Source: Heterodontus francisci
Lineage: Eukaryota
NCBI RefSeq assembly: GCF_036365525.1
Contig: NC_090394.1
Location: 71,740,893 to 71,804,892 of the forward strand
Reading direction: 5' to 3'
DNA length: 64,000 nt
Shown here: in pieces, positions 1 through 64,000 of the stretch
Numbering within the stretch: position 1 is the stretch's first letter
Layout of the letters: each line of letters opens with the position of its first letter
The notes under the pieces: model-generated
What the model saw: the letters and a program-made list of their open reading frames with translations, nothing else
What the model was told of the DNA's origin: nothing
The model's database searches: none
Translations under genes and position numbers: made by a program

Positions 1-329
1 CCGGAAGTGGTCATTAAATGACATCAAGTTTTGATTTTCGATTGTAGGAAGAAGTGAATGTGAAACTACTTGCCCTATCATTTTCTTGAGGTCTCAGGAA
101 AAAATAAATTAGAGGAGTTAGCGTAAAGAGTTGGTTTCAATGGAGTGAGGATGCAGAACAGAGGAAGTGCATGTAGGATGATGATTTGAAGCATGGTTAG
201 AAAAGTGAGGAAAGTTCAGAAGATCAGTATCCATAGTAGTATTGATGAAATGAAGGGATAAGAAATGTGTATATTAAAGTGAGGTTGAAGGCTAGATGTG
301 AGGGGTGCTAATGCATTTTTAGTATCCTC

Positions 330-590
330 AGCCCCTCAGGAACCAATCCGTTTGCCTTTCCACTTCCTTAAGTATGAGCCATTGTCGACTTCTGACATTC
401 TCTGTTCTCTCGAAATGCTGAAGCCAAGTATATTTAGCAACTCTGTCATTTCATCTATCATAACAACTTCACCATGGTCATTTTGAGTGGTTCTACTCCC
501 TGTTTAATTCTCTCTTTCTATCTATTCATAAAAAAACTTTGCAATTTATTTAAATTGGTTGCGAGTTTTACTTCATATCCCTTACCTCCT
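330..590 (-). mobile_element. Highly decayed CR1 LINE ORF2 fragment
   Basis: Reverse-strand resemblance to the CR1 EN-RT linker seen in better copies in this window (gccaagtatatttagcaactctgtcatttc). Confidence 0.4.
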
Positions 591-2503
591 TACCTGTCTC
601 ACCAAGGGAAATAGAAATTACATATGGTGCGCATCTTCTACAAACTATCCTATAATTTTTATGTGCTTCCCTGTTTGAAGTGATATGTAGGATAGTTATT
701 CTTCTCCATGTATAAGCCACAAATATAAATTTAACCTTTCTGGTCAGATTACATTGAGGAATGCAATCTTAGAAGGAGGTGTTGCACAAAAGTTTTAGGA
801 AATGCTTACATGTAGAACCTTTGTGTTTCCCCTTGTAGTGGCCTTTCAAGTGTATTCATCATGATAATATTGCTTTTATAATGCTACTTTCAGGGCCAGT
901 TTCGAAGATTCAATTTGAAGAAGAGAATGTTGCTTTCCATAGTAACTGTTAATTCTTTTGAAGTAGGATTTTTCATTCTGTGAGGATCTGATCACTTTTC
1001 CTTCTTTTGTCCCTTGCTATACATTATTTTGGCTTTACATTTCTTAGAACAGTCAAAAGAATTTTGTGGGTTACTCGTCATATGAAGAGGCAACTTGTGA
1101 GCTGTGTGTACATTATTCAAGTTTCTGGTCAACTCCACAGGGCCAGTGTCTCACTGGAGAACTTTTTTGTATTTTTGGAACTGTAGGTACATTATTTTCT
1201 TATTGATATTAATTTAACTGTGGATTTCTGTGATTGCTCATAATTTCTAAGTACATTTCTGATCATGTTTTATTTAATTGATAATTTTATGTTTTATTTT
1301 AAGTAAATCAACCAGATTACAAGTCTTGTCTTTCCATGATGTACTATATATTCATCAAAAACCACCTAAAAGCCTATCATGCCCATTAGTTAATCTGTTC
1401 TTTTTAACCTTGTGGGCATTTGATGTTCACTGAGATTTGTGGTTTGGCACTAGGCAAAAGCAAATTTAAATGTATAAAGTGCACTATTTATTCTAGGAAT
1501 TTTTTTTATCTATGTGATTCAAGTTTTCTTTTTGTGGCTTCTTAAAAAAAAAATGTAACCTTCAATTATATGCTGGTTTTTATAAGCAGAAATAGAGATT
1601 TTTTCCTAAAACAGTCTTTTTTAACCATCTGTATTACTGTACCTTTAAAAAGAGTCTTACAAAGATGAGGTTTAGAAAAGGGTATGGTATCATTAAACAT
1701 TTACTTTAAATGCTAAGCACTTTGTAAAAGATGATATTTACTTTTCATGAAGGCCACTTTTAATTCCTATGAGCAAGAGCTGCATCCAAAGATTGGCTTG
1801 TTTTGAAAAGAACTCAGTTGCAATTAGAATACAAGCAGGAGAGTTCATGAGTGTTTGGCGTACGTTTTTTTTTTGGCAGCCTCAAATTCATTTAAGTTTA
1901 TAGTGGTGGGAAAGTGAAGTCATTGGTGCAGCTTCCCTAATGCAGGGGAGATTCATTTTTCCCTTACTTGGTTGATAGAGACAAATTACAGCAATGTCAT
2001 CCAGTTTTTAAAAAAAATCAGTTTTATACCTTATCTATGTTAAAATAGTTAATGTTAACAGTTCATATTTTCATATATTATCCTGTTTTGTGCGTGCAAA
2101 CACAGACAGCAGCAGATACTGTCAGTTGTTTCACAACTCAACTTCTTGAGTGGAACGAAAGCTAATTCAAAGGTGCTTAGAACTGTATCTGCATATGAAA
2201 CCAGTATATCAGCTCCATTTGTGTAGTTAAATAATCATGGTCAGCAAAAGAGGCAAGAGACCGTATCAAGCTAAAAGAAAAGGCTGATACAAATGCAAAG
2301 AAAAGTGGAAAGCCAGTGGACTGAATGAGCTATAAAAAGCCACAAAAGGATGCACAAGGCATGTAATGAGGAGAATAAAGGGAATATGAAAAAGTTGCAA
2401 TGGATATGCAACCAATGGTATGAGTTATTATAAATATATTGAGAGCAAGGTAAAGGGGAATGCGATCTAATTAAAAACAGATGAGGCTATAATTTTTTAT
2501 TAT

Positions 2504-3163
2504 AAAAGCAAAATACTGAAGATGCTGGAAATCTGAAATAAAAACAAGAAATGCTGGAACACGCAGCAGGTCTGGCAGCATCTGTGGAAAGAGCAGCAGA
2601 GTTAACGTTTCGGGTCAGTGACCCTTCTTCGAAACTAGCAAATATTAGAAATGTCAAAGGTTATAAGCAAGTGAGGCGGGAGTGGGGCAAGAGATAACAA
2701 AGGAGAAGGTGTAGATTGGACAAGGCCGTATAGCTGACCAAAAGGTCATGGAGCAAAGGCAAACAATGTTAATGGTGTGTTGAAAGACAAAGCATTCATA
2801 CAGATAGGGTGTTAACGGACTGAAGATTGAACAGCAGCAAGTACAAACATGAAAAAAAAACAGTGGGTAAGCAAACTGAACAAACTAAGATGAAATGAAA
2901 TAAACAAACAAAAAAAAAATTGTAAAAAATGTAAAAAAGAAAAAATAACTAAAAATGAAAGTTAAATGGGGGGCCTGACATGCTCTGAAATTATTGAACT
3001 CAATGTTCAGTCCGGCAGGCTGTAGTGTGCCTAATCGGTAAATGAGATGCTGTTCCTCGAGCTTGCGTTGATGTTCACTGGAACACTGCAGCAAGCCCAG
3101 GATAGAGATGTGAGCATGAGAGCAGGGGGGAGTGTTGAAATGGCAAGCAACCGGAAGCTCATA
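2504..3163 (-). mobile_element. 5'-truncated Penelope-like element (end of GIY-YIG ORF plus 3' terminal repeat)
   Basis: ORF 2885-3094 EEQHLIYRLGTLQPAGLNIEFNNFRA closely matches 35070-35187; exact 15-bp TSD ATAATTTTTTATTAT at 2489-2503 and 3164-3178. Confidence 0.93.
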
Positions 3164-4080
3164 ATAATTTTTTATTATTCGTTTTCATGAGATGTGGGCA
3201 TCACTGGCAAGGCCAACATTTATTGCCCATCCTTAATTGCCCCAAGAAGGTGGTGGTGAGCTGCCTCCTTGAACCTGTTGCAGTCCACCTGGGTACACCC
3301 CACAATGCTGTTGGGGAGGGAGTTCCAGGATTTTGATCCAGCGACAGTGAAGGAATGGCAATACATTTCCCACGCGCCTGCTGCCCTTGTCCTTCTAGGT
3401 GTAAGAGGTCGAGGGTTTGGAAGGTGCTGTCGAAGGAGGCATGTGAGTTGCTGCAGTGCATCTTGTGCGTGGTATACACTGCTGCCGTTGTGCAAATGTG
3501 GTGGAGGAAGTGAATTTTGAAGGTGGTGGATGGGGTGCCGATCAAGCGGGCTGCTTTATCCTGGATGGTGTCGAGCTTCTTGAGTGTTGGAGCTGCACTC
3601 ATCCAGGCAAGTGGAGAGCTTTCTATCATACTCCTGCCTTGTGTCTTGTAGATGGTGGACAGGCTTTGAGGAGTCAGGAGGTAGGTTACTCGCCACAGAA
3701 TTCCCTGACCTGCTTTTGTAGCCACAATATTTATGTGGCTGCTTCAGTTCAGTTTTTGGGCAATGGTAACCCCAGGATGTTGATAGTTGGGAGATTCAGC
3801 GATGGTAATCCCATTGAATGTCAAGGGGAGATGGTTAGATTCTCTCTTGTTGGAGATTGTCATTGCCTGGCTCATGTGTGGCGCGAATGTTACTTGCCAC
3901 TTATCAGTCAAGCCTGAATGTTGTCCAGGTCTTGCTGCACATGGGCACAGACTGCTTCGGTATCTGAGGAGTTGTGAATGGTACTGAACATCATAAAATC
4001 ATCAACAAACACCCCCACTTCTGATCTTAGGATGGAGCGAAGGTCATTGCTGAAGCAGCTGAAGATGGTTGGGCCTAGGA
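3164..4080 (-). mobile_element. 3' part of a CR1/L2-group LINE (family B)
   Basis: ORF 3201-3725 LLTPQSLSTIYKTQGRSMIESSPLAWMSAAPTLKKLDTIQDKAARLI (LINE RT C-terminus); 3' tail shared with 23870-23958, 58015-58210 and 63840-63943. Confidence 0.85.
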
Positions 4081-4440
4081 CAATAAGGACTTGTTAACTT
4101 AATGAATTATATTCATCTTCATGGTAGGGAAGATGACTAAATATCAGTGGTATAAGGGAATGTAAAATTAAGTCAGAGAAACTTACTGGATTTAATATAA
4201 ATAAGGGCGTTGTATTGAGAAAATAATAGGAATTAAGATAGGCAAATCTCCAAGACATGATGGTTTCCACCCCAGGGTAATAAAAGAAATAGATGAGGAA
4301 GTTGCAGGTGTGCCAGTCATACTTTTTCAAAACTTCCTAGATATGGGAATTATGATTTTGGATTGGAAAATTATGCATGCTAGTCCATTGTTTTCAAAAA
4401 GGGAGGAGGGGAGAAACCAGGAATCTACAGATGCATCAGT

Positions 4441-4570
4441 TCAACAACATAGGAAATTGGAACAGGAGCAGGCCATTCGGCCCCCTTGAGCTTGCTCTGC
4501 TATTCAACTAGATCATGGCTGCACTTCTACCTCAATGCCATTTTCCCACACTATCCCCATATCCCTTGAT
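4441..4570 (-). mobile_element. CR1 3' tail fragment inserted antisense into a CR1
   Basis: Reverse complement ends ggccgaatggcctgctcctgttccaatttcctatg, the CR1 terminus also at 7045-7085 and 39617-39650. Confidence 0.8.
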
Positions 4571-5759
4571 AGTTGTAGGGAAGTTGCTAGAATCCATTAT
4601 CCTGGACAAAGTGACTAAGCATTTGGTTAAGTATAAGCTGATCAAAAAGAGTCAGCATGGATTTGTGAAGGGTGGGTCATGTCTGACTCATCCTGTTGAA
4701 TTTTTTGAGGTTACTAACATGGTGTCTGAGGGAGTGTCTATGGCTATTCTCTATATGGTCTGCAAAAGACATTTGATAAGATTATTAGCAAAAGTTAAAA
4801 TGCATGGAATTGGCAGTAATCTTATGACTTGAGTTGGTAATTAGTGGAAAGATAGACAAAATAGATGTATAGGGAACTTTTGAAGTAATATTTTTCCTAT
4901 GCATAGTCAGTGTAATTGTGCACCTTTTTTGGCTTTGTGCTTTATTCTCAAACATTTGATAAATAACTAAATGAGTGCATTGCAGAACAATACTTCCATC
5001 ATTATTAATCTATTTTCTTCAGTAAAAGTATCCATATGAATTCTTTCCATCATATTACGTCATTAATAAAGCCTCCTAGCGTTTGAGTATTTTCAGATCC
5101 TTAAGCCTGTGAAGAATCCCACAAAGCCAAAGGGGAGTTTCTTTCTGCCTCAACAACTATATTCCATGTTTGTTTCTTCTGAGATTTTTTTTTAAACTGA
5201 AGCTTTCATATGTCTGCCATGCTAACAGCTGGGTCCATCACTGGCCTTGAAAAATAGATGCAACAGTTGCTACGTTTTCAAATAACAAAGATGATCTTTG
5301 AGGAAAGGAGAACAGCTGCAAGATTTGACGCATCATGCACTGTCAGCTGCAGGATCCAAAAACTTAGACTCAGTTGTGCAGCATGAATTCAAGTGGAAAT
5401 AATGGGAACAAGTCTATACAGTAAATAAATATTGGTTGGCCATGCTAGTATATTGTTTTTACGTATACATTGCGTATACAACATATGCCTGATTTACTCT
5501 GTTCTACATCAAAAGAATTTTGTGCTTTAGTTACTGTATGCTCAGTCACCATATCAAATATGATTTGTTCTAAGATACATTAAAGTGTGCACATAGTTAT
5601 ACAGGCAAAGTGACTGTTGTAGACAGCAATTGCCAATAAACAGATGTAGTGATTTGTTCTGGTATGCAGTTCATTATTGCTCAGAAACCAGTATTTTCAT
5701 TGCTTCTGGAATTTTTAATGCGCATTAAGGTATTCAGGCAACAAACTGCAACAAATGTG

Positions 5760-7085
5760 AGAACAGGATGAGAGGGTTGTCCTATGATGAGAGGCTGAGT
5801 AAATTGGGCCACTGCTCTGGAGTTTAAAAGAATGAGAGGTGATCTCATTGAAACATACAAGATTCTGAAGGAGCTTGACCGTATCATTCTAGGCCCCCAC
5901 CTGCCAAGAATGAGGCACATTAATTTTGTCATGAACATTCATTTTAAGTTGTTGCTGGAGCGAGGAAATGACTTGTTAAACAGATCAGCTGTGGCTGGAA
6001 AAGACATTTATTTGCATGTTAACAGTCAGTACTTGGAAGGACAAAGGACCATTCCTAACACATTCAACCTACAATGGATCTTGATCACCAGGTATTGTGT
6101 GTAAGAGGAGCATTCCAGAGACTGCTAAGGTGATACAATCCACGACTAGTTAGACCAGCTGGTCACATGACTAACTGGCTGTTCCAGGATCCTTTGAACT
6201 AGCCACAGAGAGTTTGAACTCAAAGATTGTTTGCTCCTGGACTGAGAAGATTTCTTCTGTCTGCTCCCCTCTCTTTCTCTCAAGCCTCTGAATCCACTGA
6301 AGACTCCTACAGAAAACGAGGTTTAAGAAGAATACTGGGCCCCAATGAAAAGCAAGATCTACCTACAATCAAGGACTCTACAGTGAGCTCGAAGAACTGT
6401 AACAAAACCTCTTCAGATATTGCCTCAAACTTATACACTTTATTTTTCTTTTTTTTATTTGCATGTGTGTATCACGTATGCATGCTAGCGTGGGCGCGTT
6501 GTGTATCCATAGGCGTCAACCGAATTAGAGTTTAAGTTTCGTAAATTTCAACCTTTCTTCTTTAAACCTAAGAAAACCTGTTTGTGCTGGTTTCTTTGCC
6601 TTATAATTGGAAAACGGTGAACGAGGTTACACCAAGGGGGAGCTAAAAACATGGTGTGTTTAAAATTAAACCCTGTTGCATAAGACCAGGTGAAGGCTGA
6701 AAGGGACCCCTAGACCCCTTTCTCACCTGGTCATAACAACAGGATAGACACTAATGTTGTTTCCCTTGGCTGGGGAATCGAGAACACAGAGGCACAATCT
6801 CAGTATAAGGGGCCGATCATTTAGGACTGAGGCAAAGAGAAATTTCTTCATTCAGAGGGTTGAGAATCATTATAATTGTCTACCCCAGAGGATTGTGGAT
6901 ACTCCATCGTTGAGTATATGCAAGACTGGGATGAATCGACTTTTGATTTCTCGGGGGTCAAGGGATGTGGGGAGTGGGCAGGAAAGTGGACTTGAGTTAG
7001 AAGATCAGCCATGTATGTATTGAATGGCGGAACAGGCTTGAGGGGCCAAATGGTCTACTCCTGCTCCTATTCCTTATGTTCTTAA
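5760..7085 (+). mobile_element. CR1 3' end interrupted by a solo LTR
   Basis: MRGDLIETYKILKELD at 5832; continues after 6738 as LFPLAGESRT..HNL.IRGR.FRTE.KRNFF.QRV; ends ctcctgctcctattccttatgttctta. Confidence 0.9.
5882..6738 (+). mobile_element. Gypsy-type solo LTR
   Basis: Splits a CR1 reading frame; ends ...ggtcataaca; 4-bp flanks ACCG (5878-5881) and ACAG (6739-6742); 5' TG appears mutated to TA. Confidence 0.8.
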
Positions 7086-8254
7086 GGAAGTAAAGAAATT
7101 TGCATAATTTATCACAGGATGTTATACTGTGTCAAATCCCTTGCCCTATCTACAGTTTAAAGCATTAGGAACATCCTGAAGTTGTAATAATGCACGATAA
7201 CAATGTTCTTTCCTTTTATTTCCTTTCTTAGATAAAAAGGCTTCAATTGCTGTTAATAAGTGCAGTTGAACATACATTCAAATGAATTTCCAGTCAAACA
7301 TGCAGCCAAAGTACTAAATGTTCTTAACAGTATTACCCATTGCAGATTTAAGTCTGATGGCAACACTATATTGACATAAAATGTCCATGTAATGCATTTG
7401 TGATAATTTTGAAATTTCTTCTTTGTTCTATACAATAGCAGTAAAACTTAATACCACAATATTGAGTCTACAATTTGAGGGCAGAATAATATATCAAATT
7501 TGTATGCTTTGCTATAAAGATCCTGGAAATTCATTGCAGTATTGAGACAAATTTCAATTTCATCTTGGTGACAGAGCACTATAAAAGTACTCTCAAAAAA
7601 TTATTTGGCTGCTGCAGTGGGAGCTGCACATGAAGAAGGTAGTGAATCAGAAAGAGGAGACATTACTCTGCAAATGGAATTTACAAAGCTTGTACAAATG
7701 ATCTGGCTCCAACTGAAAGGAAATATCTCCAGCAATTCAGCAAACAAACTGTGACTGATCTGTGTCTCGGTTTTTCAACAATAAGCTATTATCTCACACT
7801 TATTTGTATCTTATTGCCAAATATTGACTGCTAAGCAAAAACATGGTCCTTAAAAAGTATTCTGACTGCTTCCAGGTAACTGTTGCTGATCAAGTGAGCT
7901 TTAAAGTGTTAAACAGTTAACCCATATTGGCCTCCATCCAAACTTTAAATGGTCCAAACCATGCACCTTACATCTCAGTTGATCTCAGTGTACAGTGCAT
8001 ATTGGAGCACATCACTAAATGGTCCCAGAATGCACGTTATTTTAATTACTAAATTGATTTTGTTTCTTTGTGTGGAGATTAGTGGAAAGTGGAATACAGG
8101 AAGCACAAAATATGTAGTGTAAAATATAGGTAGAGTTATGTTTATATATATTTCTCAGCCAGAAGTCAAGTATTTAGCCTTCACTGCCATAATAACTTGA
8201 TGTAGTTTAGCAAAGATTGCTAAAGAAAACATTAACCTGCATAGGATTAACATC

Positions 8255-8525
8255 ATAGATGTGAGTTGTTTTTAAGATTCAACCTCAAGCTTTGGGTGTT
8301 GTAGGCAAGGCTGCCGTTTATTGCCTTCACAGATGTCCTTGAAATGGCGATAGTGGGACACCATCTTGGACTTCTGCAGTACATGTGGTGGAGGTGCACC
8401 TGTAATGCTGTTAGATAGGGAACTCCAGGATTTTGAGCCCAGTAACAATTAAGTATCAGAGAGACTGTCAGATCTGTGTAACTTGGAGGTGATGGTGTCA
8501 TGCCCTTGGATTGCCCTTGCTTCAC
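8255..8525 (-). mobile_element. Decayed family B LINE 3' fragment
   Basis: gggaactccaggattttgagcccag resembles 3318-3345. Confidence 0.6.
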
Positions 8526-10639
8526 GGGTGCCCTCCACAGTTTCTGCTGCTGTTAACTTTGAATTTGTCCAACTCTAAAGGAAGAATTTTGCCTCTGGGA
8601 TCGGGAGCCCGATGTCTGAACCATTTCCCGGTCCCAAACCAGCGTGGGGGTGGGGGGGGAGGTGGGTGGGGGAGTAGTCACAGCCCACGATTTTCCCTGA
8701 TGTCAGTTGCTAATTGGAGGAAGGGTTGGGCGGCCAATTAGTGGCGGCAGGTGTGGGACAGAGTTGGGACATCTGAAGTTGTGACCTAATTTCAAGGCAT
8801 CATGGCTGCCGTTTTGAATCAGAATGCAAGCTCCAGTGCAACAGGAAGAGAGGCAGAGGCCTGGCACCTGGAGTAAGACTTCCCCACGCATCACGGATGT
8901 AGATCTTGAGGTGCTACTGGGAGTCACAAAGGAGGCTGCACTTTGACCAGCAGTGAGAGATGTGTACCCAGAGTTCCCTGAGGCAGTGCCAGGTCATGGG
9001 CTGAGAATGGAGGAGTCCATTCAGCTCAAGTGTGCCACCATGGTTCAGGGCTTTGAATTCATGAACTCCTTCATTGAGATAGTGGCCAACCTCATGGAGA
9101 GCCATGTGGCAGCACTCAGTGAACACAGGAGCAGCGCGCTGAATGCACAGAATATATGCAGTGCTCTGTGGCATTGACCAGAGAGTGGTGCTGATGGCGC
9201 AAAAATGTATGAAGTGGATGCCAGGTGGACCCCAGCTCTTGGTCCCCTCCAGCGATCTGGAGAACCATCCAAAGGCTGAAGCAGTCACCAACGAGGGTGA
9301 GGAAGCTTCTCCTCGTGCGGTGTCATAATCATCGATCTGAGGAACCATCTATGTCGCAGGGCCCTGTGACAGAGATAATGAGGGTGACCGCCACAGGCAT
9401 CTCAGCTGCAAGCAGACATGAGAGCAGGCTGCCTCCACCTACTTTGTATCTGTGTTTACTAGAGAACAAGAATCTGACAAAATATCGGTAAAGCGGTGAG
9501 AGTAGAGACAATGGATAGGGTAAAAATTGAGAGTGTGGAGGTACTGGAAAGGCCGGCTTTGCTTAGGGTAGGTAAGTCACATGGTCCAGATGGCTTGCAT
9601 CCCAGGTTGCTAAAGAAAGTGGGGATGGAGATAGCAGAAGGGCTTACCATAATCTTCCAATCTTCCCCAGATACCGGGGATGTGCCAGAAGATTGGAGCG
9701 TGGCAAATGTGACACCCTTATTCAAGAAAGGGTAGAAGGAGGCGAGACTGGATAGGCTGGGGTTGTTTTCCTTGGAGCAGAGAAGGCTGAGTTGGACCTG
9801 ATTGAGGTGTACAAAATTATGAGGGGCATTGATAGGATAGTTAGAAAGAAACGTTTTCCTTAGCGGAGGGGTCAATAACCAGGGGGCATAGATTTAAGGT
9901 AAGGAGCAGGAGTTTAGAGGGGAGTTGAGGAAAAAATTTTCACCCAGAGGGTGGTTGGAATCTGGATGGGTGCTTAATGGTCGGCGCAGACACGTTGGGC
10001 CGAAGGGCCTGTTTCTGAGCTGTACAACTCTATGACAGTCCTAGCAACTACAAGCCAGTTAGTTTATCAGTGGTGGGTAAGATTTTAGAAACAATAATCA
10101 GGCAAAAAAAATCAACAGGCACTTAGTCTGACTTAATTAAGGATAGCCAGCATGGATTTGTAAAAGGCAGATCATACTTGACTAACCTAACTGAATTTTT
10201 TGATGAAGTAACAGAGAAGGCTAAGTGTTGACTATATGGATTTTAAGAAAGTGTTTGATAAAGCAATACGTAAAAGGCTGGTTAACAAAATTGAGGCTCA
10301 TGGAATAGGAGGGTCAGTGTCCAATGGATAAGAAATTTGCTCAAGGACCAAAAACAGCAAGTCGTGGTAAATGGTTGTTTAGCAGACTGGAGGATGGTGG
10401 ACAGTGGTGTTCCCCAAGGTCAGCGCTAAGACCACTGCTTTTTTTGCTATATATAAATGACTTTAATCTTGAATACAGAATAGCATCTCGAAATTTGCCG
10501 ATGATATCAAACTTGGAGGTGTGGCAAACAGTGAGGCTGATATGAATGGCCTGCAACAGGACATAGGCTAGCAGAATGGGCAGACCAGTGGCAGATGGAA
10601 TTTAATACAGTCAAATGTGAGGTGCTGCATTTTATCAGA

Positions 10640-11682
10640 TGTTATGAGGATTTCCATTTTTTGTATTAAAACTTGGGATTCTATATTTTTTAAAAATGAA
10701 AAGGATTTCAGTGGACATTGAGACATCTGGAGATATCTGAACTTTATGGATGCTTTTGGAAGGAAGACAGGGTCAACAAGAGGTTCCTGGTTTTGACCAG
10801 TAAATAAATACTGGAAACCAGCAGGGGGTTTGACCTCAGTGTGACAGAGAATTTATGAATTGGCATGTAACTTGTTTCTGGAAGGTTTTGGTTTCATTTT
10901 TGAACTCTTAAAAAGCCAGTGGGTTTGGACTAAAGCAGGCAAATTGGAATTTGATTTTGACCTACCTGGAGATTGGAAGAAGAACCAGAAAAGTATTGCC
11001 TCTCTGTAAAGAAGCCTTGTTCTTGAAATGCAAAAGCTTGTATGAAGTGGTACTGATGCCTCCTGCATTTTTGAAGAAACCCTGAATTTGCAGAAATCTT
11101 TCATCTTTAAAAGGACTTTTGCATCTAATGTGAGAACTGACACCTGTTGCTACACCCCTGATGAAAGACCTGTGTGAAGCCTGCTGTAGTTGAGTGGTGT
11201 TGAACGTCTACCCAACACGCATTGTTCATCAACCTCGCCTGGAAAGACTTGGAGTGGCATCCAACTATTTGACTTAGGGACACCTCGCCAAACCCAAAGA
11301 ACTTCCTTCCAGATCATTACAGTCCAAGTTTTTAGTATTCCTGTCATTTCTTTGAAACAGCTGTAAACAAAAATCCTTTTTTTTCCCTGGTTAACAGGTT
11401 TTTGGATGTATGCGCGTGTGCAAGAGGACTGGGAAAAAAATAAGGAGCTTTAATATCTCAATTTGTATTTTGATTTACCTCATTATTGGTTAAGACTTGG
11501 TTTTATAGTAAATGGTTAATTTTGTTGTTGATTAAAGAAACCTGGTTGGTGTGCTTTATTCTGGGGACAAATGGAGTATCTAATTGGCTGTTTCGGTAAG
11601 TGGGAAGATTTATTGATATGCTGTGACCTATGGAAAAGTTGGACTGAATTAACAGTGCACTCCTCCCGCCTTGGTCGTAACA
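10640..11682 (+). mobile_element. Gypsy (Gmr1-like family) solo LTR
   Basis: TGTTATGA...GTCGTAACA termini; exact TSD CAGA (10636-10639, 11683-11686); 3' end homologous to the LTRs of the element at 40893-48016. Confidence 0.93.
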
Positions 11683-11760
11683 CAGAAGGGATAGGGTGAG
11701 GCAATATAGACTTAATGGTGCAGTTCTAAAGAGTGTGCAGGAACAGAGGGACCTGGGGGT

Positions 11761-12831
11761 AGTTAAGACCGAGGCGGGAGGAGTGCACTGTTTATTCTAG
11801 TTCCATTTCTCCACGGGTCACAACATATATTTACATTATTTTCCACTTACTGATATGGTCAATCATAGACTCTATTTTTATCCCAGTATAAAACACACCA
11901 AATAGGTTTCTTTAATAAACAACAAAATTGTCAGTTCATTATAAAACAAGTCTTAACCCACAATGAGGTAAAGCATAAACACACAGATTGAAATATTGAA
12001 GTTCCCTTTTTACCTTAGCCACTAACACCCACCCACACACACACACACACACATATACATCGATCAACTGGAAACATAAAGGTATTTTTGTTTTTAGAGC
12101 TCTATTACAGACACAAAAAACATTTGAGCTGAATACTTGCTCATTCTTGAAGAAACAGCAGATGAGATATCTTGTGTTCCAAAACTGGTATACAATCTAG
12201 CCTCCGAGTACACGTAGATGGATCACTGGGATCTTTTAGAACAGTTCTTTTCCGATGGCATTGAGAATTAATTCAGTAGACTTTTCTTCAAAGACAGGAG
12301 ACGAGATGAGTTGACACAGAGGACTTCTCAGGGTCTTTTAAAGAAGTGCTGGAAAGCTGAGCTGGGTTGTGGTCTTCTCTTCTTCCTTGGGAATTCTCTT
12401 CTCTCCTTGGAAGTTTTCTTCTTTCCTTGGAAGTTCTTTCCCCTTTTGTATAGTTCAACCCTAACTCAAAACAATTCAAAAGCGAAACCGGCAACAGGAG
12501 GTCAACCTTTTGACCTCCATCAATCCTGACTTGTCACTTCTTTGTAAACAATTTCTCCAGGTGTCCAAAGTTCTCGTTTATTGAGCTGGATGTCAGGTGG
12601 TTTCCCTGAAAAGGCTTGTTGCCAGAAGTCAGGTGGTTTTCCAGAAAGCCTTGTTTTCCTCACAAGATCTCTCCGTGCCCCTGTTAAAAATTATTTCCAA
12701 GGACTGTTTTTCAAAGTCAAGTGGCCTTTACGTGACCCTCTTGAACAACACTAAAGTTTTTAATATTTCATCAATCTTTCAAAAATGAATCCTCAAAAAA
12801 AATAACAAAGCACAAAGGCACTTTCGTAACA
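11761..12831 (-). mobile_element. Gypsy (Gmr1-like family) solo LTR
   Basis: Exact TSD GGGT (11757-11760, 12832-12835); begins with the reverse complement of the conserved cagtgcactcctcccgcctcggtc..aac LTR end. Confidence 0.92.
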
Positions 12832-13949
12832 GGGTTCATGTGCATTGATCTTTGAAGGTGACAGGACATATTGAGAGAGTGGTCAGCAAAGCTTATGGGA
12901 TCTTGGGCTTAATAAATAGAGGCATAAAGTACAAAATCATGGAAGTTATGCTGAATCGTTCGAGAGCTCTGGTTAGGCCGCTACTAGAGTACTGCGTCCA
13001 GTTCTGGTCACCACACTTTAGGAAAGGTATGAGGGTCCTTGAGAGGGTGCAGAGGAGATTTACAAGAATGGTTCCAAAGATTAGGGGGTTTAGTTACGAG
13101 GTTAGGTTGGAAAAATGGGTTGTTCTCCCTGGAGCTAAGGAGATTGAGGGGAGATTTGATGGATGTGTACAAGATTGACAGGCTTAGATAAGTTAGACAA
13201 GGAAAAACTGTTCCCATTAACTGATGGTACAAGGACTATGGGGCACCACTTGAAGGTTTTGGGCAAGAGATACAAGGGGAATGTGAGAGAGAACGTTTTT
13301 ATGCAGCGAGTGCTGATGATCTGGAACTCGCTGCCCACGAGGGTGGTTGAAGCGGAGACAATGATTTCAAAAGAAAATTGGATGGGCACTTGAAGGAAAT
13401 AAATTTGCAGGACTAAGTCATCGAGCGGGAGAGTAGGATTGACTGAATTGCTCCTTGGGGAGTCAGCATGGACTCGATGGGCTGAATGGCCTCCTATTCC
13501 ATAAATGTGTCTGACCTTATCCGTGCCATAAGGGGAGCACCCACGTACATATAAGTGGCCCAGAGTGGAGGCTACCGCATCGATCAAAACATTGAGTGGT
13601 TCACTGGGGTTTATTTCACTTGTTAATGTGCACTTTTTGAACTTTTTGCTAAATATTGACACCTGACTCCAGACATGTGAGTTTCCATTCTTTAATGGCC
13701 AAACTTGAAAAGAGGGATAAAGTGCTGAAGGGAAGCAATGGTATTTGAAGGGAGACAGTGAGACTGCTGGACAGATGAGCATCATTCAATGCTGGTAAGA
13801 GTGGATCTATTCAAGGTTGCATCTTTTATGGAAGTGTTCTCACAGGCAGCTCAAAGTGAGTTGCAGAGCATGTAGCCCTGCTGGGTTAGAAGTGCTCAGG
13901 TGAAACTTGCCTGCATCGGGTGTTCACTGGTGTTGACGCCATCCTGATG

Positions 13950-15070
13950 AGACCTTCGAATCTTGCTCTGGCCCCGGCCATCTCTCTGTACAGTCTGGGC
14001 GCCTCTCCACCCTGCTTCTTCCTTTCCCTCTTCCTCATCCTCCTTCCCTTCCTCCTCCTCTTCTACCTCCTGCTCCCCTTCTTCCCACGATGAACTATGT
14101 CATTCCAGGCCTTCACCTTCAAGGCTCAGTCTTCTCTGGAGGCCCTTGTTACGGAGAGCACAGTAGACCACCACAATGTGCTAGACCTTTACAGGAGCAT
14201 ACTGCAGGGCGCCACCCAACTGATTGAGGCACCAGATCTGCATCTTCAGAAGCCCGATGGCTTGCTTGATGGTGGACCTTGTGAGCAGATGACTTCGTTT
14301 GTAGTACCTCTGTGGTACTGTCTCGGGGTCACATAAAGAGGTGGGTAGCCATCTCTTCAAGGAATATCCTTTGTCTCCTAGAATCCATCTACGAAGTTTG
14401 GGTGGTGGCATGAAGAGCTGTGGCATCCTGGATGGACTGTGAGAGGATGATGGAGTTTTGGCAGCTGCCAGGATAGTGAGTGCACACATGCATAAAGCTC
14501 CTGTGCTGACAGACCAGCTGAACGTGGAGGGAGCGGAAGCCCTTCCTGTTGATGAATCTCACTGGCTACTCACTCACTCGATGCCTTGATGGTCACATAG
14601 GTGCAATTGATGCCCTGTGCCTGCAGGAATCTGATGACGGAGGTGAATCCTGCTGTCCTTTGTGCCTGTAAGGCCCCATCTGTTTGAATTGTATATATTG
14701 CCCAGCTTTCACAAACAGGGTATCAGTGACCTGTGAGATGAAATGGTGTGCTGCCGCTTGAGAGACACCACAAAGGAACCACGGTGACTTTGATGGCAAC
14801 TGGCAGGGCATGGCAAACAGTGCTGCAAGATGTGAAGTTTTCCGCTAAGAGGGCACTAATCTCACACCATCTGCCTAGATAGGTGCAGTCTCCTGCGGCA
14901 CTGGTTCTCCAATATGCCCAACTAGCTTCTTCTTTGGCATTACCCATGATGCTGCAGGTATGGCCTCCGTTGCCTTCCTGCCCCTCGTTCCTCTCCTGCC
15001 CTCCTCGTGCCTGGGATTTGCCTGTTTTGCTGAAGATGTTGATCCTCATCACTACTTGACCCAATCTCTG
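13950..15070 (-). pseudogene. HARBI1-like Harbinger transposase, frameshifted
   Basis: ORF 14181-14489 WILGDKGYSLKRWL..RSHLLTRSTIKQAIGLLK; IDCTHV-like atcaattgcacctatgtgacc near 14600; LPVAIKVT at ~14790; acidic C-terminal tail. Confidence 0.85.
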
Positions 15071-15887
15071 AAAATCTTAATCCCACATCCAGCTGTTGCC
15101 TTGCTTGCCCTCAGCTTCAGTCATCATGATGTCTGGATGCGCCTCACCACCACCACCCCACCCCCCCAAACTTCCCGCCCCACCACTGCCCTGAGCATGT
15201 ACAGACCACTCACTTCGCTACCTCTGCTCATCCAATGGCATCAGTATCCCAGTGGCTGAGTGCTCCTCTCAGTATGTTCCTCTTTATGGGCCCACCTAAT
15301 TGCGTGGTGCAGCCATGACTGTCCCTCCTCTGTGTTGCTGTCTCCTTGCACCTTAACTTTTTCTGACCTGTCGTGCAACCCGTGTGCCCCACCAAAATTC
15401 CAAACTGGCCCTGATAAGCTGCAAACTGGCAACAAGCTTGTTAACTAGATCAATTGGCTACTTATCCAAATCGGGCAGGTTGCTGGGTCCCACTTCCCAC
15501 CTCCCCCCGGCCATCCCCGAGTAAAATCACCGGTGGCAAGAATGGTGACACTAAACCAGTCACCCAGCCAGTAGTGCTAACTTTTGCGGCTACCCACCTC
15601 CGCATTAGGCCTCATTGGGGCCTAAAAATCCTGTCCTAGGTTTCCAATCACAGTACCAGTAACTCAGGAATTCCTTGCAGTCATGAATTCTGTCTCTGTA
15701 TGCTGCCCCTGCGTGTGGTCACTCTCTTCTTGCCTACTTCATTATCACTATGCCTTAAATTGCCTCGTTCTGCCTCTTGAGTGACCACAATCTGGAGAGT
15801 ACAATCTAAAAAGTCCTCATCCTTGCTGATACTGAGAATGTGGCCAATTTCTGCTAGAGCACATAGATCCTCTTCTCCAGAGACTTA

Positions 15888-16538
15888 GGGCTGAATTTTA
15901 CAAGGGGAGTCGAGACCCCAATGTCAGTATAACACCCAAGTCCCGAGCCCACACCTGCCAGTAGCAGGACCTCCTCGGCAATTGTACCACAGGCAGCCAA
16001 TTAGGGCCCACCGTCCAATTAAGGACAGCAGGTGGGCTGGTGGTGCTGCGGTCCTTTCAGACAGCCAGCAGCTCTGAAGCCTCAGCAGCGCCATTGGGAG
16101 AGATGGTCACTGCTGAGGAATACGGGAGACCAGGTAATTAAAGTAAACAATAAATAAAAAGAATCCAATGAGCCCAGTGTTAGAGGGGAAATTCCTCTGG
16201 GGAAATTTTGGGGGCGATATGCGTTGCCCGTGACCCCATCTTTGTTCAATTGAAGTGCCACCCCGACCCCAGGCTATCACTGGGAGGCTGCCTTGGCAAA
16301 ATGCCTGGGATTTCCCTGCTGTCGGCAAAATGCCAACAACACTGTAAAAAGGCCTTTGATTGGGCCCTTAATTAAGGAAATTGAGGTAGGCAGCCTCTCT
16401 GCTTCACGTCCCACTGTTACTAAAATGCCCCAATGGCAGGGCCATGTTGGGGAACTGATCCAACGCGGCTCCCCGCAATTTTACCAGCCTCCCCGTGCCA
16501 CCCAGCCCGCTTCCTGGGGACTGGTAAAATCCTGGACC
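15888..16538. mobile_element. Harbinger-type MITE
   Basis: Left end gggctgaatttta identical to the TIR at 52022; right end taaaatcctggacc; flanks TTA/TAA; GC-rich and non-coding. Confidence 0.7.
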
Positions 16539-16553
16539 TAATTTACACTTAGT

Positions 16554-16934
16554 GGAGGGGATTTTATGTGGGTGACGGGGTGGGGGGGAGGGGTCTCCGC
16601 CACTGTCTCAAGTGCCAGCGAGAGCCCCACGTCGCCTCTTCTGGGGAAGGCCCGCCGCATTATGTGCCATTTAGGCACTTAAGTTTTCTTGGCGTGCATC
16701 CCATGTGGTGATCAGCCTGCCCGCTGCTAGGCTACTGCTGGCGGCGGCAGGATGAAGCCCTTCATTGGGTATTAATTGCCCACTTAAGACCTCAATTGGT
16801 GGCGGGGTGGGAAGGCCATCCACGGGCCTTCCCGCCATGGATTTAATTCGGGTGAGTGGGAAGGTGACGGGGTCCAATTAAATGCTCTCCCTTTCTCCAA
16901 ACCTGCCGTGGGGGAGAGCATAAAATTCCCCCCC
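16554..16934. mobile_element. Harbinger-type MITE
   Basis: TIRs ggaggggattttatg / cataaaattccccccc; 3-bp TSD AGT (16551-16553, 16935-16937). Confidence 0.8.
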
Positions 16935-17209
16935 AGTGTAAATGTACTGTCCCTTGATACACTGAGGATCCCTAATTGAGTAAAAGAGGAAATCGGCTGT
17001 GTTCATGATGCATGAGAACTGTTTTCTCAGATAAATTAGCAATTCAAGCTGCTTCATAGGAATTTCAAACATTTTTGGAGCTTACAGAGGTGTTAACGAA
17101 TCACTTCTGGGATGGTAGCCAGTCTTTGGATCTTTTTGGAGCTTGAGAAATATATTCAAGAAACAAAAAAAATTACTTTGTGACCAAAGCTGTGTCTTGA
17201 CATCGTTTG

Positions 17210-17360
17210 AAACAAAAATAGAAAATACTGACTGATGAAAGGTACGCACCTGAAATGCCCTAACATGATTTTTTTGTCTTCACAGTTGCTATCTGACCTG
17301 CTGTGTATATTTCCAGCATTTTCTATTTTTGTTTGATTTCCAACATTTGCAGATTTTTCT
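17210..17360 (+). mobile_element. Short Penelope-terminus derivative with decayed hammerhead core
   Basis: CTGATGA-A-AGGT-acgc-ACCT-GAAA at 17232-17255 followed by the Penelope terminal sequence ctgacctgctg..tttccagcattttc. Confidence 0.65.
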
Positions 17361-18674
17361 TTAATTTGATATATCCTATTTACTGAAGAAGCAATAGAGG
17401 AAGAATCCCTGCCTGTTATAAGGAGAACATCTCTATTGGTTTTAGGATGATGGAAAGCAAATAAAGGAAGACTTTACTGAACTTAGTAAATAAAAATATT
17501 GGAAGTAAATGTTTCTGCATTGGAGATAGATGAACAAACCAAATCGGGTTTTCTCATTCCATACATTTTGCATTGTAGCTGAATAAGCATGCTACATTTT
17601 CTGCCCATTAACTTAATAGGTGGACAATTTAGCCAAATAATCTTCAGCACAAATTGGATAGACAAATTTAATATTACGACACAAACAACCCGTCGTATAT
17701 TTATAAACGGTTTTGTATTTTTGAAAAAAAAAACTAGCATTTTAGAATCTGGACTTCTGAACTAGAAAGGATGAGACATTTATGCACTTGTATATTTAAT
17801 TGCTTTAAAATACATAAATGTTCTTGCATATTTAATTGCTTTAATTTAAAGTAGATTTTTGGAAGTTTTTAGATTTCTTAATGCTGCATTAGTGAGCTTT
17901 CAGAACAAGAATGCCCATTTTCATAGATCCTGAAAACTATTTGTAAAATGCAGCTTGTTTTAAAATACCTGGGATAGAGGTCTACCTATATAATCAAAAT
18001 AGTTTAAATTTAGTTTCCAGGAAATTTACATTTTTAATGTAATAAACCTAATTTGCATTTCTGCTTGCCTTTTTTTCTAAAAAAAAAGCCAATGTGTAAT
18101 TGCTGAATAGCACCTCTGGGAGGTGTGTGCTTTCCATATGTCAAAGCAATAATCTAACCCTTCATAATCCATTTTTTTTCCTGCACAGACTAGTATCAAC
18201 CTTTGACCCTCAAGTCAAGAGTTGAGACACCATTTCCACAACTGACTCTCTGGAGTGATTAGATTCCAAGTCTGTTCCAGTTACATTCTGTTAGCACAGG
18301 ATATCCATTCACCATTTTCTTTTTACTTTAATCACTGACACTTATAGTTCCCTTTTTCCAACACATGAGGGTTTATTTAGTTTGATTGACAGTGCAGGTC
18401 TCTACAAAGTTTGAAGGTCAAACTCGTGCAATGAAAGTACTGTATTACACCTCAGTTATTTTTGATGTGTCTCAGCAGATCACCAAACCCAAAGAAAAAA
18501 AACCACACGGTTATGTGTTTTGAATTTTATATTCGGCGGGTGGGTGATGCTGGGGGACAGAAATCTAACATAAAAGTTAGAAACTGAAACCTTACCAATA
18601 CATAGATGTAATTGTTATGGTTTATTAATAGCTGTCAGTTGCTTTTGTCATAAGAAAGGTGTTGTGTCAGCCTG

Positions 18675-18821
18675 AAATAAAAACAGAAAGTGTCATAAAT
18701 ACTCAGCAGGGCAGGCAGCATCTGTGGAGCGAGAAACCGAGTTAACGTTTCAGGTCTGTGACCTTTCATCAGTTCTTTTTTATTTCCGATTTCCAGCATC
18801 TGCAGTATTTTGCTTTTATTA
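18675..18821 (-). mobile_element. ~150-bp non-autonomous Penelope-terminus element with hammerhead core
   Basis: TSD TGTTGTG(T/C)CAGCCTG at 18660-18674 and 18822-18836 (14/15); minus strand CTGATGA-A-AGGTC-aca-GACCT-GAAACGTT at 18744-18772. Confidence 0.85.
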
Positions 18822-19154
18822 TGTTGTGCCAGCCTGTCCCAGTGGTAGTATTCTCACTTCTGAATTAGAAGTTCTGGTTGAGAACATAAATGTAAGCTGA
18901 CTCTTCACACTAAGGGAGTGGTACATTGTCAGAGGTGTCACCTTTCAAATGAACTAATAAACTGAGATCTTGTCTGTTCAAATGGAAGTTAAAAAATTCC
19001 ATGGTAATATTTGGAGAAGTAGGAGAGTTCTCCAATGTCCTGGTCAATGTTCAACCCTCAATTAATGGCAGCAAAATAAAATGCCTGGTCATTTATGTCT
19101 TTTATTGTACCTTGGTTTGCACATTGGCTACCATCTTCACTTTTTTGTCACTTG

Positions 19155-20466
19155 CGCCTGTCACTTCTCTGCCCACATCTGCCCCTGTTACCAGGGTTTC
19201 TGTACTACTTTTAACTTGAGTCATGTGACAACCAGTAAACATTGTTGCCAAACCAGTTCTTTTAGTGTCCCCTTGATGACTCTCTTGAAAAAAAAACCTG
19301 GTCCAACATTTCTTCAGTTTGATTATGAATTCCTCAAAAAATATTTTGACAAAAAAAAAACAATCACTTCCATAACACCTCCATTCTTGGAGAAATGAAA
19401 CTCCATTTTTAAATCTGCGGCAATGCTTCATCTGCTTATTCTTCTCTCGTTTCTGATCCGTATCCCGGATGAGCCCCCAATTAATATGTTACGACTGAGG
19501 CGGGAGAAGTGCACTGTTTATTCTAGTTCCACTTCTCCACAGGTCACAACATATATTTTTAAATTTTCCCACTCAGCGATACGGTCAATCATATACTCTA
19601 TTTTTCTCAGAATAGAACACACTAACCAGGTTTCTTTAATGAACAACAAAATTATCAGTTTATTATAAAACAAGTCTTAACTAGGAATGAAGTAAAGCAT
19701 AAACACACAGATTGAAATTTTAAAGTCCCCTTTTTAACCTTATCCACTCACACACACACACACACACACATAATACCGGTTAACTGGAAAAATAAAAGGG
19801 ATTTTTTAAAATTCAGAGCTCTGTTACAGACAAAAAAAACACTTGGGCTGAATACTTGCTCATACTTGAAGAAAACAGCAGATGAGATATGTTGTTCCAA
19901 AACTGGCATACAGTCTAACTTTCGAGTACATGTAGACAGGTCACTGGGATCTTTTAGAGCAGTTCTTTTCAGGCGGCATTGAGAATTAATGTAACAGGCT
20001 TTTCTTCAAAGACAGGTGACGAGATGAGTTGACACAGTGGACTTCTCAGTCTTGTAGAGAGGTACTGGAAAGCTGAGCTGGGTTGTTGCCTTCTCTCCTT
20101 CCTTCACTTCTTCAGCAGCAGGCTAACATTATCAGCTGCTCACTCCAGAAGGTAAAGCACACTGGCACTACAACCAAAAGCTTGTGAGTTTGCTGCTCTC
20201 TCAGGTGTGCTCTGCTGCTCCTGGGCTTGTCCAATCAAGGGGCACCTGTCACTTCTCTGCCCACATCTGACCTTGTTACCAGGGTTTCTATTCTATTTTT
20301 AACCTGAGTCAGGTGACAACCAGTAAACATTGTTGCCAAACCAGTTCTTTCAGTGTCCCCTTGATAACTCTTGGGGGGAAAAAACTGGTCCAACATTTCT
20401 TCAGTTTGACTATGAATTCCTCACAAAATATTTTAACAAAAAAAAAACAGAATCAGTTCCATAACA
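19155..20466 (-). mobile_element. Minimal LTR retroelement: 5' LTR (20466-19487), PBS, ~110-bp interior, PPT, truncated 3' LTR (19377-~19155)
   Basis: ~19155-19377 is a direct repeat of ~20245-20466; minus-strand TGGGGGCTCATCCGGGAT at 19462-19479; purine-rich ccaagaatggagg abuts the second LTR, as at 47045-47057. Confidence 0.88.
19462..19479 (-). promoter_or_regulatory. Primer-binding site complementary to the tRNA-Pro 3' end
   Basis: TGGGGGCTCATCCGGGAT, one mismatch from the canonical PBS-Pro TGGGGGCTCGTCCGGGAT; lies 7 nt from the LTR end. Confidence 0.9.
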
Positions 20467-21249
20467 CTACCATCTTGAAAAGTATTTCCAGTGGCTGTGA
20501 AGCACTTTGGGAAGGCCTGAGGATGTGGGAGGCACTCTACAAATACAAGTTATTTTTATCGGATACTTTTTAATAGAGCCTTGAATCGGTTTCATGTTAT
20601 GGTAATAAAACAGATGTTCAGTGCTACTTGATTTATACAGAGAGTGAATGTTTGTAAAGTTTGGCTGAAAAATAATACCAGTTTGTGGTAAAACAGGGAT
20701 ATCTGTTTTGAGCCCAATAAATTGTGGGTTTTATCCAAACATAAGCTTTTCTTAAATACTAAGCTGCATTAAAAATATTTTTCTTGCTTATGAATGTGTT
20801 TCCCAATTAAGCCTATGTAAGCGAAACAGAAATTACTCCTCATAGTAACACTCGGAATAACTAAACTGAGCTGTTTATCACCTGTTTATGCACTATAAAA
20901 GTGACTTGGCTTTTTAAACAAAAACCTTTCTCTACTTTCTTTGAAGAATGCTGGTTTTGTTGTTTGCTAATGGTGTCACACAGCACTATTTGCTGTTGGC
21001 TTTTGCTCACTAACCAAAGAAAGTAAGACAAAATTAGGCAGATAGAGTATCTCAGGATCCAGGGCACAAGTGAAGGTGCTCGATTAGAATGACAGTTTGT
21101 TGCAAAGCAACATAATTCAAATGTGCGTAATGGTCTGATTCAACATTTAGTCACTGTCTCTCATGTCTGACTATAAGCATCAAGAAAACTTGTGGTCATG
21201 GGATAAGGTGTTGCATCTCCACCCCTGATCTCACTAAATAACACTCCAC

Positions 21250-22070
21250 TGGAAGTGCTTAGCAGATTCTGCTACCTTGAGTCCATGGTGACAGACAATC
21301 TGACTCTTGATGCAGAGCTCGATACACACATAGGGAAAGCAGCTACCACCTTTGGCTGGAAACGCACATGGAATAACACCAAGCTGACCCTTAGGACCAA
21401 GCTGATGGTTTATAAGGCCTGTGTTCTCAGCACCTTGCTGAATGGCTGTGAAGCATGGGCTACTTACAGCTACCAGGGAAAGCAGCTCAATAATTTCCAT
21501 CTTTGCTGTCTGTGGTGCATTATGGGTATATCCTGGCAAGACAAAATCATAAATGTGGCAGTCATCACAAAGGCAGAGCTCCCAAGTATGTTGGCACTAA
21601 TCAGAGGCAGCTGCGGTGGATTGGAAACGTCTGCAGGATGGAAGACGGTCGAATGCCCTGCAAGGCCCTTCTGTATAGTGAGGTAGCCAGGGCCAGACAA
21701 CCAGTGGGGTGCCCAAAGCTCCACTTCAAGGATGCTTGCAAGCATGACATGAAGGCCCTAAATGTCGACTATCGCACTTGGAATCACTAGTTGGGGAAAG
21801 AGGGAAATGGCAATACATCCTGCAGACTGGTGTACACTACCACGATGACCAATTGCTACAGCAGCTTGGCAACAGACGCCAACGTCAAACACAACAACTC
21901 GCAGCGTCACTTGGCAGCTTCACGTGCAGCACTTGTGGCAGAACCTGCCTCTCAAGGATTGGCCTTCACAGCCATCAGCAAAGGTGCACCAAGAGAAGAC
22001 ACCCCACTTAAGTGGATTGTTTGCTGTGTGTCCGTCATCTTTATTTCATAGATGGAAGGATGCCAACCAC
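21250..22070 (+). mobile_element. RTE-clade (BovB-like) LINE 3' portion
   Basis: GKAATTF..TKLMVYKACVLSTLLNGCEAW; RQLRWIGNVCRMEDGRMP; C-terminal FTCSTCGRTCLSRIGLHSHQQRC. Confidence 0.9.
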
Positions 22071-22340
22071 TTACTGGAAAGCAGCTTGCTTGTGTGAAGC
22101 TGGTAATTTGATGTCATATGACACATGAACTGTTTCAGAGTCAGTGCAAAATTTGGTGGCTGGAATAGCTAGAAGATTACATATTCAGATCAGGTATTCT
22201 TGAGCTAAACTTACTAATGTTTCAATGTATATGGGTCATAGAGGTGTAAAAGTATCTCTGCACTTTGTAATTGGACCAGAGCTGAATCTTTTACCAAGCA
22301 ATACCAAAACTTGGGAATATTGGCAATGTGCAGCAGGATC

Positions 22341-22751
22341 TAAAGGCCTGCTACCCGACCCGAACCCAGTGGGACCCGATAACATGTGTCGGGTTCAGGT
22401 CGGGTCCGGCTTTCGGGGTCGGGTCGGGCTGGATCCAGGTCGGACGCACACAGCAAGAAGGGTTAAAAGTGAAAAAACCTACCTGAGCTGGGAGTCCGGG
22501 GCAGCAAAGAGGGAAACTCGCTGAGTCTGCGCAGTGAGCGGGTGAGCGTCTCTTATGACGTCATCGCGCTCATGCTGCAGCCTCCTGCAGATTGGGAGTT
22601 GTAAGGGAAGGGAACATTCTGGTGGTCAGGTCGGGCACGGGAAAAACTGGAGGGACTTGGGGGCGGTGGGGGGCGCTGGCTCGGGCTCTGGTCCGATGTA
22701 GTTCTGTCAGGTTCGGGTCGGGTTTTTTTCCGTGACCTGAGCAGGCCTTCA
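22341..22751. mobile_element. Non-autonomous hAT element (MITE)
   Basis: TIRs TAAAGGCCTGCT / AGCAGGCCTTCA (11/12); exact 8-bp TSD GCAGGATC (22333-22340, 22752-22759); subterminal CCCGA/TCGGG repeats. Confidence 0.92.
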
Positions 22752-22809
22752 GCAGGATCTTATTTTGAAGATGCTCCCTGTTCAGCCATGAGGTCACTCG
22801 CACCCTTTC

Positions 22810-23090
22810 GCCAACTTACCAATTTTAAAATCTTTTGCATATACAAGTCGCTCCCTATTCTGCAAAAACCTTTTTCAGGTCTTTGTTGCAGCTCCTCCAA
22901 CTGTGGTCCTTTGCATATCTCTCCCTCCGCTTCATCCTTCACAGGCAATTCCTTCAGTCCCACACAGTGGAATGCTCTTTTCTAACCCCTCCACTTTGTT
23001 TCCTCTCTCTCCTGTTTCAAAAGCTTGCTTAAAACCCATTTCTTTCATTAAGGGCTGGTTAATTTTTCACCTCTGTAAAACATGTTGAAA
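22810..23090 (+). mobile_element. Possible ancient L2-like 3' remnant
   Basis: Weak resemblance to L2 C-terminal G..FS..P..WN.L..LK..LF (ggcaattccttcagt..tggaatgctctt..gcttaaaacccattctttc). Confidence 0.35.
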
Positions 23091-23659
23091 CTTATTTATT
23101 ATGTTAAAATTGTTACAAATGTCTAAGTTGTCGAATTCCCCACTATCACCAAATGCTGTGTCACAACAATGGATGACTGGCGCTTCCACTTTTTGCACCT
23201 GGAATATTTTGTGATATTGGGGAAAACTCAATGGATACACAGTTTTTTGAGAGGATTGGAGAGAGCTATTCTCCACATTTTATTAACATAAGTTTTATGA
23301 GGCAATCTAATTAGATTCTTTATAACACCAGACATCACTTACTGAGATTGACTAATTACTAGCATCAACCACAATTAAAGCAATTCACCATAAGCAAGAA
23401 CGAACTGGCTTCTACTGTAAGTATTTTGTAGTTCATAAAAAGGGGACTCTACTTAATTTAAGACCTCAAAACGTTGAAGATGGTCACAGCTTTTCTTTGT
23501 CTCCCTTATCTAAACGTGTCATAATCTCGCCTCTATCAAATCTCTCAATTTCCTTTGTTCTAAGGAGGACAACCCCAGCTTCTCCAACCTAACCTTGTAG
23601 CTAAAATCCCCCATCCCTGGAACCATTCTGGTAAATAATCTCTGCACCCTCTCAAGGTC

Positions 23660-23958
23660 CCTCAGATCCATATCAACATCCTGGGGGTTACCATTGACCA
23701 GAACACCACCACCTGCATGTTCCCCTCCAAGCCACACACCATCCTGACTTGGAACTATATCACTGTTCCTTCACTGTTGCTGGGTCAAAATCCTGGAACT
23801 CCCTTCCTAACAGTACTGTTGGTGTACCTACATACCAAAGGCTGCCGCGATTCAAGAAGGCAGCTCACCACCACCTTCTCAAGGGCAATTAGGGATGGGC
23901 AATAAATGCTGGCATAGCCAGCGATGCCCACATCCCATGAACGAATGAAAAAAAAAAT
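23660..23958 (+). mobile_element. Family B LINE 3' end with A tail
   Basis: agggcaattagggatgggcaataaatgctggc..cacatcccatgaacgaatgaaaaaaaaaa. Confidence 0.85.
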
Positions 23959-26900
23959 CCTTCCCAAAGTGTGGTCACCAGAACTGGATGACCACTACTC
24001 TAGTTGTGGCTTAACCAGAGCTTTATAAAGGTTCAGCATAACTTTCCTGCTTTTATATTCAATCTATTTCTGAAGCCCAAGATTCCAAATGCTTTACTAA
24101 CTACTCTCTCAATATGTCCTGCCACTTTCTATGCGCTTGAACCCCAGGTCCCTCTGCTACTATGCATTCTTTAGAACTGTACCAATTAGTCTGTATTGCC
24201 TCTCCCTATTCCTTCCGCCAAAATGCATCACCTCACACTCTGTATTAAATTCCATCTGCCACTTGTCTGCCCATTCTACTAGCCTGTAGATGTCAACTGG
24301 TGTCATCCTCACTATCTACCACACTTCCAAGTTTGATATCATTGGCAAATTTTGAAATGTTACTCTGTATTCCAATATCAAAGCCATATGTATAAATCAA
24401 AAAAGCACTGGTCCTAGCACTGAATCTTGGGAAGCATGACTGCCAACCATCCTGCAGTCTGAAAAATAACCATTTACTATGACTCACTATATTCTATCCT
24501 TAAACCAATTTTTTATCTAAGCTGATGCTGACCCTCCTATTTGACGAGCCTCAATTTTGGTGACCAGCTTTTTATGTGGAACTTTGTCAAAAACTTTCTT
24601 AAAATCCATGTCGGCAACATCCCTTCCTTTCCCTTCATCAGTCTTCTCCGTTACTTCATCAAAAGATTCATTAGATTAGTCAGGCACGAGCTGCCTTTTG
24701 CAGATGTGTTTTTTCCCCCCCTAATTAACTGAAACTTCTCCAAGTGCCTGTTGATTTTTTCCCCCCGATTGTTGTTTCTAAAACCACTGATGTTAAACTG
24801 ACCAGCCTGTTGTCACTCAGAATGTCTTTATACCTTTTCTTGAATAAGGGTGTCACATTTGCCACTCCCCAATCTTCTGCTACCTCCCCTGTATCTAAGG
24901 ACGATTGGAAGATGATGGCAAGCCCTTCCACTCCCATTTCCTTTAGCAATTTGGGATAGAAGCCATCCAGACCAGGCGACCTATCTGCTCTAAGTATAGC
25001 CAGCCTTTCTAGTACATTCTTCCCATCAATTTCCATCTCATCCATTACCTCTACTATCTCCGCTTCTTCTGATATTTTGTCAGAATCATCTTCCTTTTTA
25101 AACACCGATATGAAGTATTTCTTAAGTATTCTAGTCTTGCCCCGCACCTCTAAGCAAATATCATCCTCTTTGTCCCTTATAGGCCCTACCCCACCTTTTA
25201 CTACCTGCTTACTATTTACATGCTGGTAGAAGATTTTTGGGTTCCCTTTTATGTTTTGCAATTTATTCTCATATTCTCTCTTTGCCAGTTGTATTTTCCT
25301 CTTCACTTTCCCTCAACCTATTGTTTTTGGCCTGGTTCCTGCTTGAAGAATTTGCCTGGCGTGCCTCATACACCCTCTTTTCCGTTTCATCACATTCTCT
25401 TATTTCCCTTGTCATCCAAGGAGCCCTGGTTTTAGTTCCCTTATCTTTCACCCTTGTTGAAATCTAGCCTATACCTGAAACATCTCCTCCTTAAAGATCA
25501 TCCATTGTTCTGTTGCAGTTTTTCCTGTCCATCTTTGGTTCCATTTTCCCCTGTCTAGATTCCCTCTCATCCCATTGAAGTTAGCCTTCTTCCAATTTCG
25601 AAGTTCTACTTTAGATTATTCCTTGCTTTTCTGCTTTGCTAATGTAAATCTTATGATGCAGTGATCGCTCTTACCCAAGTGTTCTCCCGCAGACACCTCA
25701 TTCCCCAGCACCAGATCCAGCAATGTCTCCTTCCTAGTTGGACTGAGAACATACTGGTCAAGGAAGTTCTCCTGAACATATTTCAGAAATTCCTCCCCCT
25801 CCTTTCCCTTTACTCTAAGATTACCCCAGTTGATATTTGGATAATTAACGTCCCCCAATATCACCACTCTATAGTTTCTATAGTTCTATCATATCTCTGT
25901 GATTTCCTGGCAGATTTGCTTCTCTCTCCTTTTTTCTCTGTCTCTCTCTTTTCTCTCTCTGTCTCTCTTGGCCTATAGAATACCCCAGTAGAGTCATCAT
26001 CCCCTTTTTGTTTCTCAACTCTAACAAGGCTATTTGTGCTGTAACTCACCAACCTTATTCACCGCACTTTGTGCATTACATACATGCACTGTAAACTAGT
26101 CTTTCTATTACTCGTGGTCCTTCTTGGTTTGCTTCTATGTAATATGGTACCACCTTCTCTTCTGATACCATCCAATACACTCACTCCTTTATGCACCTTA
26201 TTCCTCTTTTCGACTTGTATCTGCTGGCACCCATCCCCCTCACAATTTAGTTTAAACCCTCCCCAACAACACTAGTGAAGTTTCTCGTGAGAACTTTGGT
26301 CCAAGTCCTTTTGAGGTGCAGCCCATCCCTTTTGAATAGGTGGCCCCTGCCTCAGAACAGGTCCCAGTGTCCCAAGAATCCAATGCCCTTACTCCTGCAC
26401 CGTGTTCAAACTGCATGTTGATTCTCCCTATCTTCCTATTTCTACTCTCGCTAGTGTGTGTCGAGCTTCTTGAGTGTTGGGGTCCTACTTTTTAACTTCC
26501 TCCCTAGCTCCTGAAAATCTTACCATAGGAACTCAATACCTGCCCTCTCTGTCGTTGGTAGCAATGTGTACCATAACTTCTGGCTCACTCCCTTCCCCCT
26601 GCAGAATATTATGCCTCTCCATGATGTTCTTTACCTTGGCATCAGACTGGAGGATAAACAGTGGTGTTCCCCAAAGGTCAGTGCTAGGACCACTGCTTTT
26701 ATTCTGTATATAAATGACTTGGATCTTGGAATACAGAGTAGAATTTCAAAATTTGCCGATGATAGCAAACTTGGAAGTGTTGCAAACAGTGAGGATGATG
26801 CAAACCGCCTGCAGCAAGATATAAATAGGCTAGCAGAATGGGCAGACAAGTGGCAGATGGAATTTAATACAGATTTGTGTGAGGTGATGCATTTTGGCAG

Positions 26901-27117
26901 AAGGAATAGGGAGAGGCAATAAAGACATATTGGTGTGCAGGAAGAGAGGGACCTGGGGATAGATGTGCATTGATCTTTTAAGGTGGCAGCACATATTGAG
27001 AGAGTGGTTAGCAAAGCATATGCAATCTTGGGCTTCATAAATAGAGGCATCGTGTCCAAAAGCAGGGAAATTATGCTGAACCTTTAGTTGGGGCCTAACG
27101 AGAGCTTTATAGAGTAT

Positions 27118-28161
27118 TGTTATGACCGAGGCGGGAGGAGTGTACTGTTTATTCTAGTCCCACTTCTCCACGGGTCACAATATATGTTTAAATTTTCCCA
27201 CTTACCAATATGGTCAGTCATATACTCTGTTTTTCCCCAGAATAAAATGCACCATCCAGTTTTCTTTAATAAACAACAAAACTATCAGTTTATTTTAAAA
27301 CCAGTCTTAACCAGTAATGAAGTAAAGCATAAACACACAGATTAAAATATTAAAATTCCGTTTTTTTTTTACCTTCGCCCCGACACACGCGCACACATAC
27401 ATACACATATACACCGGTTAACCGGGAAAAATAAAGGGAATTTTGCTTTAAAGCTCTGTTAGAAAAAAAAACAGGCAAAAAAAACCACTTAGGCTGAACA
27501 CTCGCTCATTCTTCAAGAAAAAAAAGATATGGAAAGATATCCTTTGTTTTGATTTAATGTCCCAAATACGTATAGACAGCTGTCACTGGGATCTTCCTAG
27601 AACAGTTCGTTCCAGGCAATGTTGAAGGTCAGTTTGGGTAGGCTTTCCAAGCAACAGAGGTTTCAGCTAGGCCTTAAGCAGAAATGCGGCTACAGGAGGA
27701 AAGAGGAGACTGACACTGGATATGCAGGGTTTCTTTCCAAGCGAGAGAAAAAGATGAGTTGGGTTTTCTTGGCAGGCAATTGTGGCGCAGTGGTTAGCAC
27801 CGCAGCCTCACAGCTCCAGCGACCCGGGTTCAGTTCTGGGTACTGCCTGTGCAGAGTTTGCAAGTTCTCCCTGTGACCGCCTGGGTTTCTGCCGGGTGCT
27901 CCGGTTTCCTCCCACAGCCAAAGACTTGCAGGTTGATAGGTAAATTGGCCATTGTAAATTGCCCCTAGTGTAGGTAGGTGGTAGGAGAATGGTGGGGATG
28001 TAGTTGGGAATATGGGATTAATGTAGGATTAGTATAAATGGGTGGTTGTTGGTCGGCTCAGACTCGGTGGGCTGAAGGCCCTGTTTCAGTGCTGTATCTG
28101 TCTATGACTCTATAAGTCCTTAAAAACATATTTTACAAAAAATAGAAGCATTGTTGTAACA
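27118..28161 (-). mobile_element. Gypsy solo LTR containing a SINE
   Basis: TGTTATGACC...TGTAACA termini; TSD GTAT/GTAC (27114-27117, 28162-28165). Confidence 0.88.
27771..28113 (+). mobile_element. HE1-like V-SINE (tRNA-derived head, CR1-derived tail)
   Basis: A-box gtggcgcagtgg, B-box-like gggttcagttc, V domain gggtgctccggtttcctcccaca, tail gaaggccctgtttcagtgctgtatct. Confidence 0.92.
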
Positions 28162-29689
28162 GTACTGTGTCTATGTCTGGTCACCACATTTTAGGAAGGA
28201 TGTGAGGGTTCTTGAGAGGGTGCAGAGTAGATTTACCAGAATGGTTCCTGGGATGAGGGATTTTAGTTACAAGGTTAGGTTGGAAAAGCTGGGGTTGTTC
28301 TTCCTGGAGCAAAGGAGATTGAGAGGAGATGTGATCGATTTGTCCAAGATTATGGCGGCTTCGATAAGTTAAACAAGGAAAAACTGTTCCCATTAACTAA
28401 AGGTACAAGTACTAGTGGTTAACGGATTGAAGGTTTTGGGCAAGAGATGCAGGGGAAATGTGAGGAAGAACTTTTTTTACGCTGCAAGTACTAATTACCT
28501 AGAACTCTTTGCCCACAAGGGTGGTGGCAGCAGAGATAACCAATGATTTCAAAAGGAATTTGATGGGCGCTTGAAGGAAATAAACTTGTAGGGCTACGGG
28601 GATCAAGCAAAGAAGTGGGACTGACTGGATTGCTCTGCGGAGAGCTGGCATGGACTCAATGGTTTGAATGGCATCCTTCTATGCTGTATTTGACTCAATG
28701 ACCAGAGAGGCAACACACCATGCGGGGCTCATGATGGCGTCTACAAAAATGCCTGTCCTCCTGTGGAATATCCTACAATGACTTGTTACTCTTTGCTTTT
28801 CCCTTCTGTGCAGTTCCTTGCCCATTGGTGCCATGGTCTGGACTGCATTCCTTCAAGTTGTTGTCACTCCTAGCAGTCTCCAATGCTAAGTACTGGTTTG
28901 AGAGTGGCATACACCCTGAAGACCCCTGCCTCTTCCTACCTTTCCTGATGGCCACCCATCTACTATCCTGAACTCTCACTGCTTGTGGGATGACCACCTC
29001 CTGGAATGTACAATCCAGGAAATATTCATACTCCCTGGTTCTCTGGTGCAGCTGCCCATCAGAAATCCAGAGCTCAAACTCCAGCAGCTGGAGACACTTC
29101 CTACACACTTGGTCTCCCAAGACACATGACGTCATGGAACTTTCTCAGCCAGCAGACACCAAACAGTTCAGGGGCTAGAATTTATTTGGATCATACACAG
29201 TTAATTAATGAAAAAATAAACAGGTGACCAAGGTGCCAAGATGTCTGGCACCCTTCTTGAACCGAGCACTAGTGGATTCACTTTGGCTAAGATTTTGATT
29301 ATTTTGTATGGTGATATTGTAAATTCAGTCAAACTCAGTTCTTTTGTTCAATATTTCTAGCATTATCAAAAATGTAGGTGGTTAAATTGGATAACCCCCG
29401 AAAATGATTGCGGGAGTTGCGATGCGCGATTAACCCAAGCCCCGTCGGATGTAATGCTGGCAGCATGCCATCTTTGTGCTGACTGATTATTTACATGATT
29501 TCAGCGTGTGGCCAGTGCTTAATGCACTGTTGGTTGTCTGCATGCATCAGCGGGTGTCTAAAATTAATACTCCCTAGTAGTGCATAAAGCTCATCTGTAC
29601 CTCTTAAAGGGGATCTGCATTGTGGCTGGAGCAGGTGCTGGGAATCCTGAAAGGTATGAATTTCACCTGGGAAGGACAGAAGAACGAAC

Positions 29690-31553
29690 ATGGGAGAAAG
29701 CAAGTTCCAAAGTTTTCTAATACTGCCCTGGAGGTCTTGGTGGAAGTGGAGGAAAGGAGATGAGATGGCCTGTACCCACAAGGGGCCAAGAGACCCTCCA
29801 GTGACACTGTTAAAATGCAGTGGGAGCAGATGGCCGTGGAGGTCGGTGCCAGGAGTCTAGCTCTGACAACCTGGATACAGTACCGCTCGAAGTTTACTGA
29901 CCTCACACGAGTGGTCAAGGTCAGTGAATGTATTTTCAAATGCCATATTCAAATGCCATATCCTCCCAACTGCACCACATGCCTGAACCACTGCTCAATT
30001 CACCAGACCCGCACCACTCATCTATCAGCAATCTCTATCATTCAGGACTCAGCAAACATGAATATGATTCACCTAACCCTCACACTTAGCACTTTGCAAA
30101 TCCTACTGCTTGCATATGCTGGCAGCTATTCAATCATGATGTCCACATCACCCAAACATATTGCATTGCACACACTTCCCTCACTCTTGCAGGAGAAGGT
30201 GATCCATAACTGAAGACAGCAGAAACTGACTGGAGGGTGGGAAGCACGCTGGCATGTTGTAACTCCCGTGGAGGAGACAGTGCTGGCCATAGTGGATAGG
30301 GCTGAGGCCATGGCCAGTGGTGGGGCAGAAACCATTGAAGATGGTGGTACCTAACCCTCCTTCTCATATCCCACTTCCTCCTTATCCCACTATATCTGCT
30401 GATTTAAAGGCTGCAGATGGCATAAGAATGCATCTCTTTCTTAAACCCACCTCTGCTTCCCCTCCTCCCACCCCCTTCACCACAACTTTACTTTTGTGCC
30501 TTTTTCCTTTCAGATATCCAGGAAGTGCAACCAGGCCAGGCAGTGGAGGAACATAAGAGAGTGATGATGAAGACACGCTGTCATTTGATTTCACACTCAG
30601 CTACCAGCTCAGATACTAACACTTTGGTGTATTTCAGAGGATAGATTAGAGGCAGGATCTGCATGTGATGAGACACTGGGCACCAGTGCGCTGTAGCTTG
30701 GATAGCGCAGGTGCTAGCTCACCGAAGAGCAAGATTGCACAAGTTCTGCTGCAGAGGACTCGGGTGAGGACTTTGATGGGGCAAGCTACAGAAGAAGGCT
30801 TATGGGTAAATGCAACAAAATGCTTGGTGCATTGGGAAACGTGCCGGAAAGCCTGCGTTCAATGTCTAGGAACATGGAGGAGTCGAGCACCAACTTGGCA
30901 CAGAGATTGGAGCCCATCCTTTTCAGCATGGCCAACTCCATCAGGATACTTATGGACCCATTGATAATGTAGCATCAAATAGCTGATATCTCAGCTTCCA
31001 TTGCAGAACAAGTAGCTTCCACCACAAGTCTGAATGCTGTAGTAAAAGCTCACACTGAAGTCAAGCAAGGTCAGCTTGCTGCCATGCAAGTACAAACTGC
31101 TCTCATGCAAGCTCGCATTGCTGCCATCATGGCTACGGACACCAGTGATCCAAGGGGCTTGCAGGGTGTCACAACAGAACGACAATTTGTCGTCCATCAG
31201 ATTGCTAAGGCTCTTCCCCATGGAGTGGCTCTTCCATGGAGCAGGCTGCTGCTGTCCTCTCTCAGGATGACAGTATTCATCCTCCCACTCTGCTAGTGCC
31301 CTTGCTGTTGGCTGTCAGCCAGCCAGCCTACAATGTTGCTGCTTATGTCTGGATGACGTAATCTGAATCTGGGCCTTCTAGGACCAGAGCTACTAGACAT
31401 CATCCTGCAAGGCCATTTGCCGTCTCCTCTGCTGAAAGTCAACGCTTTTCTACCAGCCTTGCTGCAGCAGCCACTGAATTGCAATGCATAGGAATACTAG
31501 GATAGGCAAAGGCACACAGAAGACGGGCACTGAAGAAATGCACAAGGGTGATT
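29690..31553 (+). pseudogene. Harbinger Myb/SANT-like DNA-binding gene, three exons, decayed
   Basis: PKFSNTALEVLVE..QWEQMAVEVGARS..TWIQYRSKFTDLTRVVK, donor gtcagt at 29920; acceptor ttgcag then EKVIHN*RQQKLTGG from 30193; donor near 30347; acceptor tttcag then exon 3 from 30514. Confidence 0.82.
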
Positions 31554-32455
31554 AATTTGTATGCAATATGGCATGATTACATTCGTATATTAGGTTTGGA
31601 ATTTTGTGGTGGCTTTTATTTTTGTATTGTGGGCACGAGAATGAGGTGATTGTCAGTGACAGAGTGTGGGGACTGTTGGTGAATGGGGAATTGGGATTAT
31701 GGTTACTGAAAAATTATTTCTTCATGGAGACACGTACAGCCCGGGCAGAAAGGAGCTGTCTGCGTTGCCGCCTCCCTTCCTTTTCCACTTCCTCCTCCTC
31801 CTTATCAGCTTTTTGCCCGGTCGCTAGTGGTAAGGGCTGCAGCCTTATGATAGCAAGGTTGTGCATCATGCACCATACCACTATGATCTGGAGACCTGCT
31901 CAGCTGAGTACTGCAGGGCTCCTCCAGAGCAGTCCAGGCATTAGAATTGTTGCTTCAGCACACCCATGGTATGCTCTGTAACATTTATTTGGCAGCATGA
32001 CTATCACTGTATGCATGCTGTGCACATGTGCATGAGTTGTGAACCAGAGTCATAAGCCATGTCTTAAGTGCATAGCCCTTGTTGCCCAGTAGCCGCCCTT
32101 TGATTTGCCATGGTGGCTGAAATGCAACTGGCACAGAAGACTACCACAGAATGATTGCATCATGACTGCTAGATACTGGGTATGACCTGCATGATATGCA
32201 GCCTGTGTTCACACACCAGCTGAACCAGGTGAAGTAGAATCCCTAAAATAAAAGCAAAATACTGCGGATGCTGTAAATCTGAAATAAAAACAAGAAATGC
32301 TGGAAATACTCAGCAGGTCTGGCAGCATTTGTGGAAAGAGAAGCAAAGTGAACGTTTCGGGTCAGTGACCCTTCACTTTGTATTTCAGATTTCCAGCATC
32401 CGCAGTATTTTGCTTTTATTTTAGTGTTTAATTCACTGCCACTTCTCTTCCAGGA

Positions 32456-35187
32456 ATGCCTATCTTGAAGAAGTTCTGCTCTTCTCTCCGACGGGATTTT
32501 CGTTTGTCTCTTTTACCTTGTTCACCTCAGTTGCTTTCTATTTCCCTCCTGGTGTTTGATAAAAATGTCTACCAAAACTCGTTTTCACAGCCACATCTCC
32601 TTTCTCAGTTACTGTCTCCGGCTCCGACTTATTCCACGTGGATTCCAACTGCAGTTTCACCCATCATGTTTTGAATCCCCCCAGGACTACAGGTATTTCC
32701 GAGAAATACAACGTTTCTCGGACTGCTATTCTCGCCGCATCCTGAGATCCACACTCTGTGCTATGCGCAGCCACATGCACACACTGAACCTCTCCTGCAG
32801 CACCGCCTCACCTTATCTCAAAGCTGTTCTACTCCACAGTTTCATTTCATCTTTCCTCTCATCCGATGCATTAACAAAAAACTTTTTTTCTTCCTTTCGG
32901 ATGTCAAGGAACGCAAGCTCCAGCAGCTGATGGGGACGAATGCTCCTCCAGATCCTCCTTCTGCTTCACTTCCCTCTGACCCCACCCCTTCTGATCTGAC
33001 CCCTTGCCGTGTATTCACTATATCCTCTGACCTCCCCCTCTCTGATGCTGAACGTTCTGTGCTCAGCAAAGGTCTCAGTTTTATCCCCTTACGTCCCCAC
33101 CTCAGTGAATTTTGCGCTCGGCATGACGTTGAGCTCTTCTTCCGTCGCCTCCACCTCCGGGCTCACTTCTTTGACCAGGAGTCCTCCCCCCAACCAGCAG
33201 ACCCATTCACCCGCCTCCAGCATTCTCCCTCTACCTGGACCCCTCCCCCTGGCCTCTTACCCGCTCTTGATATTTTCATTGAAAACTGTTGGCAAGACAT
33301 TGGTCATCTCAATTTCTCTGCCCCCCTCACTCACTCTAACCTGTCTGTCCCCCTCTGAACTTGAGGCACTCCGTTCTCTCAGGTCTAACCCCGACATGGT
33401 CATCAAACCTGCATACAAGGGTGGTGCTGTTGTTGTATGGCGTACTGACCTCTATCTTGCAGAAGCTCAATGCCAACTCACATACACTTCTTCCTACCCA
33501 CCACCGAACATCAAGCCACTGTGCAAAGGACTGTCACTGACCCCATCTGCTCTGGAGATCTTCCCTCTGCAGCTTCCGACCTCATAGTCCCGCAACCCCG
33601 GACAGCCCACTTCTACTTCCTTCTCAAAATCCACAAACGGGACTGTCCCGGCAGACCCATTGTGTCAGCCTGCTCCTGCCCCACTGAACTTATTTCTTCC
33701 TATCTTGACTCTATCTTTTCTCCGCTGGTCCAGTCTCTTCCCACCTACATCCGTGACTCTTCTGACGCCCTACGTCATTTTGACAATTTCCAGTTTCCTG
33801 GTCCCAACCGCTGCCTCTTCACTATGGACATCCAATCGCTCTACACCTCCATCCCCCACCAGGACGGTTTGAGGGCTCTCCGCTTCTTCCTTGAACAGAG
33901 GCCCAACCAGTCCCCATCCACCATCACCCTCCTCCGCCTGGCTGAACTTGTTCTCGCATTGAACAACTTCTCCTTCAACTCCACTCACTTCCTTCAAGTA
34001 AAAGGTGTCGCTATGGGTACCCTCATGGGTCCTAGTTATGCCTGTCTTTTTGTGGGATATGTCGAGCATTCTTTGTTCCAGTCCTACTCAGGCCCCCTCC
34101 CCCAACTCTTTTTCCGGTACATTGATGACTGTATCGGTGCCGTTTCCTGCTCCCGCCCCGAACTGGAAAACTTTATCAACTTTGCTTCCAATTTCCACCC
34201 TTCTCTCACCTTTACATGGTCCATCTCTGACACTTTCCTTTCCGTCCTCGACTTCTCTGTCTCCATCTCTGGGGATAGGTTGTCTACTAATATCCATTAT
34301 AAGCCCACCGACTCCCAGAGCTACCTGGACTACACTTCTTCACACCCTACCTCCTGTAAGGACTCCATTCCATTCTCCCAGTTTCTCCATCTCTGACGCA
34401 TCTACTCTGATGATGCTACCTTCCATGACGGTGCTTCTGATATGACCTCCTTTTTCCTCAACCGAGGATACCCCCCACTGTTGTTGACAGGGCCCTCAAC
34501 CGTGTCCGACCCATTTCCCGCACCTCTACCCTCACCCCTTCCCTTCCCTCCCAGAACCGTGTCACGGTTCCCCTTGTCTTCACTTTCCACCCCATCAGCC
34601 TCCATATCCAAAGGATCATCCTCCGCCATTTCCGCCACCTCCAGCGCGATGCCACTACCAAACGCATCTTCCCCTCCCTTCCCTTGTCAGCATTCCGAAG
34701 GGATCGTTCCCTTCGCGACACCCTGGTCCACTCCTCCATTACCCCCACCACCTCGTCCCCGTCCCAGGGCACCTTCCCTTGCAATCGCAGGAGGTGTAAT
34801 ACCTGCCCATTTACCTCCTCTCTCCTCACTATCCCAGGCCCCAAACACTCCTTTCAGGTGAAGCAGCGATTTACTTGTACTTCTTTCAATGTAGTATACT
34901 GTATTCGCTGCTCACAATGTGGTGTCCTCTACATTGGGGAGACCAAACGCAGACTGGGTGACCGCTTGGCGGAACACCTCCGCTCAGTCCGCAAGCAGGA
35001 CCCTGAGCTTCCGGTTGCTTGCCATTTCAACACTCCCCCCTGCTCTCATGCTCACATCTCTGTCCTGGGATTGCTGCAGTGTTCCAGTGAACATCAATGC
35101 AAGCTTGAGGAACAGCATCTCATTTACTGATTAGGCACACTACAGCCTGCCGGCCTGAACATTGAGTTCAATAATTTCAGAGCATGA
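32456..35187 (+). pseudogene. Penelope RT/GIY-YIG polyprotein with several frameshifts and stops
   Basis: VIKPAYKGGAVVVW; LKIHKRDCPGRPIVS; GVAMGTLMGPSYA; FFRYIDD; CNRRRCNTC linker; VVYCIRCSQCGVLYIGETKRRLGDRLAEH. Confidence 0.95.
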
Positions 35188-35524
35188 CGGGTCCCCCATT
35201 TTACTTTTATTTTTAGTTATTTTTTCTTTTTTACATTTTTTACTATTTTTTTTGTATGTTTATTTCATTTCATCTTAGTTTGTTCAGTTTGCTTACCCAC
35301 TTTTTTTTCATGTTTGTACTTGCTGCTGTTCAATCTTCAGTCCGTTAACACCCTATCTGTACTAATGCTTTGTCTTTCAACACACCATTAACATATTGTT
35401 TGCCTTTGCTCCATGACCTTTTGGTCAGCTATGTGACCTTGTCCAATCTACACCTTCTCCTTTGTTATCTCTTGCCCACCCCTGCCTCATTTGCTTATAA
35501 CCTTTGACATTTCTAATATTTGCC

Positions 35525-35561
35525 AGTTCCGAAGAAGGGTCACTGACCCGAAACGTTAACT
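35525..35561 (+). ncRNA. Minimal type I hammerhead ribozyme motif in the Penelope 3' terminal repeat
   Basis: AGTT-CCGAAGA-A-GGGTC-act-GACCC-GAAAC-GTT-AACT: stem I AGTT/AACT, perfect 5-bp stem II, loopless palindromic stem III (AACGTT); core has C at position U4. Confidence 0.75.
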
Positions 35562-36059
35562 CTGCTTCTGTTTCCACAGATGCTGCCAGACCTGTGAAGT
35601 AGAATCCCTCTAGGTTCCAGTACTTGGCAGGGTTGACATGGAGTGCTTGCAAAGCAGTGGCACCCTGCACCATGGGGAAGCATGGAATCTTAGTAAAACC
35701 TCGTACTTGCTCTTCCTGCTTGTCTTTAGAGAGAGAGAATGAAATGAAATTAGCTGTCTTTGAATTGAGAGCCACAGTGACCTCCCTTACACAACATTGG
35801 GCGGCAAACTGCGCAATGTTGCTAATATTTTTCCAGCTGCAGGTTGGAAGGAGGCAGATGCATTAAAGTTCGTCAGCATGGTCATCTTCACAGCCACTGG
35901 CAATGCAGCCCTTGTCCTGATCTGTGGCTGCTGTAGTTGCTGTAGCATTTGGCAGATTTCAGTGAGGACCTCCTTAATGAAGTGCAGGCATCTCTCACTG
36001 TTCCTTGCTGAAGTTCAGGTGGAAGAACTGCTCCCTGAAAACCCTGGATGGGTACTAAT

Positions 36060-36263
36060 TGTATATTACTTGTGTTTTATTTGTATATAGTGGGTGGCAT
36101 TAACTGGGGATTCACTTGAGCCCCTATAAGAACAGACACAGACAGAAACTGTGGTTGTTGAGTTAGGTATATGCTTGTAATGTGTAACTCTGTAAATAAA
36201 TATAAATGTGTGTAAAGATTCGACTCTACTATCCGTCACCACCAGGCTTTTTGGAATTGAACA
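36060..36263 (+). mobile_element. Possible short solo LTR inside the Harbinger transposase
   Basis: TGT...ACA ends, TATAA and AATAAA; interrupts the transposase between RALSRMQ and YPSRVF; no clean TSD. Confidence 0.5.
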
Positions 36264-36822
36264 GACATTGCATCCTGCTGAGAGCCCTTCTGTCTCTTCC
36301 TCCTCCTCCCTGTTCCGCAGTTTGTCCTACCCTTGGTGGCCTCTGCACATTCTCCCAGTCATGCTCTATTCCAAGAGGAAGGCCAACTGCACCCATGTGT
36401 GCGAGCAGTTGGGTTGCGCAGAAGCCTTGAAGTCAGCAAAACGAACATCAGCACTTGCCACATCACTCCCGGCAGACCTTTGAAACTTGAATCAACTACG
36501 GAAAGCACCAAAAACATATAGAATTTTAGCAACATCCAGAAGAAAACAACCAGCAACTAACCTGTAAGTAGTTGATGATCCCTTTAAATAGTATGGGTGG
36601 TGGATCCTTCTTGTTGCTTAACACATGCTTAGCTGTGCAAGCTTCAGGGAGGGCGTTGGCTGATTTTCCAACTGCTGATTATCATGATCTTCCTGCTTTG
36701 CATACTTCTGGCGGATGTTTACTTTGTGCACACTAATGCCTGAAGCAAGATGGTGTCTGGTGCTCTTTGCATCAGAAGTGCGTGCGTGTGCCACGGATGC
36801 CATTTTGCAGCTTCTAGGGCAC

Positions 36823-37639
36823 TGTCATGCTCCCTAAGGGAACAGTGATGACATATGAAATGAACTGGAGGAATTATGGAATAAAAGTCAACTGTTGAAC
36901 TGAACCACAGGAAAATTGAAACATATGTGCCACAGACAAAATGAAGTAGAGGTCTGGTGACCCCTGTCAATAAACACATTTGTTTGCTGAAGACGAAACA
37001 CATTATCTGTGTCTGAATTAGCTTTGGGGAAGAAACAGTGAAATGGAAAACAACCCATTCCACGCGAACAACTCTCATCTGCAGGAATGGAACTAACAAA
37101 GACTTTTGCAGACCGACTGTCTCCGAAGCCAAGGCCAAAATGATAGGTGTGAAGTGTCACCTGTTTATCGAAATGGATCACATTCAGACACCATCAGGTA
37201 ACAATTGTTCCCATATCCTGGAACATTGTATGAATCACCTCAGGGGCAAGAGCCCTTAGTCACCTGACTGACACCCCAACCTGACAAGTTTCTACCATAA
37301 AAGGTATCTCGCTGGAGAGAGAGAAATGAACAGCCAGATGAGGTCTTTTACAGCCAGCAGAGCTGTGGGACAGTTCCAACTAAGCAGAGGCCCTGCTGCC
37401 AACACCTTTTTACTACTGCAGCAGAGAAATTGCAAGGTGACTTTGGAACTCCCCCATCTGTGAAAGTGAGCCAGAATTTCCACCATCAACTTCGTATTGA
37501 AGCTTAACCGCAAGGAGCCTGCAACACTTCATCCTTTCAAAACAAAGAACTTTCAAGCCTGCACCATTGAAAGATTTCCTCCTGAAAAGCTTCTAAAGGT
37601 TTTTTTGAAACAGCAAACTCTTTTACTTGCTCGATCTTT

Positions 37640-37705
<66 letters not shown>

Positions 37706-37900
37706 GGATGAGGTCGCAAACATTTTTCAGTTATTGTGAAAATAAATATTTATCTTTTTAACCTACGAGAAAACCTGTAGTTTGTTTGTTTAATTAACCC
37801 TTAAAACACTCAGAGACTAGAACACTATTTTTAAAAGACTGCGGTCAGTTGAGAGATGCAAAGTGGAAGTCACCCACACCACTCCCATGTGTCCATAACA
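36823..37900 (+). mobile_element. Gypsy-type solo LTR
   Basis: TGTCATG...CCATAACA termini; 3' layout (TG tract, gaaaacctg motif) similar to other LTRs in the window; TSD imperfect. Confidence 0.7.
37642..37701. repeat. (GT)n microsatellite, about 30 units, inside an LTR
   Basis: Direct reading. Confidence 0.98.
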
Positions 37901-38239
37901 ACTCATGGCACCCAAAAAATGGGTGCTGCTGATCCCATATTGTCATCCATATTGTTTTGGACTCATTTATGATTTTGCCACAAACAGTGAATGCAGGAAT
38001 TATTCATGGATGGCATTCCAGTGTCACTGCACACAGAAACTAGAATAGTTTGTACCCCAGTACGTGGAATTGTGGAAGAAAAGATATACTGTCATTTTGT
38101 GCATTAGTTTCATACACCATTGTGTTGTGTGCTGGGTTACCATGATATTACTTTGAGTAACTTCAGCTTTTTTCTTAAAAAACTAGGTTCCGTATGGTAA
38201 CGAAAAGGACTACTACATTTTTAAATAACAAATGTACAT

Positions 38240-38645
38240 ACGAACATACAAATTAGGAGCAGGAGTAGGCCATTCGGCCTCTCCAGCCTGATCTGCCATT
38301 CAATAAGATCACAGCTGATCTGTTCGTGTTTCGAATTTCACACACTCATCTACCCCCGATAACCTTTGATTCCCTTGCCTAACAAGAATCTTATCTACCT
38401 CTGCCTTAAAAATATTCAATGACCCTGTCTCCACCACCTTCTGAGGCAGAGTTCCAAAGTTGCACAACCCTCAGAGAAAAAATTTCTCCTCATCTCTGTC
38501 CTAAAAGGGCAACCCCTAATTTTAAAACCGTTCCCCCTAGTTCTGGACTTGCCCACGAGGAAACATCCTCTCCAGATCCACCTTGTCAAGACCGTTCAGG
38601 ATCTTATAAACTTCAATCGTCTCCCCTCATTCTTCTAAATGTGAA
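38240..38645 (-). mobile_element. CR1 3' end
   Basis: ggagcaggagtaggccattcggcc.. is the reverse complement of the CR1 terminus. Confidence 0.85.
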
Positions 38646-39998
38646 TCCTAAACCAATACAGCTTTGAATGTTATTGAGATTTAAGTTTAGAATCATATTT
38701 TAAAACTTACTGCGTTTGATGGCCTTGACTCATCTAACAACCACTCACAGCTTTGTCATTGTAAGTTCTTTGTGGAAAAGGGACAGGTGGACTTGTATTT
38801 TGCAATATTCTGTATTTATCTTGGAAGTACCTAGGTCACAGTTTTGTGAAGTTTAGAGGAGCAGCTTTAGACCAAACCAGAATATGCTTTCGTTGTGGCA
38901 GCATGTATTGAAGGCCTGATCAAACAAGTATTGCTGTCTGTCTAATTCATGCTGGAAAGCAGATTAGTCTTGTCTAGCTTTGATTCATAGGACTCCTTTG
39001 AGTTTGTTGAGATTCTTCTGTGCCCTGCCTGAAGCAAAACTCAGCAGAATTTAAACTGGGAGGAAGAGTTGTAACATTGATACAATTGACATTTTTATCT
39101 GTTTCGACATACTTTTGCATAATATGTTTTGTAAGGGCATGTGCTTTACTTTGTAAATATAAGTAATTCCATCTGTAACATTTGATTATGCTTTAGTTTC
39201 TTCCGAAAAGTATATGAGGTCAACCCCAAATGAAGGCTTGTGGATGATGCAGTAACTAAGAAAGTCCAGCAGACTATTACTATCACAAATTACAAAGTAT
39301 ATACAGCCATGCACCCCCTACCTTTTGCAGGTTACTAATAGGTATAATGATACATCTTAACAGACTTTTGAGGAGGTGAGCATATGTTTCCTTATAAAAA
39401 CCATTTCTACCATTCTACGCAAGAATGCTGACTGTCACTTGAATGCCTTACAAAATTGCGTAATGAAACAGTTAATCTAATTATTTTTAATTAAAGCTGT
39501 TAATTGCATGGAGGATACTTCTAAGAGGCAAGAATGAAGATTTTTTTTGGGCAGCAGGTTCTTCTAGGAGCCCATAAAATTTGGGTATCTGCACAATAAG
39601 ATTCAACCCAACAGGATCATAGGAAATAGGAGCAGGGTAGGCCATTCGGCCTGTCGAGCGTGCTCCGCCATTCAAATAGATCATGGCTGATCATCTACCT
39701 CTGCACTATTTTTCCCCACTATCCCCATATCCCTTTATGTCATTAGTATCCAGAAATCTGTCGATTTCTGTTTTGGGCATGCTCAGTTATTGAGCTTTCA
39801 GAGCCCTCTGCGGTAGAGAATTCCACAGGTTCACCACCCTCTGAGTAAAGGAATTCCTCCTCATCCCAGTCTTAAATGGCCTGCCCCTTATTCTGAGATG
39901 TGTCCCCTTGTTCTCGACTCACTAGCCAGAGGAAACATCCCATCCACATCTACCCTGTCACCCACTGTAAGAATTTTAAGAATGAGATCACCTCTCGT

Positions 39999-40345
39999 GG
40001 GCGGCACAGTGGCGCAGTGGTTAGCACCGCAGCCTCACAGCTCCAACGACCCGGGTTCGATTCTGGGTACTGCCTGTGTGGAGTTTGCAAGTTCTCCCTG
40101 TGACCGTGTGGGTTTTCGCCGGGTGCTCCAGTTTCCTCCCACAGCCAAAGACTTGCAGGTTGATAGGTAAATTGGCCATTATAAATTGCCCCCAGTATAG
40201 GTAGGTGGTAGGGGAATATAGGGGATGTGGTAGGAATATGGGATTAGTGTAGGATTAGTATAAATGGGTGGTTGATGGTCGGCACAGACTTGGTGGGCCG
40301 AAGGGCCTGTTTCAGTGCTGTATCTCTAAATAAAATAAATAAAAT
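39999..40345 (+). mobile_element. HE1-like V-SINE
   Basis: gggcggcacagtggcgcagtggttagc..gggttcgattc; CR1-type tail and A-rich end. Confidence 0.93.
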
Positions 40346-41989
40346 TAAACTCTAGAGAATACAGCCCAGTTTGTGCAATCTCTCCTCATAAAACAATCCC
40401 ACCATTCCAAGGATTAGTCTGGTGAACCTCCGTTGCACTCCCTCTATGGCAAGTATAACCTTCCCTAGATAAGATTAAAACTGTACACAGTACTCCAGCT
40501 GCGGCCTCAACAAGGCTTTATAAACTTGCAGCAAGACCTCTTTACACCTGTACACAAATCCCCTTACAATGAAGGCCAACATACCATTTGCCTTCCTAAT
40601 TGCTTGCTGCACCTGCATACTAACTTTTAGTGACTCATGAACAAGGACACCCAGGTCCCTTTGGACATCAACACTTCCCAACCTCTCGCCACTTAAGAAA
40701 TACTCTGCCTTTCTGTTTTTTCTGCCTAAGTGAATCACTTCACACTTCTTCACATTATATTCCATCTGCCATGTTCTTTCCCATTCACTTAGCCAGTCTA
40801 AATCCCCTTGAAGCCTCCTTGCATCCTCCTCACAACTACATTCCCACTTAGTTTTGTGTCATCAGCAAATTTGGTAATATTAAAATTGGTCCTGTTATGA
40901 AGATATATTTTTTAATTTTTTTGTGGACTCATATTTAAATTGTGGAGATGGATTCTTGGAAGGCTGAAGATTTCATAAATGCTGGACTTTGCTTTGTTGT
41001 TGACAGTTCACTGAAAGGACACTGAGATGTTATTTGAAAACAACCTGTGGTGGAAATCACGTGCTTTAAGCTCAGTAAACAACAGAATCCTTGGTGACCT
41101 AGGGAAGATGTTTACAGAAAAGCCACATGTCAAGGTTTATGGCGGTCAGGAGGTTGACTTTCTGTTTTGGTGTTTGAATATTGTCTTCAAGTCTGTTAGG
41201 GTGTGAACTATTTTGAAGACAGTTGGAGATCAACTTGCCAAGGAAAAACCACCCAGCTCACCTCTTTCTCTACCTCTTTGAAGAAACTCTGCAAAGATCC
41301 AGTGTGGGAGAGCTAAAATCCTTGGTGCTGCATCTCTCCTAAGAGGCTGGAAAAACCTGCCAGATTAATTCTCAATGCCGCCTGGAAAGAACTGCTTTAG
41401 AAACGATCCCAGTAACCTGTCTCCATATACCCAGATGCCAGACCAAAAGGGACAACTGACTTCTTTCCATATCTTCTCTTTTTTTCTTCAAGAATTAGCA
41501 AGTATTTGGCCAAAGTATTTTTTTTTTTGGTCTTTGTTCTTAACAGATCTCTGCAGAGAGAATTTGTGTTTTATTTCCAGGGTGTGTGTGTAGGGAATAT
41601 CAAAAGGGAACTTACATATTTCAATCTGTGTGTTAAAGCATTTCTTGGTTACTGGATAAGTCTTGTTTGATAAACTGATAATTATGTTGTTTATTAAAGA
41701 AACCTGGTTGGTGTATTTTATTCTGGGATAAAGAGTAGAATATATGTTTGACTGCATCGGTAACTGGCTAAACATTTAAATATATGTTGTGACCTGTGGA
41801 GAAGTGGAACTAGAAAAGACAGTGCACTCCTCCCACTTTGGTCGTAACCTATAATTGGGGGCTCTGTGTGGGATAACCCAAACGCTGACTATGTGCAATT
41901 GTAAGTGGGGTAATAATAATTGAAGAGAGGAACAGGAAAAAAACAGGTTTCTTGTGCATTAAAGTTTACACTACCGTCAGTTGTCTTTG

Positions 41990-43190
41990 TCAGTTGTTAT
42001 GTCCTTTCTGGGGAAGGAGAATGTATCCCTGTATGCTTTGAGAAACTTAACTAAAGTTAGACTAAAGGAATTGGCAGAAAAGTTGTGTTGGAGTTAAAAC
42101 CAGGAGCTAAGAAAGCAGATATAATTGAGGTAATGACACACCATTTGAAATTGGAAGAAGATAAAGGTGAACCAGATGGTAGTGCAGTTGAATTAGCTGG
42201 GATTCTGTTGCAATTGGAAATGGAAAAACTTGAGCAGGAAGAAGAATTGGAAAAACTTTAATCTTGAACAGGAAAGAGAATTGACAATGAAAATACTTGA
42301 ACTTGAAAGAGAGGAAAGGGAAAAAGTATTTCAAAGAGAAAGAGAAGAAAGGAAATTTGAAGTTAAAAAGCTGGAACTAAGGCAAAAGAATGGCCTGGGC
42401 GCCAAGGAAAATTTCTGGTGAGGAAAGATCTGACTCCAGTCCAGGACCCATTGGAGAGCTGTTTAAATTTGTACAAGCCCTCCTGAAGTTTGAGGAAAGG
42501 GACATAGAGGCATTTTTCATTTCTTTTGAAGAGATAGCCAGACAGTTGAAGTGGCCGAAGGAAAGTTAGACACTGCTTATGCAAATCAGGTTGATGGGCA
42601 GAGCTCATAAAGTTTATACCAGGCTTTCTGAGGAGGCTTCTGCGGATTATGAGATGGCAAAAAATGTCTATTCTCGCTGCTTATGAGTCGGTCCCTAAAG
42701 CATACAGGCAGAAATTTCGGAACCTCCGGAGACAGTCTGCGCAAATTTATATAGAATTTGAGAGGGTAAAGCAAATTAATTTCGATTGTTGGATGCGGGC
42801 ACTAAAGGTAGAGGCAACGTATGAGAACCTTAGGGAGCTAATTCTCCTGGAAGAATTTAAAAATTCACTCCCTCCGTTGGGAAGAACCCATGTAGAGAAC
42901 CAGAAGGGTTCAGCAGCCAAACAGGCAGAAGAAATCGCTGATGATTATGAGCTTGTTTACAAGCCGAAACCCTTTGTCTGTCACCCCCACAACCCTGAGA
43001 AGGATAGAAGATGGGCGGGTGAAAGGAAGGCAAGTAGTCGGGGACAAGACAATACAGGATAGCTGGGAACGCCCCGTGAGCTCCTCAGGCCAGAAAGGAA
43101 GATGCTGAAGGTGGAAGTGAGGTCCGCAAGCCGAAGTGTTACCATTGTCACAAGGTGGGACACCTTCATGCAGAATGCTGGAAGTTGAAG
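41990..43190 (+). pseudogene. Gag with SCAN-like capsid domain and CCHC zinc knuckle
   Basis: AYESVPKAYRQKFRNL..LRELILLEEFKNSLPP..AEEIADDY (ORF 42649-43062); KCYHCHKVGHLHAECW at ~43133-43181. Confidence 0.88.
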
Positions 43191-43389
43191 GGCAAATCCA
43201 TGGGACTTATTGGGGTACACAAGGCCAATGCAGAGAAAGGGACCCTGACCGAGAGTGCAACAGATCAGGCTGTAGCTCTGATTGCAGCTGTAAGACCAAG
43301 TACAAAACCAGCTGTGAGTGTGGGGGATGTGAACAAGATAACTGAGTGTCAAAAAGAAAAGTAACTCCATATCCCTCAAGTGAGGCAGG

Positions 43390-46300
43390 TAAACCTATAG
43401 TTATACTCAGGGATACTGGAGCAACCCTAACTCTCTTGCTGGGGTAAGGCATGACTTTTCCACCAGAGGGCGCATTGAATGTCAAGTTTTTAGCGAATAG
43501 TGTAGGCGGGGAGTATATACCCGTACCTTTGTATTGGTTACAGCTTGAGTGTGACCTAATGTCTGGAACGGTAACTGTAGGAGTTGTCCATATTTTGCCT
43601 GTAGGTGGAGTTGACCCACTCCTGGGGAATGATTTGGCCAGAATAAAGGTAGTAGCTTTTCCAGTAGTCACGGAAAAACCAATTGAAGTCAAAAAGACAG
43701 AACAGTTAGTTGCAGGAAAAGATTCCAGGAATTTTTCCTTCATGTGTGTTGACCTGAGCAATGGCCAAACAAGTTCCATTGTCGGAGGTAAAGTTGGCAC
43801 CGCAGACAGATAGCTGAATATCTAAAGCTTTCTTTGGGGATTTGGATAATCCAAAGGAAGTGTTTAATAAGTCTTCTCTGATCACAGCTCAGCAAGTGGA
43901 TCCAGAGGTAAATAAAGTGGCACAATCGGCTGTAACAGAAGCTGAGGGAAAGGGAGTTCCAGAAGGCTAATATATTAAAAATGGGATTCTGATGAAGTGG
44001 AGACCTCCTCACAGACCTCCAGACGAAGAATGGACGGTTGTTCATCAGATAGTGGTACCGCCCAGGTATCGCCGGGAAATATTAAGGATAGCCCATGAAA
44101 TTCCTATAGTGGAACATGTGGGGATCCAGAAGACCCAATCATGTTTAGTAGACATTTTTACTAGCCAGGTCTTTCAAAGGATGTGGTGCAGTTTTGTAAA
44201 ACGTGCCGTACGTGCCAGATTGTGGGAAAACCGCAACCTGCTGTTAAACTGGCACGTCTAATTCCCATACCAGTTTTTAGGTAACCATTTAGGGTGTTGG
44301 TAGACTGTGTAGGACCTTTACCGAAAACAAAAGCGGGACACCAATCTATACTCTCTATCATGGATATGGCTACTCGGTTCCCAGAGGCCATTCCCTTGAG
44401 AACAATTTCTGCTAAGGTAGTGGTAGGGAAGTTAACCCAGTTCTTCACTAGATGTGGATTACCGATTAAGATTCATTCGGATCAAGGTTCCAATTTTATG
44501 TCTAAAATTCTCCCGGAAGTTATGAATAATTTGAGTGTAACACAGTTAAAATCTTCAGCATACCACCCAGAGACACAAAGGGCTATATAGAAAGGTACTA
44601 TCAGACCCTCAAAATGATGATCAGGGCATATTGTTATGAATATCTCCATGATTGGGATAAAGGGCTAGAATTTCTTTTGTTTGCCATTCGGGATTCACCT
44701 AATGAGTCTACCAGTTTTAGTCCTTTTGAATTAGTTTATGGACATGAGATAAGAGGTCCTCTAAAACTAGTCAAAGAAAGGTTTTTAGAACAGAGGGACA
44801 AATATTCTTTGCTAGATTATCTATCTGTGTTCCGGGAGTGACTGACGAGAGCCTGCTAAGTGGCTCAGGAACACTGAAAGCCTCCCAAACAACCATGAAG
44901 AAATGGGCAGAAAAGCATGCCAAGACCCGAGCATTTCAATCAGGGGATGAGGTGTTCGTTTTACTGCCTTTACTGGGTGAATCGCTGAAAGCATGGATCA
45001 GTGGTCCATATAAAGTCAAAAGAATTGGTAAAGTAAATTATTTGATTGACATCCCAGATCACCGGAAAAAGAATCGGCTGTGTCATATCAATATGTTGAA
45101 ACAATATCATCCCCAGGAGGAGGATAAGCAAGGGCTGGTATGTCGGGTAGTAGGGACAGTGAAGGATGAAAGGATAGTGAGGATGAGGCAGAAGGAGACC
45201 TAGACAATTCTCAAATTGAACCTCCTACTATCCACTTTGCTAATACCGAATTGTTAGGGAGATTGGACACTATGCTTTCATATTTAGATGCAGAACAACG
45301 AGAAGACCTAACTAGGCTGCTCACAGCATTTAAAGGAGTCTATAGAGACAAACCATGATGTACAATCTTAGCCACACATGATGTGGATGTTTTTTATTTT
45401 TTTTTATTTGAGATACAGCACTGAAACAGCTCACCGAGTCTGTGCCGACCATCAACCACCCATTTATACTAATCCTACATTAATCCCATTACCCTCTCAC
45501 ATCCCCACCTTCCCCCTACCTATACTAGGGGCAATTTACCTATCAACCTGCAAGTCTTTGGCTGTGGGAGGAAACTGGAGCACCCGGCGAAAACCTAAGC
45601 GGTCACAGGGAGAACTTGCAAACTTCGCACAGGCAGTGCCCAGAATTGAACCCGGGTCGCTGGAGCTGTGAGGCTGCGGTGCTGACCACTGCGCCACTGT
45701 GGGGAATCCTTTCCTATAAAACAGCATCCTTATCGCTTAAGTCCAGAGAAACAGGCCCAGGTAAAAGCAGTAAGCTGACGGTTCAACTAGATTCCGCATA
45801 GACTACAGAAAGGTTAATGCAGTAACAAAGGCAGACTCCTACCCAATTCCTCGCTTGGAAGACTGTTGACAGAATGGGCAGTGTCACGTTTCTTACAAAA
45901 ATAGATTTGTTAAAGGGATACTGGCAGGTTCCTTTAACGTCCCGAGGTAAAGAAATATCGGCCTTTGTCACACCAGACAGCCTTTTCCAATGCTGAGTGA
46001 TGCCATTTGGGCTAAAAAGTGCCCCATCCACTTTTCAGAGACTAATGAACCAAGTGGTAGCCAGTGTGCCTAACTTTGTGGTTTATTTTGATGATGTGCT
46101 GGTATATAGTGACACTTGGAAAGATCACTTGGAACACCTAGAAGCTCTGTTTAGAAAATTACAATTGGCTGATTTAGTGATAAACCTTGCCAAAAGTGAA
46201 TTTGCAAAAGCGAGAGCAACCTACCTCGGGCATATAGTAGGGCAAGGACAAGTGTTGCCAAGAACAGCAAAATTACAAGCAATGGTGCTGTTCCCTACCC

Positions 46301-46884
46301 CTCGGACTAAGCAAGAAATCTTGAGGTTTTTGGGGATGTGTGGTTCTATTGCAAGTTAGTACCAAATTTTGGTACTATATCTGCTCCACTGACAGATATG
46401 CTACAAAAAAAGAAAACCAAGATAGTATGGTCAGGGGAGTGACTAGCATCTTTTGAGAGGTTGAGAGGCTGAAAGCCATTTTGAGTAATGAGATAGTGTT
46501 GGCTGCTCCAAATTTCACTAAGCCCTTCAAGGTAGTAATTAATGCTAGCGACCTGGGGGCCAGTGCAGTCCTGTTACAGGACGATGAATCAGGCATAGGA
46601 AGTCCTTGTTTGGAATACTTTTCCAAAAAAACTAAATCAACGCTAACAAAGATATTCAACAGTGGAAAAAGAAACCCTAGGCTGAATTACTAGCTCTTAA
46701 ACATTTGAAGTTTATGTCTGCCATGACTGCAGAGAAACACTGGTATGTACTGATCATAACCCCCTAACCTTTGTGGAAAAATTAAAAAAACCAGAATGCC
46801 AGACTATTGCAACCTTATCACTTAAAGATTGTCCACATTGCGGGAAAAAATAATGCAATTGCAGATGCTTTGTCTAGAATCTAA
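43390..46884 (+). pseudogene. Pol in protease-integrase-RT-RNase H order
   Basis: ILRDTGA (~43402); integrase LVDCVGPLP..IHSDQGSNF..SAYHPETQ (44294-44590) and GPY (~45003); RT MPFGLKSAPSTFQR..YFDDVLVYS (45997-46359); RNase H NASDLGASAVLLQ, TDHNPL, NAIADALSR. Confidence 0.95.
45390..45700 (-). mobile_element. HE1-like V-SINE inserted in Gypsy pol
   Basis: Reverse complement of the 39999-40345 family, with a T-rich tail at 45390. Confidence 0.92.
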
Positions 46885-48502
46885 CTTTGCCGTGAGTTAT
46901 TTCAGTGCAAAGATGGTACAACGCTGAACTGTATTAGGTACAGCTAACGAATGAATGAGAATGAGTGTGTAAATGTGTTCTAATTTTTTTTCTTTTTTTT
47001 CTCTTTTTGTAATGAAACACATTTTACAAAGGCATTTCATTGCTCCAAAGATGGAGGTGTTATGACAATGCTTCCATACTTTTTGTTAAATTTTTTGGAG
47101 GACTCTTATTTAAATTGTGGAGATGGATTCATTGGAAGTCTGAAGATTTCATAAATGTTGGACTTTGCTTTGCTTTGTTGTTGACAGTTCACTGAAAGGA
47201 CACTGAGATGTTGTTTGAAAACAACCTGTGCTGGAAATCATGTGCTTTAAGCTCAGTAAACAACAGAATCCTTAGTGACCTAGGGAAGATGTTTACGGAG
47301 AAGCCACATGTCAAGCTTTATGGAGGTCTGGAGGTTGACTTTCTGTTTTGGGGTTTGAGTATTGTTTTCAAGTCAATTTTTGAAGACAGTTGGAGATCAA
47401 CTTGCCAAGGAAAAACCACCCAGCTCACCTCTTTCTCTACCTCTTTGAAGAGAACCTGCAAAGATCTAATGTGGGAGAGCTAAAATCCCTAGTGCTGCAT
47501 CTCTCCCGAGAAGCTGGAAAAACCTGCCAGACTAATTCTCAATGCTGCCTGAAAAGAACTGCTTTAGAAACGATCCCAGTGATCCAACTCCGTATACCCG
47601 GATGCCAGAGCAAAAGGGACAACTGACTTCCATATCTTCTCTTTCTTATCTTCAAGAATTAGCAAGTATTTGGCCAAAGTATTTTTTTTTGTCTTTTTTC
47701 ATAACAGATCTCTGCAGAGAGAATTTCTGTGTTTTTTTTCCAGAGACTGTGTGAGTGTATGTGTGAGGAATTTAAAAAGGGAACTTTCATATTTCAAACT
47801 GTGTTATTGCTTTGCTTCATTACTGGATAAGTCTTATTTGATCTGATAATTTTGTTGTTCATTAAAGAAACCTGGTTGGTGTATTTTATTCTGGGATAAA
47901 GAGTAGAAAATAGATTGACCGTATCGGTAACTGGGTAAACATGTAAACATATGTTGTGACCTGTGGAGAAGTGGAACTAGAAAAGGCAGTGCACTCCTCT
48001 CACCTCGGTCATAACAGTCCCCACATCCAAATCATTTATATAGATTGTGAGCAGCTGTGGTCCAAGCACTGATCCTTGCAGTACCCCACTAGTAACAGCC
48101 TGCCATCCTGAGAATGACTCATTTATTCCTACTGTCTGCTTTCTGTCAGTTATCCAATTCTCGATCTATAGCGGTATATCACCCCCAATCCTATGTGCTC
48201 TAAATTTGTTTACTAACCATCTGTATGGGTCCTTATCAAAAGCCTTCTGAAAATCCAAATACACCACATCCACTGGTTCTCCTTTATCTATGTTACAAGT
48301 AGCATCCTCAAAAAACTCCAACAGGTTTGTCAAACATGATTTCCCTTTCATAAATCCATGTTGACTCTGCCCAATCATATAATTATTTTCCAAGTGTCTA
48401 GTTAACTCATCCTTTATAATAGATTCTAACATTTTCCCTACTACTGACGTCAAACTAACAGGTCTATCGTTCTCCGTTTTCTCTCTCGCTCCCTTCTTAA
48501 AT

Positions 48503-48574
48503 TCTTTTGGGCCTCCTTATCTCGAGAGACAATGGATACGCGCCTGGAGGTGGTCAGTGGTTTGTGAAGCAGAA
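48503..48574 (-). mobile_element. Very short RTE 3' tail insertion
   Basis: Matches 63146-63210; flanked by TAAAT direct repeats; interrupts CR1. Confidence 0.75.
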
Positions 48575-50687
48575 TAAATAGTGAGGCTACATTTGCTACT
48601 TTCCAATCTTCAGGGACCCTTTCAGAATCTATAGAATTTTGAAGGATAACCACCAATGCATCCACTATCTCTGGAGACAGCTCCTTCAATTCCCTGGGAT
48701 GTAGTTCGTCTGGTCCAGGGGATTTATCAACTTTCAATCCAATATAGTGGTATGCTTTCTTTCTTGTAGAGCACTAGTAAATACATATGCATTTTCCTTC
48801 CTTTCTATAATGCTAGGGAACAGTCACCCATTGTCATAGGAGACGAGCAAGTGGGACCAAGTAGTTGGAGTGCCAGAGGCGCTGGTAATTAACATTAATG
48901 TTTTCTGTCAACAGGTGCCCTGTTAATCCTTACTGCTCCATTGAAAATACCTCCAGTTTTTCTTATCTCTCTTCATAACTAAAATCTTTCAGCTCAGGTA
49001 TCATAATAAATCTTCAGCATTCTCTGCCAGTGTTTATGTCAGCTTTTGATTTGTTAGTGCTTGTTTTTCTGACAATGCCACACCTCCAACATTGGTAATT
49101 GTTTTTGTTGTGGTGATAAGGGTGTTAATTGTGCTCTGATGCTGATTAGTCTCTGCTTGTGGTGGAGCTTGTGCTGGTGGATTCTCTGTGTGATTGAGGC
49201 AGATACCGTACAAATTTTTTTGGTGCTGCATAATTTGTAGAGAAAGTTGTCAGACATGCACCTAAGTTTTGCAGTTGTCCCATTTTAATAAATGATTTAC
49301 CACCAGTATCAAAATGACACCAAGCAGAAAATCTAGACTTTTATGATTCAGTTGGTAATGTAGGACCCCCAAAGAGACCATGCACTTAACTGAAAGTAAT
49401 CTAATGGCTCAGTCAGTGAATGCCTGTATTACAAGAGTGGGGATTGGCATCTTTATTTGCTGAATGCCAATCTGAGTCTGCTGTTCCTTTCACTGAGTTC
49501 TAGTCAGTGCGCAGCAATTTTGAACTGGGTTAGGGAATGAAAAACTGCTACAGATTAGCTTTAAGGAGTGAATAGGATGCTGGTTCTTGTACTTGCTCAC
49601 CCAGCCTGAACTGATGTCAACTGAGCATGTGCTGGGCCCTAATACCCGCCCTGTTGTGGTGACTGCCTTTGGGGATGTGCACAAGTCTAAATTCCTCTTA
49701 ATTGTAGACTTCAAAAAAATGTGACATTAAGTTGAAAATCAAAATTGATTTTGACAAATTGTGGGAGGCCTTTCAAACAGCAATATTTTCTAGACAGTGA
49801 TGCATTTCATAAACCACTTGAGTTAATTATCTTAATATGTCCAGGGCAAGGTGAAAAATTCAACTGCTTAGGCTCTATTACTTACTTAAACTATACAGAT
49901 GAGAAACACCAAATGAGATAGTTTGCAAGATTGCATGTTATCCATCGTTTTCCTCCTTTTGAAATCCTGGCGCTCTAGTGGGTTGTGTCAGTGAAACTGC
50001 TGTGGGCAATTCACTGAGATACTGTTGATAACATTCTTTGAACCTTTCACCAAAGATGAGATAATTTGTGGAGATAACATTTCTATGCTAATAAGAGCCT
50101 CTAGATCACTGGTTATTGAAATAAAATTATTTTTGAGTTGTTTTGAGTGTACTGATGTCTAAACCCCACTTATATTAACCTTCTGAATTAGGATTGCGTG
50201 AACAGTTTCGCCAGACTTCAGAATTCAAGATTTCGAAAGTACGTGTAACTAATGTTAACTAAATTCAGATCAAAGCTGATCTTCTTAGTCATTAATTTAT
50301 GCCCCACAGTCAGTGGAACATGCCATCATTCAGTAGGAGAAAATATCCTTGAGCAATGTCCTTTTGAAAGCTTTATGGCATTATTCGGTGGGGGATTAAG
50401 CTTTCTCATAAACTACGAAAAGTCTAGTCTAAAGTTGGCTGCATATAGTGACATCAATATTCCTGGCCAGAATGGACATGATTGGGTCATTCCATGTCAA
50501 TCATATCAGAAGACTGCACTGTTGTAAGTGACTGGGATTGATTTTACACACGTAATTTGCTTGTAACTATCCTCCTCCACTCACTGCAGTTTGCTTTAAA
50601 AAAAAGTCAATTTGTAATATGTAACTATCTTCTAGTCACTGCACATTTCTGAAAAAATCACCATGGAGAGGTTGCTCTTAGAGTAGA

Positions 50688-51122
50688 TGTCAGCGGTGTC
50701 TCAATTGGTAGCATTCTTGCGTCTGAATCAGAAGGTTGTGAGTTCAAGCCCCTCTGCAGGACTTTAGCACTAAAGTTAAAGCTGACGCTCCAGTACCGTA
50801 CTGAGGGAGTTTGCACTGTTGGAGGTGCCATCTTTCAGATGAGATGTTAAACTGAGGTCCCTTCTGCCCCCTCAGGTGGATGTAAAAGATCCCATGGCAT
50901 TATTGTGAAGATCAGGGGAGTTATCCCTCGTGTCCTGGCCAATATTTATCCCTCAGTCAACATGACAAAAGCAGGTTATCTGGTCATTATCTCATTGCTG
51001 TTGTGGAAGCTGCTGTATGCAAATTGGCTGCTGCTTTTCCTACATTATAGCAGTGAATACACTTCAAAAGTATTTCATTGGATATAAAGCACTTTGGGGC
51101 ATCCTGTGGTCATGAAATGCAA
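50688..51122 (+). mobile_element. DeuSINE (SacSINE1-like)
   Basis: tRNA-like head (ctcaattggtagc..gagttcaagcc); Deu domain ctgagggagtttgcactgttggaggtgccatctttcagatgagatgttaaactgagg..ggatgtaaaagatcccatggca. Confidence 0.92.
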
Positions 51123-52322
51123 GTTTTTTTGCTACTGCTGGAAATAGACTTTGTTTGCTTTGCTGTAAATTATACTGTCTGGCTGTAGGTCCTGATATAA
51201 GTTTTGTCCTGCTTCCAACCCATTGGCTGACAAAAGTGGTGTTAATAGACACACTTAAAAGTCATTACAAAACACCGTGAGCCTGGTTCCAAACAACACT
51301 GTTGCTGGTACACTTAAGGATTGTTAAGCTGAAATACCACTTCCTTCCATTGAATGGGAAGCAGGATTCAGCATCAGTGCTATAAAGGACTCCTAAGGTT
51401 CATAGCAACCATGTTTGTGGTGTCTGTAATAAGGCGCCATTGAAAATTTTGCAAATAAACCTAGTGGTCCCTTGGCATTGAAATCAACTAGAAGGTGGCT
51501 GCCATGATAAAATGGTGTTTTTCAGATAAACTTTGTGCTTCAAACCTCATCTTTCACCCTGGTGAGTGACTACTTCAGCAGATGGAATATAAATTTTAAA
51601 GGATTATGATCCAGCCACACACCGAGAGCTCTGATTGGTTTAACGCTTATGGAACACGTTGATGAACGTCTGAACAGACAGTACCTTTATTGTGGGATAC
51701 GTAAGCAAGGAGGAACTCATTTCCATTTCCTTTGTTTCATTGCTACATAAATATAGCACTGGTGTTGTGAAAAACCCTCTGTCAACTCTTTTGAGCACAC
51801 AGGGTGTAGATCCTAGGGAACAACGTTCGGCCTCGTGAATGGATCCTTCATCAAACATTTACTCGGATCATTCAACAAATTGATCTCCCAAAAAATAAAT
51901 GGGCTGACAATTTTCTGAGCAATTCAATCAAATATGTCAATTCTTAGGATATTAGGGCTGTACAAACGCAATCTCCTGTGATACGAGAGTTTTGTTTTTG
52001 TGTGAAAGCTTAGAATTCAGTGGGCTGAATTTTACTGGCCCCTCAATGCCACGAGTCACAGCGCAGGGACTGGTAAAATGCTGCGGGGGGAGGCCCGCCT
52101 CGACCCGCGGCATTGAGAAGTGCCTGCCGCCTATCACCAGCGGCAGAGGAACCTTGGTACGGCTCCCCCCGCCACTTGGCGGTGGCAGCACAATTAGCAT
52201 ATGGTAATGATTACTTACCTTTGCTGATCATGCAACCTGCCGCCTCTCCACCAACACTGCCAGATTTTTCTTCAAATGGGCGGCCGTCATATGCTGTCCC
52301 GTTCACGATCTGAAAAGCCGGC

Positions 52323-52490
52323 GGGTCCTCACTCTGCATTACAGAAGGGAAGGGGGGGATACACAGGGGTCTAACTCTGCGTTCTGGAAGGGAGGTGGGG
52401 GGTGGTATATGCAGGGGTCTAACTCTGCATTCTTAGAGGGAGGGGGGATACACAGGGGTCTAACTCCGCATTCTGAAAGGGAGGGGGTCT
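52323..52490 (+). repeat. G-rich minisatellite, about 4 copies of a 40-48 bp unit
   Basis: Recurring ggggtctaactctgcattct..agggaggggggatacaca. Confidence 0.85.
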
Positions 52491-54522
52491 GGGATTACTG
52501 GAGGGAAAGCTGTGCTGGCATGAAGGGAGGTACCACGTACCATCCCTCCGTTAACGGTGTACACTCTGTGTTTATGAGGAGGTAGTGGCAAACTAGTCAC
52601 CATGTGTGTGCAGGGTGCCAGAAAGGGCAGGAGCATTAAGGTTCTATGGATGGTGGGGGCAATCAATTCAGCTGGTAGGATCTTGATGTGGTCATGCTGT
52701 GCCACTGAGTATTGGCCAAGATGGGCAGTGCCATGGGACGCCACATAGTTGATCCAGGAAATCAGCTGATGTACTCGTCAACACCAATCCATGCCCTGTT
52801 CGGGACCTTCGAATACATGCAGCGTTCAACTTTATATATCACATGGAAATAGGTATGGCTCATCCTACATTGTGAGATCCACTGCACCTGAGGATCCGTA
52901 TGCGCCAGAGGCAATACCAACAGGCAGGTGCGATCACGTAGAGGCCCCCAGTCGTGAGCAGCGGCCCCCAAGGGGATCTCACCATTACGTTTGACGTGCA
53001 TCTACAGGCCCCACATGACATGACATCGGATGTCAGAGCACCAGTGTCAGAGGAGATTGCGCATTTCGCGAGGTTAGTGACACGTCTCTGCATAAGGATG
53101 ACCTGCAGCCCATGAGCTCGGGTGGACATCCCATGCCTTTGTTCCTTGTACTGGCAGCGGTTCTCAAGCCTGATGCCGCTGCAGCCTTTTAGGAGCCCAA
53201 CAGAGACCTTTGTGGGGTCACACAGCAGCGCACCGCTGCATCAGGGAGGTCACCAATGCCCTGCACCAGAGGGCCAGTGAGTATGTCCGCTTCAGGACGG
53301 AGGCCGTTGGTTCTGGCACCATTGCCAAGAACCATAGGTTGTAATGTTCATAGACTACACTCATGTGGCCATCAGGCCTACTGCCAGTCTACCACCTACA
53401 GATGTCACCATTAAAGGAGCCCTCTCAATCTAGGTGAAGCTGGTATGTGAACACCACAGATGCTTGCAGCGAATGGGTGACCGCTTGTAAGGCAGCTGCC
53501 ATGACACCTGGGTCTTGCGCCAGTCCCGGCTGCCACCGCTGTTCACTGAACTGGCTCAGATGGAGGGGTGGCATCTTGGAGATAAGGGCTATCCTTTGCA
53601 GACATGGCTCCCGACACCAGTGGGAGACTCCACCACTGCTGCAGAGGAGAGATACAATGCCAGCCGCTGAGCTACACGAGCCACCATTGAGCAGGAGATC
53701 GGCATGCTGAAAGAGCATCTCTAATGCCTGTATGGATAGGGTGATACCCTGTACTGTGGGCCGAAAAGGCCAGATCCTTTCTTTGCTGCTCTGCACAACT
53801 ACGCACCCAATAGGGGCCAGGCCTGGCATTATGATGAGAGACGTCAACAGGATTCCTCCTCGGACTATGAGGACGCTGAGGACCTACAATATGAAAGATG
53901 CATGGGAGGGCAGATGGCACCCAGGCTCTGCACGCAAGGCTAACAGTGAGGTAGGGATGTACGGTAGTGGCTTATTAGACAAAGGCTGTCTGCTCCATAG
54001 GAATCGACATGAGCTCTGCAAGCCACACATCATCCTCGCTGACTTGCTGTGCACCAGTCCACATCTGCAGCATTCCTGTGTAGACCATTAGAGGCAGCAG
54101 CTGACTTAGTCAAGGTCCATGTCACTGCATCCGTGGAGATGCTCATGTGTAATGGTGGCATGGCAATAATATTGCATATGTTGGCTCTTCTGAAGGGCCA
54201 ACGGTGCAAAAGGATGTGACATTGGTACTACATGCTGGTACACATCATTCGCACAGCTAAAAGGACACACATGTTGGTGAGGACCATTTAGTGAAAGACG
54301 TATTTACATTGCTGTGACACCCGTGCATTCCCATTTGTGTTCGTGTGTTCTCTGAAAACCTCTAATATCTTTTATGGTGTATTTAAGTCCCACGTCCTGG
54401 AATCTGCAAATTTAAGATTATTCACCCAGCTGCAGCACACATACAAGAAGGAATGTTACACTTGAGTGGGAGAAGAGGATTGCAACTTCACAAGACACTG
54501 GGACACAGCAGGGTAAGTATGT

Positions 54523-54716
54523 GGCAGCAAAGCAGAAATTGCTGGGGTAACTCAGCAGGTAAGGCAGCATCTGTGGAGAGAGAAGCAGAGTTAAATTTCA
54601 GGTCTGTGAACTTAGAGTCATAGAGTTTTACAGCACAGAAACAGGCCCCTCTGCTTCTCTCTCCACAGATGCTGCCTGACCTGCTGGATTTCTGCAGCAC
54701 TTTCAGATTTGCTGCC
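54523..54716. mobile_element. Palindromic Penelope-terminus element with a CR1 3' tail in its loop
   Basis: Arms ggcagcatctgtggagagagaagcagag / ctctgcttctctctccacagatgctgcc; loop 54613-54648 is the reverse complement of a CR1 terminus. Confidence 0.8.
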
Positions 54717-56109
54717 AGATTAACAGCAGCCCCACTCTTCAGTAGTCAGGTAAGTATTACTTTGACAGCTGTCAGGAAGCAGGTGCTGGGGCGCTTAAAA
54801 TAGGGACCCAACACCTGTTGCACAGCTGTCAAAGGGTTCCTCACTGCGCCAAATGTCCCGCCTCTCCCCACGTAATATTGGGGAGGCTTGGTGCAGTGAT
54901 GCTTGGCGCCCCAATAAAATTCAGCCCAGTGTGTTTTTAAAAACTGAGGAAAGGATTTTTCTCTGTGGACATTGATTGCTGAAACTTGGTGGGTTTGAAC
55001 TGAGTGAATTACACAGACTGCAAGGCACATGTTTCCAACCTGTTTCCAGCAGTGGAATGACAGGTCAAGATTTATGATTGTCATGTGACTTGATCGTTGA
55101 AGTTAGTTTCACTTTTGGATTGTGAAAAGACCAGTGAGTTGGACAAGGAGTAGGCAGTTGAAATCTGGCTGTGACCTGACTGGAGAAAAAGACCTCTCTC
55201 TGTAAAGGAGACTTTCATCTCTTGAAAAGAAATCCTGCAGTTGAAATGTGGCTGTGATCTGCCTGGAGAGAGAAAAAGGACTCAGAAAAAACGAGTTACT
55301 TCTCTCTCTAGAGGGAGACTGCTTTTCAGAGAAGAAATCCCTGTATGTCAGAGGTAGCAGATTCCTATTGCCTGCAGTCTTTGAAGAATCCCTGCCTCAA
55401 GAGTGTCCTGTTGCCTCCTATGTTTTGGGAAACCCTGAAATCTCACGAAAGCTTCTACTGCTAGACTGCTTTTTTAAAACCCAAGCAGACCTGTTATTGC
55501 ACCCTTTTGCTGAAAGACCTTTGTGACGCCTACTGCAGACAAATTGCCTTGAATACCTACTCATCACAGACTATTCATCAACCTCGCCTGGAGAGACATT
55601 GAGTGGCATCCAACTATTCGACTCTGGGACACCTCACTGTACCGAAAACATCCTACCAGAACGTGATAAAGTCCATCATGTTATTTTTTCCATTTTATTC
55701 CTAGGAAACAGCTGTAAACCAAAAAAATCCTTTTTCCCTGGTTAACAGTTTTTTTTGAATGTATGTGTGTGTGCATGAGGGTTAAGGAAATAATGAGTTT
55801 TTCATATATATAGATTTATCTTATTAGTAGTTAAGACTTATTATTTCTTTTCTCATAAATAGTTAATATTGTTGTTGTTTAAAGAAACCTGGTTTGGTGT
55901 GCTTTATTCTGGGGGACAAATAGAGTGTCTAATTTGGCTATTCTTCGGTAGGTGGGAAACTTTCTTGATATGCTGTGACCTGTGGAGTAGTGGGACTGAA
56001 TTAACAGTGCATTACTCCCGCCTTGGTCACAACACATGAAAAAAGTTTATTTGTTCCTTTTTTGTATTTCATCAAACCTAGAATCACTCAGGATGAGACA
56101 GTGAGAGCG

Positions 56110-56510
56110 ATAGGATCTTCTGTATGGTGAGGTAGCCAGGGCCAGGCGACCAGTGGGGTGCCCAAAGCTCCGCTTCAAGGATACTTGCAAACATGACATG
56201 AAGGTCCTAAATGTCGACTGTTGCACCCGGGAGTTGGTAGCTGGCAAAAGAGAGAAATGGTGACACATGCTGTGGACTGGTGTGCACTACCATGACGACT
56301 AATTGCTTACAGGAGCTTGGCAACAGGCTCCAACGTCAAACAGAACAACTCACAGCGTCACTTGGAAGCTTCATGTGTGGCACTTGTGGCAAAACCTGCC
56401 TCTCAAGGATTGGCCTTCACAACCATCAGCAAAGGTGCACCACCCCACCTAAATGGATTGTTTGCTGTGTGTCCATAATTTTTATTAGATGGAAGGATGC
56501 CAACCAACCA
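56110..56510 (+). mobile_element. RTE LINE 3' fragment, same family as 21250-22070
   Basis: FMCGTCGKTCLSRIGLHNHQQRC; DNA colinear with 21665-22070. Confidence 0.9.
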
Positions 56511-57087
56511 AAAACCAACAGTTCTTCAGTCTTCTCTCTGAGCATTGATCAGCACTTTTGAATTCTATACAAAATGATCTGTTGATGCAGAAACCCTACA
56601 AAACCTCCAGCCTGATGGTTGGAATCTGAAAATATCGTACAAAGCAATGGTTGAAACATTTCTACAATATTTTCCTTTTAAGAGCACTAAAGTTTGCTTT
56701 CAGCATCAGGACTATGGAGGGAAACAGAGGAAAATTAAATATGAAATATCCCTTCAAACTGTACAGAAGGTAGTATTCTGTTGGTATTTACTCATTGACT
56801 AGCTCCTAAACTTCCTATGTACAATTCAAAAATATAATTCATTTGTCTGATGATGGGTAAAACTAACAATAGGGTAGTTCCCAAATGCGTTCTGTCCACA
56901 ATTGCACTTAGATAATATGTCTAAAAAGCCAAATTTCATTTCAAGCTGATGGTTCACTATAAAACAAATGGATGAATGGAAATTGTTTTCAAACTGCTGC
57001 ATTTTGGCTTGGCAGTCTTTACCTATACCTAAGAAGTATTGTGAAACAAAATTCTTAGAATAGTCATCAGAACTTGTATAGAACTAT

Positions 57088-57268
57088 AGTGTTAACATTT
57101 CAGGTCATTGACCTTTCATCAGAACGTTTTGACGAAATTCTGAAGAAGAGTCATCAACCTGAAACAGTAACTCTTTCTGCACAGATGATTCCAGACCTGC
57201 TGAGTATTCCCAGCATTTTCAGTTTTTATTTCAGATTTCCAGTATCTGCAGTATTTTGCTTTTATAAA
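57088..57268. mobile_element. Penelope-terminus element with two opposed hammerhead cores
   Basis: Minus strand GTT-CTGATGA-A-AGGTC-aat-GACCT-GAAATGTT-AAC (57091-57125); decayed plus-strand CTGAAGA..GAAAC (57140-57165); then the Penelope terminus ..ctgcagtattttgctttta. Confidence 0.8.
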
Positions 57269-57440
57269 ACAATAGAGATGCTTTCTGTTCTATTTGCTAC
57301 TTGTATAGTATTTCTAGAAGAGCTTTTGGAGGGTGAAAATTTGATATCTAATAAAACGTATTCTTTAGAAATTTAAAGGATTGTTTCAATAATCAGTTTT
57401 AGTATCTTAAGGAAATCTCAATTCTGTGTTAAGTTTCTAA

Positions 57441-57572
<132 letters not shown>

Positions 57573-57732
57573 TGAATTTTTTTTTTTCAGTTTTATTAAT
57601 GATTTTTCTGCACCAATCTTTTTTTTTTACCAATTTCTTCTCTCTTGAATGTAGTGATTTCCACTGTGTGCAGACAATCCTTCCAGTATTTCACGTATCT
57701 GGCCTTCGTTCATGTTGGCCCAGGTAGTAATA

Positions 57733-58235
57733 ACCTTAGCCCAGTGGCAACACTTCTATCTCAGTATCAGAAGGTCATGGGCCAACCCTTACTTCAGAGA
57801 CTTGACCAGTAAGTGCTGTGTTGTTGGAACTGCCATCTTTCAGGTGAGACAGTAAACCAAGGCCCTGCCTGACCTTTCAGGTGGACCTAAAAGATCCCAT
57901 AGCACTATTCAAGGAAGAACAGGATCCATAGAACCATATCTGTGCTAACAATTATACCTCAATTAAAACTGCCAAAAACAAATTATTTGGTATTTTCTCA
58001 AAATACTAATAATAATGCCGTTCCTTCACTCGCTGGGTCTCAATTCTGGAACTCCCTTCCAACAGCACTGTTGGTATACCTAAACCCCAAGGACTGCAGC
58101 GGTTCAAGAACGCAGCTCACCACATTTCTCAAGGGCAATTAGGGATGGGCAATAAATGCTGGCCCAGCCAGCGACTACCACATCCCATGAACGAATAAAA
58201 AAAAAAAAAATCTCATTGTTTGCGGGACGTAGCTT
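57733..58235 (+). mobile_element. DeuSINE with a family B LINE tail (58015-58210) inserted
   Basis: tgccatctttcaggtgagacagtaaaccaagg..aaagatcccatagcactatt; LINE tail ending gaacgaataaaa(A)n. Confidence 0.82.
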
Positions 58236-59628
58236 ATTGCCCTTTTAACAGTAATATTGTAGTTGATGCTTAGCTTTCAAACAACTTTACTTTTTCTTAT
58301 CTATTTGTGAGATGCCCTTGATATTCCAAGCCAGTATTTATTTTGTTCTCCAGCCGCTCTTTTGTACATGCATAAAAAAGCTTTAAAAAAAGCAACATAA
58401 TATGTACATCTTTTTTTTATATAACAATACATATTAAAATGTTATATATTTCATTAATTCTACTTATCAATTTCAATTAGTAAATGATTGTCAATAAAAT
58501 ATTTCAATTAAAGCTAACCATAATACCATTTTGCCCAATCAAATATCATATGAACTATTGGCAATAATTTTCTCATGTCCAAAAAAATCAACTTATGGAG
58601 TTAGTGAGAACATGCTCTTAAGAAAATCTGGAATCACCTCTTTCAGGTCAGTACAGTAGGTGACCGGATTTGTCTGTCTTTTGATTCGTAAAGATGGACC
58701 ACCATCTTTGAATTATCCATCGTCAGAATCAAAAGGCTTACGTTAAATCCAAATTGTTATCTGTAAAACAGTACCTTAATGTCTCATATGTGGCAATAAG
58801 AGGTAATATATTAGCTGCATTTTTATATCAATGCATACTGGAAGCCATGCTTTCACTGCCTGCTTGCTTCATGAAGTTGAGAAAGGCAGACGCGCATATT
58901 GTCAGTGTGTTATTAATAATTGAAAAGAGGTTGTCAGGTGACATTAAAATGTTAATAGTTTGGTTTTAACTTTGAAAGCTATGTTTCCCTATGGAGCTAC
59001 ACTGCAATTGGTTTTATACACTAACTGATGCTCCTTCTCGACAGTACAAGACCACTTCTTTGCTGGTATGGCATCAGTCTGTGGCTGTCTCTTTTATACT
59101 GCACGTTTGGTGCAAGAGGGCACTGCACTGATACCAGAAATGGATATGTATGCAGCACAACTGATGTAATCAAGAATCAGGTCATTTGTACTAGCTGTGG
59201 CTTTAAGAAGTATGTTAATCTGCTACACAAAGGTGTGCAAACGTGTTAATTTATCCCCCACAGTAGAATCAATTTTTGATTAGTTGATTCAGATCCAGAG
59301 AAGTATGTGCTGGTGGGATTGTGGAAGCTTATAATTATTTAAATCACCACCAAATAAAAAGTTTAGCTCCATTATGTAATGGACACTTACTGGACATGCA
59401 TCAAAAAAGTTTCTCTAGACTTGATTTGTAAGATCACTGCAGGGACCAATTACTAAATGCTGTTGTTTGGACTCGTCTTCCAAAGAAAATACCCTTTTTA
59501 GTACGCTGTTGTTTGAGGCAGATTTTATCATCAATTTAAAGTCTGCCTAACTAGTAATGTTGTGGCATACATCTGAAGGATAAGTGGGAATTCATTACAT
59601 ACGGGCTGGCAGCCTTGTACATCTCGTA

Positions 59629-60176
59629 CAGTGATTCTCAAAAGTGTGACCCGCGGGTGGTCCAAAATGCAAGTCACTGACTTGCAACACCACAGCCAAG
59701 GCCATACGAGAGAATAGGCCAGCACCTTCATCCCCACCACTTGCATGACATCACATAACTATACTGGCTCCCACTTGCATGGCACGAGTCGTCATAAGCG
59801 CGGGCAACAACAATGTAGTTTTTTAAGCAAGGTTTATGTTTCTAATTTTATTTGATTTAATATAGATTTAAGATTAGTATTAGTTTTTCAGAAGAAGATT
59901 ATTGAGATGGTTTTTTAACACGTTAGAATATTTAAAATAAACGTGTTCTCTTGTAGTATTAATGTTTATAATATGAAAATGTCTATACTTTTGTTTCTGT
60001 CATGAAATAATTTACTTATGTTTAATTAGAAAAGTTCATGCGCGTAAATGTATTACATTCCCATTAATTCTGATGAGTTTTTTGCAGTGGCAAGCAAAAG
60101 TGGGTGGGGTACGTGGTCCACGGGGTCTTTTTCCCTGCCCAACTGGTCCACGGATGAAAAAGTTTGCGAGCCACTG
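59629..60176. mobile_element. Non-autonomous hAT (Charlie-like) element
   Basis: TIRs CAGTGATTCTCAAA / reverse complement CAGTGGCTCGCAAA; 8-bp flanks ATCTCGTA / ATCTAATA (6/8). Confidence 0.8.
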
Positions 60177-60664
60177 ATCTAATACATCTACTTATGATCT
60201 GACATATAGCCAGTGTGGTCCCACCTTCAGATTTCGTAATTGCTTTTATTTCCCTTTCCGTTCTGAGGATTTAGACTTATGCTGGGGTATGATTAACTAG
60301 GAGCCTCAGCCTTCTGGTACCTCCCAGAAGTGACACCTATTATGTGAAAGAAGATTGGGAGTGCTGGCAGATGATTTGATGGTGGGTAGCATCACAGCTG
60401 TGCTCACCGGCATCCATTTTCTAGACCATGACAAAGCATGGTCTATCAGCAACATTTTGCATAATTTTCAACCCCTATACCTCAAAGTTGTTGAGTATTC
60501 CAGCGAGTATCCACAACAATTAACGCTTTCCACGATTATTTCTACCACTTTCGGCAGTGACGCAAAGAACACTCAGCAGAGATTTGTGGTGAAATAGGAA
60601 AGAGTCACTATGGATGCATGGAATTGAGACAATCAGAGAGGATCATCTCTTCCACTTTGAGTCC

Positions 60665-61080
60665 ATGTGTCAGTCATGGTTCAGTGGTAGCATTCTCCCC
60701 TCTGTCAGAAGGTTGTGGGTTTACATCCCAGTCTTGTACTTCAGCACAAAAATCAAAGCTGACACTCCAGTGGTGCACTGTTGGAGGTGCGCCTTTCAGA
60801 TGAGAGGTTAAACTGAGGCGCTATCTGCCCTGTCAGGTGGATGTAAAAGATCCCATGGCACTATCTTGAAGATGTGCAGTGGAATTATTCCTGGTCTCCT
60901 GGCCAACGAACATCACAAAAACAGATTATCTGGTCATTATCATGTTGCTTTGTGGGACCTTGCTGTGTGCAGATTGATTGCCACATTTTCCACATTACAA
61001 CGGTGACTACACTTCAAAAGTGCTTCACTGGCTATAAAACACTTTGGGACGTTCTGTGGTTGTGAAAGGCACTATATAGA
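60665..61080 (+). mobile_element. DeuSINE (SacSINE1-like)
   Basis: Colinear with 50688-51122. Confidence 0.9.
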
Positions 61081-61944
61081 TGCTTTCTTTTGCTTCTGTT
61101 TTCATATTTAAATCTCGACTCCTTCCAGGAAGCTTATTTTTGTTTGAAAGGCAAAATTTCAATAAGCTTCAAAATACTAAAAACGGATATAGATACAGAA
61201 AATAAATATCTGACCATCAGCACTTGCGGCTCCCTTCAGAACACAAGAACACAGAGGCCTTCAAAGGGGAGATAGTTTAGGTCAGACTAGACACATTCCC
61301 ATGAAGGGATAAGGAAGGGCAACCAAAGCAAGAGCTCCCTGGATGACTAAAGACATAGAGATTAAAATGAAACAGAAAAGGGAGTCTTATGATAAATGTT
61401 GAGTTCATAATTCAGTAGAGAACTAAGCTGAGGACAAAAAGGAAAAGGAAATAAATGGAGCAAAGAGAGTGTATGAGAATAAATTAGCAGATAATAAAAA
61501 AGGAACCCAAAAGTCATTTATAAACATACAAATGGTGAAACGGTAATCAAAGGCAGGATAGAGCCAATTAGGGATCAAAAAACAGATGATCTTGTGGAGG
61601 CAGAAGGCACAGCCGAGGTATTAATGAGTACTTTGCATCTGTCAGCATTAAAGAGGAAACTGCCAATGTCACAGAAAAGGAGGAGGTAGTAGAGAAATAG
61701 GATAGGATAAAAATGAGACACTAAAAAGGTTGGCAACGCCCAAAGTAGAAAAGTCATCCAGTCAATGGCATGCCTCCTAACTTGCTAAGGGAAGTGAGAT
61801 GGAAACTGCAGAAGCTCTGTTCGCAGTCTTCAGTTCTCCTTAGATATCTGAATGGTGTCACAGGACTAGAGGATTGCAAATGTTACACTTCTATGAAGAA
61901 AAGGGGAGGGGAAGAGATAAACATGGCAACTACAGGCCAGAACA

Positions 61945-63943
61945 CCACTTGGAAGAAACACTGAATACACTCTGGGTGGGATACTTCAATGTTCATCACA
62001 GAGTGCCTTGGTAACACCATAACCAACCAAGCTGGTCGAGTCCTGACCGATGTCAGACATTAGCTGCAGGTGGTCAGAGAACCAATACGAGGGAAAAACC
62101 AGCTTGACCTCGTCCTCATCAACCTATCTGTTGCAGATGCACATGACAGTATTGGTAGGAGTGACTACCTCACGGTCCTTGTGAAGACTAAGTTCCATCT
62201 TCACACTAAGGACACCCTCCATTGAGTTGTGTGGAACAACCACCATGCTAAATGGGATAGGTTCAGAACAGCTCTATCAGCTCAAAACTGGGCATCTAAG
62301 CGACGCTGTGGGCCATCACAAGTTGCAGAATTATATTCCACCACAATTGTAACCTCATGGCCTGGCATATCCTTCACTCTACCTTACCATCGAGTCAAGG
62401 GACCAACCCTGGTTTAATGAGGAGTGTAGAAGAGCATGCTCAAGAAGGAGCACCAGGCATACCTAACAGTGAGGGGCCAAGCTAGTGAAACTACAACACA
62501 GGACTGCATCCACGCTAACAGTAGAAGCAGCTTGCTATAGCCAGAGCTAAGCAATCCCACAACCAACAGATCAGATCAAAGTTCTGCAATTCTACCACAT
62601 CCAGTTGCGAATGGTGGTGGGCAGTTGAACAACTCAGGAGGAGGAGGCTCCATGAAGATTCCCATCCTCAATGATGGCAGAGCCCAGTATGTGAGTGCAA
62701 AAGACGAGATTGAAGCAGTTGCAACTGTCTTCAGCCAGAAGTGCCGAGTGGATGATCCATCTCTGCCTCCTCCTGAGGTCCCCACCATAACAGAAGCCAA
62801 TCTTTAGCTAATTCGATTAATGCCACATGATATCAAGAAACGGCTAAGCACATTGTATACAGCAAAGGCTATGGGCCCCGGCAACATCCCAGTTGGAGTG
62901 CTGAAGACTCCAGAACCAGCTGAGCCTCTAGTCAAGCTGTTCCAAAACTGCTACAACGCTGGCATCTACCCGACAAAGTCCTTAGATAATGAAGCAGTCC
63001 ATGCCTACATGCAACAAGACCTGGATAGCATTCAGGCTTGGGTTAATAAGTGGCAATTAACAGTCATGCCACAGAAGTGCCAGGCAATGACCATCTCTCC
63101 AACACGAGAAAATGTAACCACCTCCCCTTGACATTCAGTGGCATTCTTTAGCCTGCTTGTCTCGAGAGACAATGGGTAAGCGCCTGGAGATGGTCAGTGG
63201 TTTGTGAAGCAGTGCCTGGAGTGGCTATAAAGGCCAATTCTAGAGTGACAGGCTGTTCCACAGGTGCTGCAGATAAAATTGGTTGATGGGGCATTACCAT
63301 CATTGAATCCCCCACCTTCAATATCCTGGAGGGGGGTCATCATTGACCAGAAACTTAACTGGATCAGCCACATAATAAATAATGTGGCTACAACAGCATG
63401 TTAGAGGCTGGGAATTCTGCAGCAAGTGACTCACCACGTGGCTCCCCAAAGCTTTTCCACCATCTACAAAACACAAGTCAGGAGTGTGATGGAATACTCT
63501 CCACTTGTCTGGATGAGTGCATCTTCAACAACACTTGAGAAACTTGCGCCATCCAGGATAATGCAGCCCATTTTATCGGCGCCCTATCCGCCACCTTAAA
63601 CATTCGCACCCTCCTCTACCGCTGTAGCATAGCTGAAGTGTGTATCATTTACAATAGTGCAAATGTACTGCAGTAACTCGCCAAGGCTTCTTTGGCACCT
63701 CCCAACCCCACATCCTCTACCACCCTGAAGGGCAAGGGCAGCAGGCACATGGGAACACCACCAGCTGCAAGTTCCCTTCCAAGTCACACCCCATCCTGAC
63801 ATGGAAACATATCGCCATTCCTTCATTGTTGCAGTTCAAGAAGGTGGCTAACCACCACTTTTTCAAAGACAATTGAGGATAGGTAATAAATGCTGGCCTT
63901 GCCAGTGATGCTGTGAATGTGAATGAATAAATTTGAAAAAAAA
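61945..63943 (+). mobile_element. Family B LINE (endonuclease to 3' tail, internal RT deletion)
   Basis: LWVGYFNVHH, REPIRGKNQLDLVL, GRSDY (endonuclease); KAMGPGNIP (RT start); YKTQVRSVMEYSPLVW; characteristic 3' tail. Confidence 0.88.
63146..63289 (-). mobile_element. RTE 3' tail (second RTE subfamily)
   Basis: Minus strand FICSTCGTACHSRIGLYSHSRHC; 6-bp TSD GGCATT (63140-63145, 63290-63295). Confidence 0.88.
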
Positions 63944-64000
63944 GGTTAAATGTAAATCATCTTTGACTAACTTGATTGAGTTTTTTGATATAACAGAGAG

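Follow-up and report, generated by a model that had tools for sequence, protein, structure and literature searches.

Penelope-like insertions and their hammerhead motif

The window, a stretch of 64,000 nucleotides of Heterodontus francisci DNA (contig NC_090394.1), contains one long insertion and several shorter ones that carry a hammerhead ribozyme motif, or parts of it. Positions relative to the motif are given on a scale in which 0 is the hammerhead C3, with -4 at window position 35525 and the cut site at +29.

2502..3161, minus strand: 660-bp 5'-truncated copy with a 15-bp target duplication, 94.5% identical to 35004-35594
17210..17367, plus strand: old decayed stub, a short inverted piece plus a core-to-long-tail arm, stems I and III lost
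18672..18822, minus strand: stub of an older subfamily, an inverted long-tail piece joined to a C3-to-short-end arm
32230..32244, plus strand: 15-bp target-site duplication on the left of the long insertion, identical to 35595-35609
32245..32374, minus strand: arm of the long insertion in inverted orientation, with the hammerhead from stem II on and the long tail (about +5..+134)
32377..35594, plus strand: near-full-length, inactivated Neptune-type Penelope-like element, 93% identical over 3288 nt to intact unit L241
32456..35187, plus strand: its single open reading frame, interrupted by frameshifts and stop codons (tblastn with the protein of a natural intact copy)
33653..34138, plus strand: reverse transcriptase core (Pfam RVT_1, E=2.4e-7; YIDD and upstream DKG motifs)
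34780..34806, plus strand: CX4CX2C zinc-finger-like linker, a Neptune/Nematis mark (from the sequence; defined in PMC8557442)
34888..35184, plus strand: GIY-YIG endonuclease (Pfam PF01541, E=3.3e-4, just below the curated cut-off)
35525..35561, plus strand: minimal type I hammerhead motif with core change U4C, predicted cut 35557/35558 (fold)
35525, plus strand: putative first base of the element RNA (boundary statistics)
35595..35609, plus strand: right 15-bp target-site duplication
54529..54734: two tails head to head without a core, the cargo of another repeat of at least 1.1 kb
57090..57265: head-to-head pair of a minus arm (57090-57126, tail lost) and a decayed plus arm (57136-57265, long tail)

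All eight motif sites listed in the earlier note were recovered, either exactly where it had placed them or a few bases away, and all are insertions of one endonuclease-bearing Penelope-like family with the Neptune linker. The two partial copies that it had seen around 32350 and 54590 do exist, but the former is not a separate copy, as one 15-bp target duplication flanks both this arm (94% identical to a natural intact unit) and the long insertion, and the latter lacks a core and travels as cargo; its flanks recur at three places in the sampled blocks with 80-86% identity. The copy near 2.6 kb, which had been counted among the non-coding units of 150-200 bp, in fact spans 2502-3161, where the last part of the endonuclease frame is followed by the 3' UTR, the hammerhead (2600-2636) and the long tail. 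The target duplication of the stub at 18672..18822 measures about 15 bp with one mismatch. The long copy, which had been considered of autonomous type, is dead: alignment of the intact protein requires three frames and runs into stops. Moreover, this copy has no 5' hammerhead of its own and is clipped at about +65 at its 3' end. Elsewhere in the genome there are intact copies of 924 codons (916 from the Met), which are nearly identical to one another; an upstream partial tandem is present in 15 of 19.

The assignment to the Penelope-like elements is supported by the profile matches for the reverse transcriptase and the C-terminal GIY-YIG domain of the single frame, the latter scoring just under the Pfam cut-off. 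The DKG motif lies at protein position 328 and a C/C/H/H arrangement was seen by eye within the endonuclease. The CX4CX2C linker (protein positions 790-798) supports the Neptune type, as a CX2-5CxxC linker between both domains defines Neptune and is common to Nematis (PMC8557442). More than one subfamily is present, as had been proposed: the youngest carries the U4C core change, and a second one has its own coding sequence upstream. We found no paper on Neptune elements in sharks, and the family may already be catalogued in Repbase or Dfam.

A core descriptor that requires a paired stem II matched the window 5 times and none of 30 Markov-simulated windows, and a 17-nt exact motif query gave 102,447 matches genome-wide versus 10 for the control. 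The proposed minimal hammerhead with a palindromic ACGU stem III is upheld, including the register of the predicted cut after GUU at 35557, and the extra base between 9 and 10.1, the palindromic 15.2-16.2 and the short stem I are all present. An Rfam scan yielded only weak unrelated matches and none to the hammerhead models at E<=10; fold z-scores for single copies were weak (-1.85 to +0.70). Although the eight sites are real, none in the window has the whole canonical form. The core reads CCGAAGA at 35525-35561 (U4C) and UCGAAGA at 2600-2636 (C3U and U4C), the latter falling outside the consensus that had been drawn up; the 5' strand of stem I is gone at 18740-18772, stems I and III are gone at 17232, stem II is broken at 57140, and the site at 57091 carries GAAAUGUU without a tail. 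The canonical CUGANGA and GAAA occur in older subfamilies, and the 3' motif is CCGAAGA in 19 of 19 intact young copies. The U4C change was reported to lower cleavage (PMC3088659).

The covariation claimed for stem II holds for pair 10.1:11.1 (A:U 13, G:C 13, G:U 9 and A:C 0 in 36 arms), but the other stem pairs are invariant save for decay. Stronger conservation of the core than of the flanks, which had been laid down beforehand as a check, was absent within the genome, where the majority fraction was 0.82 for the core, 0.86 for stem II and 0.92 for the tail. On this point the result runs against the claim, and no such sign of selection was seen; the comparison is a weak test, however, because dead copies decay neutrally.

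Ends and joints of the copies

In 1.4 Mb of genome blocks, 107 arms were compared. The short copies begin sharply at the first base of stem I, the equivalent of 35525, and not at the cut site: 18 arms start within -5..0 and only 2 within -99..-6. Genome-wide, 84,646 exact matches included A(-4), of which 45,984 were left after five more upstream bases (46% lost) and 38,693 after a further nine (16% lost), whereas a six-base extension on the 3' side, used as control, kept 77%. A query lacking the hammerhead revealed 6 loci out of 25 in which the frame is broken off and directly followed by a new unit, and in all six that unit starts at -4 or -3. Similarly, two of the 19 intact copies start at -3 and -4; a single restart (L023) lies at about -134. 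The first few bases of the unit were repeated at 7 of 40 inspected -4 junctions. The base before A(-4) is more often G (5,190) than A (2,859), although the ratio of the two is 0.73-0.87 in the background. Of 20 G junctions that were inspected, however, only about 5 had a clearly untemplated G, the remaining ones being ambiguous or explained by the target, an inverted arm or reiteration. Within the blocks, a clear target duplication adjoins no more than about 4 of the solo copies that start at -4, and 67 of the 107 arms start downstream of 0.

The 3' ends fall at two known 'tail' sites about 34 nt apart, with 52 short, 50 long and 5 intermediate ends. Every unambiguous head-to-head pair in the blocks (20/20) combined one long with one short end, and 10 of the 20 had an exact target duplication of 14-15 bp.

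Two further readings of these boundaries were dropped. A pile-up of 11 arms at +26..+32 might have represented cleavage products, but none was accepted as such: 6 adjoin one and the same foreign terminal-repeat-like end (in one case the remaining hammerhead was located 1,961 bp away), 3 belong to the cargo palindrome, and 2 could be placed in neither group. A hidden subfamily with a different upstream sequence was rejected as the source of the -4 cliff, the upstream flanks of solo copies being mutually unrelated. Element sequence was partly present in 20 RNA runs of 8 studies, all in the form of assembled contigs; in the 4 runs examined, these carry no starts, ends or strand, and their depth only mirrors copy number.

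Origin of the short copies

We consider it likely that the short copies are run-off products of the element's own RNA and not independent ribozyme elements. On sequence grounds, the boundaries suggest that this RNA begins at the hammerhead and that the reverse transcriptase primes near the 5' end, runs off and sometimes jumps. Transcription would start at -4 (window 35525), where stem I begins, and the same ~135 nt would therefore stand at both RNA ends. The protein would make one nick in each target strand, with some 15 bp between the two, and would have a pair of fixed priming sites, at about +96 and about +130. Used on the 3' copy, these would yield the long, variably truncated copies, and on the 5' copy a cDNA of 100-135 nt running off the RNA end, which could be sealed in, joined head-to-head with the cDNA of the other nick, or jump to another RNA position. 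Given that 67 of the 107 arms start downstream of 0, run-off to -4 would be a minority outcome or its product trimmed at joining. The hammerhead probably cleaves only weakly or depends on protein to do so, and insertion would not need this cleavage. For the Anolis element, internal reverse transcriptase start sites that match the tail, cutting and extension of both strands, and continued insertion of hammerhead mutants have been reported (PMC11167929). Several observations run counter to the model: the start site of D. virilis Penelope lies about 120 nt upstream, with its intron ending at helix I, the -4 region studied here resembles a 3' splice site, and the restart near -134, the small share of clearly untemplated G and the few solo -4 copies with an adjoining target duplication also weigh against it.

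A more elaborate version, for which we put the chances at somewhat below even, holds that a capped RNA with terminal redundancy opens with the hammerhead as precisely its first 37 bases, that the reverse transcriptase primes on the 5' tail copy and passes the strong-stop-like cDNA of 100-135 nt to another RNA position, that this LTR-like strand transfer regenerates the pseudo-LTRs, that a dimer primes once per tail site on opposite strands, and that the tens of thousands of stubs are fossil intermediates. We found no literature linking Penelope-like elements to strong-stop, template switch or pseudo-LTR in this way, nor any on twin priming of this element.

Alternatively, the short copies could be random 5' truncations of 3'-primed cDNA, with the pile-up at -4 reflecting stalling at stem I or a joining preference instead of an RNA end. 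These elements are as a rule heavily truncated at the 5' end (PMC8557442), and both the many arms that start inside the hammerhead or tail and some junctions on local palindromes, such as stem II, are as this would have it. Stalling, however, would be expected at stem entry from the 3' side and not past the stem, and the 18-versus-2 cliff, the restarts at -4/-3, the reiterated first bases and the full-length starts at -3/-4 are left unexplained; we consider this reading unlikely. Rather improbable, too, is that the boundary is a 3' splice site, with stubs derived from spliced RNA, or that the inverted arms stem from antisense self-priming. D. virilis Penelope offers a precedent for the former, a branch-point-like and pyrimidine-AG sequence ends at -3, and an earlier explanation attributes head-to-head structures to an antisense template on which self-priming takes place (PMC3846280). 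Yet A(-4), which would be intronic, is kept in 83% of the copies with -3, no exon is common to the sequences upstream of solo copies, and a GT..AG joint is absent among the joints listed from the RNA contigs.

The earlier note took the short copies for retrozyme-like passengers. As such they would be non-autonomous elements that cleave themselves, form circles and multiply in separate lineages, a reading that has become very improbable and is already largely refuted. The discrete unit size and very high copy number fit it, and according to a 2026 preprint (bioRxiv 10.64898/2026.07.22.740005), animal retrozymes come from Penelope pLTRs, with some counted in a single chondrichthyan. However, the motif occurred in 0 of 21 long-period arrays and no arm had a true same-strand neighbour within 600 bp (both in the 1.4 Mb of blocks), the 10 exact junctions of long tail to hammerhead found genome-wide (the long-tail junction being the one queried) were never in an array, the units start at -4 and not at the cut site at +29, and an inverted arm ending at +29 was joined to a -4 start at only 172 junctions. 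Nor do the short copies form the independent non-autonomous lineage that characterises non-LTR retrozymes: short copies share every major haplotype with long ones, a nearest-neighbour count (not a tree) showed 96 of 120 short arms to be equally close to a long and to a short copy, and the second subfamily has its own coding sequence upstream.

The copies are of value as a large natural record of Penelope insertion chemistry. The regeneration of pseudo-LTRs and partial tandems has been called unexplained (PMC2377424) and the role of the hammerhead unclear (PMC8557442). From the boundaries one would predict that the RNA starts at -4, that each double insertion combines one priming event near +96 with one near +130, and that cleavage is dispensable. 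As the very young subfamily with its many intact copies carries a core change reported to lower cleavage, it provides a natural test of the importance of the ribozyme.

Comparison with known systems

The element system itself is already known. Minimal hammerheads in the pLTRs of metazoan Penelope-like elements, including fish Neptune, were published in 2014 (Cervera and De la Pena, PMC4209133), and these are likewise of type I with a 4-bp stem I, an extra base between 9 and 10.1 and a palindromic 15.2-16.2, mostly dispersed as single motifs with some close opposite-strand pairs and several families per genome. The shark differs in count (more than 100,000 exact matches versus 4,000-9,000 in coelacanth and Xenopus, with differing search methods), in the U4C of its youngest subfamily and in the A10.1-U11.1 of an older one. 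Non-LTR retrozymes (PMC7229834; bioRxiv 10.64898/2026.07.22.740005) are similarly non-coding, hammerhead-bearing and related to Penelope pLTRs, but their definition calls for units in tandem that carry a complete hammerhead each, and none of these turned up in the 1.4 Mb of blocks or at the long-tail junctions queried genome-wide.

Anolis Poseidon (Frangieh et al. 2024, PMC11167929) resembles the shark element in having two internal reverse transcriptase start sites ~100-130 nt past the hammerhead that define the tail, in the cutting and extension of both strands, in AT-rich junctions and in the apparent dispensability of cleavage. In contrast, the shark element has the Neptune linker and a first Met about 170 nt downstream instead of within the hammerhead, and its fixed 5' boundary at stem I and long-plus-short pairing rule are not described as a mechanism for Poseidon in the available part of that paper. 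The insertion units known from Penelope (PMC8557442, PMC3846280) share the partial tandems, head-to-head inverted arms, target duplications, solo pLTRs and a tail of 30-40 bp at one end only. There, solo pLTRs are seen as the outcome of recombination or deletion, with antisense self-priming as the source of inversions, whereas here twin priming on sense RNA and run-off fit the boundaries; what is added to the known system is the anatomy of the copy ends.

Anatomy and abundance of the hammerhead motif

The recurrent motif that the earlier note had placed at eight sites of the window is present at all eight, and it exceeds chance: a descriptor of core and paired stem II gave 5 matches in the window versus 0 in 30 simulated windows, and an exact 17-base pattern from the 5' half gave 102,447 matches in the genome (6.0 Gb) versus 10 for the reversed control. 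In structure it is a minimal hammerhead of type I, with a stem I of 4 bp, a stem II of 5 bp, one extra base after A9 and a palindromic ACGU where stem III would stand; none of the window copies is fully canonical. With base C3 (window 35529) set as 0, the first base of stem I is -4 (35525), and cleavage is predicted between +28 and +29, after GUU as had been expected. Among 36 arms (strand-oriented copies of the hammerhead/tail region) from genome blocks, the proposed covariation of stem II is confined to pair 10.1:11.1 (A:U 13, G:C 13, G:U 9, A:C 0), every other pair being constant apart from decay; this amounts to two inherited changes rather than broad covariation. In these arms the core was no better kept than the tail.

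The long insertion, its intact relatives and other window features

14181-14558: frame with a GDKGY motif, which we take to be typical of Harbinger-type transposases
32245-35594: single insertion flanked by 15-bp target duplications and made up of an inverted arm and a near-complete unit
39998-40330: putative tRNA-derived SINE-like sequence
42595-46359: frames resembling gag, protease and RT, all decayed (ORF translations, by eye), suggesting an LTR retroelement remnant
53800-54903: repeat spanning 1.1 kb or more, present at three sampled places with 80-86% identity; its fixed cargo is a Penelope tail palindrome without the core, and in the window copy a short additional insert sits at the centre

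The long insertion, described before as an autonomous-type copy, is near-complete and shares 93% identity with an intact copy, yet its frame is broken by frameshifts and stops. It matches RT and GIY-YIG domains and contains a CX4CX2C linker, a type that marks Neptune and Nematis (PMC8557442). Around about 49 of the best 150 RT matches in the genome (counted by eye) there is a 924-codon open frame, and all 19 such loci examined were intact, differing mutually by 0-14 residues. A partial tandem lies upstream in 15 of the 19, and the 3' hammerhead core reads CCGAAGA in all; the U4C change is reported to weaken cleavage considerably in vitro, with viroid infection still possible (PMC3088659). One array among them (G000:C23:66093200-66107500; L236, L237) consists of four intact 3,301-bp units, head to tail and each with a 924-codon frame; a partial unit and an inverted arm lie ahead of the array. 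At another locus (L238:1062-1755), an intact copy is preceded by a run of five 140-bp tandem repeats that derive from the first part of the ORF and lack the hammerhead. The CUGAUGA subfamily is an older autonomous lineage, because its copies also extend into coding sequence.

Ends of the short copies

Seven 200-kb genome blocks, picked blind to content, yielded 107 arms. Their 5' ends fell beyond -500 in 12, at -499 to -100 in 8, at -99 to -6 in only 2, at -5 to 0 in 18, at +1 to +12 in 24, at +13 to +25 in 11, at +26 to +32 in 11 and further in in 21. The same cliff appears genome-wide: 84,646 copies have A(-4), 45,984 have five further upstream bases and 38,693 nine bases beyond those, while a six-base 3' extension, the control, was retained by 77%. 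The 3' ends lay at about +96 (short tail) in 52 arms, at about +130 (long tail) in 50 and between in 5. In the 25 head-to-head pairs (two inverted arms), ends were unambiguous in 20, all of which combine one long and one short tail, 10 of them within an exact 14-15-bp target duplication; in the other five one arm had diverged. Six block arms are broken at the hammerhead TTAA by one terminal-repeat-like end (e.g. G000:C1 near 150105196), probably that of a DNA transposon using this target.

The -4 boundary and a possible mechanism

Several observations suggest that -4 is an RNA end. With an ORF-start query, the ORF was broken off and directly followed by a new unit from -4 or -3 in 6 of 25 loci, 5 of 25 began at -4 to +1, and one further restart lay at about -134; two of the intact copies begin at -3 and -4. 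First unit bases were repeated in 7 of 40 inspected junctions, selected because A(-4) is preceded by G or A. At the 5' junctions of L290, L281, L285, L262, L263, L292 and L276 the first 6-10 unit bases recur up to three times, recalling repeat addition by a telomerase-related enzyme. G precedes A(-4) about twice as often as expected from background, as a copied cap would give, and was clearly untemplated in only about 5 of 20 inspected G junctions. The -4 site would also fit an initiator consensus.

What the sequences show are the boundaries, the pairing of long with short tails, the target duplications and the restarts. The element RNA may be terminally redundant with its 5' start at -4, and stubs (short copies) would arise by priming on its 5' copy; head-to-head pairs would represent opposite strands, with one priming event at each of two sites. 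Jumps would yield chimeras and perhaps partial tandems, which could equally stem from read-through of tandem masters. The -4 boundary also resembles a 3' splice site, and in the D. virilis element helix I marks the end of an intron, with transcription starting about 120 nt upstream (PMC2377424); against splicing, A(-4) is retained in the copies and the upstream flanks examined held no exon common to the stubs. The earlier view of short copies as retrozyme-like passengers fails: retrozymes are tandem units with a full hammerhead in each (PMC7229834), none of 21 arrays in the 1.4 Mb of blocks had a hammerhead, the long-tail-to-hammerhead junction searched for occurs only 10 times genome-wide and never inside an array, and cut-site ends are rare (172 exact junctions). 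The end group at +27, tried as cleavage products, is mostly secondary insertion or cargo, and a separate short-copy lineage was rejected as each major haplotype occurs in both short and long copies (178 arms, pooled from the blocks and the search loci).

As for known systems, earlier reports describe minimal hammerheads in fish Neptune, whose motifs occur singly and dispersed or as closely spaced inverted pairs (2014; PMC4209133), and the one-sided tail (PMC8557442, PMC3846280). Neither a fixed 5' boundary at stem I nor its strong-stop reading was found in the literature searched, the scope of which excluded subscription journals, Repbase and several supplements. The Anolis element has two internal priming sites, has both strands cut and extended, and also inserts without cleavage (PMC11167929). 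The system itself is of a known type, to which our analysis adds one mechanistic lead open to testing.
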